From an uncultured Spirochaetales bacterium (GTDB lineage Bacteria > Spirochaetota > Spirochaetia > Sphaerochaetales > Sphaerochaetaceae), in contig CASFDA010000010.1 in assembly GCA_949293335.1 (NCBI GenBank), positions 2,567 through 66,566 on the forward strand: a stretch of DNA of 64,000 nucleotides, read 5' to 3'. The position numbers and the translations under genes are program-made. The notes under the pieces were generated by a model that worked only from the letters and a program-made list of their open reading frames with translations, made no database searches and was not told where the DNA came from. Shown one piece after another: positions 1-64,000 of this stretch (within the stretch, counting starts at the first letter, position 1; each line of letters begins with the position of its first letter).

Positions 1-509
1 AATGAATAGTACTCGAAATATTCTTCCGCGATCTCTATGTCCCGTATGATATCTTCCCTTGTCTCTCCCTTCAATCCAAGAAGGATGCATACCCCTGAAA
101 AGTATTTCCTTATGTCCTCAGGCCTGACATCCTCCGCTATTCCTTTCTTCCATCTGGTCCTCAATTTCGGATTGAACGATTCTATTCCTGTCCTGTATTT
201 CACGAGAGAGTGGAAATTCTCTGAAAATGAGCTGAGCATGTTCCTGTACATGTAATGGCATTCAAGCCAGAGTGTTGAGATGGCCTTTCTTTCCAGTACC
301 TGTGAAATGTACTGGATAGTCTCCCTATCAAGTTCCATAGCTGAACCTGAGTTGATGACATCAAGCGTTCCGAATTCGCCAGTGACAAGATCCAGTATTT
401 CCTTGTTGACCTTGAATGGATCAGTGGATGTGTCCTTGTGGTAGTCACAGAAAGTACATTTTCCCCATCTGCATCCAGTTCCCTGGAGTAGGATGAATTC
501 TCTCTTCAT
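1..509 (-). CDS. radical SAM-like protein, N-terminal 169 codons (gene continues beyond the left edge)
   Basis: Hand translation of the minus strand from ATG at 509 stays open to base 3. It is absent from the ORF track because no stop lies in the window. Sequence: MKREEFILLQGTGCRWGKCTFCDYHKD...GIESFNPKLRTRWKKG...LLGLKGETREDI. An N-terminal Cys cluster C-x4-C-x2-C plus GxES and GET..D blocks resemble radical SAM cores. Confidence 0.5.
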   Translation of the reverse strand, partial: MKREFILLQGTGCRWGKCTFCDYHKDTSTDPFKVNKEILDLVTGEFGTLDVINSGSAMELDRETIQYISQVLERKAISTLWLECHYMYRNMLSSFSENFHSLVKYRTGIESFNPKLRTRWKKGIAEDVRPEDIRKYFSGVCILLGLKGETREDIIRDIEIAEEYFEYYS

Positions 510-534
510 CCCACTTTTTATCTTGCTGTAGCGT

Positions 535-1206
535 TCAAGCGACATAGTGCCTCCTTATGTACCCGATCATGAGGTATGCAAGTGGAGTTCCTGCGACTGC
601 TTCTATGATGGCTTTCGTGAAATATTGTACAGCGATCATGGATATGAGGTCGGATGCCGGGGCTGTGTTCCAGAAGGCAAGGACTACAAAAAGGGCAGTG
701 TCGAATATGTATCCGATCAGGGAAGAGGCGATCGTGCGCATCCAGAGTCTTTTCCCGTCTTTCGATCTGTCCCGCATGTATGTGAGCACTTTCGCATTCA
801 TGAGTTCTCCGGATAGAAAGGCGACGAGCGATGAGATGACGATGCGTGGAACGTACGTGAAGATTGTACTGAATGCCTGCTGTGTGTTCTCCATGTACTC
901 AGGATAGGGGAGGAATATTGCTGCAGTAGTGAAGAGTATGAAGAAGAGGTTCGCAAAGAACGTGAGGATTATCACGCGTTTTGCGATACGGTATCCCCAG
1001 ATCTCTGAGAGCACATCCGAAAGCATGTAGGCGAGAGGGAATGTGATCGTGCCTGCATCAAACAGGGAGAAGGATCCTATGCTTATGATCTTTACAGCAA
1101 GCACATTTGACGTGATGTAGAGCGTTGAAAGCAGAGTAGAGACGACGAGAAGCGGTGAAAAGCTTCCAATCCGGTTTTCTGAAGGGTTTTCCGGTACCTT
1201 GATCAT
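535..1206 (-). CDS. yhhQ: queuosine precursor transporter, YhhQ/VUT (DUF165) family
   Basis: Multi-TM ORF with the block FDAGTITFPLAYMLSDVLSEIWGY typical of YhhQ/DUF165. Start moved from the track TTG at 1224 to ATG 1206, which sits 7 nt behind an AAGGAG RBS. Confidence 0.8.
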   Translation of the reverse strand: MIKVPENPSENRIGSFSPLLVVSTLLSTLYITSNVLAVKIISIGSFSLFDAGTITFPLAYMLSDVLSEIWGYRIAKRVIILTFFANLFFILFTTAAIFLPYPEYMENTQQAFSTIFTYVPRIVISSLVAFLSGELMNAKVLTYMRDRSKDGKRLWMRTIASSLIGYIFDTALFVVLAFWNTAPASDLISMIAVQYFTKAIIEAVAGTPLAYLMIGYIRRHYVA

Positions 1207-1220
1207 ATGTTTGCTCCTTA

Positions 1221-2489
1221 TCAATAGGGTCTGTTTATTTTATCCAGTTTTGAATAGAGGTATTTCTGTGCCCTCTCTTCTCCTCCAGGCGCATAGAAAC
1301 CGTTCTTCTTCATCTCCAGAAGTTCGTTGTAGAGGTTCAGGAATTCCTTTGCAACGACCCTGCCATCGTATTTCCCGATCGATTTCTTCGCATTCTTTCC
1401 TTTCTCTTCAGCTTCTTCTGGGTTTTTCAGCACATGATCCATGACAGAAGCGAGGGATTCGATATTCCCGCCTTCGAAGTACCATCCCTGATCAGGTGAT
1501 ACAAGATCAGTCATGTTGTCCACATTAGCAGAAATTATCGGAGCCCCTGCACAGAGCGCCTCGATAACTGTCATCGCCTGATTTTCAGAAAGGGATGCTG
1601 TGACGAAAGCCTCGACTCTATTGAGCAATCTCGAACCTATTATCGTCCGGTTTGGAATTAGGCCGGTAAAGAGGATGCTGTCCTCGATCTTCAGTTTCTT
1701 CACAAGCTGCTTAAGTTCCTGTTCGGCAGGGCCTTGCCCAACGATGATCAGTTTTGCATCTTTATTGAATTCCAAAGCTTCCGCAAATGCTTTTATTGTC
1801 ACATCTATCGCCTTCTCGTATCCGAGACGGCCGATATAAAGAAGGGTCTTTTTCCCAAGGAATGACTCTGGAATCGATTCTGGCAGCGGGAGCTCTGGTG
1901 CGTTCTCGTCGAACTTGGAGATATCTATTCCGTTCGAGACATACCGTACTTCCATGCCGGGATTTCTTTCGCTTACTTGCTTGCAAGTGTGCTTGTTTGG
2001 AGCTGTCACCATCCAAGTCAGACGGAAGAAAGGCTTGAATACTACAGTCCAGATTGCATCGGTTGCAGCGTTTGCCAGAAACTGGCTTTTTAGTGCATAA
2101 CGGATATATATCGGATTATCTATCAGCGTGTGATGTGTTGCGATTGTCGGAACATGATAGCGTCTTGCCGCATGATTAAGTGCCATGCCCATCATCCAGG
2201 GAGAGGTATTGTGCACGATATCAAAGTGATATTTCTTGAAGAATTTCTGCAGATACCATCCATAGATTGGAAATAGCTTGAGCCCCTTATAGATCCAGGC
2301 AGGTATGTTCTTTACCCTGATGATCCTTATTCCGTGCTCTATTATCTCATCTCTGAACTCTCTGTTTTCAGGAACGAAGAAGAATACTTCATGTCCCATA
2401 TCGATAAGGTTATTGGCAAGATTAATGGTTGCTGTAATAACACCATTTGTCTCAGGATAGAAGATGTCGAAGCCAAATGCGATCCTCAT
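1221..2489 (-). CDS. glycosyltransferase family 4 (GT-B, group 1)
   Basis: N-terminus MRIAFGFDIFYPETNGV and C-terminal EAFVTASLSENQAMTVIEALCAGAPII (E-x7-E type) are typical of GT4. Start placed at ATG 2489 (MRIAF...); the track start at 2519 is a GTG. The stop overlaps the yhhQ region. Confidence 0.75.
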   Translation of the reverse strand: MRIAFGFDIFYPETNGVITATINLANNLIDMGHEVFFFVPENREFRDEIIEHGIRIIRVKNIPAWIYKGLKLFPIYGWYLQKFFKKYHFDIVHNTSPWMMGMALNHAARRYHVPTIATHHTLIDNPIYIRYALKSQFLANAATDAIWTVVFKPFFRLTWMVTAPNKHTCKQVSERNPGMEVRYVSNGIDISKFDENAPELPLPESIPESFLGKKTLLYIGRLGYEKAIDVTIKAFAEALEFNKDAKLIIVGQGPAEQELKQLVKKLKIEDSILFTGLIPNRTIIGSRLLNRVEAFVTASLSENQAMTVIEALCAGAPIISANVDNMTDLVSPDQGWYFEGGNIESLASVMDHVLKNPEEAEEKGKNAKKSIGKYDGRVVAKEFLNLYNELLEMKKNGFYAPGGEERAQKYLYSKLDKINRPY

Positions 2490-2590
2490 CTTGTCAAAGC
2501 CCCTAAAAATATTAAACACCCGGCTTTCACAAAAGTTACTTCATTACCGCGGTGAAACAAAGAGCGAATAGGCAATCCTATTCGCTCTAG

Positions 2591-2663
2591 TCGGGCAGAG
2601 AGGATTTGAACCTCCGGCCTTCTGGTCCCGAACCAGACGCGCTAGCCCCTGCGCTACTGCCCG
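2591..2663 (-). tRNA. tRNA-Pro (anticodon CGG)
   Basis: Reverse complement folds as a cloverleaf: CGGGCAG TA GCGC AGGGGCTA GCGC G TCTGG TTCGGGA CCAGA AGGCC GGAGG TTCAAAT CCTCT CTGCCCG A. Acceptor, D, anticodon and T stems all pair. CCA is not encoded. Confidence 0.9.
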
Positions 2664-2745
2664 TTTTGCACTTCTACAAATATAGCGGGAAGAGGGAATG
2701 TTGTCTATGGGGTACGAGTGAAACAAGCTGTTTCCATACTATTCA

Positions 2746-2774
2746 TTGACGCCTTGAAAAAGGCATTCTAGACT
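2746..2774 (+). promoter_or_regulatory. putative sigma70-type promoter of hppA
   Basis: TTGACG (2746-2751), 17-nt spacer, TAGACT (2769-2774), about 20 nt upstream of a GGAG RBS and ATG 2796. Confidence 0.35.
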
Positions 2775-2795
2775 GAAAATGAGGTATTTGGAGCT

Positions 2796-4874
2796 ATGCG
2801 CGAAAATCTCAATCTTTTCTTTATCCTATCGTTCATCTCTGTTGCAATAGCTTTTGCATTTGCTTTTTATCTTTACTCGTGGGTGAAGAAAGCGAGGGTT
2901 GGGAACTCACGGATAGAAGAGGTCTCCATCCTTATAAAGGATGGAGCAAATACGTTCATGAGGAGAGAATACAAGATCCTCTTTACTTTTGCGTTCATCG
3001 TAGCTGCAATCATATTTTTCTTCCTCCCACATCCTTTCTGGATCGGAAATATAAAGAATAACCTCATGATGGCAGTCTCCTATCTCTGTGGTACTTTCTT
3101 TTCTGCTGTTGCCGGGAAAATAGGGGTAATGGTTGCGACGATGTCGAACGGAAGGGTTGCAGAGAGTGCAAAAGAGGGGATAAGGCCTGCTTTCCTCCTT
3201 GGATTCAGAGGTGGCTCCGTAATGGGGCTCCTGGTTGTTGGCTGCTCGCTTCTTGGAATTACTCTGATACTTATTGTCACCGGTGATTCTTCGATCGTGC
3301 TTAGTTTCTCGTTCGGGGCGAGCTCCCTGGCACTTTTTGCGAAAGCAGGAGGGGGGATCTTCACAAAGACGGCAGATGTCGCAGCGGATCTTACAGGAAA
3401 GGTGGAGCTTGGAATCGCGGAGGACGATCCGAGGAATCCTGCCGTTATTGCGGACAATGTAGGGGATAACGTAGGAGATGTTGCAGGAATGGGTGCAGAC
3501 CTCTTTGATTCCAATGTCGCAGCCATGGCATCTGCACTTGTGATTGCATCTAGTCTGGCGGATACGGGACTGAACAATATTTCAATGGTCCTCTGCTATT
3601 CAGTCCTCGGCCTTCTTTCTTCAGTTCTTGGCATCATGTCAGCCAGGATCGGAAAGAATGGAAATCCTACTAAGGCACTCAACTCGTCCACATATACAAC
3701 AACCTTGATATTCCTTGTCCTCACTGCTATTGCGACATATATTCTTCCTGGATTCTCATGGCGCATATGGGGTTCATCTGCTGTCGGACTTCTTGTCGGA
3801 GTGATCATCGGGATAACTACAGACTATTTCACTGATGATTCATGTCCTATCGTGCAGAAGGTCGCGTCAGCTTCATCCAGAGGATCTGCGTTCACAATCC
3901 TTTCTGGCGTATCATATGGATTTATTTCCGCTCTTCCTGCGATGGCGGGAATCGCGATTTCCGCACTTGTTGCCTATAAGTTATCAGAACCAATAGGAGA
4001 GGGATATGCGATTTTCGGAATTGCGATGGCTGCAGTTGGAATGCTCAGCATTGTCGGCATGATCATCTCAAACGACGCGTACGGTCCTATTGTGGATAAT
4101 GCAAGGGGTCTGGCGGAAATGGGAGGTCTCGGAGAAGAGACTATAAAAGTTGCAGATGAGCTCGATAGTGCAGGCAATACTGTAAAGGCTGTGACGAAAG
4201 GATTTTCCATCGGTGCTGCCGGACTGACTGTGATTTCGCTCCTTGGCGCATTCCTTTCAGAGGTGAATGCCGTACTTGAAAGCGCTGGCCTTGATATCAT
4301 CACAGGGTTTGACATAATGGATCCTGTTGTCTTTTTCGGCGTGCTCGTAGGTGCGTCAGTTCCCGCTGTCTTCTCATCTCTTCTGATTCTTGGCGTTGAC
4401 AGGAATGCAGAGCGCATGGTTGATGAGATACACAGGCAGTTTGAGACAGTCAAGGGACTCAAGGAAGGACAAGTTTCCCCTGATTATGAGAGGTGCATAG
4501 ACATCGCCACGATTGGGGCATTGAGGGAACTTGTTCCTGCAGGGCTCTTTGCGATCTTCATGACATTGGTTGTAGGGTTTATCGGAGGGGCAGAGGCAAT
4601 AGGAGGATTCCTTCTTGGCAACATCGTAAGTGGTCTCCTCCTCGCGCTCTTCATGTCCAATTCCGGCGGGCTCTGGGACAATTCGAAGAAGTATATCGAA
4701 AGTGGTAAAGAGGGAGGAAAAGGCAGCAATGCACATAAGGCTGCTGTGATCGGAGACACGGTAGGTGATCCATTCAAGGATACAGCAGGGCCGTCGATCA
4801 ATACCCAGATAACTGTCGTTTCCCTTGTCTCTTCCCTCTCTGCATCCTTGTTTGTCTTCTTCTCAATATTCTAG
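2796..4874 (+). CDS. hppA: K+-insensitive pyrophosphate-energized proton pump (membrane H+-PPase)
   Basis: 692 aa, highly hydrophobic. Diagnostic motifs are GGGIFTKTADVAADLTGKVE, DNVGDNVGDVAGMGADLFDS and GDTVGDPFKDTAGPSIN. The segment GNTVKAVTKG carries Lys and Thr where K+-dependent pumps have Ala and Gly. Confidence 0.95.
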   Translation: MRENLNLFFILSFISVAIAFAFAFYLYSWVKKARVGNSRIEEVSILIKDGANTFMRREYKILFTFAFIVAAIIFFFLPHPFWIGNIKNNLMMAVSYLCGTFFSAVAGKIGVMVATMSNGRVAESAKEGIRPAFLLGFRGGSVMGLLVVGCSLLGITLILIVTGDSSIVLSFSFGASSLALFAKAGGGIFTKTADVAADLTGKVELGIAEDDPRNPAVIADNVGDNVGDVAGMGADLFDSNVAAMASALVIASSLADTGLNNISMVLCYSVLGLLSSVLGIMSARIGKNGNPTKALNSSTYTTTLIFLVLTAIATYILPGFSWRIWGSSAVGLLVGVIIGITTDYFTDDSCPIVQKVASASSRGSAFTILSGVSYGFISALPAMAGIAISALVAYKLSEPIGEGYAIFGIAMAAVGMLSIVGMIISNDAYGPIVDNARGLAEMGGLGEETIKVADELDSAGNTVKAVTKGFSIGAAGLTVISLLGAFLSEVNAVLESAGLDIITGFDIMDPVVFFGVLVGASVPAVFSSLLILGVDRNAERMVDEIHRQFETVKGLKEGQVSPDYERCIDIATIGALRELVPAGLFAIFMTLVVGFIGGAEAIGGFLLGNIVSGLLLALFMSNSGGLWDNSKKYIESGKEGGKGSNAHKAAVIGDTVGDPFKDTAGPSINTQITVVSLVSSLSASLFVFFSIF

Positions 4875-6628
4875 ATTATCGTGTATTTCAGGCCTATCAT
4901 GGATTGTATCCTCGGCCTGAATACACCCCCTTCATTGTGGTAGTTCCAGATGAAGAATGAAGCAGTTTCCACCTTGAGTTCAAGAGATGGGAGGATCTTG
5001 TACTTCCCTCCGAGATTGATTCTCAGCGTATGCTCTGGTGTTCCTGTCGGAGTATTGTAGTTGTAAGATTCTCCTGCTCCTAGTCTGTTGCTTGAGTTCT
5101 GCTTACTCCAGTAGGACCGTTCCATTCCTTTTTCGCCATGGACTTTGTAGAGGATGCTTCCCGCGACAGTCCAGTTGCTGTCCATGCTTGTGAAAGTTGT
5201 ACCGACTGCAATACCGATCGAATCCGGACCAAAACTATGTCCTGTGTAGCTTACTTCTGATGCTCCGTTTCCCTCATAGCCATAACCAAGGATGAAGTCA
5301 TAGAAGTAATTACGTGAGCCGTCATTTGAGTTTCGTTTTTCATTGAGATAAAGGTACGGATTTGTATAGACGAACTCGATCCAGGAGTCAAGGTATCCAG
5401 CCTCCCCGATTGTACTTGTGTTCTTGAAGTTCAGCATCGCACCGAACGCGTTTGGAACTTCGTCGCCGACTTCACCCGGAACATGCATCTGGTCAAGAAC
5501 GAACTGGAAGGAGAAGAACCACCCTTTTGCCATTGCCCATTCAAGTTCAAGACTGATGATGTTGTTTCCCTCATCTCCATCGGTAATGACGACACCAGCC
5601 TTGTTATTTCCCCAGTTGTGCACGACCATCAAAGGTGTGAGCATCCTCCAGTCGAATGGACTATCTGTAACGAAGAGGCCACCCATATTGAAAGTAAGGC
5701 GCACCTTGTTCACTATATTGAAGTCAATGCGATGTATGATTCTTGACTGGTGGGGACCATTGAACTGGAATCCTGTATTATGGCCAGGTGAAACATTGTC
5801 AAAATGCGTAAAAGAAAGGTAGTAGGAAAAGACATCAGAAAAGACAGAGAAGAGCATCATGTCCTGATAGCTGAAATTGTCTCCCAGTATCATGTTCCCG
5901 AGAATTCCATTACCGAACTCCTGCCGATGCCTCCCGATATAGAAGTTGACTATATCATTTCCCAAAGATAACCCTACCTTGAACGGCTGGTACACGTTCA
6001 TCTGGAATACATGGTCGTTCGCCATGAAATTCAAGAAATACCAATCTCCGTCGAGTCCGGGCGCTCCTAGGAGGCTGAAGTTCGTGAAGTAGTAGAAGAG
6101 ATCCCCTCTCCTCTGCTTCCCGTCATCTCCAAGTGCAAGGCCTACTGGTGCATCCTTGAGCATGTACTGGAAATCAAGATAGGCAACGTCTGAAAAGAAC
6201 ATGTGGAGTTCTGCCGAAAGGAATGCCTCCCTGTCCCTGTATGGAATGAAGAACTCATCCATGTAGGTTCCTTTCGTGTCATTATACGCGTAGAACTCTG
6301 GTGCGAGTATGATGGATGGATCGACTTCGAATATCCCTTTTTCATATGAATATCCGTCACTTTCTTCGAGAAGCTTCATGATATTGTCGTATTCATTTCT
6401 TTCCTGTTCGGAAAGAGAATTGTAATCAAGACGGAGCAGGGCGTTTCTTATCTCAGCTCCTGTAGTAGGGGATACCGGAGAAGGTCCGAGGTGCCCTGTT
6501 GCCATACAAAGTCTGTTCGTCCTGCTCCATACTTCATCATCCATCGTATAGGTCTTTCTCATATTGCTTGCAAATAGAGAAATAGCGGTAAAAGCAAAAA
6601 TTAAAAGTACTCCCAAAATTCTTTTCAT
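4871..6628 (-). CDS. predicted outer-membrane beta-barrel protein (possibly Wzi-like), paralogue 1
   Basis: 585 aa with signal peptide MKRILGVLLIFAFTAISLFA. The body is rich in Y/F/G/N with an alternating pattern, and the C-terminus is ...IGLKYTII. Shares blocks with 6721..8400 (GNGILGNMILGD vs GNGVMGNMMLGD; EFVYTNPYLY vs EFVYTSPFIY). Confidence 0.55.
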   Translation of the reverse strand: MKRILGVLLIFAFTAISLFASNMRKTYTMDDEVWSRTNRLCMATGHLGPSPVSPTTGAEIRNALLRLDYNSLSEQERNEYDNIMKLLEESDGYSYEKGIFEVDPSIILAPEFYAYNDTKGTYMDEFFIPYRDREAFLSAELHMFFSDVAYLDFQYMLKDAPVGLALGDDGKQRRGDLFYYFTNFSLLGAPGLDGDWYFLNFMANDHVFQMNVYQPFKVGLSLGNDIVNFYIGRHRQEFGNGILGNMILGDNFSYQDMMLFSVFSDVFSYYLSFTHFDNVSPGHNTGFQFNGPHQSRIIHRIDFNIVNKVRLTFNMGGLFVTDSPFDWRMLTPLMVVHNWGNNKAGVVITDGDEGNNIISLELEWAMAKGWFFSFQFVLDQMHVPGEVGDEVPNAFGAMLNFKNTSTIGEAGYLDSWIEFVYTNPYLYLNEKRNSNDGSRNYFYDFILGYGYEGNGASEVSYTGHSFGPDSIGIAVGTTFTSMDSNWTVAGSILYKVHGEKGMERSYWSKQNSSNRLGAGESYNYNTPTGTPEHTLRINLGGKYKILPSLELKVETASFFIWNYHNEGGVFRPRIQSMIGLKYTII

Positions 6629-6720
6629 ATATTTCCGTTTAACACAAAAGCAACAAGATTTGCTACTCTATATCCCTGATTTTCTATCTACTAATTGAAA
6701 AACATGCTACCCTCTGAGTC

Positions 6721-8400
6721 ATGAATGTGCGTCTAGTTCGAAAACTCATTGTTCTTTTCTTGTTTTTAGCTGTTTCTTCTTCTCTTTTCTCGGCATCGCT
6801 GAGAATTTTCGATATGGATCATCCTGTCTATGACGATATGGATGCGCTCTATCTTGTGGAAGGAAAAGCTGTCCCTTTGGGAATAAGGCCCTGGAGTGAA
6901 ATCGATGTGAAGCATCTTTTGGAGTGGATAGAAATAAATACGGAAGAGGGAAGGGCAATAGCAGATAGGATCCGTTCCTACTTGCTTGATGAGACGAAGG
7001 ATTTCAACTGGAAATTCTCTATAAATCTGACACCTTCGATGTATGCGCATTCTAATTCTGATTTTAATAAGGCCGAAGATGTCTTTTACGATGAGGATAT
7101 CCTCAACAGATCACTCTTGGATCTTTCTCTGGAGATGACATACAAAGAGTATGTGGCTGCTTTCATGGACTTCTCGCTCGGCCTTAATTTCGCGGATGTC
7201 ACTAATGGCTCAAAGTTGAATGAGTATGACATGAGGTATAACAAGTTCTTTGGAATGAACATACCATTCATTTCAGAAGGGGGCATAAGCCTCAATTTCC
7301 CGGACCGTACTTACCTTGCCGCAGGATTTGATGCTTTCCGTGTAGTACTTGCACGGGATCGTCTCTCTTGGGGAAATGGCGTAATGGGTAATATGATGCT
7401 TGGAGATACTCTTCCTTATCATGATTACCTATCGCTTACATTCACTGGCAACAGGAACTTTTCATATCAGATGCTCATTTCGTTCTTCACTCATTCTGCA
7501 AATGAAGGAAAAGGCGATAGGGATCCTCTCGAGGGTATCAGGTTCTTCTTGGGACATCGTTTCGAGTTCAGCTTCTGGGAAGGAAAGATAACAGCGGCGA
7601 TAAATGAGTCAATTATGTATCAGGCGAAAAATGGATACCTCGATCCGAGAGTCCTCAATCCTCTGATGTTCCTCCATGACCTTTATATTGCAGGGAATGC
7701 CAACTCTCTGCTGACAGTAGAACTTGAGTATGCTCCTGTAAGAAATTTCAGTATATATGCACAGGCTGCGATCGATGATCTGGCAGTCGGGGAGGCCCGC
7801 CCGGGAGAAGTAGGCGCATCTTCCGACGGGTGGGGTGTGATGGCCGGGCTCAGGTTCACTGTTCCGATGGAAAAGGGAAACTATATGTTCGGCAATTTTG
7901 AGTTTGTCTACACGTCTCCATTTATCTATCACAGGGCACTAGACGGGAAAAGTGATGACCTTTATTACGTTTCCTCAATACGTTATATAGCGAACAGCAA
8001 AGTCAATTTCATATCACGTTATCTTTCATTCCGTTTCGGTTCAGATGCAATTGCAGCCCTTTTCCGTTTTGGCTATGAAGATATTGATCTCTTCAGGATT
8101 GAAGGAAATGCATTCTTCATGGTCCATGGAATCATAGATATGTTCAGCAAGACCGATTATTATTCAGAAGATTCAGGAAGTCCGGAGAACACGCCGAGCG
8201 GACAGAATCCATTTGACAAGACTGAAAGTGGCGTTCCTGAGTATACGTTTGCTATCGGTGCTGATGGCGAGATAGATATTACAAGCTACCTTTCTCTTGA
8301 TACATCATGCTATCTTGTATCTGTCTGGAACAAAGACAATATAGAGAGTCCGGTTAAACTTGATGTCCAGTTCTCTCTTGGCCTACGACTCTATTACTAA
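6721..8400 (+). CDS. predicted outer-membrane beta-barrel protein (possibly Wzi-like), paralogue 2
   Basis: 559 aa with signal peptide LIVLFLFLAVSSSLFSA. N-terminal block HPVYDDMDALYLVEGKAVPLGIRPWSEIDVKHLL. C-terminus ...SLGLRLYY ends in an aromatic residue, as in OM barrels. Paralogous to 4871..6628. Confidence 0.55.
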   Translation: MNVRLVRKLIVLFLFLAVSSSLFSASLRIFDMDHPVYDDMDALYLVEGKAVPLGIRPWSEIDVKHLLEWIEINTEEGRAIADRIRSYLLDETKDFNWKFSINLTPSMYAHSNSDFNKAEDVFYDEDILNRSLLDLSLEMTYKEYVAAFMDFSLGLNFADVTNGSKLNEYDMRYNKFFGMNIPFISEGGISLNFPDRTYLAAGFDAFRVVLARDRLSWGNGVMGNMMLGDTLPYHDYLSLTFTGNRNFSYQMLISFFTHSANEGKGDRDPLEGIRFFLGHRFEFSFWEGKITAAINESIMYQAKNGYLDPRVLNPLMFLHDLYIAGNANSLLTVELEYAPVRNFSIYAQAAIDDLAVGEARPGEVGASSDGWGVMAGLRFTVPMEKGNYMFGNFEFVYTSPFIYHRALDGKSDDLYYVSSIRYIANSKVNFISRYLSFRFGSDAIAALFRFGYEDIDLFRIEGNAFFMVHGIIDMFSKTDYYSEDSGSPENTPSGQNPFDKTESGVPEYTFAIGADGEIDITSYLSLDTSCYLVSVWNKDNIESPVKLDVQFSLGLRLYY

Positions 8401-8661
8401 ATTGAGATGTATCGGACCAAGATAGTCTTGATTTCTGTCTCTATTTTCCCTTGAAACTTTGATCCGTTTGGTTCATGGCGACCTGGATAAGGCATGGATG
8501 ACAAGAGAATTTGACATGATTATTAGTTACTTGTGCTGGTAATTCAAAAACGCCAAGTGAAAGATCTTGATGAACTGAGCAGCTAGAAATCGAATCTTAT
8601 AAACTACGGTATTTTCAATTTAAACTTGAAATCTCCGTACTTAATCTTATATATTGAATTT

Positions 8662-9858
8662 ATGATAGGACGATTGATTGAGCCATCCATAAGGCGTGCG
8701 ATGGAGATGTATCCATCGGTCACGCTCTTCGGTCCTCGGCAGTGCGGGAAGACTACTCTTGCTCGCTCAATGTTTCCAGAGTTCTCATATGCGAATCTTG
8801 AAGAGTTTACTGCTCGGATGCTGGCGTCTTCCGATCCAAACGAGTTTTTTCGTGTTTATCCTGAACCCGTTATAATAGATGAGATACAACGTGTTCCGGA
8901 GCTTCTCAGTACTATCCAGTACAGGATTGACGAACGGAAGCAGAAGGGACAGTACCTCATCACGGGAAGTCGGCAAATAGCACTGAAGAGCTCTGTTGTA
9001 CAGTCACTTGCTGGCAGGACTGCCATTATAGACATGCTTCCACTTTCATTGAGGGAGTTGTCTGATGCTGGCATAAGACTGGGAAGGGAAGAACAGATAC
9101 TCGCTGGAGGTATGCCTTTCCTCTACGGTGGTGATGGCTTTGAGCCATCAAGGTATTATTCCGATTACATTGATACGTATGTAAGTCGAGATATAGCCGA
9201 AATGAGTCAGATACATGATTGGGACAGATTCTTGCGATTTTTGCACCTTCTTGCAGGGCGGACAGGGCAACTTGTCAATGCATCGGCACTGGCAGCGGAT
9301 ACTGGAGTGACGAGCACTACCATAGGCTCATGGATATCCCTGCTTGAGGCATCTCATCTCATATATGTCCTCAAGCCGTGGTACAGATCCAGAACGAGTC
9401 AGATTGTCAAGACTCCAAAGATCTATTTCACAGACACGGGAGTGGCATGCTTTCTACTCGGGATAACTACTCCTAGTCAGGTTTCTCGAGATCCTCTTGT
9501 CGGAAACCTGTTTGAGAACATGGTTGTCATCGAAGCTCTTAAAGCACGCTATGATTCGTATGCGGTAGATGATGGACTGTTCTTCTATAGGACAAGTAAT
9601 GGCACCGAGATTGACCTCATACTTGACAGAAGGGATAAGATGGATCTCTTTGAAATCAAGGCAGGTCAGGCTGTCGACGGTTCATATCTCAAGGCGATGA
9701 GATCATTTATCCAGAAACATGGAGATGCAGGAATGCATGTTGTCTTCTCTGGTCAGATGTGCAGATATCTTGGAGCGGATTTTCTGAACTACATGGATGT
9801 TTATGAAGTATTCCGAGAGACGGAGGAACCATATCGGCTGAACTTCCGCAAGTCTTGA
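8662..9858 (+). CDS. AAA+ ATPase with DUF4143-type C-terminal domain (COG1373-like)
   Basis: Walker A GPRQCGKTTL, Walker B-like VIIDEIQRVPEL, and a C-terminal region typical of DUF4143 proteins. Start placed at ATG 8662 (MIGRLIEPS...); the track start at 8626 is a TTG. Confidence 0.8.
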   Translation: MIGRLIEPSIRRAMEMYPSVTLFGPRQCGKTTLARSMFPEFSYANLEEFTARMLASSDPNEFFRVYPEPVIIDEIQRVPELLSTIQYRIDERKQKGQYLITGSRQIALKSSVVQSLAGRTAIIDMLPLSLRELSDAGIRLGREEQILAGGMPFLYGGDGFEPSRYYSDYIDTYVSRDIAEMSQIHDWDRFLRFLHLLAGRTGQLVNASALAADTGVTSTTIGSWISLLEASHLIYVLKPWYRSRTSQIVKTPKIYFTDTGVACFLLGITTPSQVSRDPLVGNLFENMVVIEALKARYDSYAVDDGLFFYRTSNGTEIDLILDRRDKMDLFEIKAGQAVDGSYLKAMRSFIQKHGDAGMHVVFSGQMCRYLGADFLNYMDVYEVFRETEEPYRLNFRKS

Positions 9859-10042
9859 TGTTAGTGGTAATGGGAAATAACTCTTATGCGAAGAATTCTA
9901 TCAGAACATTACCTCCGTTAGCATTCCTGTCATTAACTTTGCTTTCATCTGCATTGATATATTCAAAATTTGAAGGAGATTATATAGAGAGCATATACTG
10001 CGTTAAGCGACAGCACATGCTCTTCTTTTCAATCAATTTTCT

Positions 10043-12577
10043 TCATTCACTAACTTTCTGTGAGGAACCAATCTTTTTTATGCGTTCATTCCTTCTTTTT
10101 GAAATGTAATCAACAAATAAAAGTACAGGTGGCAGGACAGTAAGAGTTGCTATCATAGCGGCGCTCAGCGAGATGATCATCAGCAATCCAAAGATCTTCA
10201 CGGGTATGAAGGATGCAAATAAAAGCATCAGGAGTCCTGAGTCAACACTGATTGTAGTGAGGATTATTGGCCTTCCTGTTTCTATCATGTTTTGATAGAG
10301 GAGTGTCTTCACATCCAAATTCTCCTTGTTTGCTTTCTGTTTCATCCTGTAGCGGATTATGAAATGTATTGCATCGTCAACGCCCGCACCCATTGCAATT
10401 GAAGAAAAGCCAACAGTTACCATGTCGAACGGAATGCTGAATATCCACATGAATATATAGTTGATCATAACACCCACCATGATTGGTACGAGTGAGATTA
10501 GTCCATAGCGGACTGAACGGAAGGCTATGGCTGTAAAGAGAAGGATGAGCAAAAGCGATAGTCCTGTAGCTTTCGACTGATCCTCCATTATGATATCTAT
10601 GCTCTTGAGGCTATTGGACGCACCACACCAGATCTTGCTGCTAGTTCCTTCTGGAAGCATATATCTGTAATAGTCGAGGACAGTTTCTAGCCTTCTTGCG
10701 CTTGAGTTCGATTGCAGATTGCCTTCCACCGAGTCATAGTTTCTCATGGAAAGAGTAATTTCAGAGGCATCCTCGTTGATAAGGATATTAAGCACATCCG
10801 AGCCTATCTGATTTCCAATCTGGCTAAGCGTACGCGAAAGCAGATTGATCAGTCCATTGCTTTCAGGTATGCCACTTTCTCCACTGTATACTTTGTTGAG
10901 GAAGCTCACGTACTGGCTGAATGACAGGATCTGCACGATATCAGGGCAGGCAGAGAGAATCGCGCATTCGTATGCATAGACATCGGCGAGGTTCTCGTGT
11001 TTCAGAAAGTATCCGCTCTCTCCCTCAGGAGCCCTGATCGTAAAGTAGTAGGGGTCGGTTCCTCCGAGAGTTCTTGCAAAGTACAAAGAGTCTTCTGCAA
11101 TCACAGAGTCACGGGGGAAATATGACATGTAGTTTGAATCAAACCCGATATCATCATGTATGAATGCAAAAACTATAACGATAACTAAAAGAATGACGAT
11201 GAATATTTTCCACTTTGTCGTGACAAGGATTGCCACTTTATGGACAAGCGATGTAAGGAAGCCATTCTCGATTGTCTTGATCTGTTTTTTCTTCAGGTCT
11301 GATTTCAGAACACTGAGAATAGCAGGAAGGTAAGAGAAGGCGAGAAGAGCACAGAAGAACACTCCGATTGAGATCGTTATGCCGAATTCCTTGAAGATTT
11401 CTGTCCGGCAGATAAGGAAAGAAAGGAATCCTGCAACAGTTGTAAGCATTGCAAAGAAGATAGTTTTCGAAACTTTCTCGAAATGTTCTGAAAGTTTATC
11501 CTTTTCATTTTTCGAAACAGCATCGAAGTATTCACTGATCGTATGTATTGAATAGGAAGATCCAAGTGTAAGGACAAGACACGGGGTGAGTATTGTCACG
11601 ATCGTGAGATCAAAACCCAGGAAGGCCATCGCACCCAGTGTCCATATTATGCCTATCATGGAAAGCGAAGCAGGTATGAGCATTGCCCGCATTGATCGGA
11701 ATGAAAGGTAATAGACGAGAAGAATGACAAGGAAACAAAGTACCAAAAGGACAATGAGATCCTTGTTTATGTAATCCATTACCGCATTGTTTATCAGTCC
11801 TCCGCCATTTAACGCGACATGCCCGTATTCACGAAGCGGATTGACTATTGTGTTCAATTCCTCAATCGCAGTCTCATTCAGTCCCTTTGCCCTGTAATAG
11901 AGCATGATCGTTGATCCATCTTCGGTTGATAGATAGTTCCTGGCAATTGAGTCAGAAAGCAGGCGTTCTTTGAATACCTCTGAACTCTCTTCTGTCCAGG
12001 CCTCATCTGAAGAAACTGGAGACATCGGGACAATCTGGAGTCTTGAGCCTTTCTTTTCAACTGTCACGTAATCAAAAGGAGAAAGGCATGGTCCGATCTC
12101 CCATCGCTGGGAGAGATTCCTCCTGACTTCATAAATTCTGTTCAGAACTTCTGGCGAGAACATGTCAGGGGAGGAAAAGATGATCACATATCCATCCCAA
12201 AAACCAGGATTGTCATCTGGAGAATGTTCTATTGAGGTTGGATGTACTTCCATCTGTACATATTCCCTTTCAGGAATGTCGGTGACCATGGAAATGGCAT
12301 TTCTTTCAGGGATTGCAGCAATCTCTCCTTTTTCAATTGAAGGAAGAACTGAACCTTTATATACACTTGGTGCTTTATCAGGGGCTTTTCCCGGAGTAGT
12401 GACAAATTCTGCTTCTGGAACAGAGGACATGTATGAGAATACATTTGCATCAATTCTGATATTCGGAAGTTGATATATAAAGAAGATGGTTAAAAGTGCA
12501 ATTACAGCTAAAACGACCTTTGCGTGTCTGATTATAAAATCCATGTAACGGCAGATTATGCTCTTCTTCTTGTCCAT
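10043..12577 (-). CDS. MMPL/RND-superfamily exporter (COG1033-type)
   Basis: About 844 aa with two TM bundles, each preceded by a large soluble loop, which is the characteristic MMPL/SSD architecture. Start at ATG 12577 behind AAAGGAGA. Confidence 0.8.
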   Translation of the reverse strand: MDKKKSIICRYMDFIIRHAKVVLAVIALLTIFFIYQLPNIRIDANVFSYMSSVPEAEFVTTPGKAPDKAPSVYKGSVLPSIEKGEIAAIPERNAISMVTDIPEREYVQMEVHPTSIEHSPDDNPGFWDGYVIIFSSPDMFSPEVLNRIYEVRRNLSQRWEIGPCLSPFDYVTVEKKGSRLQIVPMSPVSSDEAWTEESSEVFKERLLSDSIARNYLSTEDGSTIMLYYRAKGLNETAIEELNTIVNPLREYGHVALNGGGLINNAVMDYINKDLIVLLVLCFLVILLVYYLSFRSMRAMLIPASLSMIGIIWTLGAMAFLGFDLTIVTILTPCLVLTLGSSYSIHTISEYFDAVSKNEKDKLSEHFEKVSKTIFFAMLTTVAGFLSFLICRTEIFKEFGITISIGVFFCALLAFSYLPAILSVLKSDLKKKQIKTIENGFLTSLVHKVAILVTTKWKIFIVILLVIVIVFAFIHDDIGFDSNYMSYFPRDSVIAEDSLYFARTLGGTDPYYFTIRAPEGESGYFLKHENLADVYAYECAILSACPDIVQILSFSQYVSFLNKVYSGESGIPESNGLINLLSRTLSQIGNQIGSDVLNILINEDASEITLSMRNYDSVEGNLQSNSSARRLETVLDYYRYMLPEGTSSKIWCGASNSLKSIDIIMEDQSKATGLSLLLILLFTAIAFRSVRYGLISLVPIMVGVMINYIFMWIFSIPFDMVTVGFSSIAMGAGVDDAIHFIIRYRMKQKANKENLDVKTLLYQNMIETGRPIILTTISVDSGLLMLLFASFIPVKIFGLLMIISLSAAMIATLTVLPPVLLFVDYISKRRNERIKKIGSSQKVSE

Positions 12578-12694
12578 CTTTTCTCCTTTATTGAAAAACA
12601 AACAGTAATATTATTATCCATCGCGAAATTAATTTAAATCAGGTAATGTGTATATTGTTCTTCTTTTATGATATGATATCAGAGCACGAAAATT

Positions 12695-13831
12695 ATGAAA
12701 GGGCTCTGTATTTACGTTGAAGGTGGAAAAGGTCACTATGTTCCTGCCAAAGCTGTTTCTGATGCCATGAACAAACTTGGCGTTGAAACAGTCTTGGAAG
12801 AGTTTTTCGATTATCTCGATATCCGATGGCTCGGGAAGCTTAACAGAAAATATTGGCGGCTCTCGCTCAGGTTTCCCGCGCTTGAAAGGATTTTCTCAAA
12901 ACATAATGATACAGACCCTTCGGGAATGAATACAGCAGTCAGGTTTGGTAAAAAACACTGCGAGCGGATGCTCCGTGCAAATCTTGAAGAATTCAGGCCT
13001 GACTTTATATTCGCAACGCATCCTTATGCCAGTACGGTCCTCTCTGAAATGCTTTATGACATGAAGGTGGATATTCCTGTCTATTATTTTGCTACAGATG
13101 TGTTCTCTGCCCCTCAGGCAGCCATTTGCAACAAACTGAGGAAGTTCTTCATTTCTACAGAAGAAGGAAAAGAAGTGGTAAAGAGACAGGGACAAAAGGA
13201 AGATACCATCACCCTCGCGCCATTTCCTCTGCAAGCATCTGTGGCAGATAGTCAAAGATTAAGCAAGAAGGAAGCAAGGCGAAAGCTTTCATTGGATGAA
13301 GATCTCTTCACACTCCAGCTCAACCTCGGCGGAGAAGGCATAGGCTCTCTCTGGCTTTTGAAAAAGCTTCTTTCCGAAGATGTTCCGATGCAGATAGTTA
13401 TCCTTGGTGGCATGGATAAAAGTATGCTGACTAGACTTGACCAGATAAAAAAGGAACATGAGAAGAAGGGAAAAGCGAAAGTCATAGTGAGAGGTTTTGT
13501 CGAGAACGTAAATGATTACCTTGATGCATCGGATATCGTTGCAGGTAGGGCAGGAATCAACACTATTGTTGAAGCTATCTACGCCCATCGTCCATTCCTG
13601 ATCACAGAGCTTGTATATACGGTCATCGCTTCTGCATCCTTTGTAGAGAAATATCATCTGGGTTGGAATTATTCAGAAGATAAAGATAAACAGGTTGAGA
13701 CCGTTCTTTATTATGCAGAAGATCCGAAAAGGCTGGATGATCTTGATCAATACTTTGAGCATGTACCGATCAAATACGGAGCAGAGGCACTATCTGAGAT
13801 GATAATTGAAGATGTTACTTCTCTTCACTAG
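12695..13831 (+). CDS. GT28 MGDG-synthase/UgtP-like diacylglycerol glycosyltransferase
   Basis: N-terminus GKGHYVPAKAVSDAMNKLG resembles the MGDG_synth domain. C-terminal GGEG...ASDIVAGRAGINTIVEAIYAHRPFLI resembles the MurG/UgtP GT28 donor-binding domain. Confidence 0.65.
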   Translation: MKGLCIYVEGGKGHYVPAKAVSDAMNKLGVETVLEEFFDYLDIRWLGKLNRKYWRLSLRFPALERIFSKHNDTDPSGMNTAVRFGKKHCERMLRANLEEFRPDFIFATHPYASTVLSEMLYDMKVDIPVYYFATDVFSAPQAAICNKLRKFFISTEEGKEVVKRQGQKEDTITLAPFPLQASVADSQRLSKKEARRKLSLDEDLFTLQLNLGGEGIGSLWLLKKLLSEDVPMQIVILGGMDKSMLTRLDQIKKEHEKKGKAKVIVRGFVENVNDYLDASDIVAGRAGINTIVEAIYAHRPFLITELVYTVIASASFVEKYHLGWNYSEDKDKQVETVLYYAEDPKRLDDLDQYFEHVPIKYGAEALSEMIIEDVTSLH

Positions 13832-15398
13832 CTTCCTTTTCAAGTTTCTTCAGCTTTCTCTTGTCCATGAATGCAATCTTTAATGTCCTTACTATTATTA
13901 CTGCATTCTCGTCATTTTTATAGACAATGAAGAATATCAATATGGTGATGAGAGAGGTAGTTATTGCCTTTACCACAATTTCAATGATTCCACCAAATGG
14001 AAGCAAACTGTTGATGAATAAACATAATGCAGCAGTTCCTAGTGTGAGCATGAATCTGCCAATAATGGTTATGTAATACCAGAATGCGGTACTTTTGAGT
14101 CCTTCGTGGATAATTACCCTTGGTTCGATTGTAAGGTTGACACATACTTGGGTAATGATTGTACCTAGGATGATGCCATTAAAGCCCCAGTATTTGCCAA
14201 GAATTATAGAGACGATAAGGTTAGTAAGTCCCTCGATCAAAGGCCGTTTCCTATCTTCCCAGTAAAGGCCAAGAGAACCTTTGAATGTAAGTAATATCTC
14301 TCTTTGGTTTGTCAAATAGAAATTAATACATATCAATAATACAGAAGAGAGACCAAGTACCCTGTCTGCACCAAAGAAAAGAGAAACGACAGGATTAATC
14401 AGATTAATCAGGACTATTGTAAAAAATCCATAAATAAGGAAGGAACCCAGATTTAAAGAATTAAAGCTTTTGGAAAGGTCTCTCTTCTTTTCTGTGACTC
14501 CTGCATTACCAATACTTGCTCCAATTGATTGTGGAATCAATGCGGACACAGAAATCAACCCTTTTACTATCATTTGGTAATTTGCATACAGACCAAGAAA
14601 AGTGGTTCCTACTATTGCACTTATGAGAATTGAGTCAGTTGTTGAAACAAGCATAGAACTAAAGCGAGTAATAATTAGGCCCTTTACATTACGCACAATG
14701 GAATGAAAAATTTCAGGATTCAGCTTTGTTTTCTTGTATTTTTTTATCTGTGGAAATTCTCTTGCTCCCATGAAATTAAGCAACATAGATCGTGAAATTT
14801 CAGCGATAAATATTGCTATTGTATAGTACAGAAAATTTCCAGAGGTAATCGCAATTGCCATTTCTGCTATGTATAGAAATGCCCAAGTCATATTGGTTAC
14901 AATTGTCCATTTATATTGGTTTTGATTTGCGTTTAGCAAAATTGCCTTGTAAGTCAGGTAATAGCTAAATACTGTCTTTAAAAGGAAGAAAATAAAATAT
15001 AAGTTAACTTCTTCCATTGGTATATCTGTTGTTATCAGACGACCTAAAAATGGAAATACAATTATTCCACCTAAAAGAATGAAAGTTCCAATAAGAATAT
15101 ATGCTTTTTTATAAAGCCTCATTATTGCAGCAATCTGATCATATTGTTCATATTCGATTGGTGCATATAGAGCAAAAGCAATTGCTGAGCCTATGCCAAG
15201 TTCTACGGTACTTAGTACACCTAATACATTATAATAGAAGCTGTAAAGTCCTAAGTAATCTGCGATGAAACAATGGTTGAAAACAGAACGTTCTATGAAA
15301 CTTAAAACACCCATCAATATAGATGTAACAAGCGTAACCGTTGTATTGATCTTTGATTTCTGGATTCTTTTTATTCTTCGTGCCGCTGTCTTATCCAT
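13815..15398 (-). CDS. Wzx-like oligosaccharide flippase (MOP superfamily polysaccharide biosynthesis protein)
   Basis: 527 aa, hydrophobic throughout (about 12-14 TM), located in a glycosyltransferase cluster. Converges on and overlaps the 3' end of the GT28 gene. Confidence 0.65.
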   Translation of the reverse strand: MDKTAARRIKRIQKSKINTTVTLVTSILMGVLSFIERSVFNHCFIADYLGLYSFYYNVLGVLSTVELGIGSAIAFALYAPIEYEQYDQIAAIMRLYKKAYILIGTFILLGGIIVFPFLGRLITTDIPMEEVNLYFIFFLLKTVFSYYLTYKAILLNANQNQYKWTIVTNMTWAFLYIAEMAIAITSGNFLYYTIAIFIAEISRSMLLNFMGAREFPQIKKYKKTKLNPEIFHSIVRNVKGLIITRFSSMLVSTTDSILISAIVGTTFLGLYANYQMIVKGLISVSALIPQSIGASIGNAGVTEKKRDLSKSFNSLNLGSFLIYGFFTIVLINLINPVVSLFFGADRVLGLSSVLLICINFYLTNQREILLTFKGSLGLYWEDRKRPLIEGLTNLIVSIILGKYWGFNGIILGTIITQVCVNLTIEPRVIIHEGLKSTAFWYYITIIGRFMLTLGTAALCLFINSLLPFGGIIEIVVKAITTSLITILIFFIVYKNDENAVIIVRTLKIAFMDKRKLKKLEKEASEEK

Positions 15399-15443
15399 AA
15401 TGCGTAGTAAATAACAACCTAAAACATGTAAAGTTTCAAGAGG

Positions 15444-15970
15444 CTATATGATCTCCTCTTTCCAGCTGGTGATGTTTCTCGTCTTTGATGAGAAGGAAAC
15501 ACCTAAAAGGTGAATTCTCTTTCCTGTCGATAGATATTTTTCGTGATAACGCTTTGCTTTGATCTGATTCAACTTCATATTCATCTCCGGCCCGTCCTGA
15601 TCATATCTTGAAGAGAAGATCTGAATTCATAGAATGAATATGAAGAAAGATTTGCAAAATTGAAGTGAACTACCGGATATTTTGCAAAGTTGTATGTTGT
15701 GTTTTTCGAAATATACAATCCCTTGAAGAACTCTTTTTTCCCTTTGAAAAGCGCATCAAGAGTAGAACAGAATAGGCTTTTTCCATATCGTCTGGGTCTT
15801 GAGATAAAGTAGTATCCAAAAGGTGGTTCAACAAGAGAGTATATATACTGAGTTTTATCTACATAGATATAGTTATTTGTCCTCAAGAGCTCAAATGAAG
15901 ATATGTTTATTGCAATCCTCTTCATAGCTAGAGATGATAACACAGAAGAAATGTTCTTCATAGTTTGCAT
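15444..15970 (-). pseudogene. AAA-ATPase-like / PD-(D/E)XK (DUF1703-type) gene with a large internal deletion
   Basis: The 129-aa N-terminal piece (YIYVDKTQYIYSLVEPPFGYYFISRPRRYGKSLFCSTLDALF) ends at TGA 15581. In another frame a short C-terminal piece follows: MKLNQIKAKRYHEKYLSTGKRIHLLGVSFSSKTRNITSWKEEII*. That piece matches the usual extreme C-terminus of this family, normally about 500 aa. Confidence 0.65.
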
Positions 15971-16917
15971 ATGTGGCTGTAGTATGTTTCCCTTTCTTCT
16001 GTTTTTTCTTTATATTTCTTGTGCCAGTCAAGTTTTGAGAAGATACAATCAGAGAAAAGTTTTGCCGCTTCTTCTTCCTTGTATGGCTCTGAAAGGAGAT
16101 GCACAAGATCATATAATCTCTCACTCGACCAAGGAAGAGAATCTATTTCTGTTCTTACATCACTGAATTCCTGATATGCAATCATAAGGATATAGTCAAT
16201 CATCAGATAGTCCACAAGCGTATCGTGTGTTTTCCAATACTCGAGAAACATTTCTCTTGCAAAGGACACAAGCTTTGCATGTGGTCTGCTGCCTATTATG
16301 AAACCATGATAGAGGTTATGCTGTACAAAACACGTTTTCTGCCACTTTGTATGTTGAGAATAAAAGTAGTAGTGGAAATAGTCTTCGGGAATTTCTTTAG
16401 AGACAAATACAGTTGCGTCAAGCCAAAGGCCACCGTACTTTTCAAGAAGCAAAAACCGGATGATGTCAGAAAGCTGTGCAAATGATATCCAATCCTTTTC
16501 TTTTTTTTCCAGAATATACTCAGGAATATCTATATATTTTGAAATATTGTCTTTTGTTATCAGGATGACTTCAGCTCCATTACTGTTTCTTTCAACACTA
16601 CTAATACAGGCTTTTACAAGTTCTGGGGCAGTGTCCTTTCCCTGCCACCACAGAATCCATATCCGCCTTGGATAAGTTTCTGTCGACAATTTCTCAGAAA
16701 TATTTCTGTATTTTTCGATAACGTCAGATAGTTCTCTTCGCAAATATGATAACACAAATGCATGTTTCTTCTCTGCCATGCGATAGAAAATATCTAGTGG
16801 CCTATACAAGAATAGAAAGCCTCCAAGTGTATAGAAATTGAGTTTCCATGAAATATTCTTGCCAACTCTGAACCAGTTTTTGATGTGCCAGGAGTTTCCC
16901 ATCTCGTATCCCTTCAA
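15958..16917 (-). CDS. capsular polysaccharide synthesis protein family glycosyltransferase (Caps_synth / GT32-like)
   Basis: RIWILWWQGKDTAPELVKACISSVERN...FAQLSDIIRFLLLEKYGGLWLDATVFV is the classical Caps_synth pattern. ATG 16902 is an alternative start to the track TTG. Confidence 0.75.
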   Translation of the reverse strand: MKGYEMGNSWHIKNWFRVGKNISWKLNFYTLGGFLFLYRPLDIFYRMAEKKHAFVLSYLRRELSDVIEKYRNISEKLSTETYPRRIWILWWQGKDTAPELVKACISSVERNSNGAEVILITKDNISKYIDIPEYILEKKEKDWISFAQLSDIIRFLLLEKYGGLWLDATVFVSKEIPEDYFHYYFYSQHTKWQKTCFVQHNLYHGFIIGSRPHAKLVSFAREMFLEYWKTHDTLVDYLMIDYILMIAYQEFSDVRTEIDSLPWSSERLYDLVHLLSEPYKEEEAAKLFSDCIFSKLDWHKKYKEKTEERETYYSHICKL

Positions 16918-16949
16918 TCTTTCGTTTATTATATAGTGTGAGTTAGGTT

Positions 16950-17852
16950 ATGGACTATAGGAAGATAAAGGACTTTGTCCTCAAACACAATATAAAAGGC
17001 AAGTATAGATTTACAGATAGAGGAAGAGGGCAGAAGAAGCTTTGCCTATTCCTTATAGGATACAAGAAGGCTCTTTGGCCCGAGGTAGTTAAAAGATTCA
17101 AGCTATTTGTTCCTGAAGATGTGGATGTCTGTCTTTTGTCTTCTGGAAAATATTTTCCAGAATTGGAGAGGATGGCAGAGGAGAACTCTTGGTCTTATAT
17201 ATCGACAAAAAAGAATAATGTATGCCTCATACAGAATATTGCAATCAACATCTTTCAGAAAGCTGAATTAATATACAAGATTGATGAAGACATATTCCTT
17301 ACGAAAGGAACTTTTGAGAAGATGGAAAATGCCTTGAGAAAAGGGGAAGAAACCCTACCGTACAAAGTTGGGATGGCCGCTCCTCTTCTGAATGTCAATG
17401 CGTATGGCTTTTATAAGATTTTGGAAAAAATAGGTAAGCTTGGTGAGTATGAGAAAAGGTTTGGAAAACCTTATATGATTGCAGGACAGACAACACCTAT
17501 TGAGACAGATATAGAGATAGCTAAGTTCATGTGGGGAGCAGATGGTACAGTTCCTCAGATAGATGTGCTCAACCAATCATTTCCTGAAGGCTTGATATCT
17601 GTATGTCCGATTAGGCTCAGCATTGGCTGCATTCTTTATAAGCGATCATTTTGGGAGTCCTTCTGGCGTTTTCCTGTTGTATTCGGAAATGGTATGGGCC
17701 TAGATGAGACTATAGCAATAGGGGCAACTGCTGCAAATTCTCAGGTGTTAGTTGTTGCCGAGGACGCAGTAGTAGGGCATTTTGGATATGGTCCACAGAC
17801 AAAAGAAATGATGACTCTTTATGAAAGTAAGCCAGAGTTATTCACGCTTTGA
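16950..17852 (+). CDS. hypothetical protein, possible GT-A-like transferase
   Basis: 300-aa ORF embedded in the glycan locus. The only recognisable element is an acidic IDEDIF segment after a beta-alpha-like N-terminal region. No confident family assignment. Confidence 0.3.
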   Translation: MDYRKIKDFVLKHNIKGKYRFTDRGRGQKKLCLFLIGYKKALWPEVVKRFKLFVPEDVDVCLLSSGKYFPELERMAEENSWSYISTKKNNVCLIQNIAINIFQKAELIYKIDEDIFLTKGTFEKMENALRKGEETLPYKVGMAAPLLNVNAYGFYKILEKIGKLGEYEKRFGKPYMIAGQTTPIETDIEIAKFMWGADGTVPQIDVLNQSFPEGLISVCPIRLSIGCILYKRSFWESFWRFPVVFGNGMGLDETIAIGATAANSQVLVVAEDAVVGHFGYGPQTKEMMTLYESKPELFTL

Positions 17853-18770
17853 CTCTTCCATTATTGTCTCATAAAGCTTTAATACGAGGCCTCCATCATT
17901 CCTCATGTCTACTTTACGTACAAAAGGAAGGCCAGATGATATGATTTCATCATAGTCTTCTATCTTGAAAGTATATGGAAAGCCTCTTTCCCAATCGATA
18001 TAACGCTGATTTGCTCTATTCGAACAATTGTATTCTTTGTCATATAGTCTTTCTCTAAAGTAGGCATTATTGTATGCAAGAATTGCTGGGAATACTTCTT
18101 CTGAAGATCTTGTCTTTTTGAAGTTTTTTTCTATCCATTTTGCTTTACTAAGTATGTATTCTGCAAATTCATTAGTAATACTGAACCAGTTTGACCCTTT
18201 TGCTGGAACGTACTGTCCGTGTATTCGGTCTATACGGCAAATAAACTGTAGAAAAACAAATCCGTATTCGATGAGGTAAACTACTCGATTTAATAGCTTG
18301 CTTTTTGTTCGGTAATACTTAGACAGAATGTGGTAATACTTTATTTCGGTTGTGTATGGTTTGTTTCTGAAAGGCCAGGCGTTTTGGGGAAAACGGAAAG
18401 AAATAAACTCCTTACCTTGGTGTTCATCAAAGAAAGAAAGGATTTTCTCTTGTGACCAAACAGGAAAATCTGCATTTGATAGCAGGTGATAATATGCATA
18501 TTTGTCATGTCCTCTGGCCTTTCTTAAGAGCAGAATCTCACATTCTGTTTGAGAATAATCAGCCCAGTAAATGGGAATTTCACTAAAAACTTCAATGTAT
18601 GAATGATGGGCACAAGATTTCAATCTTTCGAAATCAGAAAAGCCAGATTTTTTATCGATGTGAATAAAAATATTAACACGTGGATTATCTAGGGCCTTTA
18701 TAAGGAGTTCTAGTTGCTTAAAATTCGTGTGAGCCATAATCAGATATGCATGTTTTTGTGGAATTCCCAT
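17838..18770 (-). CDS. GT14 (core-2/I-branching type) beta-1,6-N-acetylglucosaminyltransferase-like enzyme
   Basis: HAYLIMAHTNFKQLELLIKALDNPRVNIFIHIDKKS and GSNWFSITNEFAEYI are typical of Branch/GT14 family proteins. Confidence 0.75.
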   Translation of the reverse strand: MGIPQKHAYLIMAHTNFKQLELLIKALDNPRVNIFIHIDKKSGFSDFERLKSCAHHSYIEVFSEIPIYWADYSQTECEILLLRKARGHDKYAYYHLLSNADFPVWSQEKILSFFDEHQGKEFISFRFPQNAWPFRNKPYTTEIKYYHILSKYYRTKSKLLNRVVYLIEYGFVFLQFICRIDRIHGQYVPAKGSNWFSITNEFAEYILSKAKWIEKNFKKTRSSEEVFPAILAYNNAYFRERLYDKEYNCSNRANQRYIDWERGFPYTFKIEDYDEIISSGLPFVRKVDMRNDGGLVLKLYETIMEESKRE

Positions 18771-18833
18771 AGTTCCAAAAGTGTATAATAATAATTACAG
18801 ATTGATAAGATTTGACTTCACATTGTTAAAGAA

Positions 18834-19760
18834 ATGAGTACTAAGGAAAAAACTTTAAAACGAAAATTTGCATTTTTAAATAAAATTTTCTGGATTGGTT
18901 TTTATTCAAAACATTGGATAAATTACATAAACAATAAGAAAATAAATTTGTTTATGAGCACTATAGGAAATGAAGCTCAATCCCTTATTGAAAAATACAA
19001 AGATACTGTTGTTCCTTCTAGCCCTATAGGAAATAGAGTTTGGGTATTTTGGTACACTGGATTGGAAACTGCTCCTTCCATAGTAAAAAAATGCATTGAA
19101 GAGATGAAGAAAGTTGAGGAGATTGATCTTGTCGTATTAGATAAAAACAACTTAGATAATTATTTCAACTGGAACGAGGATATAAAGAAACGTTTTACAG
19201 ATGGAACCATATCTGTAACTTTTCTTTCAGATGTAATACGTAATCAGCTTTTATCTCGATTTGGCGGGTTCTGGTTCGATGCTACCCTTTTAATCATAGA
19301 CAAGTCTTTCTTGAAAGAACATATGAATGATAATTTCTACTCTTTAAAGCATGGAGACTATGCAGCTTGCTCACATTTTAACAATGGTATGTGGAGTTCT
19401 TTTCTTACAGGAGCACCAAAAAATCATCCTCTTACCTCTTTTGCTTATGAGTTTTTTTGTTGGTATTGCAGCAAATATGAGAGCTTGGTGGATTATTTTC
19501 TAATTGATTATGTGTATATGCTTGCTTATCTCTCATTCGATCAGGTAAAAACTCAAATTGATTCTCTCGAGGCAGAGAATGAAGATGTGTTTTATATGGG
19601 GCGCAATATTCACAAAAAATGTACAGCAGTAAAGTGGGAGCAAGTTTTATATAAAAATAAACTACAAAAGCTGATATGGAATGTGAAAGGAGCTGAGAAA
19701 TTAGGAAAAGAGTCTTTCTATTCTCGTATTCTTGCTTATAACGGAGAAGAAAATGACTAA
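18834..19760 (+). CDS. capsular polysaccharide synthesis protein family glycosyltransferase (Caps_synth / GT32-like), paralogue
   Basis: RVWVFWYTGLETAPSIVKKCIEEMKK...FLSDVIRNQLLSRFGGFWFDATLLI parallels 15958..16917. Confidence 0.75.
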   Translation: MSTKEKTLKRKFAFLNKIFWIGFYSKHWINYINNKKINLFMSTIGNEAQSLIEKYKDTVVPSSPIGNRVWVFWYTGLETAPSIVKKCIEEMKKVEEIDLVVLDKNNLDNYFNWNEDIKKRFTDGTISVTFLSDVIRNQLLSRFGGFWFDATLLIIDKSFLKEHMNDNFYSLKHGDYAACSHFNNGMWSSFLTGAPKNHPLTSFAYEFFCWYCSKYESLVDYFLIDYVYMLAYLSFDQVKTQIDSLEAENEDVFYMGRNIHKKCTAVKWEQVLYKNKLQKLIWNVKGAEKLGKESFYSRILAYNGEEND

Positions 19761-20901
19761 TCGAAAGCTCAGAGTGTTATATGTTTTTGGTGCTATTTCA
19801 GATGGTGGTGTTGAACATATCACTTCGGATCTAGTAAAAAATATGGATCCTGAAGTTGTTACTGTTTCAGCAGTTTATCATAGTTGTGATATAAAAGAAG
19901 GAATACAGGCTATACCTTGTCTTTATGAGCTGTGGCCCAATATGGAAAAGGCTCCTAATTTCAACACCTTGAATTGTGTGCAGTATAGGCATTGGTGGAA
20001 AAGCTTCATTGCTTCACATGAAAAATATGACATTGTTCATCTTCATTATGTTGATTCAGCTTTCTGTTATTTAGATTTATTTAAAAAAGCTGGGACAATA
20101 ACAATTTGTCATTCGCATAACCCACACGCAAAGCCTTTTACATTAGGTCTCCTCTGGAGCATGATAATATCATATCCAGCTCGATATATATGTGATTATG
20201 CTTTTGGGTGTTCACATCAAGCCGCAGAAGAGATATTTGGTCGCAAAATGCTTGAAAGCGGGCGCTGTCAAGTTTTATTTAATGGCATATATTTAGACAA
20301 GTTTAAATATAACAAAGAAAAACGAAATCTAATCCGCAGAGAAGAAGGTATTAGTGACGATAAGGTCATCATAGGCCATGTTGGACGTTTTGAATATCAA
20401 AAGAATCACAGTTTTCTTATAGATATCTTCAATTATTATCACAATGAGATTAATAACAATTCAGAGCTTTGGCTTATTGGTACTGGTAGCCTTTTGGGGC
20501 AAATACAAGAAAAAGTAAAAACATTGGGATTGACCGATCATGTTAGATTCTTTGGCAATATATCGAATGTAAGTGACTATTTGCAGGCGTTCGATTGTTT
20601 TTTGATGCCATCGAATTATGAAGGACTGTCTTTGGCAATTGTTGAAGCACAAGTTTCTGGTCTTCCTTGTGTTGTATCTGATGCTATCCAGTTTGACAGT
20701 GATATTAAAGCAGGACTGCTCCATGTATTATCATTGAAAAAATCATCTATAAAAGATTGGTCATTGATGATCGATAACGTAGTAAAGAAAGAGAGGTTTG
20801 ACTGTACAACTTATGCAAAAGAAGCAGGCTTCGATATCAAGGAAGTTGCAAAGCAACTACAGAAGTTATATTGTGATGTTTGCCTGAGATTCTCAAATTA
20901 A
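19753..20901 (+). CDS. glycosyltransferase family 4
   Basis: LRVLYVFGAISDGGVEH and NYEGLSLAIVEAQVSGLPCVVSD (E-x7-E). Start at ATG 19753 behind GGAGAAG; the track start is a TTG. Overlaps the preceding gene by 8 nt. Confidence 0.8.
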   Translation: MTNRKLRVLYVFGAISDGGVEHITSDLVKNMDPEVVTVSAVYHSCDIKEGIQAIPCLYELWPNMEKAPNFNTLNCVQYRHWWKSFIASHEKYDIVHLHYVDSAFCYLDLFKKAGTITICHSHNPHAKPFTLGLLWSMIISYPARYICDYAFGCSHQAAEEIFGRKMLESGRCQVLFNGIYLDKFKYNKEKRNLIRREEGISDDKVIIGHVGRFEYQKNHSFLIDIFNYYHNEINNNSELWLIGTGSLLGQIQEKVKTLGLTDHVRFFGNISNVSDYLQAFDCFLMPSNYEGLSLAIVEAQVSGLPCVVSDAIQFDSDIKAGLLHVLSLKKSSIKDWSLMIDNVVKKERFDCTTYAKEAGFDIKEVAKQLQKLYCDVCLRFSN

Positions 20902-20950
20902 GACTTAATTTGTAAAACTTTAGGTCTGTACATTTATATTATAAACAGCA

Positions 20951-21982
20951 ATGGGGTTTAATGTGTTTTATAATTTATTGACTCATAAGAAAAAGGCTTC
21001 GGGGGGGGCGCTAGCAATATTTTTAATTTTGATTTTGATTGCTATTCCTTCCTGTTCTCGTGAAACTGAAAGCAATGAAATCATGATATATACAACAGGG
21101 GAAGATTTCCGGACAGAAAATCTAAGAGCAGATCTAGATGAAAGGTTTCCTGACTATGATATAACCATTGAGTACTATCCAACAGGTAATCTTGCTGCCA
21201 AGCTTGTAGCAGAATCAGGACATTCCGAAGGTGATATTATACACTCATTCGATTATGGTTATTACAGTATGGTTGGTCATGAATTTGCTCCTCTTGACTA
21301 CGATACTTCTGTATATGATCCAGATGCTTTGATTTTTGATAATGATGGTACCTTGCGTATTGTTCCAGAGTTGAAAAATAGCGGAGTTGTAGTTGTGAAT
21401 ACAGAGGTTCTTGCAGAAAGAAATTTGCCCGAACCTGAAAGTTATATGGATCTGCTAGATCCAATGTACAAAGGTTTGATTTCGATGCCAAATCCAAAAA
21501 CTTCTGGTACGGGATACATGTTTCTTAAGCTCCTAGTTAATGAGATGGGAGAAGATGAGGCTTTCAGCTATTTTGATGCTTTCAGTGATAATGTGCTCCA
21601 GTATACAACTTCTGGGTCTGGTCCAGTGAATGCACTTGTGCAAAAAGAGGTGGCTATAGGGCTAGCGATGACTGCACAGGTAGTTGAAGAACAGCAGAAA
21701 GGAGCTCCTCTGAAGATCATTGCATTGGATTATGGTAGCCCATTTTGTTTCTATGGAAGTGCTATCATCAACGGTAAAGAAACCAGAGCACAAGTCAAAG
21801 AGGTCTTTGACTATATAGTAACTGACTATATTCCAAAAGAAAGAGAACTGTGGTTCCCAGAAAAGATATACAAAGATAAGGACTTCATTATTCAAGGATA
21901 TCCGACAGATATTGTCTATGGAGATATGTCAAATAATACACCAGAAGAAAAGGAAAGGCTTCTTTCTAAGTGGGAATATTGA
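20951..21982 (+). CDS. ABC transporter substrate-binding lipoprotein (Fe3+/thiamine/2-aminoethylphosphonate-type family)
   Basis: 343 aa. Signal peptide ends in a lipobox-like IAIPSCS. The KTSGTGYMFLKL block is typical of this class of type-II SBPs. Confidence 0.7.
   Translation: MGFNVFYNLLTHKKKASGGALAIFLILILIAIPSCSRETESNEIMIYTTGEDFRTENLRADLDERFPDYDITIEYYPTGNLAAKLVAESGHSEGDIIHSFDYGYYSMVGHEFAPLDYDTSVYDPDALIFDNDGTLRIVPELKNSGVVVVNTEVLAERNLPEPESYMDLLDPMYKGLISMPNPKTSGTGYMFLKLLVNEMGEDEAFSYFDAFSDNVLQYTTSGSGPVNALVQKEVAIGLAMTAQVVEEQQKGAPLKIIALDYGSPFCFYGSAIINGKETRAQVKEVFDYIVTDYIPKERELWFPEKIYKDKDFIIQGYPTDIVYGDMSNNTPEEKERLLSKWEY
21001..21008 (+). repeat. homopolymeric G8 tract inside codons 17-20 of the SBP gene
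   Basis: cttc GGGGGGGG cgc, read directly. It encodes ...ASGGA... in the signal-peptide region. It is the longest G/C run I noticed in the window and lies in an AT-rich locus. Confidence 0.9.
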
Positions 21983-22761
21983 TGAGTAAGAAGATAGAGG
22001 TTATAGGTCTTTCAAAAAGATTCAATGCGGGAAAAGAAATTCTTGATGATGTAAGCTTTGATGTAGAAGAAAGTGAATTCTTGTCGATACTTGGTCCTTC
22101 GGGGTGTGGAAAGACGACTCTTTTGCGAATACTTATTGGTTTGCTTTCACCTACATCTGGAAAAATAATTAAAGATGGAATTGATATCACATTGCTTCCT
22201 CCGGATAGAAGGAGCATGGGAATAGTCTTTCAGAATTATGCACTATTTGAAAATATGTCAGCCATCAAGAATGTTGCCTATGCTTTATATGTGCATCATG
22301 ACACAAAGGAAGATGCATATAAGAAAGCAGAAGAGATCCTGACTCTGATGGGGCTTTCTAAGGATATTTTCCACCTTAAACCTGCAATGCTATCTGGAGG
22401 ACAGCAGCAGCGTGTTGCAATTGCTAGAACTCTTGCACTTGGACCTGATGTAATATTGTTTGACGAACCGCTGAGCGCTCTTGATATTGATACGCGAATT
22501 CTCCTGAGAAAAGAAATAAAGACACTTCAGAAGAAGCTTGGGACAACAATGATCTATGTTACCCATGATCAGGAGGAGGCTTTCTCTTTATCTGATAGAA
22601 TCATGGTTATGCAGAACGGAAAAATAGAACAGATAGGAACTCCAGATGAACTGATCGACAATCCTTCAAGTGATTATGTTCGTCATTTTGTTCGTGATAA
22701 TATAGAAGCGAAGATAGAGGGCCTGATAAGGTTCTATAGAAAGGAAGAACTTACAAAGTGA
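21982..22761 (+). CDS. ABC transporter ATP-binding protein
   Basis: Walker A GPSGCGKTT, signature LSGGQQQRVAIAR, Walker B ILFDEPLSALD. The ATG shares one base with the SBP TGA. Short (259 aa), with no C-terminal TOBE-like extension. Confidence 0.9.
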   Translation: MSKKIEVIGLSKRFNAGKEILDDVSFDVEESEFLSILGPSGCGKTTLLRILIGLLSPTSGKIIKDGIDITLLPPDRRSMGIVFQNYALFENMSAIKNVAYALYVHHDTKEDAYKKAEEILTLMGLSKDIFHLKPAMLSGGQQQRVAIARTLALGPDVILFDEPLSALDIDTRILLRKEIKTLQKKLGTTMIYVTHDQEEAFSLSDRIMVMQNGKIEQIGTPDELIDNPSSDYVRHFVRDNIEAKIEGLIRFYRKEELTK

Positions 22762-24311
22762 AAAAGAAAATCTCGTATCTTCTTCTGTTATTCTTTTTTA
22801 TCGCTCTATGCTTTCCAATAATCCTACTATTTATAGAGGCAGGGCAATCTGATGTAGCGGAGATCCTGTTTTCTTCAAGGTTCTCGGAAGCATTGAAGAA
22901 TTCTATTATCTCTTCAAGTGTTGCAACATTTTTCTCTGTGACTCTTGCATATCTTCTTTCGTATTCTCTTACAAGGGTTAATATTCCTTTTTCTAGTGTT
23001 TTTAATATTCTTTTTACTTCGCCGATGCTGTTGCCATCCCTGTCGATTGGAATGGGTATAATTCTTCTTTTTGGACAGAATGGTATTGTTACTAGACTTT
23101 TCAATTCAAGTACATCTATTTATGGTTTCATTGGTATCGTGCTGGGGTCAATACTTTACTCTTTCCCTGTTGCCCTGATAATGATTACAGAGATGCTCAA
23201 AGGGGAGGATGCAACTCCATATGAAGCAGCGAAGGTTCTTCAATTAGGGAAGATACATACTTTTTTAGCTGTTACGTTTCCTTATATCAAGAAACCAATG
23301 ATAGCTACGATATTTGCTGTTTTTACAATGATAATTACAGATTATGGTGTGCCGTTAATGATAGGGGGAAGATATGTAACTCTTCCAGTGATAATGTATC
23401 AGGATGTAATTGGCATGCTCGATTTCGGAAAAGGAGCGGTCATTGGAATTGTACTTCTTTTTCCTGCTGTTGTTGCTTTCATACTTGAAGTGGTTAATAA
23501 GGATTCTAATATATCTACATTTACAAGAAAGCAGATAGAAAAGACAGACAAGATATTAGTGAGAAACATTGTATTCATAATTTGTCTCGTTGCTCTTTTG
23601 CTCGTAGTTGCTCCAATCATTTGTTTTTTAATCCTTTCTTTCTCAACTGATTATCCTGTTAATCTGGCATTTACAACAGAGCACATAAGATCAACATTAG
23701 ATAGGGGAGCGCTTGAGTATTGGGGCAATTCTCTCCTAATCTCGTTTTTTACATCTTTTATCGGTACAGGAATTTCATTTATGACTGCTTATATTACAAC
23801 AAGATGTAATGTAAAGAGTCGGAATATTCTGCACATATTATCTCTTCTCACACTTGCTATTCCTGGTATTGTACTCGGACTTTCTTATTCGATGGCTTTT
23901 AGTGGATCTTTCATATATGGAACGATATTAATACTTGTGTTTGTTAATATAATTCACTTTTTCTCTTCCCCGTATCTTATGGCTAATAATGCTTTGAGTA
24001 AGATTAATAGTAATCTTGAAGATGTAGGGGCCACCCTTGGCATTCCTCGTCTTAATTTCATTTTCAATGTCATTGTTCCAATATCATTTTCATCAATGGT
24101 TGAGATGGCTTCATATTTCTTCATCAATTCGATGATGACAATATCTGCTGTGTCATTTCTTGCTACGTCCCATACTCGTCCACTTTCTCTTCTCATTTCT
24201 TCTTTTGAAGCGCAGATGCTGATCGAATGTATTGGGGTTGTCTCATTGATGATATTCCTGACAAACATAGTGGCAAAATTCTTATTTCATTTGTTAAAGA
24301 AGGTTGTATGA
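22758..24311 (+). CDS. ABC transporter permease, fused double-domain (ThiP/FbpB/AfuB-like)
   Basis: 517 aa with two tandem 6-TM permease halves. The GTG start overlaps the ATPase stop (GTGA). Confidence 0.85.
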   Translation: MKKKISYLLLLFFFIALCFPIILLFIEAGQSDVAEILFSSRFSEALKNSIISSSVATFFSVTLAYLLSYSLTRVNIPFSSVFNILFTSPMLLPSLSIGMGIILLFGQNGIVTRLFNSSTSIYGFIGIVLGSILYSFPVALIMITEMLKGEDATPYEAAKVLQLGKIHTFLAVTFPYIKKPMIATIFAVFTMIITDYGVPLMIGGRYVTLPVIMYQDVIGMLDFGKGAVIGIVLLFPAVVAFILEVVNKDSNISTFTRKQIEKTDKILVRNIVFIICLVALLLVVAPIICFLILSFSTDYPVNLAFTTEHIRSTLDRGALEYWGNSLLISFFTSFIGTGISFMTAYITTRCNVKSRNILHILSLLTLAIPGIVLGLSYSMAFSGSFIYGTILILVFVNIIHFFSSPYLMANNALSKINSNLEDVGATLGIPRLNFIFNVIVPISFSSMVEMASYFFINSMMTISAVSFLATSHTRPLSLLISSFEAQMLIECIGVVSLMIFLTNIVAKFLFHLLKKVV

Positions 24312-25219
24312 ACAAAAGTGAATTCGATTTACTAACATTAATTTATAAGAATAAGAAGACAAGACTGGAAGATTTATCAAAAGTCACAAGAACTCCGCTT
24401 GCGCGAATAACACAAATTGTTGAAAAGCTAAAAGATGATGGTATTCTTTCCGAATCCAGAAAAAAAGAGATTAGCATTTCCGAAAAAGGAGAACTGAGGC
24501 TTGAGCCATATCGAGTGAGAAAAATGCTGATAATCGCTGCGGGCTTTGGCTCTCGTCTTGTTCCTGTGACACTAAATACACCCAAACCGCTTATCAGAGT
24601 AAATGGTACAAGGATAATTGATACTATTCTCGATACATCTTTGGCTGCTGGAATAGAGGATATAACGATTGTAAGAGGGTATCTTTCTGAGCAGTTTGAT
24701 CAGCTATTATATAAGTACCCAAATCTGAAGTTTGTTTATAATCCATATTTCAATGAAGCGAATAACATTTCTTCACTTTATATATCTTCATCGCAGGTTG
24801 ATGCAGAAAATATGTACATTGCAGAGGCTGATTTGCTTATATCAAATCCATCGATTATAGAGAAATACCAATGGTCATCAAATTATTTGGGAGTTCCGGT
24901 AAAACGAACTGACGACTGGTGCTTTACAGTATCTTCTGATAAAGATTCCAAAATACAAAGCCTTTCTGTAGGTGGATATGATTGTTATCATATGTTTGGA
25001 ATTTCATTTTGGGCCAAAACCGACGTTGAAAAGTTATATGAAGATGTTCGGAAAGCCTGGCTTCTTCCTGGAGGAAAAGAGAAGTACTGGGATCAAGTAC
25101 CTCTCGATATTTTTAAAGATGACTTTTCTGTCTCGGTACGAAAATGCTCTTTTTCTGACATCGCAGAGATAGATACTTTCAGAGAATTGCAGGATATTGA
25201 TCATTCTTATTGCTATTAA
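24308..25219 (+). CDS. winged-helix + LicC-like nucleotidyltransferase (phospho-headgroup cytidylyltransferase family)
   Basis: ATG 24308 overlaps the permease TGA (ATGA). Residues 1-70 look like a MarR-type wHTH (LEDLSKVTRTPLARITQIVEKLKDDGIL). This is followed by the LIIAAGFGSRLVPVTLNTPKPLIRVNG nucleotide-binding loop, as in LicC. Confidence 0.7.
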   Translation: MNKSEFDLLTLIYKNKKTRLEDLSKVTRTPLARITQIVEKLKDDGILSESRKKEISISEKGELRLEPYRVRKMLIIAAGFGSRLVPVTLNTPKPLIRVNGTRIIDTILDTSLAAGIEDITIVRGYLSEQFDQLLYKYPNLKFVYNPYFNEANNISSLYISSSQVDAENMYIAEADLLISNPSIIEKYQWSSNYLGVPVKRTDDWCFTVSSDKDSKIQSLSVGGYDCYHMFGISFWAKTDVEKLYEDVRKAWLLPGGKEKYWDQVPLDIFKDDFSVSVRKCSFSDIAEIDTFRELQDIDHSYCY

Positions 25220-26049
25220 GAATTGATCCATGCTGTAAAACCATGTGTAATGCGTTTTTCAACTGGAGGGAGTTCCATATAGTCTTTTCCATAAGCTTTC
25301 TTGAGATATGTGTCATAGTCATTAGGGACACAAAGCATGCTGTCTCTGAATTTTATTCTTCTGACTGGAAATAACACTTCCTTTTTTACTGCGGATCGCT
25401 CAATCCCTTCTCCCCAGATGATGTTGCCACAGTAATTGGCATCATCAAAGTTGATTTTAGATGCCACTTCGTTTGCCTTTTTAGTAAAAAATGGACGAAT
25501 TTGTTTGTAAAGAAGATGAGGGATGAATGTTCCTATATTATTGATCAGTTTGATAAGAGGTTTCTCATTTCCTCTGTTTATCCACATTGTTCCCATTGCC
25601 GGCTGCTTTATCATATTAACTCTGTTCTGGAGCTTTTCCATTTCTTTTTTCTCATCAGGAAGGCCATCTAATGGGAAAATGTCTACATATATTCCTATAT
25701 TGTATGGCTTGTAGTATTCTGTCTCATCAATAATCCTGGAATTAGGAAGATAGATCTTTCCAAAAGGAAAGGGGTATAAACCAGTTTCGTCATTTTCTGG
25801 TGAAATGTAATCGAAGTCTAGATTCTTTTCTGTCTTAATAAGTTCAGACAGCTTCATGTAATCAGGCCTGGGGACATATACATCCATGTCATCATCCCAG
25901 GGAATAAAGTCATGGTGTCTGACAGCCCCAAGGCAAGACCCATCAGATAACATGTATGTGATTGAGTGTTTTTCGCAAAACTTGTCAAAAGATACTACTA
26001 GAGAATATAGGATTTCATGCAGTTCATTGATTGATTCAATCTTTTTCAT
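25216..26049 (-). CDS. LicD-family phosphotransferase (phosphocholine/phospho-alcohol transferase)
   Basis: MLSDGSCLGAVRHHDFIPWDDDMDVYVPR is the signature N-terminal LicD motif. 277 aa. Confidence 0.85.
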   Translation of the reverse strand: MKKIESINELHEILYSLVVSFDKFCEKHSITYMLSDGSCLGAVRHHDFIPWDDDMDVYVPRPDYMKLSELIKTEKNLDFDYISPENDETGLYPFPFGKIYLPNSRIIDETEYYKPYNIGIYVDIFPLDGLPDEKKEMEKLQNRVNMIKQPAMGTMWINRGNEKPLIKLINNIGTFIPHLLYKQIRPFFTKKANEVASKINFDDANYCGNIIWGEGIERSAVKKEVLFPVRRIKFRDSMLCVPNDYDTYLKKAYGKDYMELPPVEKRITHGFTAWINS

Positions 26050-26181
26050 AAAAGTTCTATTTCCTTAAAAAAACTTGGATATAATGCATCTAAGCAAAGA
26101 ATATGTTAGTATAACTTTGTTATTTTCAAAAGAGTTTTAAGCTTTTGTGTAAAAGTTGATTGATAGGGGATAGCAGGTAGT

Positions 26182-26970
26182 ATGGAAACTATTTTTGTAG
26201 TAAGTCATCTAAATAATTTTAAAATATCCACAAGATCAAATCTTCATCAAATTATTCGTGTCGGTGAATCAGCAAACATGCTTTCTGAATGCGAAGAATA
26301 TAAAGATAACACTTTAGACAATATATCTCAAAAAAATAAATTTTATTGTGAGCTTACTGCTTTGTATTGGATATGGAAGAATATTAATTGCGATGTAATT
26401 GGACTAGAACATTATCGTAGATATTTTATCGGAACTGAACCGCTTGTAGTTAATCCTAACGGAAAACCAGAATTAATTTATGCAATTTCTAAAGATGAAA
26501 TTAATGATATTTTAGCATCTTCAAATGATACCATGATTTTGCCAAAGCCCTGGATAATGAAGAAAACAACTGTTAAAGATCAATTTAGTTCTTTTCATGG
26601 TCGAGCGAATTATTTACTGATGGAGAAATGCTTGGTTGAAACTTATCCAAACTTACGAGAAGCTTTTCTTGATATAATGAATTCAAATAGAATTTATACA
26701 TGTAACATGTTTATTTGTAAAACCAATTTAATACATAAGTATTGTGAGTGGTTATTTCCTTTGCTTCTTAAAATAGAGAATGCTATGGATCTAAGTTTGC
26801 CTGCCAATAATCGCATGATTGGATATATGAGTGAGCGCTTATTTAATGTTTGGTTACTCATACAACATCCACATATTGTAGAAAAAGATACTATTGTTTT
26901 TGTTGGTAAGGAGAATGGATTAATAAAAAGAATGAAAAGAAGAATTCAAGCAAGGAAAATGGGATATTAG
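26182..26970 (+). CDS. DUF4422 domain protein (putative glycosyltransferase)
   Basis: YCELTALYWIWKNINCDVIGLEHYRRYF is the hallmark block of DUF4422 exopolysaccharide proteins. Confidence 0.7.
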   Translation: METIFVVSHLNNFKISTRSNLHQIIRVGESANMLSECEEYKDNTLDNISQKNKFYCELTALYWIWKNINCDVIGLEHYRRYFIGTEPLVVNPNGKPELIYAISKDEINDILASSNDTMILPKPWIMKKTTVKDQFSSFHGRANYLLMEKCLVETYPNLREAFLDIMNSNRIYTCNMFICKTNLIHKYCEWLFPLLLKIENAMDLSLPANNRMIGYMSERLFNVWLLIQHPHIVEKDTIVFVGKENGLIKRMKRRIQARKMGY

Positions 26971-26979
26971 ATTATTGTT

Positions 26980-27584
26980 TTACATAGAATTGATGAAATG
27001 ATTTTTTGAGACTTTGTTATGAGTTTTGGGGAAAGGGACTCGGCCTCTTATGAGTAATAGATGGCAATCAGCAGTGAGTGTGCGACTGCCATCTTTGCCT
27101 TGTTCTTTCACCTTTCTTCCTGTTTGATCATAAGTCTTGAGTATTGTTCGGCGAAGAGAGAACTTGCCCCTTGAAGATCCTAGCGCCACATAGCAACGGT
27201 GTCGTCCTGAGTAGCAAGTTGCCCATGCGAGTCTTTCTATTCCTCCATATCCCCAAAAGTCTTGTGTGTTTTATCAAGAGGTAAAACAAAATGGGAAGTG
27301 TAGTCAAAAACTAAGATATAGAAATAAGGAAAAAGGTATAGATGTACGCAATAGATGACAAGAAGAAAGTAATAGAGCTTTACTAAAGTACGGCATTAGA
27401 TCCATAGGTTTGTTTCATGCGCTCTAGCACATCTCGTGTTGTCTCCCATTTGCATCCCAGCCATTCTGGCTGTCTGCCTTATGGAGTGACCTCGTTTCAA
27501 CAGCAGCATATCCTGCCAGTAGTTTCCTTTTTCATAAACTACCTTCGATAGAATGAAATAACGGCCCTTACGAGCCGTATCCAA
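26980..27584 (-). pseudogene. degenerate transposase/HTH remnant (fragments in different frames)
   Basis: 27396..27584 encodes ...YWQDMLLLKRGHSIRQTARMAGM..., which resembles the N-terminal HTH of IS21/IS30-type transposases. The downstream frame (about 27270..26980) has no proper start. Stops interrupt continuity and no intact DDE domain is present. Confidence 0.3.
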
Positions 27585-27968
27585 TCCTATTATCTATTAT
27601 CCATTCTTGTCGGTGAAGTGCAGATCATTTTGCAATATCCAAATTCTTGCGCACATCTTATTCATTTTTACTGTTGGAATATAATATGGTAAGGAACAAG
27701 CAGGTTGAGGTTAAGAAGATCGTGATGCAGTCGTTGAGTTCATCTTCTTCCACAATTATAAAAGACTAAAGGACGTACTTGGAGGGTGTTTCCAATAAAG
27801 TTTAGATTGTAAAACATGAGCGGAATTCACATTGAAGATTGACAGCTAAGACATGGAATAGGAAGATAGCAAGTGAACTATAACTATTATCAATTGGATA
27901 CAGTAGAAGAAAGAGTGTTCATATACCGGGTACATATATCAGCTATTAAATGGGAAGGTTTTTGAATA

Positions 27969-28880
27969 ATGATAAAAAAAGGATTTGAAAAAGAAATTAT
28001 AGATGGTTATGAAGTCTCTGAAAAAACAAAAAAAATCTGGTACGTTGAATTAGATTTATTACGAAAGTTTATTCAAGTATGCGAGGAAAATGATATAAAA
28101 TATTATTTAGCAGATGGTAGCCTGTTAGGTGCAGTTAGACATAAGGGCTTTATTCCTTGGGATAATGACATAGACATTGCTGTTCCTCGAAAGGATTATA
28201 ATAGGTTATTGAAAATAGCTCAGGCAAAATTTGTTTATCCATATTTTTTTCAATCATCATATTCTGATAAATACTATTTAAGGTTTCATTCACAATTAAG
28301 AAATACTACTACGACGGCAATCTTGGATGCTGAAAAGGGTGTTGCAAAGTTTAATCAAGGAATCTTTATTGATATTTTTCCATTAGATTGCTGTGCTCCA
28401 AATATAAAATTACAAAAAAAATTAGATAGGAAAATAAAATTCTACAATGCTCTTTTTTCATATATTGTTCCTTCCTGCCGAGAATCAAAAAAAGTAATAG
28501 GAATTATTCATAGTGTTCTATTAAATATAATTAGTTTATTTTTTATAGATAGAATTAAGCATAGGATATTTGCTCATGCCGATAAAATTTTGTCTTTATA
28601 TTCTAATAGTAAATCAACACTATCATACAATTTTTGGATTTCATCAGCAGATTTACCGTATAATGTTTTTGTAAATTCAAATGGTCAGAATTCATTTTTG
28701 GAATTTGAAGGAATAAAAGTAGCCGTTCCTTTTGATTATCAGAAATACTTGAAAATAAAATTTGGTGATGATTATATGATTCCGAAAAAAGGTGGTGATT
28801 CGCATGGGGAAGTTTTTTTTGATCCAGAAAATAGTTATGTAAAATATGTACGACGTAGAAGGTTGTGGGTTTTATATTAA
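27969..28880 (+). CDS. LicD-family phosphotransferase, second copy
   Basis: YLADGSLLGAVRHKGFIPWDNDIDIAVPR. 303 aa, in a very AT-rich context. Confidence 0.85.
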   Translation: MIKKGFEKEIIDGYEVSEKTKKIWYVELDLLRKFIQVCEENDIKYYLADGSLLGAVRHKGFIPWDNDIDIAVPRKDYNRLLKIAQAKFVYPYFFQSSYSDKYYLRFHSQLRNTTTTAILDAEKGVAKFNQGIFIDIFPLDCCAPNIKLQKKLDRKIKFYNALFSYIVPSCRESKKVIGIIHSVLLNIISLFFIDRIKHRIFAHADKILSLYSNSKSTLSYNFWISSADLPYNVFVNSNGQNSFLEFEGIKVAVPFDYQKYLKIKFGDDYMIPKKGGDSHGEVFFDPENSYVKYVRRRRLWVLY

Positions 28881-29308
28881 TAATGATTTAAATAATGGAT
28901 TATTACTTTTGCCAGAAAAAACGAGTATCCTAAAGAGGAGCTATCTTAATATAATTACAAATATCCATGAAAGAAAAAGTGTTGTGAAGATTAAACGATA
29001 ACAATAACAACCTACTCTTAATGTAGATATACAATGCGTCTTCAATAAAGAAATTGACACTATTGTTTTTCAATTATTAATTATGTCGATTTGTACGGTA
29101 ACTTGAGGATTCAAAGGAAGATGACTCAAAAAAGATAGGTAATGGAAGATGTTGTTAGTTTATCAGAATGTACTGATAAAGCTTTAGTGTTTTTCGAGAT
29201 TTAGATTGTTTTTACTAAACGAAAAGCATTAATAAAGTTTCCTTCTATATTTTTGTCCTATTGACCGTATATATACCATATTTGTATTCTGAAGAAAACT
29301 GAACATAT

Positions 29309-30271
29309 ATGAAGCTTATAACATTTGACAATATAAAATCATTGAATATAAACCCTGTGGATTGTTATAACTGGGTTGTCGATATGATTGCACATAAATC
29401 AACTGCAATCCTTCCTGCAAAAACCCATATGGATTTGTCTTGTGGTGTTTTCTGCAATGTTATGCCTAGTATAATTAAGATGTCGGACTGTAATTGGGGC
29501 GGAGTAAAAATTGTTACAAGGTATCCTCAACGAAGTCCTTCTCTTGATAGCAAAATACTTCTTTGGAATGCTGATTCTGGAGAATTCTTGGCTTTACTTG
29601 ATGGAAATTGGATCACTGCAATGCGAACAGGTGCAGTAGCAGCACATTCGATTAATTGTTTTGCAAAACAAGATTTTTATTCTATAGGAATTATTGGATT
29701 AGGGAATGTTGCTAGATCAACCCTTTTGGTTCTTGCATCTGTAATTAAACGAAAAATAAATATTAAGTTACTAAAATATAAAAATCAGGCTGAGCTATTT
29801 ATTGAAAGGTTTAAAGAATATAAAAACTTGCAGTTTACAATAGTAAATTCTGTACAGGATCTTATTGTAGGGTCAGATGTTATTATCTCATGTGCGACAT
29901 ATTTTGAAAATAATATTGCTTGCGATGAATGGTTTGACGAAGGAGTACTTTTACTTCCTATACATACAAGGGGATTCCTGAATTGTGATTTATTTTTCGA
30001 TAAGATTTATGCTGATGATACATCACATGTAGCACATTTTAAATATTTCAATAATTTTAAACATTTTGCAGAGGTCAGTGACTATGTTTGTGGACAAGAT
30101 ATAGGCCGTGAAAATAATCAAGAGAGAATTTTAGTTTATAATATTGGTCTTTCAATTCATGATATATATTATGCATCGCATATTTATAAAGAGATAATGA
30201 AAAGAACTGAGCTATATAACTCTTTGGTGAACTTAAGGCTAGAAGAACCTACTCAGAAATTTTGGATATAA
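29309..30271 (+). CDS. ornithine cyclodeaminase / mu-crystallin family NAD(P)-dependent enzyme
   Basis: WITAMRTGAVAAHSI followed by the Rossmann loop IGIIGLGNVARS, with overall length 320 aa, as in the OCD/mu-crystallin family. Confidence 0.7.
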   Translation: MKLITFDNIKSLNINPVDCYNWVVDMIAHKSTAILPAKTHMDLSCGVFCNVMPSIIKMSDCNWGGVKIVTRYPQRSPSLDSKILLWNADSGEFLALLDGNWITAMRTGAVAAHSINCFAKQDFYSIGIIGLGNVARSTLLVLASVIKRKINIKLLKYKNQAELFIERFKEYKNLQFTIVNSVQDLIVGSDVIISCATYFENNIACDEWFDEGVLLLPIHTRGFLNCDLFFDKIYADDTSHVAHFKYFNNFKHFAEVSDYVCGQDIGRENNQERILVYNIGLSIHDIYYASHIYKEIMKRTELYNSLVNLRLEEPTQKFWI

Positions 30272-30382
30272 TTGTAACTTTCTTTTCAGAACTGAATGGT
30301 ATGTATGTTTTTAAAATGTGAATTGTTTGTTGTATCAAAAGAGAATATCATCAGATAAAATTTGCAAAATCAAGGAAGTAAT

Positions 30383-32206
30383 ATGCAGGCAATAATACTC
30401 GCAGCAGGTATGGGACGGAGATTAAAATCCCTTACAAAATATAATACAAAATGTATGGTATCAGTTAATGGTCAAACACTAATAGAGAGAATGTTGCTTT
30501 TTCTTGAAAAGCTAAACTTTTCAAGAATTATAATTGTTGTTGGTTATAAAGCTGAAAATTTAATAAATTATGTTAAGAACTTAGAAATTAATACTGAAAT
30601 TATCTTCATACATAATTATGAATACGAACATACGAATAATATTTTTTCTTTATATTTAGCAAAGTCTGAATTAGAAAAAGAAGATACAATTCTTTTAGAG
30701 TCGGATATAATTTTTGAATATGAAATGCTTGAGGAATTATATTTTGATTCTTCTCCAAATGTTGCTATTGTCTCCAAATGGGAAAGTTGGATGGATGGGA
30801 CTGTTGTAGTATTGGACGATGCTACAAAAGTTACACAAATTATAGACAAGAAGCATTTTGACTATTTAAAAGTTAATGAATACTATAAAACTGTTAATAT
30901 TTACAAGTTTAGTAAAGAATTTTCAAAAAATAAATATATCCCATTTTTGGAAGCATATATTAGAGTTTTTGGTAATAATCAATACTATGAACAAGTTTTA
31001 CGTGTAATAACTTTAATTGATAAAGCGGATTTGAAAGCCTTCATTACAGAAAGAAAGTGGTATGAAATAGATGATGTTCTGGATTTAGATGTTGCAGAGC
31101 TTATTTTTGAGGAAAATAAAGAGCAGAAATATAATTCAATTTGCCATAGATATGGTGGATATTGGAGATTCCCCAAGCTCATTGATTTTTGTTATTTGGT
31201 GAATCCGTATTTCCCGCCTGCTGTTTTTGAAGAAAATTTAAAAATATCTTTTTCTTCTCTTCTAACTCAATATCCTTCTGGTCAGTTGCCCAATGCCCTG
31301 TTGGCGGCAAATTTATTTGATTTAAATCAAGATTCCGTTATCGTTGGGAATGGTGCAGCCGAATTGATTTCAGCTGTCACTAGGCAATTTAAAACAGCAA
31401 AATTTGGCATATGTTTACCCTCGTTTGAAGAGTATTTAAATCGGATACAAAAAACAAATGCTGTTATTTTTAATGCTATTCCACCAACATATAGATATTC
31501 TGCTGATGATTTGATTGACTTTTTTTCTTCAAAAAAAATTGATTTTCTTGTTTTAGTTAATCCTGATAATCCTACAGGATCTTATATAGATGGTGATGGA
31601 ATACAAAAATTGGTTGCTTGGACGCAAAAAAAACAAATCATGTTAATCATTGATGAATCTTTTGTTGATTTTGCAGATAAGCCCTATTCTGTTCTAAACC
31701 AGGACTTTTTGGACAGAAATAAAAATGTTTTAGTAATAAAAAGTATTTCGAAATCATATGGGATACCTGGTGTCAGACTTGGAATTATGGCATCGGCAAA
31801 CACTAAAATTATATCTGCTATTCGAAGTTTTATTTCAATTTGGAATATCAATTCTTTTGGTGAGTACTGTTTACAAATTTTGGAAAAGTATTCAAATGAA
31901 TATGTATCTTCCTTAAAATTACTTCGGGCAGAAAGAACTTTTCTTTATGATGAATTGTGTAAGATAAAACAAGTTCATCCTGTAGAATCTCAGGCAAATT
32001 ATATTATGTGTAAATTGGATCTTGATTCTAGTTATATTTCATCTGAATTATTTACATCATATAATATTTTAATAAAGGATTTATCAAAGAAGAAAGGAAT
32101 AACTGGGAATTATGTTCGAATAGCTATTCGAAATAGACAAGACAATTTAAAATTGCTTGCAGCTCTGTATAAAGTTTTTGATGATTATTATAGGAAGACG
32201 AAATAA
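30383..32206 (+). CDS. bifunctional nucleotidyltransferase (LicC/GlmU-like N-domain) / fold-type I PLP enzyme (HisC/CobD-like C-domain)
   Basis: N-domain: MQAIILAAGMGRRLKSLTKYNTKCMVSVNG. C-domain: VNPYFPP, GNGAAELI, NPDNPTG, DESFVDF, and SISKSYGIPGVRLG with the PLP Lys. Start at ATG 30383 behind AAGGAAG; the track start is a TTG. Confidence 0.75.
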   Translation: MQAIILAAGMGRRLKSLTKYNTKCMVSVNGQTLIERMLLFLEKLNFSRIIIVVGYKAENLINYVKNLEINTEIIFIHNYEYEHTNNIFSLYLAKSELEKEDTILLESDIIFEYEMLEELYFDSSPNVAIVSKWESWMDGTVVVLDDATKVTQIIDKKHFDYLKVNEYYKTVNIYKFSKEFSKNKYIPFLEAYIRVFGNNQYYEQVLRVITLIDKADLKAFITERKWYEIDDVLDLDVAELIFEENKEQKYNSICHRYGGYWRFPKLIDFCYLVNPYFPPAVFEENLKISFSSLLTQYPSGQLPNALLAANLFDLNQDSVIVGNGAAELISAVTRQFKTAKFGICLPSFEEYLNRIQKTNAVIFNAIPPTYRYSADDLIDFFSSKKIDFLVLVNPDNPTGSYIDGDGIQKLVAWTQKKQIMLIIDESFVDFADKPYSVLNQDFLDRNKNVLVIKSISKSYGIPGVRLGIMASANTKIISAIRSFISIWNINSFGEYCLQILEKYSNEYVSSLKLLRAERTFLYDELCKIKQVHPVESQANYIMCKLDLDSSYISSELFTSYNILIKDLSKKKGITGNYVRIAIRNRQDNLKLLAALYKVFDDYYRKTK

Positions 32207-32290
32207 ATCAATTTTATTTGCTATGTCATAAATCTAGTTATAGGTAAAGGTTGTAGTAAATAGGAGGATAAATGTAATAGAGGTTTTATT

Positions 32291-33301
32291 TTAAATAAAA
32301 ATATAATTAGTTCTCGTGGTTTCCTGCCACCAGTCTTCATTAGAAAGATACCAATCAATTGTCTTCTCAATCCCGTCTGCAAACATAGTTTCAGGAAGCC
32401 AATCTAGTTCCGTGTGTATTTTTTCCGGATCGATTGCATATCTCTGGTCATGTCCTTTTCTGTCTGCAACAAACTCTATCAATGATTCTGGTTTGTTGAG
32501 CTTTTTGAGAATGAGCTTAACTATATCTATATTTCTCATCTCATTATGGCCACCAATATTGTAGATTTCTCCATCTTTTCCTTTGTGTAAGATGAGATCT
32601 ATTGCCTTGCAATGGTCCTCAACATATAACCAGTCTCTTACATTGATACCTTTGCCATAGACAGGCAGTTTCTTGTCATTCAGTGCATTGATAATCATCA
32701 GAGGAATCAACTTCTCAGGAAATTGATAGGGACCATAGTTGTTGGAACATCTTGAGATCGTTACAGGTAGTCCATATGTTCTGTGGTAGGCTTGCACCAA
32801 AAGGTCAGCCGATGCTTTGGATGCACTATATGGAGAACTTGTATGGAGTGGGGTAGTCTCTTTAAAGAGAAGATCAGGTCTGTCCAGAGGTAGATCTCCA
32901 TATACCTCGTCAGTAGATACCTGATGAAACCGACTGACTCCATATTTTTTGGATGCATCCATGAGCACAGATGTTCCGATGATGTTTGTTTCCAAAAAGA
33001 TACCTGGATTCTCAATTGATCTATCGACATGGCTCTCTGCTGCAAAGTTGACTACAATATCTGGATGGTACTCTGTAAAAACAGCATCAATTGCGTTTCT
33101 GTCTCTGATATCTCTTCTGATGAACTTGAACTGCGGATTATCCATTACATCTTTGAGGGTAGATAGGTTTCCTGCATATGTAAGAGCATCAAGACAGATT
33201 ATATGGTAATCTGGATGCTTTTTAAGCATGTGGAATACAAAGTTTGAGCCAATAAAGCCAGCGCCACCAGTTACTAGAATTCGCAATTGTTTTCTCCCCA
33301 T
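32291..33301 (-). CDS. rfbB: dTDP-glucose 4,6-dehydratase
   Basis: ILVTGGAGFIGSNF, SPYSASKASADLLVQAY (YxxxK), 336 aa. Collinear with RmlB/RfbB throughout. Confidence 0.9.
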   Translation of the reverse strand: MGRKQLRILVTGGAGFIGSNFVFHMLKKHPDYHIICLDALTYAGNLSTLKDVMDNPQFKFIRRDIRDRNAIDAVFTEYHPDIVVNFAAESHVDRSIENPGIFLETNIIGTSVLMDASKKYGVSRFHQVSTDEVYGDLPLDRPDLLFKETTPLHTSSPYSASKASADLLVQAYHRTYGLPVTISRCSNNYGPYQFPEKLIPLMIINALNDKKLPVYGKGINVRDWLYVEDHCKAIDLILHKGKDGEIYNIGGHNEMRNIDIVKLILKKLNKPESLIEFVADRKGHDQRYAIDPEKIHTELDWLPETMFADGIEKTIDWYLSNEDWWQETTRTNYIFI

Positions 33302-34006
33302 GAAAACATGATTTCAATTTGATGCTAATGTGCAATCAGGTTTTGGACAATGTATTTTGATAAACAATAAGAATAATTTACTGGTTTTCGTTGTGCATGA
33401 TCTTTTGGAATTTGATAGAGGAAAGGATTAGATCACAACATTATGGTGACTAATTTGTGGCAATAAGCAAAACCCTCTTTCTTATAAGATTTTCAACGAA
33501 TGAAAGAATGATACAGGGGAGGGTGTACAGAGAACGAAGACCTCCTTGTTGTGTTGTTTAATTAAAGTCTCCATGTTTGAATATCGCCTCAGCATAAATT
33601 TATCTGCGTCTGTATCCTTTGTTTCCATGTTCAATTGAGATTGAATTCACTGGTTTTCGATACATATCAATTCGATAGATTATGTCTCTGCAATGGGCTA
33701 ATTTATGCATGTGCAGCAATGCCATCGTTACGGGAGGAATATACCTTTCCTGATGCGATTTGGCTTCAAAATTCATGTTAGCCGGTTGATAGGCCTCCTG
33801 TGTTCCTTGTCATATGGCTATAGATACATTGCCAATAGTAAAAGATGCAATTGGATATAGATAATTATATATTAAATAAAAGATTATCTATAAAAATTTA
33901 TCAATCTTTATTTTTGTAAAGGCACTTTGCATAATAAAATTGCAGTGTTTGAATGCACAACAAGCTGATCGTGTCAATACCTGAAAATCTTTTACGATAA
34001 ATTTTC

Positions 34007-34036
34007 TTGACAACTTGAAAAAATGGCCCTTAGAAT
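34007..34036 (+). promoter_or_regulatory. putative sigma70-type promoter of the LacI-headed operon
   Basis: TTGACA (34007-34012), 18-nt spacer, TAGAAT (34031-34036), about 55 nt upstream of GTG 34092, which is preceded by an AAAGGAGG RBS. Confidence 0.5.
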
Positions 34037-34070
34037 CTAGTTAACTAGTTCACTAATTGAACTGGTTCAC
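34037..34070 (+). promoter_or_regulatory. tandem palindromic operator-like sites
   Basis: CTAGTTAACTAG (34037-34048) is a perfect palindrome. TGAACTGGTTCA (34058-34069) is palindromic except for the central 2 nt. AACTAGTTCAC and AACTGGTTCAC repeat 17 nt apart. The sites lie immediately downstream of the -10 box. Confidence 0.45.
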
Positions 34071-34091
34071 CAATGCAAAGGAGGACGTGCT

Positions 34092-35123
34092 GTGGGTAAT
34101 GTAAACATCTCTCAGGTTGCCAAAGTCGCCAATGTTTCGAAGGCCACGGTGTCATATTATCTGAATGGCAATTTCGAAAAAATGTCACTCGCAACACGAA
34201 AGAAGCTGGACAAGGTTGTCCATGATCTTGAATACATTCCTTCTCTTGGAGCGCAATCGCTCAGCAGAAGAAGAAAGTCGATGACGATTGGTGTTGTACT
34301 TGAGCAGACCTATGTATTCTCTTCGTACAGCATGGACTTCTTCATGAACATGGTGAAGTATCTGGGTAGCGTGACAATTGGCGCTGGGTACAAGATGGTC
34401 ATAATCCCTGATTCAGAGTCAGGAAGCGAAGATATTGTCGAGTACGTGCTCAGTATGGCAGGCCTTGTTGACGGATTCTTCCTTTTCAACCTTCAGGAAA
34501 AGGATGTCTATATAAAAGCATTCAAGGCTAGGAAGATACCGTTTGTCTGTTTCGGCTATCCTTTTGATGAGACTGTGAACAACTACATTGCTACAGATCA
34601 GGGGAAAGGTATCAAAATGGGAGTGGAGTGGTTCTTTTCCCAGGGTGTTGATGGAGTTGTGATTTCCCTTTCCCATGCAGCTCAGGTTGTTTCAAGACAG
34701 TACTATGATGGGTATCTTGATGCCCATAGGCAGCTTGGCCGTCAGATTGACGACGATTTCGTCATCCGCAAGATAAAACCAGAAAGTGATGATCTGAAAA
34801 ATGCTTTTGTAAAGATCTTCGCGAAAGAGTCAAAGAAGATTGGATTCATTATCTCGTATCGCCAGCTGGCTGTGCTTACATCTGTCGCAGATGAATTGGG
34901 GAAATGCCTTTGTAAGGATTTTGCTGTGATACTTTTGGATTATTTCCCAGATTTCGGGTCTGATCTGAAGTATGCGCGCATTGTATGTCCGATGGAGGAG
35001 CTTGGAACAACTGGGGCAAAGATGCTTCTCAGGGCAATTGAAGAAAATGATATAAAGAAGCTCGAACCGAAGCTGTTCGATCCTGAATTCATAAAGGGAG
35101 ATTCTTGTTTTTTTGGTGAATGA
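34092..35123 (+). CDS. LacI-family transcriptional regulator
   Basis: N-terminal HTH NISQVAKVANVSKATVSYYLNG plus a periplasmic-binding-protein-like effector domain. 343 aa, GTG start. Confidence 0.9.
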   Translation: MGNVNISQVAKVANVSKATVSYYLNGNFEKMSLATRKKLDKVVHDLEYIPSLGAQSLSRRRKSMTIGVVLEQTYVFSSYSMDFFMNMVKYLGSVTIGAGYKMVIIPDSESGSEDIVEYVLSMAGLVDGFFLFNLQEKDVYIKAFKARKIPFVCFGYPFDETVNNYIATDQGKGIKMGVEWFFSQGVDGVVISLSHAAQVVSRQYYDGYLDAHRQLGRQIDDDFVIRKIKPESDDLKNAFVKIFAKESKKIGFIISYRQLAVLTSVADELGKCLCKDFAVILLDYFPDFGSDLKYARIVCPMEELGTTGAKMLLRAIEENDIKKLEPKLFDPEFIKGDSCFFGE

Positions 35124-35177
35124 TGCAGATGTACCCTGTCAAAAAGGAGGGCAGGGCATTTGCAAAAAGGAGGAAAT

Positions 35178-36839
35178 ATGAAAAGCAGAAATAACATCTT
35201 TGTTGTTTTTCTTGTCATGATGCTTGTCTGTTCCCTTTTTGTATCTTGTTCAAAGAGTGAATCGACGACAACGTCCGGCGACGCTGCCAGCACATCAGCT
35301 GCTACATCTGTAGAAAACACAGAAGCGACAGCTGATACTGCAACATCTGGATCTGAAGTTCCACCTCCCAGAGGAGGGAAGACACTGACGGTTGCATTCT
35401 CTGAGAATGTCGTCAATATCGATCCGCTGGACCAGTCGAACATGATCGGAAGCCTTCAGAACAACATGTATATCGAACCTCTCGTGTTCTATAGTTCTGT
35501 TGGTGGCTACGTACCATGTCTTGCTACATCATGGGAATCCAACGAAGATGGTACAGAATGGACATTCCACCTCAGAGAAGGTGTATATTTCCATAATGGT
35601 GAAGAATTTGACTCTGCAGACTGTGCAGTCACGTTCCAGAGAATTCTTGACAACCTTACAACACTCAACAATCCGTTGCAGTACTGGCCTTCCCTCATTG
35701 GCTATGAGGTAATCGACAAGTATACATTCAAGATCATACTCTCAGAACCTCAGTCTGCAATTCTCGCATCCCTTTACCTGACACCGATCCTTCCGAACGA
35801 AGCATTCGAAGAGTATGGCACAAAGCTCTGGACTGACCAGCATCTTGTAGGAACAGGTCCTTGGAAGTTCGTGCAGTGGATTGACGGACAGTATATCGAA
35901 TTCGAGAAGAATGAGAACTACTGGGACAAGGAGAACTATGATCCTTATTACGACAGGATTATCTTCCGCTACACAAAGGAGCCAGCATCTACTGTAGCTT
36001 CCCACATCGCAGGAGATATCCAGCTCAATATTTCTTCTGGCGGAATCAACCCTGATATTCTTCCTCTCTATAAGGGAACCGAAGATATAATCAACATGAT
36101 TTCTTTCGATTCCGGACAGGAGATGTACGTTGGCTTCAGCTGCAAGGAAGGCAGTCCGTTCGCAGATAAGAAAGTCAGGGAAGCTTTTGATTACGCTATC
36201 GACAGACAGGCAATCATCGACAACATCATCGGAAGCGGAAAGGTTCCAAACGGTGTCATCACCGATACTGTCGACGGGTACAATCCTGACCTCCAGGGTT
36301 ATACATACGATCCTGAGAAGGCAAAGCAGCTTCTTGCTGAAAGTTCATACAATGGCGAGGAGATCACCCTCATGTGCAATACTTCGCTTCTGAAGGGTGA
36401 GGCAATCATGCTTGCTATGTCTGAAATGCTCAATGCTGTCGGATTCAATACTAATGTCCAGGTTGTTGAGGTTGCTGTATTGAACAATGTCAGAAAGACT
36501 GGCGACTATGATGTCTTTGCAGTCGCATGGATGTTTGCCGCTTCTGATCCTGGCCAGTTCCTCACTCTCCGTGTCATGAACGATGGCCACCACACATTCT
36601 ATCAGAATGAAGAGCTCAATGATCTCATCGCACAGAGCAACAAGGAGATGGATCCTGAGAAGAGGGCAGAACTTGTCCGCCAGTGTGCTCAGATCATGGA
36701 TGAGGAACATGCACCATACAGTGCATTCGCACAGCTGAGAATCACATATGCAGCAGACAAGGGAATCGTTGGTCTTGAAGGCCTGTATGATGACTGGTTC
36801 ACGCTCAAGTATGTTGATTATGACCCAACTGCAAAATAA
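35178..36839 (+). CDS. ABC transporter substrate-binding lipoprotein, family 5 (Opp/Dpp/opine type)
   Basis: Lipoprotein signal VMMLVCSLFVSCSKS followed by a Ser/Thr/Ala-rich linker. Length (553 aa) and blocks such as GTGPWKFVQW are typical of SBP_bac_5. ATG 35178 lies behind AAAGGAGGA. Confidence 0.85.
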   Translation: MKSRNNIFVVFLVMMLVCSLFVSCSKSESTTTSGDAASTSAATSVENTEATADTATSGSEVPPPRGGKTLTVAFSENVVNIDPLDQSNMIGSLQNNMYIEPLVFYSSVGGYVPCLATSWESNEDGTEWTFHLREGVYFHNGEEFDSADCAVTFQRILDNLTTLNNPLQYWPSLIGYEVIDKYTFKIILSEPQSAILASLYLTPILPNEAFEEYGTKLWTDQHLVGTGPWKFVQWIDGQYIEFEKNENYWDKENYDPYYDRIIFRYTKEPASTVASHIAGDIQLNISSGGINPDILPLYKGTEDIINMISFDSGQEMYVGFSCKEGSPFADKKVREAFDYAIDRQAIIDNIIGSGKVPNGVITDTVDGYNPDLQGYTYDPEKAKQLLAESSYNGEEITLMCNTSLLKGEAIMLAMSEMLNAVGFNTNVQVVEVAVLNNVRKTGDYDVFAVAWMFAASDPGQFLTLRVMNDGHHTFYQNEELNDLIAQSNKEMDPEKRAELVRQCAQIMDEEHAPYSAFAQLRITYAADKGIVGLEGLYDDWFTLKYVDYDPTAK

Positions 36840-36850
36840 TTGACCCAATC

Positions 36851-36880
36851 TGCGTGTCCCCTTTATCAGGGGGACATGCA
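36851..36880 (+). promoter_or_regulatory. intercistronic stem-loop after the SBP gene
   Basis: TGCGTGTCCCC / loop TTTATCA / GGGGGACATGCA, an 11-bp stem with one G-U pair. No U-tract follows, so it is more likely an mRNA-stabilising or attenuating hairpin than a full terminator. Confidence 0.45.
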
Positions 36881-36974
36881 GACAATAATTCTCTCGCCTT
36901 CAGTACAAGGCAAATTCTGGAAATTCTTTATTTAGGAAAAAAGCAGGCTTTAGGCATCTGCGGAGGAGATTTCT

Positions 36975-37898
36975 GTGCTTAAATACATGATAAAAAAGTT
37001 TTTTGAGGCACTGATTGTATTGTTCTGTGTCTCCATTATTGCTTTCCTGCTTATAAGAATGACACCTGGTAATCCTGCGCTGATGATGCTCCCTGACGGT
37101 GCTCCTGAAGAGGCTGTCAGAGAGATGGAAATACAGCTTGGTCTGGACAAGCCGTTATACGTACAGTACTTCATGTACCTCAGTGATATATTGCATGGTG
37201 ATCTTGGTGTTTCCACTTCTTATAGACAGGATGTCTCTGACATCATATTGGGTAGAATCCCTGTAACGGTGGAGCTCGCACTTCTCTCCGTTTTCTTCGG
37301 ATGCCTGATAGCTATTCCTTTGGGAATCATTGCAGGTTCCAGACAAGGTTCGGCGACCGATTTCTTCTGTATGGTCTTTGCTCTCCTGGGGCAGTCGATG
37401 TCACCTGTCTGGCTATCGGTTCTCAATGTCTTCGTCTTTGGTGTATGGCTGGGCTGGTTGCCGACGATGGGTACTGGTACTTGGGCCCATGCTGTTCTGC
37501 CTGTGCTGACCCTTGCATATCCTATGGCAGCCTCCATAGCAAGGATCGCACGTTCCGGCATGATCGATACGCTTTCTGAGGATTACATCACAGCTACATA
37601 TGCAAAGGGTATTTCAAGTGTGAAAGTACACTGGAAATACGCATTCCGCAATGCTCTCGTTCCTGTTGTAACCCTCGTCGGTCTCCAGCTTGGTTCATTC
37701 CTTGCGGGAACAATCATTGTTGAAACTGTCTTCGGCTGGGCTGGTATCGGTCAGTTGCTGAATCAGTCAGTAGGCAACAGGGACTATGCACTCGTGCAGT
37801 CTCTCCTGCTCATTTCCGCAGCATGTTTCGTAATAATCAACTTCGTCGTTGACGTAATCAATTCTTTCATAGATCCACGCAACAAGCTTGGAGGTTAA
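36975..37898 (+). CDS. ABC transporter permease (DppB/OppB-like)
   Basis: 307 aa, 6 TM, N-terminus MLKYMIKKFF, typical of DppB-type permeases. Confidence 0.9.
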   Translation: MLKYMIKKFFEALIVLFCVSIIAFLLIRMTPGNPALMMLPDGAPEEAVREMEIQLGLDKPLYVQYFMYLSDILHGDLGVSTSYRQDVSDIILGRIPVTVELALLSVFFGCLIAIPLGIIAGSRQGSATDFFCMVFALLGQSMSPVWLSVLNVFVFGVWLGWLPTMGTGTWAHAVLPVLTLAYPMAASIARIARSGMIDTLSEDYITATYAKGISSVKVHWKYAFRNALVPVVTLVGLQLGSFLAGTIIVETVFGWAGIGQLLNQSVGNRDYALVQSLLLISAACFVIINFVVDVINSFIDPRNKLGG

Positions 37899-37900
37899 TC

Positions 37901-38755
37901 GTGAAAAGCAAGATTTTGATCCGCAGAATGCTTCACAGCCCGTTCTTCATGGTAGGAGCAGTGGTTGTTGCAATTATACTTCTTCTGGTAATCTTCGGGC
38001 CGCTGTTCCTTCCGTATAATCCTGAGCAGAGTTCCCTTACAGAAACATTCAGAGCTCCGGAAGGATTTAGCAGAGGGCTCGAGGGGCACATACTTGGTAC
38101 TGATGAGCTTGGACGTGATGTCCTGATGCGACTTCTGGTCGGCGGACGTTATTCTCTGGTCATCGCAATCTCTGTTGTCATTATAATGGTAATATTTGGT
38201 ACCGTAATGGGAATAATATCTGGGTATGCTGGTGGTATTGTAGATTCAATCATCATGCGCCTTTGTGATATCGTCCTTGCAATACCGAACTTGATACTTG
38301 CCATTGTATTCATGGCGGTTATGGGCATAAGTGTTACGAACCTTATATTCGTCCTAGCCTTTGCAGGATGGGTTGAGTGTTGCCGTGTCACAAGAAACAA
38401 TGTTCGTGTTTTGAAGAATCAGGATTTTGTCAAAGCATCTGTTTCTCTGGGAGCTTCCCACATGCACATAATGTTTACTCAGATATTGCCGAACGTAACT
38501 ACCCCGATAATCATTCTGGCAAGCCAGAAGATCGGTTTCACGATCCTTCTGGAAGCAGCGCTGTCGTTCCTCAGCTTGGGAATCCAGCCACCGATTCCTT
38601 CATGGGGAAATATGATCGCGAGCGGCAGGATGTTCATGACTATCTATCCATGGCTGGTCTTTGCTCCTGGAATCGCACTTATGTTCTGCGTTCTTGGATT
38701 CAACTTCCTTGGCGATGGACTGAGGGACATTCTTGACCCGAAGAAGAGGAGATGA
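37901..38755 (+). CDS. ABC transporter permease (DppC/OppC-like)
   Basis: 284 aa, 6 TM, with the conserved LGTDELGRDVL block of OppC/DppC. Confidence 0.9.
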   Translation: MKSKILIRRMLHSPFFMVGAVVVAIILLLVIFGPLFLPYNPEQSSLTETFRAPEGFSRGLEGHILGTDELGRDVLMRLLVGGRYSLVIAISVVIIMVIFGTVMGIISGYAGGIVDSIIMRLCDIVLAIPNLILAIVFMAVMGISVTNLIFVLAFAGWVECCRVTRNNVRVLKNQDFVKASVSLGASHMHIMFTQILPNVTTPIIILASQKIGFTILLEAALSFLSLGIQPPIPSWGNMIASGRMFMTIYPWLVFAPGIALMFCVLGFNFLGDGLRDILDPKKRR

Positions 38756-39729
38756 AGATGGCTACGGATAAGTTATTGGAGATAAAGGATCTTGAGGTAT
38801 GCTTCAAGACCGAACAGGCTATGGTATATGCACTTAACGGCATAAATCTGACCATAAACAGCGGTGAGTCGATCGGCCTTGTCGGCGAATCTGGTGCTGG
38901 CAAGACAACAACTGCACTTGGAATTCTGAATCTTCTTGCGCAGAACGCGATCATAAAAGGTGATGTTCTCTTCCATGGCAAGTCAATGTTCCAGATGAAG
39001 AAGGAACTGACTAACATCAGGGGATCGAAGATATCCATGATCTTCCAGAACCCTCTGACTGCACTCAACCCTGTCTTCACAGTAGGAGAGCAGATAGCAA
39101 TGGTACTTCGTGCCCATAAGCACCTGAACAGGAAGGAAGCAATGAAAGGGGCAGGGGAACTTCTCGAACTTGTAGGAATCCCCGCATACAGGATCCACGA
39201 TTACCCGAACCAGTTCTCCGGCGGAATGAGGCAGCGTGTTGGAATCGCAGCCAGCCTCGCATGTAATCCTGAACTCTTGATTGCTGATGAACCTACCACT
39301 GCGCTTGATGTGACAGTACAGGCTCAGATCCTTGAGCTGATGAAGGACCTGCAGAAGAAGTACTCGACAAGTCTTCTCATGATCACGCACAACCTCGGAA
39401 TCATCTCAGAGCTTTGCGAGAAAGTTGTCGTCATGTATGCGGGAAAATTCATTGAATACGGTCCTGTCAGCAAAGTTTTCGCAAATCCGATGCACCCATA
39501 TACGAGGGGACTGCTTGGTGCTTTGCCGAAACTGACTGGAGAGAAGAAGAGACTGGCAGCAATACCAGGAAGGATAGCCGATCCGCAGAATCTGCCACTG
39601 GGGTGCGAATTCAATCCCAGATGCCAGCATTGCCTTGAAAGATGCCGCTGTGAAAAACCGGTACTTGTTGAAGTCGAGGAAGGACATTTCTGTGCTTGCT
39701 TCAACATGGAAAGGGGAGGTGAGGAATGA
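38752..39729 (+). CDS. ABC transporter ATP-binding protein (DppD/OppD-like)
   Basis: Walker [10 protein letters not shown], signature [12 protein letters not shown], Walker [13 protein letters not shown], and a Cys-rich C-terminal oligo_HPY-type extension ([17 protein letters not shown]). Confidence 0.9.
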
Positions 39730-40757
39730 GTGACGGAAAGACACTGATTGAGGCGAAGAACCTCAAGAAATACTTCAAGATAGATTCAAAGAAGACTCTG
39801 CATGCAGTCGATGATATATCGTTTTCGATAAATGAAGGTGAGACACTTGGTCTTGTTGGCGAATCAGGCTGTGGCAAAAGCACGGTTGGAAACGTTGTCA
39901 TGCGTCTTCTTCCTGCATCAGGTGGACAGCTTCTGTACAAAGGGAAGGATATCTTCAAGCTCAACAAGAAAGAGAGCTTTGACATCCGCAAGAAGATGCA
40001 GATCATTTTCCAGGATCCGTATTCATCCCTGAACCCGAGGAAGACTGTTTATGAAATTCTTTCTGAAGCGTTCAAGATCCATCGCGAAGGAAATGAAAAG
40101 CAGATCAAGGAGAAGCTGGACAGAGTTTGCGATATGGTCGAACTTTCCTCTTCACTCCTTCATCTCTATCCGCATGAGCTTGATGGAGGAATGCGCCAGG
40201 TCGTCGGAATCGCGAGGGCGTTGTCCCTTGGCCCTGATTTCATAGTATGCGATGAACCAGTATCTGCATTGGACGTATCTGTCCAGGCGAGGATCATCAA
40301 CCTCCTGATGGATATCCAGAGCAAGTACAACCTTTCGTATCTTTTCATATCCCATGACTTGAGCGTAGTCCGTCATATTTCCAAGAGGATTGCCGTCATG
40401 TATCTGGGAAGATTCGTCGAGATAGCAAATGCTGAAGATATATTTTCCGATGCAAGGCATCCATATGCGATCGCTCTTCTTTCTGCGGTTCCTGTCGTGT
40501 CGATAGACAAGAAGGTATCGAGGATCATTCTCGAGGGTGATGTGCCATCTCCGATCAACCCAAAGCCTGGCTGCCGTTTCGCATCCCGCTGCTGGATGAG
40601 GCATGAGCGTTGCACCCAAGAAGAGCCGCCACTAGTGGAGGTTGCTCCGGGACACTGTGTCGCATGCTTCTATGCGAACGAATCACGTGAGAATTCACTT
40701 CATGCAAAGACCAGGAGTCTTGATGACAGAAAGGAGGTCATTGATGGGATTCAATGA
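39726..40757 (+). CDS. ABC transporter ATP-binding protein (DppF/OppF-like)
   Basis: Walker A GESGCGKST, signature LDGGMRQVVGIAR, Walker B FIVCDEPVSALD, C-terminal GCRFASRC...C block. Confidence 0.9.
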   Translation: MSDGKTLIEAKNLKKYFKIDSKKTLHAVDDISFSINEGETLGLVGESGCGKSTVGNVVMRLLPASGGQLLYKGKDIFKLNKKESFDIRKKMQIIFQDPYSSLNPRKTVYEILSEAFKIHREGNEKQIKEKLDRVCDMVELSSSLLHLYPHELDGGMRQVVGIARALSLGPDFIVCDEPVSALDVSVQARIINLLMDIQSKYNLSYLFISHDLSVVRHISKRIAVMYLGRFVEIANAEDIFSDARHPYAIALLSAVPVVSIDKKVSRIILEGDVPSPINPKPGCRFASRCWMRHERCTQEEPPLVEVAPGHCVACFYANESRENSLHAKTRSLDDRKEVIDGIQ

Positions 40758-42066
40758 ATCCTCGTATCCATCTGATCTGAAGATAACCGACATGAAGATA
40801 TGCCGCATCTCCGGAGTCCCGATGGAATGCTCGATTCTGAAACTTGAGACAAATCAGGGCATATGCGGCTATGGTGAAGTCCGTGATTTCGCTTCTCCTG
40901 AATATGCATTTTCCCTTATGCGTCACCTGATCGGCAAGAATCCATGCTCTGTCAAGCGTCTTGTAGAGTCGATCAAGCAGTTTGGCGGGCATGGAAGGAA
41001 AGGAGGAGGGGTCAGCGGAATCGAAGTTGCGCTCCTCGACCTTGCCGGCAAGGCATACGGCGTTCCTGCCTATCAGCTCCTTGGAGGCAAATACAGGGAC
41101 AAGGTAAGGCTCTATGCGGATACGGATGTTTCCGGGAAAAATGATTCTTCCAGTATGGCAGAAGCATTGAAAAGGCGTATGGATGCTGGATTTTCGATGC
41201 TGAAGATGGATCTTGGAGTCGACCTTCTCCTTGATGTTCCCGGTGCCCTGAGTGCCCCTTCTGGCTGGATAGAGAAGATGAAGGAGTCTGATAAAGAAGA
41301 TATCTCGTTTGGTTTTGCAAGTGACAGCGAGATATCAATAATGGATATTCCCCATCCTTTCACCATGCTCAGGATCACCGAGAAAGGCCTTGATTTCCTG
41401 GAAGAGTATGTGAGGAACATCCGGCAGGAGATCGGTTATGAAGTCCCTCTCGCGATAGATCATGTCGGCCACATCGGATATGGCAACGTGATCCAGCTTG
41501 CAAAACGTCTGGAGAAATATTCCCTGGCCTGGATTGAAGATCCTGTTCCATGGTTCTATACAAAGCAGCTTAGAAGGATAAGCAGGGAGACAAGCATTCC
41601 AGTCTGTACGGGTGAGGATATATATCTTCGCGATGGCTTCCAGTCCCTCTTTGATGAGAATGCAGTCTCGGTTATCCATCCGGATGTGCTGACAGCAGGT
41701 GGTATGTATGAGACTTCATCGATCATAGAAGAAGCCGGAAGACATGGGGTAGCAGCATGTCTGCATATGGCTGAAACGCCGGTAGGGTGCATGGCTGCTA
41801 TGCATGTTGCCGCTGCTGCGGGGAAGAACTTCGTCGCCCTTGAGTTCCACTCGTTCGATATCCCGTGGTGGGAGAGAATCGTGAAAGGCGGACGCGGAAA
41901 GATCATCTCCGATGGTTATATCGATGTTCCTGATGCTCCCGGCATTGGGATTGGGGAACTCGATGACGACGTGCTTGATGAGCATAGGAAGGATAAGGAA
42001 GGACCTCTTTGGGTCTCTGCGAATTCTTATCCGAGCTATTGGTCGCACGATCGGATCTGGAGCTGA
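40744..42066 (+). CDS. enolase-superfamily acid-sugar dehydratase (GalD/ManD-like)
   Basis: Metal-ligand pattern AIDHVGH / WIEDP / TGED, then HPD...LHM (Asp-His dyad). N-terminal capping domain GYGEVRD. Start at ATG 40744 behind AAAGGAGG; the track extension back to 40642 would overlap the ATPase by 116 nt. Confidence 0.75.
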   Translation: MGFNESSYPSDLKITDMKICRISGVPMECSILKLETNQGICGYGEVRDFASPEYAFSLMRHLIGKNPCSVKRLVESIKQFGGHGRKGGGVSGIEVALLDLAGKAYGVPAYQLLGGKYRDKVRLYADTDVSGKNDSSSMAEALKRRMDAGFSMLKMDLGVDLLLDVPGALSAPSGWIEKMKESDKEDISFGFASDSEISIMDIPHPFTMLRITEKGLDFLEEYVRNIRQEIGYEVPLAIDHVGHIGYGNVIQLAKRLEKYSLAWIEDPVPWFYTKQLRRISRETSIPVCTGEDIYLRDGFQSLFDENAVSVIHPDVLTAGGMYETSSIIEEAGRHGVAACLHMAETPVGCMAAMHVAAAAGKNFVALEFHSFDIPWWERIVKGGRGKIISDGYIDVPDAPGIGIGELDDDVLDEHRKDKEGPLWVSANSYPSYWSHDRIWS

Positions 42067-42090
42067 TCGGAAGAAAAAAGGAGGAAACAG

Positions 42091-42741
42091 ATGAATGACA
42101 AGGATATGTTCGAACTGATGAAGGAGAAGCTCTATACCCCCGTATTGGGTGACATTCTCGATGCTATGGGCTATTCGCATCAGTTCCTTCCGGCATACAT
42201 ACAGCCACTTGATGACAAGATGAAGATTGCAGGCAGGGTATGTACGGTTCTCGAGTACGATGTATATCAGGCGCAGGAAAAGGCCTTTGGCTATCTTACT
42301 GAGGCTCTTGACCAGCTTCAGCCCAATGATGTTTTTGTCGCGACTGGAGCGCATAATAGTGCACTCTGGGGCGAATTGCTCACAGCAACAGCCAAGGCAC
42401 GCGGTGCAGTTGGCGCTGTCTTGGATGGTTATACAAGGGATACTCCTCAGGTCCTCTCACAGAATTTCCCTGTTTTTGCAAAAGGACGATGGGCCCAGGA
42501 TTCGTCAATCAGGACTTATGTTGCCCAGTATCGATGTCCTATCGAGATCGGGGGAGTTGTCATCCACGATCAGGATGTGATCTTCGGCGATATTGACGGA
42601 TGCCTGATAGTCCCTCAGGAAATTGCAGTGGAGGCTGTTGAAAAAGCACTTGAGAAAGCTGCAGGCGAAAAGAAAGTACGGAAAGCCATTGAGGGCGGAA
42701 TGTCAGCAACAGAAGCTTTCAAGAAATTCGGAATTCTTTGA
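42091..42741 (+). CDS. RraA-family protein (class II pyruvate aldolase / oxaloacetate decarboxylase-like)
   Basis: GELLTATAKARGAVGAVLDGYTRD block typical of the RraA/HMG-CHA aldolase family. 216 aa. Confidence 0.75.
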   Translation: MNDKDMFELMKEKLYTPVLGDILDAMGYSHQFLPAYIQPLDDKMKIAGRVCTVLEYDVYQAQEKAFGYLTEALDQLQPNDVFVATGAHNSALWGELLTATAKARGAVGAVLDGYTRDTPQVLSQNFPVFAKGRWAQDSSIRTYVAQYRCPIEIGGVVIHDQDVIFGDIDGCLIVPQEIAVEAVEKALEKAAGEKKVRKAIEGGMSATEAFKKFGIL

Positions 42742-42756
42742 AAAGGAGATGAGAAA

Positions 42757-43716
42757 ATGATGAATGTAGTCATGACCGACGCTCAGTATGAGTCGGTCGA
42801 GATCATAAGAAGCAAAATCGAGGAAGCTGGAGCTTCATTCAAATTATGCAATTGCAAGGACGAGGAGGAGATACTCAGGGAGACTGAATACGCAGATGTT
42901 GTCCTCTGCCATTTCGACCAGATCAATCGCCGTGTAATTGAGAATCTGAAGAAGTGCAAGGCCATCATCAGGGGCGCTGTCGGAGTGGATAACATCGACA
43001 TCCAGGCTGCAACAGATTGCGGCATTCCAGTTGTGAATGTTCCTGATTACGGCAGGGCCGATATTGCCGATCATGTGCTGATGTTTGCCCTTGCCGCATC
43101 AAAGAAGGTCTTCACGCTCGACAGGGAAGTCAAGGAAGGCAAGTGGACATATTATTCAGCGAAGCCTGTCCACCGGTTCTCATCGAAGACAGTAGGTCTT
43201 CTTGGATTTGGAGGCATCTCGCAACTCGTTGCAAAAAGGCTTCCGGCTTTTGGCTGCAATGTCCTTGCCTACGACGCTTTCCTCGATGTCGATGCCATTG
43301 GAATTCCCGGGATAAAGAAGGCCTCGTATGACGAAGTCCTATCCCAGAGCGACATAATCTCGATCCACGTTCCACTCAACAGCGAGACAAGGAAGATGAT
43401 CAACAAGGATGCCTTTGGAAAGATGAAGGATGGAGTGATGATCATCAATACTGCCAGAGGTGGAATCATCGATGAAAGTGATCTCTGCGATGCACTTGCA
43501 TCGGGAAAAGTTTCTGCTGCGTGCCTCGATGTGCTCGAGACAGAAAGCGCGGATGTGAATAATCCATTGTTCAAGTTCGACAATGTGATCGTCACCCCTC
43601 ATAGTGCTTGGTATTCTGAAGAATCGGTCAATATCCTCCTCAATTCCATCGCCGACGAAGCGATCAGGGCAATCAGGGGAGAGGCACACCGACATGTTGT
43701 CAATGGCATCAGGTGA
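42757..43716 (+). CDS. D-isomer-specific 2-hydroxyacid dehydrogenase (PGDH/CtBP-like)
   Basis: GLLGFGGISQLVAKRL (GxGxxG), ARGGIIDE, LDVLETE, TPHSAWYS (catalytic His). Confidence 0.85.
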   Translation: MMNVVMTDAQYESVEIIRSKIEEAGASFKLCNCKDEEEILRETEYADVVLCHFDQINRRVIENLKKCKAIIRGAVGVDNIDIQAATDCGIPVVNVPDYGRADIADHVLMFALAASKKVFTLDREVKEGKWTYYSAKPVHRFSSKTVGLLGFGGISQLVAKRLPAFGCNVLAYDAFLDVDAIGIPGIKKASYDEVLSQSDIISIHVPLNSETRKMINKDAFGKMKDGVMIINTARGGIIDESDLCDALASGKVSAACLDVLETESADVNNPLFKFDNVIVTPHSAWYSEESVNILLNSIADEAIRAIRGEAHRHVVNGIR

Positions 43717-43726
43717 GGGCAATCGT

Positions 43727-44494
43727 ATGGAGAATATGCGTAATCCATTCGACATGAGTGGCAGAGTCGCGATCATCACTGGTGGTGCCACTGGCCTTGG
43801 ACTTGGAATGACGAAGGCTCTGATAGGATTCGGCTGCCGTGTTGTCATGATGGGACGGAGGGAAGAAGTCCTTAAGAAATCGGCAGAGGAACTTGGCCCT
43901 CTTGCTGATTACTTCCGCCTGGATGTCACGGACACAGAAGGCATCAAGAATGCTGTCTCATATGTCAGGGACAAGTATGGACGGATTGATGTTCTAATAA
44001 ATGACGCAGGAATACAGTTCAAGAGCCGCGCGGAAGAGGCAGGAATCGATGAGTTCAGGAAAACACTGGATGTTCACCTGACAGGGGCATTCGCAATGAC
44101 GCAGGCCTGTTTGCCGACGATGGAAAAACAGGGCAAGGGCAGCGTGATCTTCATCTCGTCGATGGCAGGCCATATGGGACTTACGTATCTTGCTGCATAC
44201 TCGGCTGCCAAGGCAGGTGTGACAGGGCTTGTCATGAATCTTGCAAGTGAAGTTTCGCACACAGGTGTCAGGTTCAACGCAATCGTCCCTGGCTGGATAG
44301 AGTCACCGATGCTCCTTGCTTCTATGGGCAAGGATGTTCCACGGCAGCAGAAGATTCTCGGCAGGACGCCACTCGGGAAATTCGGTGACCCGATGGACAT
44401 AGGATGGGCAGCACTTTTCCTTGCCTCCGATGCATCTAGCTTCATCACAGGTCAGTCGATTGTCGTTGATGGCGGCGCACTGATTGGATTTTGA
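43727..44494 (+). CDS. SDR-family oxidoreductase (KduD / gluconate 5-dehydrogenase-like)
   Basis: GRVAIITGGATGLGLGM (TGxxxGxG), YSAAKAG (YxxxK). ATG 43727 lies behind AGGTGAGGG; the track start at 43604 overlaps the upstream gene. Confidence 0.85.
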   Translation: MENMRNPFDMSGRVAIITGGATGLGLGMTKALIGFGCRVVMMGRREEVLKKSAEELGPLADYFRLDVTDTEGIKNAVSYVRDKYGRIDVLINDAGIQFKSRAEEAGIDEFRKTLDVHLTGAFAMTQACLPTMEKQGKGSVIFISSMAGHMGLTYLAAYSAAKAGVTGLVMNLASEVSHTGVRFNAIVPGWIESPMLLASMGKDVPRQQKILGRTPLGKFGDPMDIGWAALFLASDASSFITGQSIVVDGGALIGF

Positions 44495-44507
44495 GAAGGA
44501 GGTTTTC

Positions 44508-45584
44508 ATGTTACCAGATAAAAGAAAAGCAATGATGCTTACAGGCATAAGGAAGATGGGCGAAGCAGTCCTGGACATGCCTGAGTATGGACCGGATGAT
44601 GTTCTTGTCAAGATCGCGTCTATCGGCATTTGCGGATCAGACCTTGTCTATTATGCAAAGGGCGGATCGACTTTCGCCAAAATAAAATATCCCCATATCC
44701 TTGGGCATGAGGCTGCAGGCTATGTCGTGGCAAAGGGAAAGAATGTAAAAGGACTGGAAATAGGAGACAGGGTTACTCTTGAACCTGGAGTGCCTTGCGG
44801 AGATTGCGAGGTCTGTCGTGAAGGCAAGTACAATCTTTGTCCGGATGTCTCGTTCATGGGCATACCAATATATCGTCCCTACAGTGAAGGTGCTCTGATC
44901 GAGTATACGGTAAGGCCAGCATCCTGGGTCTACAAGCTTCCTGAGAATGTCACTATGGAGGAGGGTGCGATGATCGAGCCTCTTGCTGTGGGCATGGAAG
45001 CTGTCAGCAAGGCAAAAGCAGACATCAAGGACAGGGCACTGATCCTTGGTTGCGGACCTATTGCGCTTTGCGTGATGCTCTCTCTCTTTGCACATGGAAT
45101 CCGCGAGGTCTATGCCGTGGATATCGTCCAGAAACGTGTTGACTATGCAAAGAAACTTGGATTGGAAAACGGATTCACCCAACTTGGTGATGAAGAGATA
45201 AAGTACATCATGGAAAAGACAGGTGGACATGGCGTCGATATCATTTTTGATACCACTGACTACATTCCTCTTGTAAACAAATCGATGGATGCGATGGCCA
45301 AATCTGGTAGGGTCGTGCTTATCGGAGTTCCACATGATGACTTGATAAACATAAATCACAGGGAACTTTTCATGAGGGAGGCGAGTCTAATCACGTCGTT
45401 CAGGTATGTGAACAAGTACCAGACATGCATACGGCTCGTTGCCAGCGGTCAGATCCCGATCGGAAAGATCATTACGCATCGCTTCGATTTTTCCGATGCG
45501 AACGAGGCAATGGAGGTCTGTCTCAACAAGGAAGATGCTTCGGGCATCGTCGAAAAAGCAGTCATAAACATCAGATGTGAATGA
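44508..45584 (+). CDS. zinc-dependent medium-chain dehydrogenase (sorbitol / L-idonate 5-dehydrogenase-like)
   Basis: GICGSDLVYY, GHEAAGYVV, structural-zinc CGDCEVCREGKYNLC. ATG 44508 lies behind GAAGGAGG. Confidence 0.85.
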   Translation: MLPDKRKAMMLTGIRKMGEAVLDMPEYGPDDVLVKIASIGICGSDLVYYAKGGSTFAKIKYPHILGHEAAGYVVAKGKNVKGLEIGDRVTLEPGVPCGDCEVCREGKYNLCPDVSFMGIPIYRPYSEGALIEYTVRPASWVYKLPENVTMEEGAMIEPLAVGMEAVSKAKADIKDRALILGCGPIALCVMLSLFAHGIREVYAVDIVQKRVDYAKKLGLENGFTQLGDEEIKYIMEKTGGHGVDIIFDTTDYIPLVNKSMDAMAKSGRVVLIGVPHDDLININHRELFMREASLITSFRYVNKYQTCIRLVASGQIPIGKIITHRFDFSDANEAMEVCLNKEDASGIVEKAVINIRCE

Positions 45585-45632
45585 TCTGAGTTTTGATAAT
45601 CATGCAATTTATACTTCCAGGAGGTTATAGCT

Positions 45633-46283
45633 ATGAAGTATGACGAGGAGTTTTTGAGAAAAAACTTGTATTCAGGAATTATTTGCGACGTCCTTGATCA
45701 GCTCGGATATCGCAATCAGGCACTTGGACCGGATTTCAGAATCCTCAATCCCGATGAGGTGCTTATCGGAAAGGCTTTTACCAGCATCGGAACTGAGGTC
45801 TACACAATGCCGGAAAGTCCATTGACGGCACAGTGCAAGGTCATCGACCAGCTGAAAGAGGGTGAGATTTACGTTCTTGCCACACGCGGAAAATACAATT
45901 GCGCAATCTTCGGAGAACTTTTGGCCACAGCTGTCCAGGCAAAAAAAGGCAAAGGCGCTCTGATCGATGGGTACGCAAGAGATCTCAAGCAGCTCAAGGA
46001 AATCCAGTTCCCTCTCTTCTATAAGGGTAACGTACCTACGACAAGTAAGGGAAGATGTGAAGTTACAGAATGTCAGGTTCCTATCATCATTGATGGCGTG
46101 ACGATCAAGCCGGGCGATTATATCTTCGCAGACATCGATGGAGTTGCGATCATTCCATCTGAAGTCAAGGACGAGGTTTTCGAGAAGGCGATGGAGATCG
46201 TACAGAAAGAGAATCATGTCAGGGAAGATCTCCTGAATGGAGCTAAGCTGGCTGATACTTACGCCAAGATCGGAGCAATCTGA
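45633..46283 (+). CDS. RraA-family protein, second paralogue
   Basis: GELLATAVQAKKGKGALIDGYARD. 216 aa, collinear with 42091..42741. Confidence 0.75.
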   Translation: MKYDEEFLRKNLYSGIICDVLDQLGYRNQALGPDFRILNPDEVLIGKAFTSIGTEVYTMPESPLTAQCKVIDQLKEGEIYVLATRGKYNCAIFGELLATAVQAKKGKGALIDGYARDLKQLKEIQFPLFYKGNVPTTSKGRCEVTECQVPIIIDGVTIKPGDYIFADIDGVAIIPSEVKDEVFEKAMEIVQKENHVREDLLNGAKLADTYAKIGAI

Positions 46284-46379
46284 TTCTTTCCATTCATCAA
46301 GAGATATTGGTGAATTCGGGAGAGGTCTTTTCATAAAGGATCTCTCCCTGTATTTCAAGCATGAAAAAGGAGAAATGCA

Positions 46380-47414
46380 ATGTCTGGGAAATATGTAACG
46401 TTCGGAGAAATAATGCTCCGTCTGAAGAGCCCGGAGAGACAGAGGTTCTTCCAGTCTCCGGTTCTAGAGGCAACGTTTGGAGGCGGAGAGGCGAATGTCG
46501 CTGTTTCTCTGTCTTTCTTCGGGGATGATGTATCTTTCGTGAGTGCTGTTCCCGATAACGCGATTGGCGAAGGATGTCTGCGCGAATTGATGAAGTACGG
46601 GGTGGACATATCCGCAATCAATAAAGTGAAGGATTCACGTCTTGGCGTATATTATCTTGAGACAGGAGCAAACCAGCGTCCTTCTTTGGTTGTGTATGAC
46701 AGGAGTGGATCTGCAATTTCGAATGCAAAGCCATCTGATTTCGATTTCGATGGAATCATGAAGGATGCGAAGTGGTTCCATGTAACAGGAATCACCCCTG
46801 CAATCAGTCAGAGCGCCGCAGATTGTGCCCTTTCTGCAATGAAAGCTGCAAGGAAGGCTGGCGCCAAGGTCTCAATTGACCTCAATTACAGGAAGAAGTT
46901 ATGGAAATACGGCAAGTCTGCAGTCGAAGTCATGCGCGAACTTACCAAATATGCAGATGTGGTGATCGCAAATGAGGAAGATATACAGAAGTGCCTGGGT
47001 ATAGAAGCAGATAGCGATGTAACGAGCGGCGAGCTTGATACAAAGGTATATCAGAAGCTTGCTGAAGAGGTTAAGAAGGAATTCAGCAATGTTTCTGTAG
47101 TGGCAATAACGCTCAGGGAAAGTAAATCTGCAGACAGGAATGGATGGTCTGCCGCTCTTTCCGGAAAAACCGGATTCTATCTTTCTCGTCACTATGACAT
47201 CACAGATATAGTGGACAGGGTAGGCGGAGGAGATTCCTTTGCAGCAGGAATAATCCATGCCCTTTCACACTCTGATGATGAGCAATATGCAATCAACTTT
47301 GCTGTGGCCGCTTCATGCCTCAAGCATTCGATCGATGGTGACTTCAACCTCACTAGGCTCAGTGAAGTAGAGGCGCTATGCAAAGGCGATGGAAGCGGAA
47401 GGGTACAAAGGTAA
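46380..47414 (+). CDS. kdgK: 2-dehydro-3-deoxygluconokinase (PfkB family)
   Basis: FGGGEANVAVSLSFFG near the N-terminus and DRVGGGDSFAAG (PfkB signature 2). 344 aa. Confidence 0.8.
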   Translation: MSGKYVTFGEIMLRLKSPERQRFFQSPVLEATFGGGEANVAVSLSFFGDDVSFVSAVPDNAIGEGCLRELMKYGVDISAINKVKDSRLGVYYLETGANQRPSLVVYDRSGSAISNAKPSDFDFDGIMKDAKWFHVTGITPAISQSAADCALSAMKAARKAGAKVSIDLNYRKKLWKYGKSAVEVMRELTKYADVVIANEEDIQKCLGIEADSDVTSGELDTKVYQKLAEEVKKEFSNVSVVAITLRESKSADRNGWSAALSGKTGFYLSRHYDITDIVDRVGGGDSFAAGIIHALSHSDDEQYAINFAVAASCLKHSIDGDFNLTRLSEVEALCKGDGSGRVQR

Positions 47415-47425
47415 GGAGGACTGAT

Positions 47426-48388
47426 ATGACAAAAGACGAGATATTCAATTTCTTCCATGATCTCGGAATAGTTCCTGTTATCAAGATAGATGATGCCGAT
47501 AAGGCAATTCCTCTTGCCAAGGCCCTCATCGAAGGTGGCATGCCATGTGCTGAGATAACATTCAGGACAGCAGCTGCTGAAGAGGCCATAAGGAAAATGA
47601 GTGAAGCTTTCCCCGAGATGCTCATAGGTGCTGGAACAGTCATCAATCCTGAACTTGCACAGAAGGCGGTCAAGGCGGGAGCCAAGTTCATTGTTTCTGC
47701 TGGTCTCAATCCGGATACTGTCAAATGGTGTGTGGCCAACGACATACCAGTTGTCCCTGGCGTATGCACCCCAAGTGAGATCGAAACAGGGTTATCCTTA
47801 GGCTTGAATGTTCTCAAGTTCTTCCCCGCAGAAGCAAGTGGGGGAGTCGGTATGCTGAAGAATTTCCAGGGACCTTTCTCCCAGGTCAGATTCATGACAA
47901 CAGGGGGAATAAATCCTTCAAATCTCTCAGATTATGCTAAAGCTCCGAATGTTCTTGCTGTAGGTGGCAGCTGGATGGTCAAGGATGCTCTCATCAACGA
48001 AGGCAACTGGGCAGAGATAACAAGGCTCTGCAAAGAGGCAACAACTCTCATGCAGGGTTTTGAGATCGTTCATGTCGGTTTCAACAACAAGAATGAAGAA
48101 GAGGCAACAAAGGTCGCCGAGGAATTTGAAAAGTTCGGATTCTCAACGAAAAAAGGTTCTTCTTCTACTTTCGTGAACAAGGAAATCGAATTGATGCACA
48201 AAATGTTCTATGGAACTCATGGGCATATTGCGATAAGAGCGAATGATTTGGAGAGAGCTGTGTTCTATCTTGAAAAGAAAGGATTCTCAGTTGTCAAAGG
48301 AACAGAGAAGTTCGATGCGAAGGGAAAAATGAAGGTCTGCTACATCGAGCCTGAAGTCGCTGGTTTTGCAATCCATCTTGTCAAATAG
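47426..48388 (+). CDS. eda: KDPG/KHG aldolase fused to a C-terminal VOC (glyoxalase-like) domain
   Basis: Eda part: CAEITFRT (Glu) and LKFFPAEASGG (Schiff-base Lys). Residues from about 215 to 320 (EIVHVGFNN...HGHIAIRANDLERAVFYLEKKGF...FAIHLVK) look like a single VOC module. ATG 47426 lies behind TAAGGAGGA. Confidence 0.8.
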   Translation: MTKDEIFNFFHDLGIVPVIKIDDADKAIPLAKALIEGGMPCAEITFRTAAAEEAIRKMSEAFPEMLIGAGTVINPELAQKAVKAGAKFIVSAGLNPDTVKWCVANDIPVVPGVCTPSEIETGLSLGLNVLKFFPAEASGGVGMLKNFQGPFSQVRFMTTGGINPSNLSDYAKAPNVLAVGGSWMVKDALINEGNWAEITRLCKEATTLMQGFEIVHVGFNNKNEEEATKVAEEFEKFGFSTKKGSSSTFVNKEIELMHKMFYGTHGHIAIRANDLERAVFYLEKKGFSVVKGTEKFDAKGKMKVCYIEPEVAGFAIHLVK

Positions 48389-48466
48389 AATAGTATTGTA
48401 ATCATTTTGGGTGTTTATCGGGTTCTTCAACTCCTTGTCCTGGAATCCCATTTTCACCTTTACATG

Positions 48467-48515
48467 CCTTGCTTTCGCTATTATCTCTTCCTCAGCGGAA
48501 GCAAGGAATTTTTTA
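48467..48515 (+). terminator. putative Rho-independent terminator of the LacI-headed operon
   Basis: CCTTGCTTTCGC / 16-nt loop / GCGGAAGCAAGG (12-bp stem, one mismatch), followed by AATTTTTTA. Confidence 0.5.
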
Positions 48516-48949
48516 TATGTGCAAAACATTGTACCATGGTACGCTATGCTTCAATATCTGATGTTATCAATTGAACATGGTTTAGTATGGTCTTGGATTA
48601 TTTCATATTCGTGATTCAAATCTTTATTTTAGTCACAATATGGCAATAGAGTTATTGTCAATTTCCCGGCAGATAGTTCTAGAATGAATATATTTTTCTA
48701 TTTCAAACTTTGCTTTCATCAAATGTTTTTGCTGCAGAAGTGTGAGTTATTTTATGTCAGGTAATGAACCTTAAAATATATTTTATAAGCAAAATATCAG
48801 AGTAGAAATATATTTATTAAAGATTGATAATTATTGAAAAATTTATATTTATTTCTTTAAATGTAAGAAATTAAATAATAAATTATTATGTGCCATATTC
48901 TATTTGACAGATATTAATTACTGCTCGAAAATATATTTGTGAGGGTTGA

Positions 48950-49621
48950 ATGACAGATAAACAATATAAAACAAAGAGCGATATGGTATACCATAAAATG
49001 CGGGAATCTATATTCAAGGGAGAATATACGCCCGGTGAGAGAATATTCGTTTCCGTGGTAGCTGAACAATATGGAATAAGTGAGATTCCTGTCCGTGAAG
49101 CCTTCAGAACCCTTGTGCAGGAAGGTGTTCTTACTTCCAAACCGAACAATGGATTCTTCATAAGCCAAATATCATTGAAGGAAGTCAAAAATATATTCAG
49201 AGTACGTGTTCTTTTGGAATCAATGGCAACTAAAGAAGCATGTAACAATATTACGGAAGAAGGTATAGCCTCTCTTGAGTCATTATATCAGGAAGGACGT
49301 GCGTTTATCAGTTCTGGTGATTTTTCTGGCTACTGGAAGCACAACAGAAAATGGCATTTCATGATTTATAGCTTCTCTGGAAACGATGTGCTTGTAAGAC
49401 TTATTTCTGAACTTTTTGATTTCTCTGCCCGCTATCCACTGTATTTCACTAAGAAAGAAGAGATAGAGGACTCCATGGTTGTACACCGGCAGATTATAGA
49501 AGCATTGAAGGAAAGGGATGCTGATGAAGCTGAAGCCCTGATACGAATTCATACTCTCGATACACGCAATCACTATGTAGCGAGGTTGCAGGAAGTCTTT
49601 GGTGAAAGACTGGGGGATTAG
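48950..49621 (+). CDS. GntR-family transcriptional regulator (FadR/FCD subfamily)
   Basis: wHTH VVAEQYGISEIPVREAFRTLVQEGVL plus a helical FCD-type C-domain. 223 aa. Confidence 0.9.
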   Translation: MTDKQYKTKSDMVYHKMRESIFKGEYTPGERIFVSVVAEQYGISEIPVREAFRTLVQEGVLTSKPNNGFFISQISLKEVKNIFRVRVLLESMATKEACNNITEEGIASLESLYQEGRAFISSGDFSGYWKHNRKWHFMIYSFSGNDVLVRLISELFDFSARYPLYFTKKEEIEDSMVVHRQIIEALKERDADEAEALIRIHTLDTRNHYVARLQEVFGERLGD

Positions 49622-49623
49622 AA

Positions 49624-50721
49624 ATGAACATCAATGCAGTCAGGACCACTATTCTCAAAAAACCTGTACAGAAAAGCTTTGGAAGTTCTGGCCATAACTA
49701 TAATGTCGGCGGTTATCTCCTGACACAAGTATTTACGGATGAAGGACATGTTGGTAACGCTCTTACATATTTTGGGCTGATCGAGTCCGGGATGAAGACG
49801 ATCAAACTCGTTATTGACTCTGAATTGACACCTCTTCTTATTGGAAAGGATCCGCATTTCGTTCGCCAGATAAGAAGAGAGATGTTTTCTCATCTTTCAT
49901 ATTACGGGACTACGGGAATATCCACGATTGCCATATCTGCTGTGGACATTTGCCTATGGGATCTCATAGGCAAGGATGCTGGTGTCCCGTCTGCATTTGT
50001 CCTTGGTGCTTCAAGAAAATCTGTTCCAGCATATGCGATGGTTGGCTGGTATTACCAAGGAGGTATAGCTGATTTGGTTGATGCTTCGATCAATGCTGTC
50101 GAGGAAGGATTCAATGCTATAAAGATAAAAGTTGGGAGAGGGAATCTTTCTGATGATATTGAAAGGATCAGGGCTGTCCGGTCTGCAGTCGGAGATGATA
50201 TCAGGATAATGGTTGATGCAAACTGTGCTTTCGATGAAAGTGAGGCTCTCCATAGAGGACAGTATTACCAGGATGAAGGTGTTTTTTGGTTTGAAGAACC
50301 TTTGGATCCTTATTTTCTCGAAGGGCATAGGAGGCTAAGGGAAAAACTTTCAATCCCCATTGCCATTGGGGAGAACTATTACACCAAATATCAATTCCAG
50401 CAGGCAATTGACATGAAGGCTGCCGATATCCTACAGCCGGATAACAGGCGGGCAGGGGGAGTAACTGAATGGATGGACATCGGTTCCATTGCATCTGTGC
50501 ATAGGCTGAAGATCGCAAGTCATCTGGGTGGCCCGGGGAATGTTAATGTCATGTGTGCCATCGAGAATGTTATCTATCTGGAGTGCGAAGGCATAAAGAG
50601 GGACAACGAAATGTACGAACATCCCCTTACTATGACAGATGGAAAAATAGTTTTGCCTGACGTGCCTGGAATGGGAAATGAGATAAGAGAAGATTTCATA
50701 GAAAAATACAGGATTTGTTAG
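49624..50721 (+). CDS. enolase-superfamily enzyme, mandelate racemase subgroup (acid-sugar dehydratase-like)
   Basis: KIKVG (KxK), MVDAN / FEEP / IGEN metal ligands, QPD ... ASH (Asp-His dyad). Confidence 0.8.
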   Translation: MNINAVRTTILKKPVQKSFGSSGHNYNVGGYLLTQVFTDEGHVGNALTYFGLIESGMKTIKLVIDSELTPLLIGKDPHFVRQIRREMFSHLSYYGTTGISTIAISAVDICLWDLIGKDAGVPSAFVLGASRKSVPAYAMVGWYYQGGIADLVDASINAVEEGFNAIKIKVGRGNLSDDIERIRAVRSAVGDDIRIMVDANCAFDESEALHRGQYYQDEGVFWFEEPLDPYFLEGHRRLREKLSIPIAIGENYYTKYQFQQAIDMKAADILQPDNRRAGGVTEWMDIGSIASVHRLKIASHLGGPGNVNVMCAIENVIYLECEGIKRDNEMYEHPLTMTDGKIVLPDVPGMGNEIREDFIEKYRIC

Positions 50722-50749
50722 TTGGCATGTTATGAAAAGGAGGGTTTGA

Positions 50750-51889
50750 ATGAAGATCACATCGTGTACAGCTATGATATTGAGAACACCTGTTTCTAGA
50801 CCTTTCACATCTGCTAGAGGCTGGTGGTACAAGACAAAGAATGCAATGCTAGTGCATATCGAGACAGATGAAGGTATTGATGGATGGGGCGAGGCATATG
50901 GACCTGCTGAATGTACGAAGCAGGTTGTGGATTCTCTTCTTGCTCCTCTTCTTGTCAATCAGGATCCGTTGGATACCAATGTCCTTTGGGAGAAAATGTA
51001 TCAGCGCATCGAGGATTACGCTCCTCAGGGGTTCGGTGTCGCTGCAATCAGCGCAATAGATATTGCATTATGGGATATAAAAGGTAAGTTTTTCGGACTT
51101 CCTGTATACAAGTTACTCGGAGGAGCTCACCGGCTATCTCTTACTCCTTATGCAACAGGGCTTTACTTTACAGAAGAAGATGGTGATTTCATAACTCCTG
51201 CTGTTTCTGAGGCAATTAAATACAAAGAAATGGGATTCAAAGGCATAAAAATGAAGATTGCCTTGAATAGAAAGGAAGAATTGGAAAGGGTGAAGGCCGT
51301 AAGGGAAGCAATCGGGCCAGATATTGAATTGATGGTTGATGCGAACCATGGGTATAGCCTCTATGACGCAATATGGCTTTCAAAAAAATTCGAAGATTTG
51401 GAGATAAGCTGGTTTGAAGAACCTATTTCACCGCATGACCTGAAGGGGTATGCAGATTTGAGGACAAAAACATCCATTCCTCTTGCAGGAGGAGAGAACA
51501 ACTTCACCCGTTATGCCTTCAAAGATATTTTGGATGAACGTGCCATGGATATCATTCAGCCAGATCTCTGTTGTGCAGGCGGTATAACAGAAGTGATGAG
51601 AATTGCCTCTATGGCAGAAGTTGCGGGGATCACCTGCATGATGCATGTCTGGGGATCTGCTGTAGGTCTTTTTGCTGCATTGAACGTGATGGCCGCTCTT
51701 CCGCCTAGTCCGCATTCTTGGAAACCTGCACCAGTTTGGATGGAATATGAACAGACAGAAAGTCCGTTCCGTGAAAAGCTTGTTACAGAACCGATCAGAC
51801 GAGAGAATGGAGAAGTATACGTTCCTCAGTCCCCGGGACTCGGTTTCACCATAAACATGGATATCGTAGAAAAATATAGGGTCAAGTAA
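50750..51889 (+). CDS. enolase-superfamily enzyme, mandelate racemase subgroup, second paralogue
   Basis: IKMKI (KxK), MVDAN / FEEP / GGEN, QPD ... MHVWGS. Confidence 0.8.
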   Translation: MKITSCTAMILRTPVSRPFTSARGWWYKTKNAMLVHIETDEGIDGWGEAYGPAECTKQVVDSLLAPLLVNQDPLDTNVLWEKMYQRIEDYAPQGFGVAAISAIDIALWDIKGKFFGLPVYKLLGGAHRLSLTPYATGLYFTEEDGDFITPAVSEAIKYKEMGFKGIKMKIALNRKEELERVKAVREAIGPDIELMVDANHGYSLYDAIWLSKKFEDLEISWFEEPISPHDLKGYADLRTKTSIPLAGGENNFTRYAFKDILDERAMDIIQPDLCCAGGITEVMRIASMAEVAGITCMMHVWGSAVGLFAALNVMAALPPSPHSWKPAPVWMEYEQTESPFREKLVTEPIRRENGEVYVPQSPGLGFTINMDIVEKYRVK

Positions 51890-51901
51890 ATAGGGGCAGA
51901 T

Positions 51902-52918
51902 ATGTTCAGAATTCTACTTTCACATCCCCTTTGCGAGGAGGGGATGAGGAAACTCTACACTTTTGATGACATTTCCGTAACTGTTGCAAACGAGGATACT
52001 CCCGAAGGTATATTGCCATATCTTGTAGATGCAGACGCTTTTATCCTTCGTGTTGGCAGTGTCAGCGGCGATATGCTCAGAATGTGCAATAAGCTCAAAG
52101 TTATTGCTAGGCCGGGTGTCGGTGTCGATACTATTGCAGTTTCAGAAGCTACGGCAATGGGTATTCCTGTTGTGATCACTCCAGGAGAAAATAGCCGCTC
52201 TGTTGCAGAACATGTATTTGCTCTGCTCCTCTCCGTTTCAAAAAATCTCTTCGAGAGCAGAAAGGAAGCGCTTCTGGGAAATTACTCTGTCCGAAATAAA
52301 TACAGGTCATTTGAGTTATACGGGAAGACGATAGGGATTGTTGGTTTCGGACATATAGGAAAGCTTGTTGCAAAGATTGCCCAAGGTTTTGGAATGCAGG
52401 TATATGCGTATGACCCGTTTGTCAAAAAGAGTGTAATTGAGGAACAAGGGGTAATTCCTGTGTCTTCCTTAGTAGATATTCTGGAAAAATGCAAAGTCGT
52501 TACACTGCATGTTGCATCAACGGAAGAAACAAGGGGAATGATCAGAAAAGAGACCCTTTACATGATGCAGGATGATTCGATCCTCATCAATTGTGCAAGA
52601 GGCGACCTTGTGAATGAAGAAGATCTTTATGTTGCTTTGAAAGAAGGAAAGCTCATGGCTGCTGCTGAGGATATGATGGCGAAGGAACCTTTCGATCTTT
52701 CCAGTCCTCTCCTGACTTTGGACAATTTCATTGCGACTCCCCATATGGCTGCATTGACAGGAGAGAGTGCTGCGCGATGTGCAATAAAGGCAGTGGAGGG
52801 TGTCATGGCTGTATTGCATAAAAACGAGTGGCCATATGTATACGACAAAAAGGTTTATCAGAGTAGTTCTTGGCTGGAAAGAAAGGAGGAAAAATCTGAT
52901 GCTGATGCGGATAGATGA
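51902..52918 (+). CDS. D-isomer-specific 2-hydroxyacid dehydrogenase (PGDH-like)
   Basis: GIVGFGHIGKLVAK, ARGDLVNEEDL, TPHMAALT. Confidence 0.85.
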   Translation: MFRILLSHPLCEEGMRKLYTFDDISVTVANEDTPEGILPYLVDADAFILRVGSVSGDMLRMCNKLKVIARPGVGVDTIAVSEATAMGIPVVITPGENSRSVAEHVFALLLSVSKNLFESRKEALLGNYSVRNKYRSFELYGKTIGIVGFGHIGKLVAKIAQGFGMQVYAYDPFVKKSVIEEQGVIPVSSLVDILEKCKVVTLHVASTEETRGMIRKETLYMMQDDSILINCARGDLVNEEDLYVALKEGKLMAAAEDMMAKEPFDLSSPLLTLDNFIATPHMAALTGESAARCAIKAVEGVMAVLHKNEWPYVYDKKVYQSSSWLERKEEKSDADADR

Positions 52919-53165
52919 TAAAGACAATGTGGCAGTCGTACTAGTTGATGGGAAAAGGGGAGATGTGCTGAAATGCGGGAATCTGACCATTAAGCTTTTA
53001 TCTGACATTCCGTTTGGCCATAAATGCGCTCTTCAGGAATTCAATGTGAATGACTTGATTATCAAATATGGTCATCCCATTGGTTATGCTACGGAGAAAA
53101 TTTCATGTGGCGAGATTGTCAGGGAAAACAATATGAAAGGCCTGAGAGGCAGGGGTGATATATGA
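52899..53165 (+). CDS. UxaA-family dehydratase small subunit (SAF domain; SuyA-like)
   Basis: MLMRIDDKDNVAVVL...SDIPFGHKCALQEFNVNDLIIKYGHPIGYAT matches the N-terminal SAF domain of altronate/galactarate dehydratases. ATG 52899 lies behind AAAGGAGG. Overlaps the upstream gene by 20 nt. Confidence 0.75.
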   Translation: MLMRIDDKDNVAVVLVDGKRGDVLKCGNLTIKLLSDIPFGHKCALQEFNVNDLIIKYGHPIGYATEKISCGEIVRENNMKGLRGRGDI

Positions 53166-54370
53166 ACAATCTGTGTTTTTATGGGTATAGGCGCCCTGAC
53201 GGTCAAGTAGGTGTCAGAAATCATGTCCTCATTATACCTTCATCAAGAGTATGCAATATCATTGCAAAACGTATTGAATCCTATGTGAACGGCGTGAAGG
53301 CAATAACAACAACAGGCGAAGTATGTCGGCATAGCAAAGACAGAAAACGTCTTTCCGATTTGTATGTTGGCCTCGCGCTAAATCCAAATGTCTATGGCAC
53401 CATCATTCTTGCTCAGAAGAGGAACAATGGTTATCCGGAAATGAAGGCTGAGAGCCTTTTTGATCGAATTCAGATAGCGGGAAAGCCATGTATTGTCCTT
53501 TATATGGATGAGTGTGGTGGCCAGAACTTCCTTGTCGAAAAAGGCATTGACGAAGCGCGTGAACTTGTACGGCAGGCTTCAGCAGAAAGCAGGGTAAAGG
53601 AATCTCTGCAAAAACTACAGATCGGTGTCAAATGCGGATGGTCAGATGCGACTAGTGGAATCAGTGGCAACCCGACATTCGGAAAGGCGGCAGACCTTTT
53701 GATTGAAAATGGGGGAACGGTTCTCTTTTCAGAGACGACAGAATTAATCGGAGCAGAGGAGATTCTAGCAAAGAGATGTGTCAATAAAGAAGATGGAGAA
53801 CGTCTTCTGAAAATGGTGGAACTAGTCGAGACTGCGGCAAAAGCCACAGGAGAGGACATAAGGACAATAAACCCGATACCTGCAAATATTGCTGCTGGAA
53901 TAACAACGTTAGAGGAAAAGTCATTAGGCGCTGTCCGGAAAGCAGGGACAAAACCAATTTCCGGGGTTTTGGATTATTGTCAGAGACCAACCGGGCATGG
54001 CCTATATTTCATGGATGGATGGGCATCCGCCTTTTCTCTTCCTGCCAGTTTGGCTGCGGCCGGATGTGCTATCACTCTTTATCAGTTAGGGGGAGGGGAT
54101 CTTCCTGATGATCCTCCGATGCTGGGGACTAATACGGCAGTTGTTGCGCCTCTAATGTATGTTACGGGTAATCCACACACAGCTGAGAAAGCAAAGAAAA
54201 GCATAGATTTTTCGTCTGCTGATGTTCTTATTGGGAAAACTTCATTAGAAGAAGCGGGATCTGATCTTTTGAAGAAAATCATAAGTGTTGCAAATGGCGA
54301 GTATGCGAAAGGCGAGACGGTAAAGTATCAGGATCTGATAGAACCCTATTTCCTGGGACCTGTTTTCTAG
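53162..54370 (+). CDS. UxaA-family dehydratase large subunit (GarD/UxaA C-terminal domain; SuyB-like)
   Basis: 402 aa starting FYGYRRPDGQVGVRNHVLIIPS, the usual start of the UxaA catalytic domain. ATGA overlap with the small-subunit gene. Confidence 0.8.
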   Translation: MNNLCFYGYRRPDGQVGVRNHVLIIPSSRVCNIIAKRIESYVNGVKAITTTGEVCRHSKDRKRLSDLYVGLALNPNVYGTIILAQKRNNGYPEMKAESLFDRIQIAGKPCIVLYMDECGGQNFLVEKGIDEARELVRQASAESRVKESLQKLQIGVKCGWSDATSGISGNPTFGKAADLLIENGGTVLFSETTELIGAEEILAKRCVNKEDGERLLKMVELVETAAKATGEDIRTINPIPANIAAGITTLEEKSLGAVRKAGTKPISGVLDYCQRPTGHGLYFMDGWASAFSLPASLAAAGCAITLYQLGGGDLPDDPPMLGTNTAVVAPLMYVTGNPHTAEKAKKSIDFSSADVLIGKTSLEEAGSDLLKKIISVANGEYAKGETVKYQDLIEPYFLGPVF

Positions 54371-54379
54371 GGAGGCAGT

Positions 54380-55258
54380 ATGCGTTTGGTAATGTATTTT
54401 GACAATGGAACGAATCGATTTGGAATGCTGTTGAATGACAAGGTATATGACTGTGCCAAGATTGCATCAGAAATAGGTCTTTCTGCTGACATGTCATCAC
54501 TTAGTGCTCTTCTGTTTTCCTGTGATGACTGGTTCTCTTGCCTTGAGATGGTAGAAGATCAGATCAGAAGAAAGGATTATCAGTACATCCCATTTGACAA
54601 ACTCAAATTCCTGTCTCCTGTTACAGATCCGGAAAAGGTATTGGGTGTCGCTCTGAATTATAGGGATTTCTGTATTCGAGGTAATCTGGAGATCCCTAAG
54701 AAACTGAAGGTATTCGGGAAATACAGGAATGCAATATGTGCTTCCGGCGATGAAGTAGATATCAGAGGACGTAATGTCACATATGAGGGTGAGATTGGAG
54801 TTGTAATCGGGAAGAAAGGCAAGAATATTCCTAAAGAAAAGGCAATGGATCATATCGCAGGATATACAGTCATCAATGATTTTACAGCGAACGATCTGAC
54901 CAAGGAGGATGTGCAGCTTTTCAGAGGAAAGAATTTTGATGGTTTTCTCCCAATGGGACCTGTGTTTGTGACGAAAGACGAAATTGATGATATTGACGAC
55001 CTTTGTATTGTCACTTCGGTGGATGGAGAGATGCGGCAAGATTCGAAGGCTGAGAATATGATATTCAAGATACCGGAACAGATAGAGTTCTTTTCTTCTT
55101 TCATGACTCTGGAACCTGGTGATGTGATTCTTTCCGGAACACCTGCTGGAACAGCTACACAATTTTCGCCACCGAAATTTCTACAGGATGGACAGATTGT
55201 CTCTGTGAAGATTGATGGAATATGTACGCTTACTAATAAGATAGTGAATTTCACATAA
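54380..55258 (+). CDS. fumarylacetoacetate hydrolase (FAH) family protein
   Basis: YEGEIGVVIGKKG, GYTVINDFTANDL, RGKNFDGFLPMGP, LEPGDVILSGTPAG are the classical FAH-fold blocks. Confidence 0.85.
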   Translation: MRLVMYFDNGTNRFGMLLNDKVYDCAKIASEIGLSADMSSLSALLFSCDDWFSCLEMVEDQIRRKDYQYIPFDKLKFLSPVTDPEKVLGVALNYRDFCIRGNLEIPKKLKVFGKYRNAICASGDEVDIRGRNVTYEGEIGVVIGKKGKNIPKEKAMDHIAGYTVINDFTANDLTKEDVQLFRGKNFDGFLPMGPVFVTKDEIDDIDDLCIVTSVDGEMRQDSKAENMIFKIPEQIEFFSSFMTLEPGDVILSGTPAGTATQFSPPKFLQDGQIVSVKIDGICTLTNKIVNFT

Positions 55259-55347
55259 CTTAAATATTTGTATTATAAATAATTATTTAGCTATTTACTA
55301 CAAAGGTAGTGAATATAAGTTTGTTACAACCCATAAAGGAGGAAAAA

Positions 55348-56328
55348 ATGGGAAAAAGGAGTTTGTTTTTCGTTCTTGTAATGTTCTTGGCCATTACAGT
55401 TGTATTCGGTGGAGGAAGCAGTGATTCTGATAAGGCGATTAATCCACGGCCGTCAGATGTAATCATTTATGGAGGAACTACTGGCGGATCATGGAACATA
55501 TTCACTACAGTTGTTGGAGAGTTCCTTCCAAGACACATTGAGGGAATTCGTACTACTGTTTCCCCAGGCGCCGCATTCTCAAATGTTCAGGGTGTGAATG
55601 ACGGACAGATAACACTTGCTATTTCAAAATTGCCAACAACAATAGATGGATATAATGGCAAAGCTCCGTTCAAAGCACCTACTGATAAGGTAGTGAACAT
55701 GGGATTCCTTTATGATGAGCATACACATATCATTGTAAACGCTGACTCCGATATATATAGCATCGAAGATCTGAAAGGAAAGAGATGTACGACTTTTGCT
55801 AGGGGAAATACAGCAGAAGTGATTTTCAGGGATCTGCTTTCTGTTTACGACATGACATACGATGATCTCGGTAATATTACTTTCTCAAACCTCAATGACA
55901 TGGCCGAACAATTCAAGGATGGGCTTACCGATTGTCTTTGCTTTGCATCTGCTCTTCCTGTATCTGTCGTACTCGACATTGTCTCATCACGCGATATCCG
56001 CCTGATAGACATCCCTGATGACAAACTTGCCGAGATGCAGGAAATCTCCCCTGCGTATATGCGTCAGATCATTCCTGCTGGAACCTACCAGGGTGTTGAT
56101 ACAGATAACTATACAATGGGCAATGCGCAGCACATGATCGTAAATAGTGAACTGGATGAAGAATTCGTATACGAAATGACAAAGGCTATTGTTGAAGAGC
56201 TTCCAGCAATAGGGCAGGGACACATAGTGTATGCAAATCTCACAGCTGAAGAGATGGCTAGGGATCTTGGTATTCCTATGCATCCAGGTGCAGAACGCTA
56301 TTACAGGGAAATTGGAGTAATGGAGTAA
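55348..56328 (+). CDS. TAXI-family TRAP transporter solute-binding protein
   Basis: Signal peptide followed by IIYGGTTGGSWNIF and a C-terminal HPGAERYYRE, typical of TAXI ('immunogenic protein') SBPs. ATG 55348 lies behind AAAGGAGGA. Confidence 0.8.
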   Translation: MGKRSLFFVLVMFLAITVVFGGGSSDSDKAINPRPSDVIIYGGTTGGSWNIFTTVVGEFLPRHIEGIRTTVSPGAAFSNVQGVNDGQITLAISKLPTTIDGYNGKAPFKAPTDKVVNMGFLYDEHTHIIVNADSDIYSIEDLKGKRCTTFARGNTAEVIFRDLLSVYDMTYDDLGNITFSNLNDMAEQFKDGLTDCLCFASALPVSVVLDIVSSRDIRLIDIPDDKLAEMQEISPAYMRQIIPAGTYQGVDTDNYTMGNAQHMIVNSELDEEFVYEMTKAIVEELPAIGQGHIVYANLTAEEMARDLGIPMHPGAERYYREIGVME

Positions 56329-56382
56329 TTAGTCATCGTGGGAGGTGAGAACCTCCCACAGTCTAGGAAAACTGGAGGAAAG

Positions 56383-58353
56383 ATGATGAGCGACGAAAAA
56401 GTCATCAACAATAGTGTTCAGGAAGAGATTGCAAATACAGACAGTCTCATTACAAAGAGGGAGAGTTTTCCAACAAATATAAACGATTGGATTGTATGGA
56501 TAGTAGCTCTTTGTTTTGCAGTTTTTCATCTATATACAGCAGCTACGGGATCATTGTTGGCTCTTTATCAGAGGTCAATACATTTTGCGTTTGCCGGCTT
56601 TCTCGTATTTTGGCTTTGTCCTTCGAAGACATCAAATTCCAAAACGAAAAAGGTCTTAAAGGTTTGGGATGTATTCCTATCTCTCTGTGCTGTCATACCT
56701 GTTCTTTATTTGATATTTAATGAAGAACTGATAATAAATCGATTCTATTACATTGAAGATCTTGAGTGGTACGAGTATCTGTTTTGTGCAATGCTAGTGC
56801 TTGCCATTCTGGAAGGAACGAGAAGAAAGATGGGTAAGGCTTTGCCAATTATCGCTCTTGTGGCAATAGTCTACATGCTCTTCGGCCGGTATCTTCCTGG
56901 TGTGCTTGGAAACGGAGGATTTTCTCTCATTGCCTTCGTTGATACAATATATATGACGACAGAAGGACCGTTTGGCATTGCCCTTGGTGCATCTGCGACT
57001 TATGTTGTACTTTTTGTCATCTTTGGATCTTTCCTGGAGTATTCAGGGGTAGGTGAATATTTTATCCGTGTTGCACGAACGCTTACGAAGAATTCGACAG
57101 GAGGGCCTGCAAAAGCTGCTGTCATTTCATCATGTCTCTTTGGGTCCATTTCAGGAAGTACGATTGCAAATGTCGCGACCACAGGACAAATAACAATCCC
57201 TCTGATGAAGAAAACAGGCTATTCTAGTGTGTTTGCCGGTGCTGTTGAAGCCGTTGCTTCCACAGGAGGACAGATTATGCCTCCAGTAATGGGCGCAGCC
57301 GCATTCGTTATGGCAGAATATACGGGTATTCCTTATGGTCAGATCATTATTGCAGCTATGATCCCCGGTATCTTGTATTATCTTGCTGTTTTCGTGATGG
57401 TCCATTTCGAAGCGAAGAAGCTTGGGCTTCTTCCAGAAAAGAGTGTCGATCCGACATTGACATTCAAATCGCTTATCAAGGATACGTATCTTTTCATACC
57501 TCTTGTAGTCCTTGTTGTTTACCTTATCCTCGGTTATTCTGCGACATTCGCTGTCCTGAGAGCATTGATTGCTATTTTTATTGTTTCTCTTTTCAAAAAG
57601 GAAACTAGGCTCGGCCTGAGAAGAATTCTCAATTGTCTTGTAAGTGGAGCGAAAGAATGTGTCACTGTCGCGCTGGCTTGTGCTTGTGCTGGCATTGTGG
57701 TTGGCATTGTCAACTACACAGGACTCGGGACACGTCTTAGTGCAATGATCGCAACTGTTGCAGGAAACAGCTTGTTCTTGGCTCTTGTCCTCACTGCAGT
57801 TTGCTCCTTGATTCTTGGTATGGGACTTCCGACAACACCAGCATACATTATTGTGGCAACTCTTCTTGTTCCTACTATCAGGAGTTTCGGAGTCTCTGTG
57901 ATGGCTGCACACCTCTTTGCATTCTATTTTGCAAACGTTTCTGCTATCACTCCTCCAGTAGCACTTGCAGCATATACCGCAGCAGGTCTATCAGGTGCAT
58001 CACCAATAAAGACAGGGTACAAAGCGTTCGCACTGGGTATTGCATCTTACATGGTGCCATTCCTATTTGTGTATAATCCTGTTCTCTTGTTTGATTTTGA
58101 CAGTGTTCTCAAGCTCATACAGGCGATTATCACATCTTGTGTCGGTATCATCCTTTTGGGAATAGCTGCAGAAGGTTTCTTCTATCGCAAGGAAAAGATC
58201 TGGGAACGGATACTGCTTTTCATTGCTGCTATTGGTCTGATTGATTCAGGAACACTCACAGACATTGTTGGAATTGTAATTGTACTTATCGTGATTGTAC
58301 CTCAGATCATCCAGGAACTAAAACAGCGCAAGACAGAAGTTCCTGCAGTATAG
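56383..58353 (+). CDS. TAXI-type TRAP transporter fused permease
   Basis: About 656 aa with many TM segments, immediately downstream of the TAXI SBP. This is the architecture of fused 4TM/12TM TRAP permeases. Confidence 0.8.
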   Translation: MMSDEKVINNSVQEEIANTDSLITKRESFPTNINDWIVWIVALCFAVFHLYTAATGSLLALYQRSIHFAFAGFLVFWLCPSKTSNSKTKKVLKVWDVFLSLCAVIPVLYLIFNEELIINRFYYIEDLEWYEYLFCAMLVLAILEGTRRKMGKALPIIALVAIVYMLFGRYLPGVLGNGGFSLIAFVDTIYMTTEGPFGIALGASATYVVLFVIFGSFLEYSGVGEYFIRVARTLTKNSTGGPAKAAVISSCLFGSISGSTIANVATTGQITIPLMKKTGYSSVFAGAVEAVASTGGQIMPPVMGAAAFVMAEYTGIPYGQIIIAAMIPGILYYLAVFVMVHFEAKKLGLLPEKSVDPTLTFKSLIKDTYLFIPLVVLVVYLILGYSATFAVLRALIAIFIVSLFKKETRLGLRRILNCLVSGAKECVTVALACACAGIVVGIVNYTGLGTRLSAMIATVAGNSLFLALVLTAVCSLILGMGLPTTPAYIIVATLLVPTIRSFGVSVMAAHLFAFYFANVSAITPPVALAAYTAAGLSGASPIKTGYKAFALGIASYMVPFLFVYNPVLLFDFDSVLKLIQAIITSCVGIILLGIAAEGFFYRKEKIWERILLFIAAIGLIDSGTLTDIVGIVIVLIVIVPQIIQELKQRKTEVPAV

Positions 58354-58362
58354 GGGGATGGA

Positions 58363-59676
58363 ATGGAAGGTACTCAGATAAAGTCTGTGATGGCAAGACA
58401 GGTTTTCTCTGGAAGGGGAGAACCTGCAATCGAAGCAACAGTCATAACGAATAACGGTGGGAAGGGAACTGTGCAGGTTGTCTCCGGTCTTTCTATCGGC
58501 ACACATGAAATTGCTTTCAAATTCGATGGAAAGAGTGAATGGCGTGGTCGAGGAGTAGGTAACGCCGTCAGAAGCATAACAGAAGAAATAGGACCAGCCA
58601 TCATCGGTATGGATGCAACAAAACAGGCAGAAGTGGATGATGTGATCTTGAATCTTGGAGGAAGCGATGCGAAACAAAGATTAGGAGGAAATGCTGTCGC
58701 TGCAGTTTCTGCGGCAGTCCTCAAAGCTGGAGCTGAATCGCTGGGAATACCGCTTTACAGGCATATCGGAGGAGAAAGGGCTATTACCCTTCCTTGTGCA
58801 TCGTACGGATGTGTCAGTGGTGGAATAAGGTACAGCGAAGGAATCAAGAGTGGAAGTAAACCCACTTATTCTTTCATCGGTTTTGGTTTTTCATCTTTTG
58901 CAGAAGCTTCATACGCTCTCTTTGAAGTCTTCTCAAAATGGGAAACGAAGATGAATTCAAGATATGGCTTGCGATCTCAGGAACCATCTCCATATTATAC
59001 TTGTTCTGGATTTTTCAGCATTCCAAAAGGTGTGATTGAAAGTGATAAGATCCTGTGGGATGAAATGACAGAGACAATCAATTCTTGTGGGTATGAAGGC
59101 CGGATCGGGCTTCAGGCGGATTTGGCTGCTGACTGTTACTTTGATCGGAAAACACAGGTATATCAGGGACTTTTCAATTCAGATCCACGAAACCGTGAAG
59201 AACAGATTGAATTTGTTGCCTCTCTTGTTGAGAAATACCCTTTTGTCATCATAGAGGACCCTCTGATGGAAGATGATTTTGAAGGCTTCAGAATCCTTTC
59301 TGAGAAGACAGGTATACAGATAGTTGGAGATGATCTGTTTACAACAAATATAAACCGTGTAAGAGAGGGGATAAAGCAGAAAGCAGGCAATACAGTCCTG
59401 TTGAAAGTCAATCAGATTGGATCAATATCAGAAGCACTGGAGATGATACAGCTTGCTTATGAGAATGGATATGGTGTCATGCCATGCTCAAGTAGGGGAG
59501 AAGGTATAGATATCTGCGACTACAGTGTTGGAATCAATGCAGGCAGTATCCGAGAATCCTCTTTGGGTACCCCAGGAACTCGTTTCCTGGAGATTGAGAA
59601 GGAATTGGGTTCTCTGGCCAGATATCAAGGAATCAAAGGTCTGAAGGGAAAGAAATTCCAGAAAGGAGAAGTTTGA
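58363..59676 (+). CDS. enolase-like protein A (non-canonical active site; general-base Lys retained)
   Basis: Collinear with enolase: FSGRGEPAIEATV, VSGLSIG, ADLAADCYF, IIEDPLMEDDFEGF, VGDDLFTTN, LLKVNQIGS. However, YSFIG, TCSGFFSIP, CSSRGEGID and SIRESS replace the QEFMI, GDEGGxAP, SHRSGETED and QIKTGS segments. Confidence 0.7.
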   Translation: MEGTQIKSVMARQVFSGRGEPAIEATVITNNGGKGTVQVVSGLSIGTHEIAFKFDGKSEWRGRGVGNAVRSITEEIGPAIIGMDATKQAEVDDVILNLGGSDAKQRLGGNAVAAVSAAVLKAGAESLGIPLYRHIGGERAITLPCASYGCVSGGIRYSEGIKSGSKPTYSFIGFGFSSFAEASYALFEVFSKWETKMNSRYGLRSQEPSPYYTCSGFFSIPKGVIESDKILWDEMTETINSCGYEGRIGLQADLAADCYFDRKTQVYQGLFNSDPRNREEQIEFVASLVEKYPFVIIEDPLMEDDFEGFRILSEKTGIQIVGDDLFTTNINRVREGIKQKAGNTVLLKVNQIGSISEALEMIQLAYENGYGVMPCSSRGEGIDICDYSVGINAGSIRESSLGTPGTRFLEIEKELGSLARYQGIKGLKGKKFQKGEV

Positions 59677-60953
59677 TGAAGCGATCTAGAATTGTCTCCG
59701 TCAGGGCCATTGAGGCATATTCTGACAGGATGACATCTGCCATAAAGGTTTACGTTGAAACAGAAAGCGGAAAAACCGGAAGCTCTTTGATATGTTCGGG
59801 ATTATCGACAGGAAAGTATGAAAAACCGTTTCTGTATGATGCCGATTCTCGTTTTTCCGGAAAAGGATGCAGAAAGGCTGTCGACTTGATCAATGCAGAA
59901 ATCGGAAAACATCTGATTGGCCTGGATGCGGGAAGTCAGCACCTCTGTGATGAAGTTCTGCTCTCTTTTGGTAAGGAACGAGTTGGTGCAAATACTACAG
60001 CGGCCATTTCGACGGCCATACTGTTTGCTGGCGCTGAGTCTCTTGGAATACCTGTTTACAAGCATATAGGTGGAGTGAGGGCTTCAACTCTTCCTGTCCC
60101 ATCTGCATTAGCCGCAAGTGGTTCTGCCCGATACGGGAATTCTGTGCAATGTGGATATAAACCTTCGTATTATTTTGTCTCTTATGGTTATGAAACATAT
60201 TCTGAGGCATCGAAGGCGTTATGGGAAACTTTCATGGCATGGAATGATCTGATGAAAGAAAAACTCAAAATCAAGATGCAACCCATTGCAGGAATGGCGA
60301 TTCCGAAAGGAAAACTTCCCGATGACTTTGCTTTATGGGAACTTCTTGCTGATGCTATAAACATATCTGGAAATAAAGGCAAGGTTGGCCTTTCTGTCGA
60401 TGTTGCAGCGGCATGCTTCTACAATCATGAGAAAAAAGTATATGAGGGACTTTTCTCCGAAGGTTCAAGAACTAGAGAGGAACAGATTGATCTGATTGTC
60501 AGTATGACAAAAGACTATCCTTTTTTGATTGTGGAAGACCCTTTGATGGAAGATGATTTCGAGGGATTTAGTGAAATTACTGCCAGGACTGATATCCAGA
60601 TTACAGCAGATGATCTGACTGCATCTGATAAGAAGAGAGTTGAAACGGCGATTTCAGAGAAAGCAGGGAATGCTATCAAAGTAGTTACATCGCAGATTGG
60701 AACTGTCTCTGAAATAATAGACCTGGCCCTTTTTGCGAAAGAACGTGGCTTTGGCATTGTCACTTCTGGCGAGAGGGGAGAAGGACTTGCTTCATGTGAT
60801 TATGCTGTTGGTCTGAACGCAGGAACGGCAGGAGAGAATGGAATGTGCTATTCGGGGAACAGACTTCTTCAGATCGAGAGCGAACTTGGTAGAAGGGCGC
60901 GTTTTTTCGGGCAATACGGCATAAAAGGTAAACGATTTCAGTTATCTGATTAG
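59676..60953 (+). CDS. enolase-like protein B (non-canonical; catalytic Lys position substituted)
   Basis: CSGLSTG, VDVAAACFY, IVEDPLMEDDFEGF and TADDL are retained. VVTSQIG replaces KVNQIG. TSGERGEGL and GTAGENG replace the SHRSGETED and QIKTGS segments. The ATG shares one base with the stop of protein A. Confidence 0.7.
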   Translation: MKRSRIVSVRAIEAYSDRMTSAIKVYVETESGKTGSSLICSGLSTGKYEKPFLYDADSRFSGKGCRKAVDLINAEIGKHLIGLDAGSQHLCDEVLLSFGKERVGANTTAAISTAILFAGAESLGIPVYKHIGGVRASTLPVPSALAASGSARYGNSVQCGYKPSYYFVSYGYETYSEASKALWETFMAWNDLMKEKLKIKMQPIAGMAIPKGKLPDDFALWELLADAINISGNKGKVGLSVDVAAACFYNHEKKVYEGLFSEGSRTREEQIDLIVSMTKDYPFLIVEDPLMEDDFEGFSEITARTDIQITADDLTASDKKRVETAISEKAGNAIKVVTSQIGTVSEIIDLALFAKERGFGIVTSGERGEGLASCDYAVGLNAGTAGENGMCYSGNRLLQIESELGRRARFFGQYGIKGKRFQLSD

Positions 60954-60958
60954 AAGGG

Positions 60959-62464
60959 ATGATGATGAGGGTATTAAATAAAAACTCACTGCTTTCTCAT
61001 GGTAACAGAGAGGGACGGAAGATTGCTCTTGATATACTGGAAAAGGGACTAGCTGCAGCAGATCCTTATGACAATACATTGAAGATACTTCGTCGTGATG
61101 GAAATATTATTTCACTTGGCAATGACGAATTTGTCCCTAAAGGATCACCTCGCACTGGCATTGATGAATATATCATTGGCAAGGACATAGATAGAATATT
61201 CGTTTTTGGTGCGGGAAAAGGCATTCAGAGAATTGCAAAAGCCATAGAGGATGTACTTGGAGATGCCATTGCTGGTGGTCTGATCATTGTGAAGGACCAT
61301 GACGAACATTCTTTGTCACACATGGATGTCTGTTATGCAAGTCATCCTGTTCCAGATGAGAGCTGCTTGACTGCAAGCAAAAGACTTCTGGAAAGCATCA
61401 ATAAAGCAAAACTTACAGACAGGGATCTTGTTTTTGTGATAATTGGCAATGGTGCCTCTTCAATGATGACTTATCCTTGGGATGGAATAAGTCTTGATGC
61501 TGTAGCGGACGTTACTAGGATTCTCCAGATAGAAAAGGGATTGATTACTCCTAAATTGAATATTGTGCGCAATCAGTTGGACAGACTCAAGGGAGGACGG
61601 ATTACCCGATATCTGGCAAAGGCAAAGCTTGTTCATCTTTTCCCGATCGATCTTGATGAACCTAATGCATACAATGCTAGCGGATATTATGGACATCTCC
61701 ATAATAATTTTTGGCTTCATTCTCTTCCTGATATAAGCACTCCTGAAAAGGCAGTAGACATTCTGAAGGCGAGTAACACATGGAATGAGGTTGATGCATC
61801 AATCAGGGATTATCTTCTCAATGCTCCTACGGAAAATGGAGTTCTTTCTCCTGAGGAGTTTGAAACGTTTGACAATAGAATCTTCGGACTCATGCCACAA
61901 AAGTATAATTTCATTTCTGCCGTGATGAATTACTCGCGTGAAATAGGTTACGAGCCTCATTTCCTCATGCGAAGAACTTTTGTTGATGCATCTACAACCG
62001 GTGAATTGATAAGTCGTATTGCTCTTAATGTGGAAAATGAGAAAGAACCTTTTTCCTCTCCATGTCTTTTGCTCCTGACAGGCGAGATGATAGTTGCTGT
62101 AGATGGGAAGAAGGGGATCGGCGGACGGAATCAGGAATTTGCCTTAGGAGCTGCGAAAGTTCTCTCCGGCAGCAAACGTATTGTCAGTGTATCTGTCGAT
62201 ACAGATGGAACCGACGGCCCAGGTGGTGATTTTGATCCTGATGCAACAAGACTTGGGTGCAATTGCCTTTCTGGCGGAATTGTTGATGGGTACACGATTT
62301 ATGAGGGGAATGCAAAAGGCATTGACTTTTGCAGGGCACTAGAGATGCACGATGCATCCAATGTTCTCTGGAATACGGACAATGGAATATGGTCCATGCA
62401 TAATATCAGCATTCAGGATCTGATCTTCATGCTTGTAATGGATCATGACGGAGGTACGCAATGA
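60959..62464 (+). CDS. MOFRL-family kinase (glycerate 2-kinase / TtuD-like; DUF4147 + MOFRL domains)
   Basis: IFVFGAGKGIQRIAKAIE (DUF4147 part) and SVDTDGTDGPGG (MOFRL part). 501 aa. Confidence 0.75.
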   Translation: MMMRVLNKNSLLSHGNREGRKIALDILEKGLAAADPYDNTLKILRRDGNIISLGNDEFVPKGSPRTGIDEYIIGKDIDRIFVFGAGKGIQRIAKAIEDVLGDAIAGGLIIVKDHDEHSLSHMDVCYASHPVPDESCLTASKRLLESINKAKLTDRDLVFVIIGNGASSMMTYPWDGISLDAVADVTRILQIEKGLITPKLNIVRNQLDRLKGGRITRYLAKAKLVHLFPIDLDEPNAYNASGYYGHLHNNFWLHSLPDISTPEKAVDILKASNTWNEVDASIRDYLLNAPTENGVLSPEEFETFDNRIFGLMPQKYNFISAVMNYSREIGYEPHFLMRRTFVDASTTGELISRIALNVENEKEPFSSPCLLLLTGEMIVAVDGKKGIGGRNQEFALGAAKVLSGSKRIVSVSVDTDGTDGPGGDFDPDATRLGCNCLSGGIVDGYTIYEGNAKGIDFCRALEMHDASNVLWNTDNGIWSMHNISIQDLIFMLVMDHDGGTQ

Positions 62465-63609
62465 ATAAAATAGATTTCAGGAAAAGACAATTGGCTCTTG
62501 CTGAAAATCTCAGGAAAGAGAATATAGATGCATATCTAGTTACACGTCAGGGTGGTCTGCATTATCTTTGCGGGGTGTTCATGCCATGGAGGGGTGTTGC
62601 TCTAGTAACGAGGAATGGAGATGCTATTCTGTTTTACTGGTGTGGAGATTCGTCTCGTGTCATTCAGGATGATCCCCACATGGAAGTGATAGAATACGAT
62701 GGCAATGAGCTATTTCCCAAAATTATTTCCCATCTTCGTTCTCTCGGAATAATGTCCGGACGTCTTGGCGTTGATCTGATTCTTGGTGGGAATGCCCAGA
62801 TTGCCCCAGGAATGCTGACGGCATCAGAATATCTGGAATTGTCTGGGTATAAAGAGTATCAGATAGTAAATGCTGTAAAGTGCCTTGACGATCTGCTGTT
62901 AATAAAAGAAGATGCCGAACTCGAGAGACTGAGAAAGGCTGCAGAGATTGCTGACTATGGTTATGAACAAGCACTTTCTTCAATCCATCCTGGAATGACG
63001 GAGAATCAGGTTGCCGGCATATTGGAAAAGGCAACTAGAGATAGAGGTAGTTATTGGGCTTGGTCAGTCACTGCAGGTACCGAGGTTGGTTCTGGGCCGA
63101 GGACAGCATTTTCTCATGGGGTGACACAAATTGCCACGGATAGGCAGTTAAGAGAGAATGAATTTGTGATCCTTGATTTCCATCCCTGCTTTGATTTGTA
63201 TTTGTGCGATTTCAGTGTTCCTGTATTCTTGGGTACTCCTAACGAAGAGCAGCGGATTTTGATAGAATGCTGGGAGGAAGCAGTAAACACCGTATTTTCA
63301 CATATCAGTCCCGGAGTTGTAATCGCAGATGCTGTCGCAGCGGGAATTGAAGTCTATAGAAGATATGGTCTTTACGAATATTGTCTCCCACGATTTGGTC
63401 ATGGTCTTGGAGTTTGTGTCAGGACTCCACCTTCTCTGAATCTTAATAATAGAAATACGTTCCAAAAGGGAATGACATTCGCATTCGGAGCCCATCTTTA
63501 CAAACCTGGAGTCGGTGGTTTGCGACTTGAGTATCCTGTTGCAGTAGGAGAGAAATCTGCAATACAGATAGCATCAACTCCAATGAAAGTGCATTTTGTA
63601 TCTTGCTGA
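62461..63609 (+). CDS. M24-family (creatinase/prolidase fold) protein
   Basis: Creatinase_N-like N-domain plus pita-bread domain blocks FVILDFHPCFDLYLCDFSV, GHGLGV and GGLRLEYPVAV. ATGA overlap with the kinase gene. Confidence 0.7.
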   Translation: MNKIDFRKRQLALAENLRKENIDAYLVTRQGGLHYLCGVFMPWRGVALVTRNGDAILFYWCGDSSRVIQDDPHMEVIEYDGNELFPKIISHLRSLGIMSGRLGVDLILGGNAQIAPGMLTASEYLELSGYKEYQIVNAVKCLDDLLLIKEDAELERLRKAAEIADYGYEQALSSIHPGMTENQVAGILEKATRDRGSYWAWSVTAGTEVGSGPRTAFSHGVTQIATDRQLRENEFVILDFHPCFDLYLCDFSVPVFLGTPNEEQRILIECWEEAVNTVFSHISPGVVIADAVAAGIEVYRRYGLYEYCLPRFGHGLGVCVRTPPSLNLNNRNTFQKGMTFAFGAHLYKPGVGGLRLEYPVAVGEKSAIQIASTPMKVHFVSC

Positions 63610-63745
63610 TGTATGCCAATACGCTTAATCACGGTAGGAGAAGATTCTGACCAATGGATTCTTTATGTCCGACATGTATTGTTCAAATGCAATTGACATT
63701 GATTGCAATTTATGACAAATTACTCTTGCTAGTTTTGGCATAGAT

Positions 63746-63819
63746 GGTGGAAGTAGTTCAGCTGGTAGAGCGCCAGATTGTGGTTCTGGTTGTCGAGGGT
63801 TCGAATCCCTTCTTCCACC
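63746..63819 (+). tRNA. tRNA-His (anticodon GTG)
   Basis: G(-1) GTGGAAG TA GTTC AGCTGGTA GAGC G CCAGA TTGTGGT TCTGG TTGTC GAGGG TTCGAAT CCCTT CTTCCAC C. The extra 5' G paired with the discriminator C is the tRNA-His hallmark. Confidence 0.9.
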
Positions 63820-63826
63820 CTTTTAG

Positions 63827-63858
63827 GTGATTCCATTTCTTGGAGTCACTTTTTTTTT
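63827..63858 (+). terminator. Rho-independent terminator after tRNA-His
   Basis: GTGATTCCA / TTTCT / TGGAGTCAC (9-bp stem with one G-U pair), followed by T9. Confidence 0.7.
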
Positions 63859-64000
63859 CAATGCAATCGATATGGATGAAGAGCATGCATTTACTGTCAA
63901 AGGTATGACGACTACTAGAATTGATTAGTAGTAAAAGTATTGTAAAAATCCAGTAATTGCCTGATCCGAACCTTTACTTCTAAAATTAAATTGTTTATTG

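Follow-up and report, generated by a model that had tools for sequence, protein, structure and literature searches.

What does an ABC importer bring into the cell when its genes are translationally coupled to a LicC-like nucleotidyltransferase? The locus lies in the window, a 64,000-nucleotide stretch of a contig from an uncultured Spirochaetales bacterium. An earlier note, made from the sequence alone, had proposed that a compound already carrying phosphorus is imported, activated with a nucleotide and transferred by a LicD protein. Gene order and overlaps, protein folds, synteny across the family, the genes missing from the genome and a conserved operator were observed directly, and the salvage reading reached here is inferred from them.

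Organization of the operon

I assigned the domains of the window genes with Pfam and NCBIfam profiles. On the forward strand, a substrate-binding protein (SBP) gene (20951..21982, 343 aa, Pfam SBP_bac_6/8) is followed by an ABC ATPase gene (21982..22761, 259 aa, Pfam ABC_tran), a fused, PhnU2-like double permease gene (22758..24311, 517 aa, two BPD_transp_1 units) and a cytidylyltransferase gene. The last encodes a winged helix (wHTH; residues 1–70, 24308..24517) and a LicC/PntC-fold domain (24518..25219, NTP_transferase), predicted from a PDB sequence search, Foldseek and motifs to be a CTP:2-aminoethylphosphonate (AEP) cytidylyltransferase. A LicD-family phosphotransferase gene on the reverse strand (25216..26049, Pfam LicD 1.2e-45) converges on it, the two gene ends overlapping by 4 nt. 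The forward-strand gene at 27969..28880 (Pfam LicD 4.9e-39) is the only other LicD gene in the genome.

The first junction reads TGATG, the SBP stop TGA (21980–21982) having one base in common with the ATPase ATG at 21982. At the second, GTGA, the permease GTG at 22758 overlaps the ATPase stop (22759–22761), and at the third, ATGA, the LicC-like ATG at 24308 overlaps the permease stop (24309–24311). The longest open reading frames start upstream of the overlapping starts, at 21970 and 24227. Three conspecific contigs, whose genes were called independently, use exactly the overlapping starts, giving proteins of 343, 259, 517 and 303 aa, and also have LicD convergent. The junctions and these calls agree with the chain of 1–4 nt overlaps described in the earlier note.

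A profile search of the locus also agreed with the note in recovering no kinase-fold ORF. The note had reckoned with a kinase encoded elsewhere; no match to the choline-kinase/APH fold (PF01633, PF01636) was found in the locus or in the whole 99%-complete genome, and searches of the same genome for PEP mutase/Ppm, PhnW and PhnX returned none. Since this bacterium can neither make AEP nor phosphorylate choline, and its importer is tied to a LicC/PntC-type enzyme and a LicD, uptake of a ready-made phosphorus-containing head group is the most likely function.

Importer

The SBP is a probable lipoprotein, with a signal sequence followed by IPSC. Its best NCBIfam match is phnS2 (TIGR03261, 167.6 bits, below the cut-off of 392), and in all 30 cassette SBPs compared phnS2 ranked best, followed by two other AEP-SBP models, all below cut-off. 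A Foldseek search with the AF2 model (pLDDT 90.5) gave organophosphate binders (P5PA, AfuA, VcA0625) as the top seven matches. Fe3+ binders, the thiamine protein TbpA and PotD came lower, the iron binders having 12–18% identity. The SBP is PhnS2-like and AfuA/P5PA-like, and it is predicted to bind AEP or a closely related aminoalkyl phosph(on)ate. Together with the absence of kinase and PEP mutase genes, these similarities support the proposed import of a phosphorus-carrying compound and its activation without a kinase.

The ATPase best matches PhnT2 (TIGR03265, 304 bits), over model positions 3–236 of 353 only. At 259 aa, it ends without the C-terminal regulatory domain that PhnT2/PotA-type ATPases carry; cassette ATPases in relatives are mostly of about 245–280 aa. 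The permease matches PhnU2 (TIGR03262) with 370 bits over positions 6–515, below the cut-off of 593. Because all three matches fall well below the curated cut-offs, the specificity of this importer may differ from AEP.

Cytidylyltransferase domain

The PDB sequence search matched the enzyme to LicC (1jyk, 1e-27) and to PntC-AEPT (6pd1, 6e-12), and Foldseek returned 1jyl (TMt 0.91), then 6pd2. LicC, at 31–32% identity, is the best solved homologue by both sequence and fold. The motifs NEANNISS, xEAD, TDDWC and YWDQ agree with Ari- and Oul-PntC, which have NNISS and TDDW in common with the wHTH enzyme, and not with the Spn and Hin LicC proteins; this comparison was made from the text and the machine-read Suppl. 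Fig. 15 of PMC6697681, not from aligned sequences. Residue E173 aligns with the Glu of the AEP-specific Tde-, Ari- and Oul-PntC, whereas the LicC proteins of Spn and Hin have Asp105 there. All but one of 75 family members have Glu at position 173, and the kinase-fused paralogues have Ser. As a sequence signature, Glu173 argues for a primary amine in the substrate, not specifically for a C–P bond. W204 and W261 correspond to W136 and W191 of LicC. Ari-PntC keeps these aromatics too, yet prefers AEP 440-fold (PMC6697681); the same paper gives no PntC data on phosphoethanolamine.

Family-wide synteny and supply modules

Relatives of the wHTH enzyme are present in at least 591 species genomes, and the module extends over hundreds of gut and rumen species. 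A literature search found no published description of an importer–wHTH-enzyme module. Synteny was surveyed in the 80 best-scoring loci, which are not a random sample and include related, non-independent genomes. In these, the supply module is the ABC importer only (52 loci), an OPA-family MFS transporter only (9), Ppm/Ppd/AEPT only (7) or ABC with Ppm (2); 10 loci have none of the three within 10 kb, and none of the 80 combines ABC and MFS. The importer adjoins the enzyme in 54 of the 80 (including the two with Ppm genes); both gene orders occur, and the loci come from Clostridia, Erysipelotrichales, Negativicutes, Spirochaetes and Eggerthellaceae. In three genomes, permease and wHTH enzyme are fused in frame as one 830-aa ORF. 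Given this adjacency and these fusions, the importer–enzyme arrangement is not due to chance.

In the Ppm-linked loci, the biosynthetic genes all score above the NCBIfam cut-offs (Ppm TIGR02320, 414 bits; Ppd TIGR03297, 455; AEPT TIGR03301, 368); the best matches of the MFS module, PgtP/GlpT/UhpC, are below cut-off. At one locus (L086), the three AEP genes are inserted within the cassette, with the SBP on one side and the ATPase on the other. Two species of this bacterium's own genus (G014, G016) have the enzyme beside a true Ppm and no cassette-grade SBP; in G136, G041, G043 and G044 the cassette is present and Ppm is absent. The signature residues N152, N153, S156, E173, D175, T201, D203, W204 and W261 do not differ between enzymes linked to ABC, MFS or Ppm modules, and no more than 4 of 236 columns distinguish the groups. 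Within one tight enzyme clade, the supply modules switch several times. From their sequences, these enzymes look isofunctional. The alternation of the importer with an organophosphate:Pi-antiporter-type MFS and with AEP biosynthesis, and the PntC signature residues, favour the proposed order of import, nucleotidyl activation and LicD transfer.

Because AEPT in the Ppm-linked loci is itself fused to a PntC domain, the wHTH enzyme of these loci could act on another phosphonate. Among the 80 neighbourhoods, neither a tailoring oxygenase nor a tailoring methyltransferase was seen repeatedly. In Eggerthellaceae, the cassette adjoins a separate wHTH-NTase-kinase fusion, indicating that the kinase-dependent route uses a distinct enzyme.

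A LicD gene lies within 10 kb of the enzyme in 17 of the 80 loci. The only NCBIfam match for LicD is the Mf1 cholinephosphotransferase (78 bits, cut-off 225). The convergent LicD is predicted to transfer the activated head group to the glycan, and its one-to-one pairing with the wHTH enzyme is plausible. The second LicD could belong either to this pathway or to the NT-PLP pathway next to it, since both LicD types often co-occur in relatives with a single wHTH enzyme.

Winged helix and operator

AF2 gives the first 70 residues a winged-helix topology (H3–15, H20–27, H31–43, E47–49, E55–57, H59–68) with pLDDT above 93. Profile matches are weak for this copy (HTH_24, E 0.0033; MarR, E 0.0058) and strong in 37 of 38 relatives, with E down to 3e-12, so that the N-terminal MarR-like domain of roughly 70 aa is upheld. 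A candidate family operator, TGTTCA-N25-TGAACA, occurs at 26 exact sites against about 0.1 expected, and with at most one mismatch at 52 sites in 44 loci, against 1–6 in shuffles; dyad spacing peaks sharply at N25. It sits on the –35/–10 promoter of the enzyme's own operon, bracketing the –10 box, and this placement suggests that the enzyme represses itself. Through the predicted DNA binding of its wHTH, it probably represses its own supply operon in most family members.

The window's wHTH is divergent: the residues QR...S.G.VN, which the family conserves in helices 2 and 3, are missing, and among single-copy family members it alone deviates there. The 49-nt gap before the SBP gene contains a single N25 candidate, the degenerate dyad TGTAAA-N25-TAAACA (20911..20947), and three-mismatch matches like this one are no more frequent than chance predicts (14 in 20 kb). 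Its half-sites are unchanged in the conspecific contigs, and relatives have exact or one-mismatch sites at the corresponding position. In this copy the switch looks lost, with both the conserved residues and the operator gone. The suggestion that the winged helix links activation to regulation finds good support in the family, with its conserved operator on its own promoters, and probably fails for this copy, with its lost residues and three-mismatch remnant in 20902–20950.

Proposed pathway and alternatives

I consider it reasonably probable that the cell salvages AEP or a near-isostere (phosphoethanolamine, for example), turns it into a CMP conjugate and transfers it by means of LicD. The lipoprotein SBP would capture an aminoalkyl phosph(on)ate, most likely AEP, from the gut lumen, and the type-I importer, with its short ATPase and fused permease, would bring it in with the phosphorus intact. 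The coupled PntC-type enzyme would then combine AEP with CTP to form CMP-AEP, and LicD would place the head group on a polysaccharide or teichoic-like polymer made by the surrounding glycosyltransferases. Such a route would need neither a kinase, as the phosphorus comes in with the substrate, nor a PEP mutase, as other organisms make the C–P bond. In the family, the wHTH would repress the supply operon via the operator straddling the –10 box; this operon appears to ride within a horizontally acquired, low-GC glycan island.

The choice of AEP over phosphoethanolamine or phosphocholine as head group is a best guess. Phosphoethanolamine from host or dietary lipid turnover, giving CDP-ethanolamine for LicD, would fit the same architecture: it is isosteric with AEP, Glu173 points to a primary amine and not to a C–P bond as such, the nearest solved SBP relatives bind phosphate esters and the OPA-family alternative usually carries them. 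I nevertheless hold it unlikely, as the third supply module is Ppm-Ppd-AEPT, not an ethanolamine kinase or phosphoserine decarboxylase, and the three best models for all cassette SBPs are AEP binders. Direct import of phosphocholine, the enzyme being a true LicC that makes CDP-choline in a kinase-free pneumococcal Lic pathway, is more doubtful still. The closeness to LicC, the two aligned tryptophans and the Mf1 match of LicD speak for it; against these stand the near-invariant Glu173, as in AEP-specific PntCs, and the AEP preference of Ari-PntC despite the same aromatics. Moreover, a choline-type SBP and LicB play no part, it is Ppm genes and not LicA with which the family alternates, and the Eggerthellaceae have their separate kinase-fused enzyme.

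Comparably doubtful is another organophosphorus ligand in place of AEP itself, such as a hydroxylated or N-methylated form of AEP, phosphonoalanine or a phospho-amino-alcohol (for instance serinol or aminopropanol phosphate). The low transporter scores would suit it, as would the extra PntC domain in Ppm-linked loci, a hint of a tailored phosphonate as substrate of the wHTH enzyme; phosphonate clusters in the literature often have genes for two PntCs (PMC8942020). However, a recurrent tailoring gene is missing from the neighbourhoods, and Ppm-less genomes would rely on an uncommon environmental compound. That an ordinary iron, thiamine or polyamine importer merely adjoins an unrelated glycan gene, as the generic Pfam SBP families and the lower-ranked folds would allow, is very improbable in view of the adjacency over several phyla, the 4-nt overlaps, the in-frame fusions, the AEP genes inside the L086 cassette and the ranking of iron binders under organophosphate binders.

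Comparison with known systems

Bifunctional enzyme-repressors such as BirA and NadR join, as the wHTH enzyme is predicted to do, a domain that binds DNA to a nucleotidyl-transferring enzyme of the pathway under its control, with the operator on its own promoter. The wHTH enzyme differs from them in enzyme fold and HTH type; its DNA binding is predicted, and the window's copy looks degenerate. The closest solved SBP folds, AfuA, P5PA and VcA0625 (4r72-75, 6wce, 8x1a; TM 0.72–0.78, 21–24% identity), likewise belong to systems importing intact phosphate esters, phosphorus included, although they bind sugar phosphates or pyridoxal phosphate, and no nucleotidyltransferase is coupled to them.

Two kinds of AEP importer are known, AepXVW, which has a PF13343 SBP, and the GlpT-like AepP (Murphy et al., 2021, PMC8316502); they correspond to the ABC and MFS supply modules of the family. 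The importer described here resembles AepXVW/PhnS2T2U2 (TIGR03261/03265/03262), the nearest NCBIfam families for all three of its parts, in consisting of an SBP of the PF13343 type, a single ATPase and a single fused permease, and the alternative partner in relatives is a GlpT-like MFS, as AepP is. It differs in scoring 40–65% of the curated cut-offs, in its truncated ATPase, in its coupling to an anabolic cytidylyltransferase in a genome that lacks the catabolic phnWX/phnWAY, and, from AepP as well, in that the cassette's hosts are Gram-positive-type gut anaerobes.

The Lic pathway of Streptococcus pneumoniae and Haemophilus influenzae (LicB permease, LicA choline kinase, LicC, LicD) follows the same order of import, CTP activation and LicD transfer to a surface glycan, and supplies the best solved homologue. 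Here, the LicA-type kinase is absent, a binding-protein-dependent ABC importer stands in for the LicB-type permease, and the enzyme has Glu for Asp105 and an added wHTH domain. In the Pnt pathway of phosphonyl tailoring, Ppm-Ppd-AEPT acts with a PntC cytidylyltransferase and a LicD-like transferase (Rice et al., 2019, PMC6697681). This genome lacks Ppm, Ppd and AEPT, the ABC importer replacing biosynthesis, and Ari-PntC (246 aa), Oul-PntC (235 aa) and Tde1415 have no N-terminal wHTH. The likeness lies in the LicC fold with Glu at the Asp105 position, in NNISS/TDDW, in the LicD next door in a glycan locus, and in relatives of the wHTH enzyme that adjoin Ppm-Ppd-AEPT itself.

Organization of the locus

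The locus consists of four genes on the forward strand and a convergent fifth. The first three encode an ABC importer: an SBP of 343 amino acids with a signal sequence ending in IPSC (20951–21982), an ABC ATPase of 259 amino acids (21982–22761) and a permease of 517 amino acids with two BPD_transp_1 units (22758–24311). The fourth (24308–25219, 303 amino acids, hereafter referred to as the wHTH enzyme) carries an N-terminal extension of 70 amino acids before its NTP_transferase domain, and a LicD gene (PF04991, 156.8 bits) lies on the reverse strand at 25216–26049. The junctions between the genes (TGATG, GTGA and ATGA) read in the sequence exactly as the earlier note had them. The longest ORFs open slightly upstream, at 21970 and 24227, and both the overlapping starts and the same five genes are found in independent gene calls on three conspecific metagenome contigs.

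A run of eight G is located within the signal-peptide codons of the SBP (21001–21008), and the three conspecific contigs possess interrupted runs of the same length at this site (GAGGGGGG, GGGGGAGG). Phase variation at this tract was considered and rejected: the four sequences differ by substitutions, not slippage, and because the conspecific tracts are interrupted but equal in length, no length variation is seen.

The G+C content is 30–38% across the 14–34 kb stretch, which spans the whole glycan locus, versus 43–49% in the flanks. Glycosyltransferases abound in this stretch (two Caps_synth, a GT4, a Branch, a DUF4422 and an MGDG-synthase-like gene), and it also encodes an MMPL protein and a second LicD (27969–28880). 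The latter belongs to what appears as a second head-group module (27969–32206), where it is followed by an OCD/mu-crystallin-family gene and a 614-amino-acid fusion of an NTP-transferase and a class I/II aminotransferase; the nucleotidyltransferase of this fusion possesses the motif LLESD, with a Glu at the PntC-equivalent position. A 129-amino-acid piece of a predicted AAA-ATPase (PF09820, 15581–15970) and a segment of roughly 1 kb devoid of long ORFs (26971–27968) also lie within the low-GC island (14000–34000). Together, the base composition, the ATPase fragment and the ORF-poor segment are consistent with horizontal acquisition.

Genes absent from the genome

The assembly that contains the window is 1.92 Mb in size and 99.09% complete. 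The earlier note had stated that no kinase is encoded at the locus, and this is borne out: choline kinase (PF01633) and APH (PF01636), which cover the LicA-type fold, have no match there or elsewhere in this genome, while the APH family was recovered in 13 of 14 reference genomes used as a control. No match to PEP_mutase (PF13714) was found in the genome either, and the wHTH enzyme hence has no PEP mutase neighbour here. Genes for the catabolism of 2-aminoethylphosphonate (AEP), phnWX or phnWAY, do not accompany the importer in this genome, the best scores being 39.8 bits for the PhnW/AepZ transaminase model TIGR03301 (cut-off 360.8) and 29.5 bits for the phosphonatase model TIGR01422 (cut-off 220). 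The genome encodes only two LicD proteins, both at this locus, and no LicB-type choline permease is present among the ORFs scanned between 10 and 36 kb of the window.

The importer

For all three importer parts, the best NCBIfam families are those of the "second" putative AEP transporter. The SBP matches phnS2 over its full length with 167.6 bits (cut-off 392.75), the ATPase matches PhnT2 with 304 bits (cut-off 457.7), and the permease matches PhnU2 over its full length with 370 bits (cut-off 593.25), so that none of the three reaches the equivalog cut-off of its PhnS2T2U2 family. The ATPase aligns to positions 3–236 of the 353 in the PhnT2 model, and therefore is without the C-terminal regulatory domain; the cassette ATPases of relatives are mostly 245–280 amino acids in length. 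Among aligned cassette SBPs, phnS2 is the top match in 30 of 30, followed by two other AEP-SBP models (29/30 and 21/30) and then by the thiamine model.

By sequence, the closest solved proteins to the SBP are VcA0625, AfuA and P5PA. An AlphaFold model of the SBP (pLDDT 90.5) gave these same proteins as its seven best Foldseek matches, with TM scores of 0.72–0.78 and 21–24% identity; they bind pyridoxal phosphate or sugar phosphates, glucose-6-phosphate among the latter. Lower in the list come ferric-binding proteins, at 12–18% identity, and Salmonella STM0429, the PhnS protein, at rank 17. Since both its nearest families and its nearest solved folds are of this type, the SBP is predicted to belong with binders of intact organophosphorus compounds.

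The cytidylyltransferase

Residues 68–297 of the wHTH enzyme match pneumococcal LicC (1jyk, E 1e-27), followed among PDB sequences by Treponema denticola Tde1415, through its PntC domain (6pd1, E 6e-12). The model of the whole protein (pLDDT 95.5, pTM 0.92) superposes on LicC with a TMt of 0.88–0.91 (0.91 for 1jyl in Foldseek), with PntC-AEPT next. Its N-terminal part comprises three helices followed by a two-strand wing, with a further helix as linker, and the winged helix packs against the catalytic domain at high confidence.

PntC enzymes prefer AEP, and in Tde-PntC, Glu104 and Glu196 occupy the sites of LicC Asp105 and Asp192 (Rice et al., PMC6697681). In the wHTH enzyme, Glu173 aligns with LicC D105 when the numbering is anchored on LicC R129 and D192, and a Glu is found at this position in 74 of 75 family members. 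The published alignment (PMC6697681 Suppl. Fig. 15, machine-read but legible) gives '...KNNISSIY...CEAD' and 'T(D/G)DW' for Ari-PntC and Oul-PntC, and 'NNFYSLY...IDAD' and 'TNEW' for the Spn and Hin LicC; the consensus of the wHTH enzyme family is 'NEANNISS', 'xEAD', 'TDDWC' and 'YWDQ'. Because Glu173 and the NNISS/TDDW motifs match Ari/Oul-PntC rather than LicC, a comparison made at the level of motifs taken from the machine-read figure, the predicted signature is that of the AEP enzymes, above all of the Ari/Oul type. Ari-PntC is reported to prefer AEP 440-fold despite keeping the aromatic residues of LicC (PMC6697681).

Supply modules in relatives

The wHTH enzyme family has at least 8000 matches in the protein collection, and relatives occur in at least 591 species genomes among those scanned, in gut and rumen Clostridia, Erysipelotrichales, Negativicutes, Treponema and Eggerthellaceae. 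The family architecture (wHTH of the HTH_24/MarR_2 type, LEPYRV linker and LicC-fold NTP_transferase domain, ∼295–303 amino acids) is also that of the enzyme in the window, which is 51–63% identical to family members. In the window's own genus, a relative was found in only 3 of 24 other species, and the module is therefore accessory.

For the best 80 loci, ORFs were called and searched with profiles built from recurring neighbour clusters, which were named by Pfam and NCBIfam. The ABC cassette is the only supply module in 52 of these loci, AEP biosynthesis genes are in 7, and in 9 it is an MFS protein encoded directly downstream of the enzyme, a relative of organophosphate:phosphate antiporters with PgtP, GlpT and UhpC as best matches. 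Two loci combine the cassette with AEP genes, none combines ABC and MFS, and ten have no supply module within 10 kb, three of them on contigs shorter than 7 kb. The biosynthesis genes all score as true equivalogs (Ppm, the PEP mutase, 414 bits with a cut-off of 320; Ppd 455, cut-off 312; AEPT 368, cut-off 361). In one spirochaete (L086:2654–10891), the cassette is split, with Ppd, PntC-AEPT and Ppm-CyTase genes lying between those for the SBP and the ATPase, and AEP import and synthesis would there share one operon.

PEP mutase is found near the wHTH enzyme in 9 of the 80 loci and in the relatives' genomes G014, G016, G210 and G238. In G014 and G016, two of the three carriers in the window's genus, the enzyme lies 1.6–3 kb from a true Ppm gene, and a cassette-grade SBP is absent. 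According to whole-genome searches, the cassette occurs without Ppm in G136 (same family) and in the isolates behind loci L016, L055 and L067, and both occur in G238 and in the Bittarella genome behind L089.

In a comparison of 75 family members, the signature positions do not differ with the adjacent supply module, and the ABC, MFS and Ppm groups are separated by only 4 of 236 catalytic-domain columns, none of which falls within the signature motifs. In a quick maximum-likelihood tree, with SH-aLRT support only, the MFS-linked enzymes form one clade nested among the ABC-linked ones, and the Ppm-linked enzymes are placed in at least two positions, one of which is the sister group of ABC-linked Clostridia. 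The spirochaete with both ABC and Ppm genes is within an ABC-linked clade, and the kinase-fused paralogues are set apart by a very long branch of their own. The tree and the shared signature fit the expectation for an isofunctional enzyme that can obtain its substrate by synthesis or by import.

In loci without LicD, large membrane proteins recur beside the wHTH enzyme (L053:3924–6017, L042:14364–17069, L075:15915–17714). One type, seen in 22 loci, joins a YidC-like domain (60KD_IMP) to a TagF-like glycerophosphotransferase domain; others join the YidC-like domain to a sulfatase/LtaS-like domain, or consist of the latter alone. These neighbours may transfer the activated head group in place of LicD. 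In a Christensenellaceae locus (L003:10910–12655), genes for a patatin-like phospholipase and a GDPD glycerophosphodiesterase come after the cassette, which hints that head groups are freed from lipids close to the importer.

The winged helix and a conserved putative operator

A dyad, TGTTCA-N25-TGAACA, is found upstream of the operons in 26 exact copies, at 23 of 83 loci, with ∼0.1 expected in the 1.3 Mb searched. Allowing one mismatch gives 52 copies in 44 of the 83 loci (1–6 in shuffles), and the half-site spacing peaks sharply at 25 nt, any other spacing having 0–4 copies. The sites immediately precede the first operon gene: the left half-site abuts a ttGAca-like −35, a TAtAAT-like −10 is in the spacer, 17 nt past the −35, and the right half-site is near +1. 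ABC-, MFS- and Ppm-linked operons are preceded by it alike, and in the window's genus it is exact in G014 and has one mismatch in G016. A riboswitch was considered and rejected as a reading of this element, as the left half-site falls in the interval from the −35 to the −10 and so precedes the likely start of transcription, and no Rfam family is found at the site.

Among the recurrent neighbour clusters, a DNA-binding domain occurs in the wHTH enzyme alone, and helices 2 and 3 of the family are almost invariant (TQRxIA and SxGTVNK). Autorepression by the wHTH enzyme through the dyad would be the natural reading. The enzyme in the window has TRLEDLSKVT and TPLARITQIV at these two helices, and is the sole single-copy member to deviate; the other deviant wHTHs are those of extra paralogues in two loci. 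There (L078:8985–9875 and L083:7128–8021), a tandem second copy of the enzyme with a degenerate wHTH (LSAPCLAQET and LDSTALSGIT) lies beside a canonical one, and the two second copies group together on long branches in the tree.

In the window, the SBP gene is preceded by a 49-nt gap that contains only TGTAAA-N25-TAAACA (20911–20947), which has three mismatches and alone is not significant. Across the window's own genome, matches to the dyad are at control level (10 vs 7) and lie in GC-rich, coding-like sequence. A promoter scan of 18500–27000 yielded fewer promoter-like sites than in shuffles and no convincing terminator, and a search for inverted repeats near both intergenic regions returned nothing but short AT-rich repeats. 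The proposal in the earlier note that the wHTH ties activation to regulation is thus well supported for relatives, with their conserved dyad and helices, but probably does not hold for the copy in the window, where helices 2 and 3 are deviant and only the three-mismatch remnant is present. Since the helices deviate and the operator is not kept, the link is probably ancestral in the window, and either lost or retargeted.

The closest relative of the window's enzyme (63% identity) has no N25 dyad (L001:6586–6669). A TTGACA −35 is followed there by TGAACA-N27-TGTTCA, with the half-sites in reverse order, which may be a variant operator.

Kinase-fused and permease-fused enzymes

In two Eggerthellaceae loci (L067:10993–12765 and L081:12732–14522), the cassette adjoins a gene for a 590–596-amino-acid protein combining a wHTH, a LicC-like domain and an APH-fold kinase, with Ser, not Glu, at position 173. 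The same N25 operator is found upstream of the L081 gene. Similar forms of 596–675 amino acids occur in 20 of 28 genomes of one family in the window's class (G085, G061 and others). A kinase-dependent route thus appears to exist as a separate enzyme, and the kinase-free cassette is therefore less likely to handle the same alcohol.

Three Erysipelotrichales, a Thomasclavelia MAG, Beduini massiliensis and a Coprobacillaceae isolate, possess a single ORF of 830 amino acids in which the double permease precedes the wHTH and then the enzyme (L015:1978–4470, L055:8393–10885 and L064:8393–10885). The former start Met is retained internally, the wHTH motifs have been preserved, and the sequence before these ORFs yielded no canonical operator. 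Because such natural fusions exist, they show that tethering at the predicted cytoplasmic end of the transporter can be tolerated by the enzyme. A complex prediction for permease and wHTH enzyme scored 0.00, which counts neither for nor against coupling.

Nature of the head group and implications

The earlier note had proposed that a compound already bearing phosphorus is imported, nucleotidylated without a kinase and moved by LicD, and synteny, the signature and the gene absences support this interpretation. I consider it highly probable that a ready-made phosphorus-bearing head group is imported, activated with CTP and passed to a LicD-type transfer. That this head group is AEP is a somewhat favoured reading, given the Glu173 signature, the best-matching importer families and the genuine AEP genes that take the place of the cassette in some relatives. 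Phosphocholine would accord with pneumococcal LicC as the nearest sequence and structural match, and is quite improbable in view of the PntC-like signature. Phosphoethanolamine would equally fit an SBP of the organophosphorus-binding type, and I consider it rather unlikely. Another organophosphorus compound would suit importer scores below the equivalog cut-offs; there is only a slim chance of this.

A more speculative extension of the AEP reading is that the wHTH-PntC proteins are trigger enzymes. They would activate AEP with CTP and repress the paired supply module (importer, antiporter or Ppm) through TGTTCA-N25-TGAACA, the effector being the substrate or the product, and would work at the cytoplasmic face of the transporter, as suggested by the natural permease-wHTH-enzyme fusions, such that uptake and nucleotidylation are physically coupled. 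I propose this tentatively, and it may well be wrong.

In surveys of phosphonate biology, organisms are tallied by PEP mutase, found in ∼5% of genomes (PMC8942020). If AEP salvage is correct, phosphonate-decorated surfaces would reach hundreds of gut and rumen species devoid of PEP mutase, which would depend on AEP from neighbours, protozoa or the diet. The salvage route would mean that many such anaerobes display a phosphonate, or a related head group, of community origin, which would matter to immune recognition by the host, to the receptors available to phages and lectins, and to the sharing of phosphorus compounds through cross-feeding. The conserved operator would also offer a defined system for an enzyme doubling as a repressor. 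The module is compact and widespread, and is carried by cultured strains (Christensenella hongkongensis, Beduini massiliensis, Raoultibacter timonensis and Treponema sp. C6A8), so that the hypothesis is directly testable. In a literature search of incomplete coverage, I found no paper on import coupled to LicC/PntC without kinase or Ppm, in the logic of Pnt or Lic, and none on a wHTH-LicC regulator or a wHTH-PntC operator.

Comparison with known systems

The LicC-fold cytidylyltransferase and the nearby LicD of the Lic pathway are both present here, but the LicA choline kinase is not. Where LicC possesses Asp105, as part of its larger choline pocket, the wHTH enzyme has Glu173 instead. With the Pnt pathway, the locus shares the PntC signature (Glu at the D105 site, NNISS and T(D/G)DW), whereas proximity to PEP mutase is seen only in relatives. 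Every known AEP importer is either an ABC system carrying a PF13343 SBP or of the GlpT-like AepP type (Murphy et al., PMC8316502). The importer described here has the architecture of PhnS2T2U2/AepXVW, with a PF13343 SBP, one ATPase, albeit a short one, and one fused double permease.

Follow-up and report, generated by a model that had tools for sequence, protein, structure and literature searches.

The window analyzed here, a 64,000-nucleotide stretch from an uncultured Spirochaetales bacterium (GCA_949293335.1 CASFDA010000010.1:2567-66566), contains a low-GC glycan island in which a gene for an ornithine cyclodeaminase (OCD)/mu-crystallin-family enzyme precedes a gene fusing a LicC-like nucleotidyltransferase to a pyridoxal phosphate (PLP) enzyme of the CobD/HisC branch. 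The annotated features of the island, with the profile (Pfam or NCBIfam) scores on which they rest, are as follows.

13815-20901: a multi-span membrane protein (no Pfam hit), two Caps_synth proteins, a Branch (core-2/I) family protein, a GT1/GT4 glycosyltransferase and one open reading frame (ORF) without a match; GC is 0.29-0.38, against 0.43-0.49 in the flanks
20951-24311, + strand: ABC importer with substrate-binding protein, ATPase and fused permease, resembling the putative 2-aminoethylphosphonate (AEP) transporter PhnS2/T2/U2
24302-25219, + strand: stand-alone LicC-like nucleotidyltransferase (PF00483/PF12804, residues 75-188) with an N-terminal extension of about 70 residues
25216-26049, - strand: LicD-family phosphotransferase (PF04991, 156.8 bits)
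26182-26970, + strand: DUF4422 protein, a putative glycosyltransferase (PF14393, 200.8 bits)
27969-28880, + strand: LicD-family phosphotransferase (PF04991, 135.2 bits; NCBIfam Mf1 model, 99.8 bits), 428 nt upstream of the OCD gene, predicted to transfer the phospho-head group from its CDP derivative to the glycan
29309-30271, + strand: OCD/mu-crystallin-family NAD(P) enzyme (320 aa), predicted opine-type synthase acting on the 2-aminoethyl phosphate head group
30383-31132, + strand: N-terminal LicC-like nucleotidyltransferase domain of the fusion (residues 1 to about 250), predicted CTP:phosphoethanolamine cytidylyltransferase
31157-32206, + strand: C-terminal CobD/HisC-branch PLP domain of the fusion (residues about 259-607), predicted O-phospho-L-serine decarboxylase giving phosphoethanolamine
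32291-33301, - strand: dTDP-glucose 4,6-dehydratase RmlB (TIGR01181, 498.9 bits; cut-off, 365.1), convergent with the fusion and marking the 3' edge of the island

The gene content described in the original prediction is confirmed. The ORF of the fusion spans 30362-32206 but is best started at ATG 30383, which follows an AAGGAAG ribosome-binding site, and residues M1-Q2-A3 are invariant in homologues. The 607-aa product contains the PLP-enzyme motifs VNPYFPP, NPDNPTG and SISKSYGIPGVRLG named in that prediction, and their core residues are invariant in 16 homologues. The two genes lie on the same strand, 111 nt apart, with no terminator-like site between them. The identical gene pair is found on three independent metagenome contigs, and the gene order including the upstream LicD is the same on contigs L001 to L003 (L numbers denote the loci and contigs compared). 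No PEP mutase motif (EDKxxxxxNS) occurs in any of the six frames of the window, and no choline kinase domain was seen in the ORFs scanned, which did not cover the whole window. The N-terminal extension of the stand-alone LicC, previously called a helix-turn-helix, had no Pfam match.

The 320-aa protein matches PF02423 (OCD_Mu_crystall) with an E value of 5.7e-27 and 94.9 bits against a gathering score of 24, over residues 50-297. Its AF2 model (pTM 0.77) matches only OCD/CRYM-superfamily structures, with TM scores of about 0.7, consistent with the fold of the superfamily, a Rossmann NAD(P) domain plus a dimerization/substrate domain. K67 (GGVK) and R106 (AMRTG), which align with conserved motifs of 6T3E and correspond to the residues binding the substrate α-carboxylate in OCD structures, are invariant in the subfamily, as is the dinucleotide motif GLGNVAR. 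The protein nevertheless falls below every NCBIfam equivalog cut-off for a named OCD-family function (ornithine cyclodeaminase, AlaDH, Pyr2C reductase, SbnB, BhcD and EutC): the best score is 92.5 bits against a cut-off of 417, with SbnB (TIGR03944, the second-best model) at 78.9 against 326.9 and AlaDH at 70.9 against 409. It is not close to any characterized member, the best PDB hit being a Pyr2C reductase at 5e-19.

The N-terminal half of the fusion is covered by NTP_transf_3/NTP_transferase (PF12804/PF00483, residues 3-156) and TIGR03992 (residues 1-248), matches LicC (PDB 1JYK, 4.9e-13) and the Treponema denticola fusion Tde1415 (6PD1, 8.9e-10), and has invariant GMGxRL and WYEIDD motifs. 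The C-terminal half matches Aminotran_1_2 (PF00155, residues 278-592, 114.9 bits). N396, D424, K457 and R465, which by alignment with CobD/HisC motifs are the Asn, the Asp to the pyridine N, the Schiff-base Lys and the Arg of the PLP site, are invariant in 16 homologues, as expected of a fold-type I enzyme of this branch. The best NCBIfam models are CobD (TIGR01140, 177.8 bits; cut-off, 290.55) and HisC (TIGR01141, 151.1 bits; cut-off, 276.55), and neither equivalog cut-off is reached. The best PDB hit is the “threonine phosphate decarboxylase-like enzyme” 6OUX (4.7e-48), ahead of CobD 1LC5 (9.3e-28) and the HisC entries. Sequence alone does not separate a decarboxylase from an aminotransferase. 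6OUX is probably SMUL_1544, as its molecule name equals the annotation of that protein (PMC7755780), an identification resting on the name only. SMUL_1544 governs synthesis of norcobamides, which carry an ethanolamine linker (PMC6759758), and is reportedly an O-phosphoserine (Ser-P) decarboxylase (Keller et al. 2016/2019). The fusion family occurs in at least 585 species.

Grouping of the fusion with the known AEP transaminase/cytidylyltransferase, with the phosphonate genes elsewhere, had been set in advance as a result that would overturn the original prediction, and it was not observed. Tde1415 matches only residues 2-233 and its aminotransferase is named class V in the PDB entry, whereas the PLP half here is class I/II (PF00155, not PF00266) and closest to Thr-P/Ser-P decarboxylase-type enzymes. 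The PEP mutase (Ppm) motif is absent from 87 of 88 related loci as well as from the window, although the rest of the genome was not searched, and in true AEP clusters the OCD gene accompanies a separate class V AEP transaminase (AEPT) rather than this fusion. The N-terminal match to Tde1415, the occurrence of OCD homologues in real Ppm/Ppd/AEPT clusters and the AEP-transporter-like ABC system in the window are compatible with a CMP-AEP-forming enzyme, but this reading is very unlikely and is already contradicted by domain family. The ABC components scored best with the PhnS2/T2/U2 models but below all three equivalog cut-offs (TIGR03261, 167.6 against 392.75; TIGR03265, 303.9 against 457.7; TIGR03262, 370 against 593.25 bits). 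The system is a probable scavenging route feeding the stand-alone LicC, whose homologues sit next to OCD genes or octopine-dehydrogenase-family (ODH) genes in L005, L048, L133, L134, L142 and L173.

The second such criterion, absence of linkage between the OCD-like gene and the fusion, was also not fulfilled, as the two are strongly linked. The OCD gene is directly adjacent to the fusion, on the same strand and with gaps of -38 to 100 nt, in three cultured genomes (Aristaeella, Butyrivibrio and Sarcina) and in most OCD-positive species loci (OCD is present in 11 of 80). Of 38 metagenome OCD loci with enough flank, 21 have the fusion adjacent and 4 have it within 6 kb, 3 have a stand-alone CobD-like PLP gene, 5 lie in PntC-Ppm-Ppd-AEPT clusters and 2 have only LicC. 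The common denominator is H2N-CH2-CH2-(O)-PO3 plus a cytidylyltransferase, in most of these loci with a LicD gene as well. LicD also lies near the fusion in many loci. An ordinary amino acid metabolism gene, such as an ornithine cyclodeaminase or pyrroline-2-carboxylate reductase placed next to the fusion by chance, is therefore very unlikely. Databases do name homologues “ornithine cyclodeaminase”, but the same subfamily (41-68% identity) is adjacent to the fusion or to other aminoethyl-phosph(on)ate genes in 35 of 38 loci that can be evaluated, spanning many taxa and otherwise unrelated neighborhoods, and all NCBIfam equivalog scores are far below cut-off.

In 20 of 80 species loci, the slot after the fusion is instead occupied by a PF02317 octopine/nopaline-dehydrogenase-family gene, and none of the 80 loci carries both. 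The best PDB matches of this protein are Pecten octopine dehydrogenase (6.7e-21) and CENDH, and the catalytic His, Arg and Asp of octopine dehydrogenase align. Loci with otherwise identical neighbors carry ODH in one genome and OCD in another (L041 against L045, L074 against L056, and L025/L088 against L069), and partner types are interspersed in the fusion tree. The absence of co-occurrence is only marginal statistically, with about 2.8 loci carrying both genes expected among the 58 with enough flank. Of these 58, 32 have neither partner, which is therefore optional or encoded elsewhere, and no residue of the fusion correlates convincingly with partner presence (best P, 2.5e-5 over 3637 tests that are not phylogenetically independent). 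In tandem OCD+ODH contigs, one gene is broken in all four cases that can be judged (L105, L126, L147 and L148), although frameshifts in metagenome contigs can be assembly errors. By slot and by redundancy, the OCD gene thus behaves as the counterpart of an ODH-family gene.

Two further readings were considered at this point. In the first, the OCD enzyme would be an alanine (amino acid) dehydrogenase regenerating the amino donor (pyruvate + NH3 + NADH to L-alanine) for a HisC-like aminotransferase domain making an amino-alcohol phosphate, such as serinol phosphate from dihydroxyacetone phosphate. Archaeal alanine dehydrogenase belongs to the OCD family and is a top sequence and structural neighbor, the PLP domain scores well on the HisC model, and in Ppm clusters OCD sits next to the class V AEP transaminase, which uses alanine and pyruvate. 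However, this is unlikely, because OCD also occurs with no aminotransferase at all (ABC + LicC + OCD + LicD in L133 and L134, without any PLP gene; LicC + OCD in L142; LicD-OCD in L127). In addition, characterized members of the interchangeable ODH family condense amines rather than ammonia with 2-oxo acids, an ODH gene also sits with LicD, LicC and a nucleotidyltransferase-kinase fusion and no PLP enzyme (L173), and the PLP domain is nearer the decarboxylase branch. In the second, the fusion would be a Thr-P decarboxylase/cytidylyltransferase giving CDP-(R)-1-aminopropan-2-ol, or another amino-alcohol phosphate, with the OCD enzyme still tailoring the amine. CobD is the best NCBIfam model and CobD structures 1LC5 and 3FKD are among the top PDB hits, but this too is unlikely. 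The score is well below the equivalog cut-off, and none of the recurrent neighbor families annotated near the fusion is a kinase, although most singleton neighbors were not annotated. In OCD contexts the fusion is interchangeable with AEP synthesis and with a kinase or importer plus LicC, which points to a two-carbon aminoethyl head group, and Ser-P is a universal metabolite, whereas Thr-P is not.

The best explanation, to which we assign a probability of roughly 0.5, is that the two genes form a head group cassette for a LicD-type phosphotransferase, making activated phosphoethanolamine and adding a carboxyalkyl (“opine”) group to its amine. Domain content and intact catalytic motifs of both proteins are confirmed, while each of the following steps is inferred. 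The PLP domain would decarboxylate O-phospho-L-serine to phosphoethanolamine, and the LicC-like domain would condense this with CTP to give CDP-ethanolamine. On the basis of analogous gene displacement, the OCD enzyme would use NAD(P)H to condense the primary amine with an unidentified 2-oxo acid (pyruvate, glyoxylate and 2-oxoglutarate are candidates), giving an N-(1-carboxyalkyl)-2-aminoethyl phosphate, a “phospho-opine” that is the phosphate counterpart of tauropine. No activity, including the reductive condensation itself, was measured, the product is not identified, and the data do not distinguish alkylation of free phosphoethanolamine from that of CDP-ethanolamine or the lipid-linked glycan. 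A neighboring LicD would then move the phospho-head group onto the glycan built by the rest of the island. The LicD-family protein Mf1 transfers phosphoethanolamine from CDP-ethanolamine (PMC11982090), but both LicD proteins of the window, which match PF04991 above its gathering score, score below the Mf1 equivalog cut-off. Precedents for the OCD step are the sponge tauropine and strombine dehydrogenases of the OCD/CRYM superfamily (PMC4141209) and an OCD homologue that alkylaminates 2-oxo acids (PMC8446579), and taurine is the sulfonate isostere of AEP and phosphoethanolamine. In this view, the OCD subfamily is a general tailoring partner of 2-aminoethyl-phosph(on)ate routes, working elsewhere with de novo AEP synthesis, with importers or with a stand-alone PLP enzyme.

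The interpretation originally offered, that the fusion makes an amino-alcohol phosphate or aminophosphonate and activates it at once for a LicD transferase, is supported in its amino-alcohol phosphate form, which fits all comparative evidence, but the aminophosphonate alternative is not supported for this fusion. The OCD enzyme, which could not previously be placed in any head group route, is now placed by comparative evidence, as inference rather than demonstration, as an opine-type tailoring enzyme. The genes for such a predicted surface decoration, which appears in gut and rumen bacteria of several phyla, have not been described. More tentatively, gut, rumen and sediment bacteria of at least Bacillota, Bacteroidota, Spirochaetota and Actinomycetota may decorate surface glycans with a previously unrecognized class of head groups, N-(1-carboxyalkyl)-2-aminoethyl phosphates and phosphonates. 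These would be built by the Ser-P decarboxylase/cytidylyltransferase fusion or the AEP pathway plus one of two unrelated but interchangeable opine synthases (OCD or ODH type), and installed by LicD. The 2-[(R)-1-carboxyethylamino]ethyl phosphate of Proteus mirabilis O14 O-antigen, on which our literature search found no paper, is chemically the predicted head group if the 2-oxo acid is pyruvate. It is known only as a structure in a Gram-negative O-antigen, to our knowledge its genes are unassigned, and Proteus loci were not examined. If correct, this reading would provide a gene basis for that substituent and a new bacterial, non-catabolic role for opine synthases.

Among known systems, the CobD/SMUL_1544-type phospho-amino acid decarboxylases (Thr-P decarboxylase of cobalamin synthesis, Ser-P decarboxylase of norcobamide synthesis and Cj1436 of Campylobacter) are the closest sequence relatives of the PLP half, and ethanolamine phosphate is the product attributed to SMUL_1544. 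Here, however, the domain is fused to a nucleotidyltransferase and sits in glycan loci rather than cobamide operons. SbnB and CmnK (4M54 and 7CXS), which act on the opine-like N-(1-amino-1-carboxy-2-ethyl)-glutamate, share the fold of the OCD enzyme, are among its top structural neighbors and show that the family handles acyclic secondary amines of 2-oxo acids, but SbnB works oxidatively to release L-Dap and pairs with a fold-type II PLP enzyme (SbnA). In tauropine and strombine dehydrogenases, the same two unrelated families are implicated in one reaction type, NADH-dependent condensation of a 2-aminoethyl acid (taurine) with pyruvate: the sponge enzymes belong to the OCD family (Kan-no et al. 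2005, cited in PMC4141209), and mollusc and annelid tauropine dehydrogenases belong to the octopine dehydrogenase family. This mirrors the OCD/ODH interchange next to 2-aminoethyl phosph(on)ate genes. No sponge sequence was compared; those are animal enzymes of anaerobic energy metabolism acting on a free sulfonate, and the setting here is bacterial glycan decoration with a phosph(on)ate. In the phosphonyl tailoring pathway of PntC and the PntC-AEPT fusion Tde1415 (Rice et al. 2019, PMC6697681; PDB 6PD1/6PD2), a LicC-like cytidylyltransferase is likewise fused to the PLP enzyme making the amine that it activates for cell surface decoration, but the PLP half is of a different class, ppm and ppd are lacking in the cluster here, and the paper does not mention cyclodeaminase, crystallin or opine enzymes. 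The Lic pathway for phosphocholine decoration in Streptococcus pneumoniae and Haemophilus (LicA kinase, LicC CTP:phosphocholine cytidylyltransferase and LicD transferase) follows the same logic of phospho-amine to CDP derivative to transfer onto a glycan, with a LicC-fold nucleotidyltransferase and LicD-family transferases. In the pathway proposed here, no kinase is present as far as the ORFs were scanned, the phospho-amine is predicted to come from a fused PLP decarboxylase, an additional NAD(P) enzyme (OCD type, or ODH type elsewhere) is attached, and the head group is predicted to be a primary or secondary amine rather than choline.

The OCD gene and the fusion lie at the 3' end of a low-GC island of roughly 14 to 34 kb, which is a glycan locus. 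GC is 0.29 to 0.38 in the island (window 14000-34000) against 0.43 to 0.49 in the flanks, and the OCD and fusion genes have the lowest values, at about 0.29 to 0.30, which suggests horizontal acquisition. The closest fusion homologues are only about 53 to 55% identical (the nearest named ones, at about 53%, are from Sphaerochaeta and Clostridia MAGs), while OCD homologues reach 67%. Rfam and tRNA scans showed no RNA element in the island, and a promoter and terminator scan did not exceed shuffled sequences. In addition to two Caps_synth proteins, a Branch-family protein, a GT1/GT4 glycosyltransferase, a DUF4422 protein and, at the edge, an RmlB gene that passes its equivalog cut-off, the island contains the following features.

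20951-26049: PhnS2/T2/U2-like ABC importer, followed by a stand-alone LicC-like nucleotidyltransferase with an N-terminal extension of about 70 residues and a divergent LicD
25216-26049, minus strand: this divergent LicD, the first of the two LicD genes
26971-27968: about 1 kb between the DUF4422 gene and the second LicD, with no ORF of 70 aa or more (only short ORFs on both strands) and no Rfam match; it could be a decayed gene or a mobile-element remnant, but its origin was not examined
27969-28880, plus strand: second LicD gene
29309-30271: OCD/mu-crystallin-family protein
30383-32206, same strand as the OCD gene: nucleotidyltransferase-PLP enzyme fusion of 607 aa

The OCD/mu-crystallin-family protein (PF02423, 94.9 bits) is far below every NCBIfam equivalog cut-off. 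The fusion gene follows it after 111 nt, with a ribosome-binding site and no terminator-like site between the two genes. Residues 1 to about 250 of the fusion form a LicC-like nucleotidyltransferase, and residues about 259 to 607 form a class I/II PLP enzyme whose best models are CobD (177.8 bits) and HisC (151.1 bits), both below cut-off. The original prediction had described an OCD-family gene next to such a fusion, and this observation is confirmed. The identical cassette is present on three other metagenome contigs.

The known cytidylyltransferase-aminotransferase fusion, Tde1415, makes AEP from phosphonoacetaldehyde and activates it to CMP-AEP (PMC6697681). Tde1415 (6PD1) matches only residues 2 to 233 of the window protein (8.9e-10), and its aminotransferase is class V; the reading of the fusion as an AEP transaminase fusion is therefore rejected by domain family and PDB matches. 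A phosphonate route, in which a dehydrogenase makes phosphonoalanine from phosphonopyruvate and the CobD-like domain decarboxylates it to AEP, was also considered and dropped, as no Ppm motif is present in the window or in 87 of 88 fusion loci. The full genome of this organism was not searched for pepM/ppd or for a Thr kinase. The PLP half is closest to 6OUX, “threonine phosphate decarboxylase-like enzyme” (4.7e-48), followed by a clostridial “HisC” entry (3FTB), Salmonella CobD (1LC5, 9.3e-28) and true HisC entries. The molecule name of 6OUX is word for word the annotation of SMUL_1544 of Sulfurospirillum multivorans (PMC7755780), a gene that “governs norcobamide biosynthesis”, and norcobamides carry an ethanolamine linker instead of aminopropanol (PMC6759758). 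SMUL_1544 is reported to decarboxylate O-phospho-L-serine to ethanolamine phosphate. A Thr-P decarboxylase giving an aminopropanol head group is not excluded by sequence. No phylogeny of the PLP half with SMUL_1544, Cj1436, CobD and HisC was built. The PLP-site residues and the nucleotidyltransferase signature are invariant in 16 homologues.

The fusion architecture is common. Eight thousand database proteins match at E ≤ 1e-10, the listed best hits being about 600 aa with the same domains, and a pattern scan found the fusion in at least 585 species genomes, including Bacillota, Bacteroidota, Spirochaetota, Actinomycetota and Synergistota. Two kinds of recurrent neighbor appear: LicD, and a TagF-like protein paired with a YidC-sulfatase fusion. 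Both fit delivery of a phospho-head group to a wall or capsule polymer, and a LicD-family enzyme (Mf1) has been shown to transfer phosphoethanolamine from CDP-ethanolamine (PMC11982090). In about a dozen of the retrieved loci (L009, L019, L029, L031 to L033, L040, L046, L053, L060, L081 and L086; L numbers denote individual loci or contigs), the fusion is paired not with LicD but with the TagF-like protein (PF04464) and a roughly 900-aa YidC(60KD_IMP)-sulfatase fusion, which may be an alternative machinery installing the head group on a teichoic acid-like polymer. In Aristaeella and other genomes (L005 11295-17681, L048 from 12850 onward, and L031 from 12900 onward), the fusion and its partner are followed by a stand-alone LicC and an Opp-type (SBP_bac_5) ABC importer, a second kind of importer recurrently tied to these cassettes.

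The OCD protein of the window belongs to a tight subfamily, with members of about 321 aa, 61 to 67% identity to the nearest relatives and 81% mean column identity. In Aristaeella hokkaidonensis, Butyrivibrio sp. VCB2006 and Sarcina sp. DSM 11001, the OCD gene lies immediately after the fusion, in otherwise unrelated neighborhoods. Among 80 species loci retrieved with the fusion, 11 carry the OCD gene, mostly directly next to the fusion on the same strand with gaps of −38 to 100 nt; one locus has an intervening gene. The reverse scan, using the OCD subfamily against metagenomes, gave 38 loci with at least 2.3 kb on both sides, of which the fusion is adjacent in 21 and within 6 kb in 4. A phylogenetically corrected co-occurrence test over all of the at least 585 genomes was not run. 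An OCD gene unlinked to the fusion had been specified in advance as an outcome that would overturn the original prediction, and it was not observed. The interpretation of the two genes as parts of one candidate head-group pathway was, in this respect, supported.

ATP-grasp ligases recur between or beside the fusion and the OCD gene (L065 11820-12911, L112 4522-5583, L114 4861-5889, L117 3102-4163, L158 4880-6004, L007 15538-16488, and L163 4743-5981). Most are of the “sugar-transfer associated” type PF14397, while that of L163 is an L-amino-acid-ligase-like enzyme next to a FemAB-like protein. These ligases could extend the new carboxylate or the amine of the head group, giving further tailoring.

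The OCD loci without the fusion are the most informative. Five are canonical AEP clusters: a cytidylyltransferase-PEP mutase fusion and OCD are found in all five, a PntC- or LicC-like nucleotidyltransferase in addition in four, a TPP phosphonopyruvate decarboxylase in four, a class V AEP transaminase in three with certainty and LicD in three. The fullest example, L153, also has a MATE transporter. Three loci (L158 to L160) have a stand-alone CobD-like PLP gene, and L123 combines LicC, an amino-acid permease, OCD, AEPT and Ppm. L133 and L134 have a PhnS2/T2/U2-like ABC importer, LicC, OCD and LicD, with no PLP enzyme at all; this is the very module that lies upstream in the window (20951-26049), where it looks like a scavenging route for AEP or a similar phospho(no)-amine that needs no kinase. 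The window would then have two sources of head group and two LicDs.

These contexts share a route to a 2-aminoethyl phosphate or phosphonate, with a cytidylyltransferase in nearly all of them and, in most, a LicD transferase as well. This supports phosphoethanolamine, the isostere of AEP, as the product of the PLP domain of the fusion. It also shows that the OCD enzyme does not serve the PLP step; the enzyme is inferred to act on the amine head group, or alongside it. An alanine dehydrogenase role, recycling the amino donor, would fit the AEPT clusters but does not fit the loci without any aminotransferase or the interchange with a second enzyme family described below. A chance association of the OCD gene with the fusion is contradicted by the linkage data.

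Clustering of the neighbors showed a second partner, a 330- to 380-aa octopine/nopaline dehydrogenase-family (ODH) protein (PF02317, 115.7 bits), which sits directly after the fusion in 20 of the 80 species loci; none of those loci has both genes. One example is L041 11822-12901, and Perlabentimonas gracilis is an ODH-type strain, whereas Clostridium cavendishii DSM 21758 and Lientehia hominis have the fusion without a partner. Its best solved relatives are Pecten octopine dehydrogenase (6.7e-21) and Arthrobacter CENDH. The His in “...ILHTTRL” and the Arg and Asp in “SRYFTAD” align with the catalytic His-Asp dyad and the pyruvate-binding Arg.

Genomic context points to equivalence of the two partners. 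Loci with the same surrounding genes carry ODH in one genome and OCD in another (L041 against L045, L074 against L056, and L025/L088 against L069). In a neighbor-joining tree of the fusions, OCD-partnered, ODH-partnered and unpartnered proteins are interspersed, with L041/L045 and L056/L074 as sister pairs; no partner type forms a separate clade, and the partner therefore does not define a fusion subtype. Six metagenome contigs have OCD and ODH in tandem beside the fusion. One of the two genes is disrupted in the four contigs that can be judged (ODH is internally deleted in L105 and frameshifted in L126, and OCD is frameshifted in L147 and L148), while the other two contigs end inside the ODH gene. 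ODH-type genes also occur with LicD and the fusion in abundant gut contigs. In L173 (6918-11915), an ODH-type gene sits between LicD and a LicC-like gene, followed by a nucleotidyltransferase-choline/ethanolamine-kinase fusion, i.e., a kinase-based route to the same kind of head group with an opine dehydrogenase partner and no PLP enzyme.

The chemistry shared by the two families is NAD(P)H-dependent reduction of the imine formed between an amine and a 2-oxo acid. The OCD/CRYM superfamily already contains tauropine and strombine dehydrogenases of sponges (PMC4141209), and an OCD homologue alkylaminates 2-oxo acids (PMC8446579). No phylogeny of the OCD subfamily with the sponge tauropine and strombine dehydrogenases was built. 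SbnB, a top structural neighbor, binds an acyclic opine-like substrate. Taurine is the sulfonate counterpart of AEP and phosphoethanolamine, and tauropine dehydrogenases of molluscs and annelids belong to the octopine dehydrogenase family. The same pair of unrelated families is thus already known to catalyze one reaction on a 2-aminoethyl acid.

It is therefore proposed that the OCD enzyme of the window makes an N-(1-carboxyalkyl)-2-aminoethyl phosphate head group. The gene content, linkage and interchange of partners were observed, whereas all functional statements are inferences from sequence and comparative genomics. PLP chemistry needs a primary amine, and decarboxylation must therefore come first, but the data do not place alkylation before or after cytidylylation: in a column-by-column association of fusion residues with partner presence, no column survived correction (best p 2.5e-5 over 3637 tests). 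In addition, 32 of 58 fusion loci with enough flank have no partner. Both points suggest an optional tailoring step on a constant core pathway.

The AF2 model of the OCD protein is moderate overall (pLDDT 73.4, pTM 0.77) and is poorest, with pLDDT below 50, exactly over residues 220 to 280 (window 29966-30148). This is the most conserved segment of the subfamily (HTRGFxNCDLFFDK...DDTGHVDHF), with many invariant His, Arg, Lys and Asp residues, and has no clear counterpart in solved OCD-family structures. It may be the specific head-group site, but this is speculation.

Phosphocholine, phosphoethanolamine and AEP on bacterial surfaces control charge, recognition by pentraxins and antibodies, and resistance to cationic peptides. 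A route from phosphoserine straight to CDP-ethanolamine in one polypeptide has not been characterized, despite the wide occurrence of the fusion. If the attached OCD- or ODH-type enzyme converts the zwitterionic amine into an anionic N-carboxyalkyl secondary amine, this is a new chemical class of glycan decoration, which would be widespread in host-associated anaerobes. It would also be a clean natural example of non-homologous enzyme displacement and a likely answer to how carboxyethylamino-ethyl phosphate substituents are made.

Literature searches on 6OUX, on the fusion architecture with LicD, on phosphoserine decarboxylases including Cj1436, on carboxyethylamino substituents and on OCD enzymes with phosphonate and PEP mutase found nothing that links these genes, and no paper in the library searched connects opine or OCD enzymes with LicD, AEP or phosphoethanolamine decoration. 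A 2-[(R)-1-carboxyethylamino]ethyl phosphate substituent is known from the Proteus mirabilis O14 O-antigen, without assigned genes; the O14 O-antigen locus was not inspected for an ODH- or OCD-type gene. The system is best placed with the LicC/LicD (and Pnt) head-group pathways, to which it adds an uncharacterized, predicted Ser-P decarboxylase/cytidylyltransferase fusion and a new, inferred tailoring step carried out by either of two analogous enzymes.

Follow-up and report, generated by a model that had tools for sequence, protein, structure and literature searches.

Thirteen co-directional + strand genes at 48950-63609 of the window, the 64,000-nucleotide stretch of DNA analyzed here, form a single tight and modular gene cluster whose conserved core is two enolase-fold proteins, EnoA and EnoB, together with a MOFRL kinase of about 500 aa. 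This trio is uncharacterized and probably feeds a small acidic nutrient into central metabolism. We suggest, as a reading that is possible rather than probable, that the cluster serves the GntR/FCD-controlled, TAXI-TRAP-fed catabolism of a small polyanionic hydroxy-acid and its precursors, and that the kinase and EnoA convert (S)-3-sulfolactate to PEP and sulfite.

Organization of the Cluster

48904..48932, +, promoter-like site TTGACA-17-GAAAAT (10/12 consensus matches, best + strand site)
48950..49621, +, GntR/FCD transcription regulator, 223 aa (Pfam GntR + FCD)
49624..50721, +, MR1, MR-subgroup enolase-superfamily enzyme, 365 aa (Pfam MR_MLE_N/C)
50750..51889, +, MR2, MR-subgroup enolase-superfamily enzyme, 379 aa (Pfam MR_MLE)
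51902..52918, +, 2HDH, PGDH-like D-2-hydroxyacid dehydrogenase, 338 aa (Pfam 2-Hacid_dh/_C)
52899..53165, +, UxaA/GarD-family small subunit, ~88 aa (NCBIfam galactarate dehydratase model positions 2-78)
53162..54370, +, UxaA/GarD-family large subunit, 402 aa (Pfam GD_AH_second + GD_AH_C)
54380..55258, +, FAH-family protein, 292 aa (Pfam FAA_hydrolase)
55309..56328, +, TAXI-family TRAP solute-binding protein, 339 aa (TIGR02122, 211 bits vs cut-off 84)
56338..58353, +, TRAP fused permease, 671 aa (TIGR02123, 645 bits vs cut-off 321)
58363..59676, +, EnoA, enolase-fold subunit with non-canonical active site, 437 aa (Pfam Enolase_N/C)
59673..60953, +, EnoB, degenerate enolase-fold partner, 426 aa (eno model, 214 bits vs cut-off 300)
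60959..62464, +, long MOFRL/DUF4147 kinase, 501 aa (Pfam DUF4147 + MOFRL)
62461..63609, +, M24/creatinase-fold protein, 382 aa (Pfam Creatinase_N + Peptidase_M24)
63747..63851, +, tRNA-His and terminator-like hairpin (hairpin 63825-63851)

The open reading frames of the window and the Pfam and NCBIfam profile searches confirm the 13 genes, their families, and the close spacing given in a preliminary description of this DNA. Junctions range from -20 to +50 nt, and four of them are overlaps: GntR/MR1 +2, MR1/MR2 +28, MR2/2HDH +12, 2HDH/UxaA-small -20, UxaA-small/large -4, UxaA-large/FAH +9, FAH/TAXI +50, TAXI/permease +9, permease/EnoA +9, EnoA/EnoB -4, EnoB/MOFRL +5, and MOFRL/M24 -4 nt. The 20 nt shared by the 2HDH and UxaA small-subunit genes assume that the latter starts at ATG 52899, a start deduced from the translation and the L006 orthologue. 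No enzyme of the operon reaches its NCBIfam equivalog cut-off, nor does the regulator; the solute-binding protein (closest structures 8u79 and 1us4) and the permease both exceed theirs.

The promoter-like site, a consensus match only, sits in a 560-bp AT-rich gap 5′ of the regulator gene. Following tRNA-His, an 11-bp stem and T-run at 63825-63851 make up the only strong terminator-like hairpin, and this region is probably the 3′ boundary of the operon; a search of the + strand inside the cluster found no strong hairpin of this kind. Together, the promoter-like site and the terminator pattern support one transcription unit indirectly.

The full gene order is found again in metagenomic loci L001, L006, and L032/L033 (protein identity 46-82%), and reduced versions occur in L007, L008, L031, L034, and L042-44; the order 2HDH-FAH-TAXI-TRAP-EnoA-EnoB-MOFRL is kept among them. 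Because the order recurs in independent loci, the arrangement is not due to chance, and the single conserved cluster of the preliminary description stands. Its treatment of the 13 genes as one pathway holds only in part: they are one cluster, but a modular one and not a fixed set, since it can do without MR1, UxaA, and M24 and the trio is autonomous. MR1 is missing from the L007 and L008 cluster types, and the GntR/FCD gene, found in L001 and L006, takes a different position in L008, L034, and L043. Such variable presence of MR1, UxaA, M24, and GntR, and the occurrence of the trio alone elsewhere, would suit a mosaic of several independently regulated neighboring units sharing no substrate. 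We nevertheless consider a mosaic very improbable, given the -20 to +50 nt junctions with four overlaps, the lack of a strong internal terminator, the one good promoter-like site lying upstream, and the 2HDH-to-MOFRL gene order maintained at 47-82% identity.

The EnoA, EnoB, and Kinase Trio

EnoA scores 282 bits against the eno model (cut-off 300) and has homologues in at least 120 clusters at ≥53% identity, with 327 relatives in metagenomes. It retains Ser39, Asp246, Glu295, Asp320, and Lys345, but in 120 of 120 homologues His159 is replaced by Arg, Gln167 by Pro, Glu168 by Thr/Ser, Glu211 by a small residue, His373 and Arg374 by Ser, Ser375 by Arg, and Lys396 by Arg; Lys166, Tyr157, Tyr387, Glu398, and Arg407 are gained and invariant. 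A single Glu-to-Gln change at 168 or 211 lowers the activity of enolase about 10^4-10^5-fold. Judged by these residues, EnoA does not qualify as an enolase: what enolase uses to expel an OH group is missing, and the site is much more cationic. EnoB is 43% identical to EnoA, never has Lys345, and has lost its metal ligands in four lineages; its gene adjoins EnoA in 54-62% of loci.

The kinase scores 109 and 97 bits against glycerate 2-kinase models with cut-offs of 550 and 670, and relative to TM1585 (2b8n; 140 bits) it carries ~70 extra residues in added segments. It lies ≤4 kb from EnoA in 81-86% of dereplicated loci, the 81% figure referring to 26 such loci whose flanks were long enough; ~19% of EnoA loci, such as L027 and L091, have no nearby kinase. 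The trio is an autonomous unit, far more widespread than the full cluster. Often it stands alone with an anion transporter (TRAP, TTT, or MFS), at times with a LarA racemase; minimal operons have TTT and LarA (L003, L009, L022), DctPQM (L024, L029, L050/51), MFS (L028), or no transporter (L011). The L022 LarA groups with the lactate racemases, whose substrates are C3 acids, and not with the malate racemases.

Genes for HpcH, DHDPS, and AOR recur near EnoA, and a TauE-family gene adjoins EnoA and LarA in L027, the one case among 26 EnoA loci. In two unrelated loci, MOFRL and EnoA lie beside PfkB kinases and PF02952 isomerases whose sole or top NCBIfam match is sulfoquinovose isomerase (98-148 bits vs a cut-off of 700). 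In L077 there is also a mutarotase of the YihR family and, at 25 bits, a weak match to the AllA family, of which SqvB is a distant relative (family assignments after PMC9594981). One EnoA-locus host is a Desulfovibrio MAG, and in Chloroflexi loci a near-canonical enolase is paired with a MOFRL gene. As the preliminary description held, no complete known pathway matches the gene set, and our literature search found no published description or assignment of either the set or the trio.

The Upstream Enzymes

MR1 matches L-talarate/galactarate dehydratase best (214 bits vs cut-off 500), its closest structure being 3,6-anhydro-L-galactonate cycloisomerase (5xd7). MR2, at 71-79% identity across loci the most conserved upstream gene, has archaeal arabinonate dehydratase as its top match (267 bits vs cut-off 650) and 5olc (343 bits) and 4ggb/4hpn (313 bits) as closest structures. 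The best model for 2HDH is PGDH (274 bits vs cut-off 454), whose regulatory domains it lacks. The galactarate/glucarate route suggested earlier remains a partial fit: the models nearest to MR1, MR2, and UxaA are of aldarate type, but GarL, GarR, and KdgD are missing.

A metal-ligand E-x-E...D motif is discernible in the FAH protein, which has NYRDFCIRG where hydrolases have NY..H..E. In the alignment, the His/Glu dyad, a criterion for acylpyruvate/diketo-acid hydrolases (PMC6336799), is absent from it and from every orthologue, and therefore the diketo-hydrolase route to glycerate, 2-PG, and PEP raised in the preliminary description is weakened. Taken as a whole, that route, which we think quite unlikely, is a conventional non-phosphorylative pathway for sugar acids: it would dehydrate, oxidize, and cleave a hexonate or aldarate to pyruvate and D-glycerate, with MOFRL as glycerate 2-kinase and EnoA/EnoB as dedicated PEP-making enolases. 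Its logic is complete at the family level, as the MOFRL family includes glycerate 2-kinases; the archaeal non-phosphorylative ED set (MR dehydratase, DHDPS/HpcH aldolase, AOR, MOFRL, and enolase) has counterparts among the recurrent neighbors, a Bacillus sp. F19 fucose-type diketo-hydrolase cluster unites a split UxaA with FAH, certain LarA enzymes racemize glycerate, and the Chloroflexi loci couple their enolase with MOFRL. Yet EnoA lacks Glu168, Glu211, His373, Arg374, and Lys396, EnoB lacks Lys345 as well, and both fall under the eno cut-off; the SDR-type 4-dehydrogenase is absent; the FAH protein, unlike those of Bacillus F19 and Priestia, has no dyad; and the kinase, with its ~70 additional residues, reaches 109 of the 550 bits needed.

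The UxaA small subunit is the N-terminal portion of a split enzyme. In the large subunit the four conserved Cys columns read V, V, Y, C, as they do in L001, L006, and L007; all four are kept in every characterized UxaA/GarD enzyme except sulfolactate sulfo-lyase SuyAB (PMC6336799), which the window's enzyme resembles in being split and without the Cys tetrad (three of four lost). A Variovorax pair, with ComC-family, 2-Hacid_dh, TTT-SBP, and GntR genes as neighbors, is likewise split and without three of the four. With the 2-Hacid_dh of this sulfolactate-type cluster, 2HDH shares 32% identity. Identity of the large subunit is 35% to the Variovorax SuyB-like protein versus 36-39% to Cys-containing split dehydratases, so that overall identity places it no nearer to the former.

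The closest FAH structure is the B. subtilis oxaloacetate decarboxylase YisK (8sky), which binds L-tartrate and 4-hydroxy-2-oxoglutarate, and a dyad-less FAH is consistent with a decarboxylase or tautomerase. These points suit an operon for tartrate-type hydroxy-dicarboxylates, in which TAXI-TRAP would bring in tartrate isomers or comparable C4-C6 acids; separate stereoisomers would be dehydrated to enol-oxaloacetate by MR1, by MR2, and by the split UxaA; the FAH protein would tautomerize or decarboxylate oxaloacetate; and the kinase and EnoA would take a further isomer through 2-phosphotartrate, by β-phosphate elimination to oxaloacetate or dehydration to a phosphoenol-dicarboxylate. The MR subgroup includes D-tartrate dehydratase. 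TAXI, TTT, and DctPQM are typical dicarboxylate carriers, LarA malate racemases epimerize tartrate, and the highly cationic EnoA site would fit an additional carboxylate. We regard this alternative as unlikely. The L022 LarA is of the lactate type, phosphate elimination costs fermenters one wasted ATP per tartrate, there are four routes for three isomers, and the literature yielded no phosphotartrate or tartrate kinase; the sulfoglycolysis-like neighbors and TauE are left unexplained, and loss of the Cys tetrad favors SuyAB over a dehydratase.

A Proposed Route from Sulfolactate to PEP

With anatomy, synteny, residue patterns, and gene linkage as observed, we infer all of the following reactions. 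The cluster would be built of interchangeable modules around the trio. The long kinase would phosphorylate a D-configured 2-hydroxy acid at its 2-OH, and the 2-phospho acid would be bound by an EnoA/EnoB heterodimer via the retained Mg ligands; Lys345 would take the C2 proton and a 3-substituent needing no acid catalyst would leave, giving PEP, so that the invested ATP would be recovered via pyruvate kinase. (S)-3-sulfolactate would thus pass through (2S)-2-phospho-3-sulfolactate to PEP and sulfite, the EnoA step being the ComA reaction in reverse. The Cys-less split UxaA may be a SuyAB-like lyase for the opposite enantiomer, (R)-sulfolactate, and 2HDH may interconvert sulfolactate and sulfopyruvate, because sulfolactate is isosteric with 3-phosphoglycerate. 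MR1, MR2, the FAH protein, and M24 could handle related precursor acids by β-elimination, decarboxylation, or tautomerization.

Several observations weigh against sulfolactate. Neither a sulfite reductase nor a sulfite exporter was found in the window, and sulfite elimination to PEP is, by estimate only, probably uphill, needing downstream pull. The sulfoquinovose-isomerase matches are low scoring and those clusters may serve another sugar; the closest characterized relatives of MR1 and MR2 act on aldarates or anhydro-galactonates; FAH and M24 are left without a definite role; UxaA is by identity no closer to the Variovorax protein; some EnoA loci lack the kinase and only one has TauE; and the AOR, aldolase, MR, and His_Phos neighbors suit glycerate (non-phosphorylative ED) equally.

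Sulfolactate is nonetheless supported by the EnoA residue changes, the MOFRL linkage, and the minimal transporter-plus-trio operons. The TTT and DctPQM transporters and C3-acid type LarA of the minimal trios lend further support, TTT (SlcHFG) and TRAP (DctPQM2) systems being reported or proposed sulfolactate importers, as do the TauE gene and the Desulfovibrio host. Sulfosugar catabolism is known to use a sulfogalactonate dehydratase of the MR family and an aldolase of the HpcH type, and HpcH, along with DHDPS and AOR, is among the recurrent neighbors of EnoA. The sulfolactate route that the preliminary description had listed gains from the split UxaA, which, like the Variovorax pair, is Cys-poor and SuyAB-like, and also from the sulfoglycolysis-like genes beside EnoA/MOFRL in two unrelated loci.

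The M24 protein retains four of five metal ligands; where P. furiosus prolidase (1pv9) has Glu313 and His291, the alignment shows Gly and Arg, respectively. Its gene lies near EnoA in just 12-14% of EnoA loci.

Organization of the operon

Thirteen consecutive ORFs occupy the operon, and their Pfam and NCBIfam matches agree exactly with the families assigned in the preliminary description. In order, they encode a GntR/FCD regulator, the MR-subgroup enolase-superfamily proteins MR1 and MR2, a D-2-hydroxyacid dehydrogenase, the small and large subunits of a UxaA/GarD-family enzyme, an FAH-family protein, the TAXI and TRAP components of an importer, EnoA, EnoB, a DUF4147+MOFRL kinase, and a Creatinase_N+M24 protein. 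Curated NCBIfam cut-offs are exceeded by two transporter proteins only, the TAXI solute-binding protein (211 bits against TIGR02122, cut-off 84) and the fused DctQM permease (645 bits against TIGR02123, cut-off 321); every enzyme is a generic member of its family. Gene junctions range from −20 to +50 nt and include four overlaps, among them the 4 nt shared by the small- and large-subunit genes of the split UxaA-family enzyme. Upstream of the GntR gene is a gap of 560 bp with a GC content of 34%, which holds the best plus-strand promoter-like site there, and the sole strong terminator-like hairpin lies 3′ of tRNA-His, just beyond the last gene. Short junctions, an upstream promoter-like site, and a lone strong hairpin downstream together make a single transcription unit likely, as had been suggested.

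48904-48932, forward strand: promoter-like site
48950-63609, forward strand: the 13-gene operon
52899-54370, forward strand: split UxaA/GarD-family enzyme (UxaA)
55309-56328, forward strand: TAXI solute-binding protein
58363-59676, forward strand: EnoA, enolase-fold protein
59673-60953, forward strand: EnoB, second enolase-fold protein
60959-62464, forward strand: kinase of 501 aa with DUF4147 and MOFRL domains
63825-63851: terminator-like hairpin

A separate, co-directional operon headed by a LacI gene (34092-48388, forward strand) is the upstream neighbor. It encodes an Opp-type ABC importer (an SBP_bac_5 protein, two permeases, and two ATPases) together with a 474-aa MR-family protein, two RraA-like proteins, a 2-Hacid_dh protein, an SDR, a Zn-ADH, a PfkB kinase, and a KDPG/KHG aldolase, and appears to specify a further, unassigned sugar-acid route. 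Two LicD-family genes and a DUF4422 gene (25216-28880), followed by a gene for an NTP-transferase/aminotransferase fusion (30362-32206), presumably serve cell-surface decoration with phosphocholine or teichoic acid and bear no relation to the operon.

An enolase fold with a different active site

EnoA and EnoB were aligned to Methanocaldococcus jannaschii enolase (2pa6) and placed in a multiple alignment with canonical enolases, in which a yeast reference sequence served for numbering only; the residue calls are consistent with the HMMER alignment to 2pa6. EnoA resembles the canonical enzymes (TIGR01060; M. jannaschii 2pa6, yeast 1ONE) in its Enolase_N/Enolase_C two-domain fold, with ~35% identity, and it has the same metal-binding residues, Asp246, Glu295, and Asp320, and the same base, Lys345; these four are conserved throughout the 13 locus sequences and the 120 database homologues, and Ser39 is likewise retained. 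Unlike canonical enolases, it lives in catabolic operons with transporters, stands beside a degenerate paralogue, and scores below the TIGR01060 equivalog cut-off of 300 bits (EnoA 282, EnoB 214). Neither the residues that drive departure of the 3-OH (Glu211, Glu168, and His373) nor those that bind substrate (Arg374, Lys396, and His159) are retained; they have been replaced family-wide. All 13 locus sequences carry His159→Arg, Gln167→Pro, Glu168→Thr/Ser, Glu211→Ser/Ala/Cys/Gly/Thr, Arg374→Ser, Ser375→Arg, and Lys396→Arg; in place of His373, ten of them have Ser and three have Asp or Leu. Across the 120 homologues the family has invariants of its own: Arg156, Tyr157, Lys166, Pro167, Trp193, Gln251, Met373-Pro-Cys375, Ser377, Arg378, Tyr387, Arg397, Glu398, and Arg407. 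Lys166 and the four arginines at 156, 378, 397, and 407 are gains relative to canonical enolase.

In enolase, Glu211 and Glu168 catalyze the departure of the 3-OH, and a single Glu-to-Gln change at either position lowers the rate ~10^4- to 10^5-fold. Since EnoA has lost both, we judge from its residues that efficient dehydration of 2-phosphoglycerate is beyond it. With two carboxylates gone and several cationic side chains added, the site speaks for a substrate that bears one anionic group more than 2-phosphoglycerate. EnoB, 43% identical to EnoA, never has Lys at position 345, has lost the metal ligands in four lineages (L003, L010, L011, and L024 among the compared loci), and is missing from some EnoA loci; we infer that it is a non-catalytic dimer partner.

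The kinase has the domains of the class II (MOFRL) glycerate 2-kinases (TM1585, 2b8n; T. tenax; P. torridus) and, like them, is paired with an enolase-fold gene. It is related to TM1585 and PH0495, scoring 140 bits to the former. Unlike the class II enzymes it has ~500 rather than ~400-440 aa (~70 residues more than TM1585, in extra segments), falls far below the cut-offs of two glycerate 2-kinase models (109 bits against 550 and 97 against 670), and forms a family of its own that travels with EnoA. In fold and gene pairing the trio of EnoA, EnoB, and kinase thus resembles the shunt from glycerate through 2-phosphoglycerate to PEP, without the catalytic residues of enolase. A plain glycerate pathway, which the shunt-like pairing would favor, therefore seems unlikely to us in view of the active site of EnoA.

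Distribution and modularity

The EnoA sequence returned nothing in an exact-sequence look-up. Its homologues form at least 120 clusters at 90% identity and are 53-100% identical to it; all those with a source name come from metagenome-assembled anaerobes. PLSDB holds no member of the family, only canonical eno at ≤37% identity, and a genome scan returned MAGs only and no cultured host. The hosts sampled are exclusively MAGs of gut Clostridia, Lachnospiraceae, Anaerotruncus, Treponema, Desulfovibrio, and Anaerolineae, or unbinned metagenome contigs. A metagenome scan with the motifs [VI]MPC[SCA]SRGE and VG[IL]N..RE, neither of which occurs in canonical enolases, found 327 relatives, and 80 loci were retrieved.

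The complete gene order recurs in a Logan assembly (L001), a Clostridia MAG from the Hadza gut (L006), and two further loci (L032/L033), with 46-82% identity per protein. Reduced versions lack both MR-subgroup genes, MR1 and MR2 (L007 and L031), or keep MR2 and lack MR1, UxaA, and the gene for the creatinase-fold M24 protein (L008 and L042-44); a rearranged version is found in L034. Common to all versions is a block of the PGDH-like D-2-hydroxyacid dehydrogenase (2HDH), the FAH-family protein, TAXI, TRAP, EnoA, EnoB, and kinase. Beyond the Clostridia group of the window, the trio is found on its own.

Contexts of the trio, or of part of it, in other loci

Trio with TctCBA, the racemase homologue LarA, and GntR or RpiR: L003 (Desulfovibrio MAG), L009 (Anaerotruncus), L022 (mobile-element-borne)
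Trio with LarA: L010 (Treponema)
Trio with DctPQM: L024, L029, L050/51
Trio with an MFS carrier: L028
Trio with a LysR gene only: L011, L052
Kinase and EnoA, EnoB missing: L004, L023 (Anaerolineae)

Genes near EnoA in the 26 loci with enough flank, dereplicated at 90% identity (within 4 kb; upper values of ranges, 7 kb)

MOFRL kinase: 81%
EnoB: 54%
TRAP permease: 31%
FAH: 19-29%
2HDH: 12-33%
MR: 8-29%
LarA: 15%
M24: 12%

TauE, SftI-like isomerases, and aldehyde:ferredoxin oxidoreductase (AOR) each occur in a minority of EnoA loci only. Because the trio stands alone elsewhere, and on these linkage frequencies, the window operon is one elaboration of a far commoner kinase and enolase-fold unit. 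That MR1, UxaA, M24, and GntR come and go among related loci could be read as the mark of an unrelated mosaic of functions; with the entire gene order recurring in other assemblies, we regard such a mosaic as very improbable.

Accessory enzymes and known pathways

Of solved structures, the closest to the FAH protein is 8sky, Bacillus subtilis YisK, which decarboxylates oxaloacetate and also binds tartrate, oxalate, and 4-hydroxy-2-oxoglutarate. Acylpyruvate and diketo-acid hydrolases bear a catalytic His/Glu pair (Watanabe et al., PMC6336799). This dyad (NY..H..E) is present in the FAH proteins of the fucose-type cluster of Bacillus F19 and of a Priestia cluster, and it is not kept in the window protein (NYRDFCIRG at this motif) or its orthologues (NY-[RK]D[FM]C.[RK]G in the window and 7 of 7 examined); the window protein scores 151 bits against the rhamnonate-route hydrolase model, whose cut-off is 500. 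Without the dyad, the FAH protein would more probably act as a decarboxylase, tautomerase, or dehydratase than cleave C-C bonds hydrolytically. No SDR-type 2-keto-3-deoxy-acid 4-dehydrogenase is encoded in 48950-63609, where the sole dehydrogenase is of the 2-Hacid_dh family. The diketo-hydrolase route that had been considered, ending in glycerate, is thus left without two of its defining parts. The operon does share with such routes (L-fucose/L-rhamnose; pentose Route III, Watanabe 2019) the clustering of an MR- or UxaA-type acid-sugar dehydratase with an FAH protein, as in the fucose-type cluster of L025, which holds a split UxaA and FAH; unlike them, it has no lactonase or sugar dehydrogenase, and its transporter is of the acid rather than the sugar type.

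The NCBIfam models nearest to MR1 and MR2 are talarate/galactarate dehydratase and archaeal arabinonate dehydratase, respectively. Their nearest structures are 5xd7 (3,6-anhydro-L-galactonate cycloisomerase) for MR1 and 5olc and 4ggb for MR2; we take 5olc to be 3,6-anhydro-D-galactonate cycloisomerase and 4ggb to be a galactarolactone cycloisomerase. The enzymes of these structures eliminate a beta-alkoxy or acyloxy group, not hydroxide. An aldarate route of the gud/gar kind (E. coli; GudL variant in gut Clostridia) was a further suggestion, and the likeness persists in the nearest models of MR1 and UxaA (galactarate dehydratase), in MR2, and in a final glycerate-kinase-like step. GarL, KdgD, and GarR are absent, as the preliminary description itself had pointed out, and so is GudL: the cluster contains no HpcH, DHDPS, or 3-hydroxyacid-dehydrogenase family member. 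UxaA, moreover, is split and Cys-less, and the kinase family differs from GarK. The 2HDH is nearest to the model for 3-phosphoglycerate dehydrogenase. Compared with the prolidase 1pv9, the M24 protein keeps four of five ligands of the dinuclear metal center, with Glu313→Gly and the substrate residue His291→Arg, and its gene is often missing from related loci.

SuyAB is the sole heteromeric characterized member of the UxaA/GarD superfamily and the sole one without four conserved Cys (PMC6336799). All four Cys are kept in three full-length UxaA-type proteins and in the split enzymes of Sporomusa, Selenomonas, Bacillus F19, and Priestia. At the same columns the sequence of the window UxaA, like that of its L001, L006, and L007 orthologues, reads Val, Val, Tyr, and Cys, and a split UxaA of Variovorax has Asn, Arg, a gap, and Cys; the latter is flanked by 2-Hacid_dh, a TTT binding protein, Ldh2 (ComC-family), and GntR, a sulfolactate-type cluster. 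The Cys-tetrad test is the sole informative one for kinship with SuyB, as overall identity (35% to the Variovorax SuyB-like protein against 36-39% to Cys-containing split dehydratases) is uninformative and the neighbor-joining tree, in which the window clade joins the Variovorax protein weakly, could not decide. Judged from the published description of SuyAB, the window UxaA appears to have two of its traits, being split and having lost the Cys tetrad. Split UxaA enzymes in dehydratase-type contexts also exist. In Haloferax volcanii pHV3 (L110, 7457-9840), a split UxaA-family enzyme beside Gfo/Idh/MocA oxidoreductases, an MFS carrier, and two MR-family genes is likewise without three of the four conserved Cys, so this loss spans more than one lineage.

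The two SuyAB traits lend support to the proposed sulfolactate route through a SuyAB-like dehydratase. Like the SlcC/ComC/SuyAB system (C. salexigens, Paracoccus, Taurinivorans muris), the operon combines a split, Cys-tetrad-less lyase and an adjoining D-2-hydroxyacid dehydrogenase with TTT/TRAP-type import (sulfolactate importers reported or proposed there are the TTT system SlcHFG and the TRAP systems DctPQM and DctPQM2) and GntR-type control, and its substrate class would be a small chiral 2-hydroxy acid of which both enantiomers must be handled. Unlike that system, it has neither a ComC (Ldh2-family) gene nor a TauE sulfite exporter within the window, the remaining 48 kb of which hold no sulfite or sulfonate genes. 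A kinase and enolase-fold step has no counterpart in published sulfonate pathways. The claim that the enzyme set matches no complete known pathway stands: because at least one defining component of each is missing or does not match, the operon, which resembles a sugar-acid or organic-acid catabolic operon, is, by its gene content, no member of the gar/gud, diketo-hydrolase, or SlcC/ComC/SuyAB pathways.

A tartrate-type dicarboxylate as substrate would likewise supply an additional anionic group, and the YisK relationship recalls tartrate; we nevertheless consider this rather unlikely. By score, the LarA of L022 falls among the lactate racemases (2yjg, 443 bits; malate racemase Mar2, 193 bits), a group whose members racemize lactate, glycerate, and other small 2-hydroxy acids. 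LarA proteins of the L003/L009 type have no relatives in the PDB and are 44-47% identical to the LarA homologue of a Sporomusa plasmid cluster. That cluster (Sporomusa termitida plasmid pSPTER; L026, 2989-10980) comprises MR, TctCBA, the LarA homologue, a split UxaA with four of four Cys, and GntR, the layout of the operons with Tct, LarA, and trio, with a UxaA-type enzyme replacing kinase and EnoA. Its LarA is neither of the two characterized S. termitida enzymes, LarAH62 (malate/tartrate) and LarAH66, to judge by the published primers, and the primers of characterized LarAH enzymes have no match in the studied loci.

Gene contexts that recall sulfonate metabolism

In Anaerolineae (L004/L005), the genes for the MOFRL kinase and EnoA precede those for one PF02952 protein, one kinase of the PfkB type, a member of the GH35 family, and two MFS carriers. 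The termite-gut locus L077 places beside them two genes each for PF02952 proteins and PfkB kinases, one for an aldose epimerase (PF01263), and one for a protein of 165 aa that matches ureidoglycolate lyase (AllA) weakly, at 25 bits. For all three PF02952 proteins the sole or top NCBIfam match is SftI, the sulfoquinovose isomerase; the scores are 98-148 bits, whereas the cut-off is 700. Sulfo-TAL, sulfo-TK, and sulfo-EMP2 have in common two hallmark proteins, SqvD/SftI (PF02952) and SqvB, which is distantly homologous to AllA; sulfofructose kinase is a PfkB protein and the mutarotase YihR a PF01263 protein; and sulfoglycolysis clusters of Chloroflexi and Thermotogae are "extended" by SuyAB (PMC9594981). 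We liken our proteins to SqvD by family and model score, and the comparisons with SuyAB, SqvD, and ComA are by description only. In sulfofucose catabolism, sulfogalactonate is dehydrated by an MR-family enzyme and an aldolase of the HpcH family takes part; genes for HpcH, DHDPS, and aldehyde:ferredoxin oxidoreductase recur near EnoA. Pointing the same way are the TauE-family and LarA genes that flank EnoA in L027 and the use of TTT and TRAP systems for sulfolactate import described above. Each of these contexts has a non-sulfonated mirror, since sulfoglycolysis copies glycolysis and the non-phosphorylative ED pathway employs an MR dehydratase, a DHDPS aldolase, AOR, a MOFRL kinase, and enolase; gene context alone cannot separate sulfolactate from glycerate. 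It is the predicted active site of EnoA that tips the balance toward sulfolactate.

A possible desulfonation

All our functional statements derive from sequence, synteny, and criteria in the literature. Tentatively, as the likeliest of the readings compared though short of an even chance, we propose that the kinase and an EnoA/EnoB heterodimer carry out a previously unknown, ATP-neutral desulfonation in anaerobes, from (S)-3-sulfolactate through 2-phospho-3-sulfolactate to PEP and sulfite. The kinase would phosphorylate O2 of (S)-3-sulfolactate to yield a trianionic-plus substrate. COOH and CH2X exchange CIP priority, so that (S)-3-sulfolactate matches D-glycerate in space; it would therefore suit both a kinase descended from D-glycerate 2-kinases and a Lys345 on the same face of the enolase fold. 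The sulfonate would sit in the former 3-OH pocket, now lined by Thr/Ser168, a small residue at 211, Ser373, and Lys166; C2 would be deprotonated, sulfite would depart without acid catalysis, and pyruvate kinase would regain ATP from the PEP formed. By our estimate the elimination is probably endergonic, needing a pull from consumption of PEP and sulfite. The chemistry would reverse the step of coenzyme M synthesis catalyzed by ComA, the (2R)-phospho-3-sulfolactate synthase, which is Mg-dependent and interconverts PEP plus sulfite with 2-phospho-3-sulfolactate. ComA, set apart by description, belongs to a protein family not known to be related to EnoA; it works in the biosynthetic direction, and on stereochemical reasoning EnoA would use the opposite configuration at C2.

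The SuyAB-like UxaA of the window would take (R)-sulfolactate, which would account for the missing racemase; operons lacking UxaA carry LarA. The 2HDH would interconvert sulfolactate and sulfopyruvate, and MR1, MR2, FAH, and M24 might act on related sulfo- or carboxy-acids, first by beta-elimination and then by decarboxylation or tautomerization. Three other EnoA substrates were discarded: L-2-phosphoglycerate, as Lys345 is kept and the canonical phosphate site still has its invariant Arg residues; tartronate, which is achiral and would give no useful product; and 2,3-bisphosphoglycerate, which would create a futile cycle. What likelihood remains we leave to some explanation as yet unthought of.

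One locus is at odds with a model in which the kinase acts first. In L027 (7633-11272), an EnoA-family gene is flanked by TauE-family and LarA genes, near PLP enzymes of Cys/Met metabolism and LarB/C/E cofactor genes, and has no MOFRL gene within 10 kb.

The enolase subgroup of the enolase superfamily has, to our knowledge, been treated so far as isofunctional. EnoA represents a large family whose active site is coherent yet different, and which comes with a pseudo-enzyme partner and a kinase of its own. Our literature search was incomplete, and an earlier description may exist elsewhere; within it, we found neither the trio nor MOFRL+enolase, LarA+enolase, a phosphotartrate/tartrate kinase, a sulfolactate kinase/phosphosulfolactate lyase, or the whole enzyme combination. 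Should the sulfite-lyase reaction be confirmed, it would be a new enzyme activity, the first non-enolase reaction of the subgroup and a catabolic mirror of the ComA step. Gut and termite-gut bacteria would then use an enantiomer of sulfolactate derived from sulfoglycolysis with no need of a racemase, setting free sulfite, the precursor of H2S; this would add a new mechanism of C-S cleavage and a missing link between dietary sulfoquinovose and gut sulfite/H2S. Were the substrate a hydroxy-dicarboxylate, the unit would be a phosphorylative alternative to Fe-dependent dehydratases. Either substrate would counsel caution with the labels "enolase" and "glycerate kinase" for such genes.

Variants of the unit

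In L022 (4197-21329), the trio, LarA, TctCBA, and RpiR lie among TnpV, relaxase/MobC, rve integrase, and serine-recombinase genes, and 42 blocks of the assembly collection list its EnoA (P0028); this version appears to be mobile and widespread. Two Anaerolineales/Chloroflexi MAGs (L014, 2463-5109; L019, 1727-5199) encode a third kind of enolase, with His159→Leu and His373→Glu and canonical at Glu168, Glu211, Lys345, Arg374, and Lys396. It adjoins a MOFRL gene 31-32% identical to that of the window, with GntR alongside in L019, and the pairing of kinase and enolase may take an intermediate form here. In two termite-gut metagenomes (L072, 5629-10219; L100, 5906-10219), two full-length MOFRL genes in tandem adjoin EnoA and EnoB is missing; here the duplicated partner is the kinase, not the enolase-fold protein.
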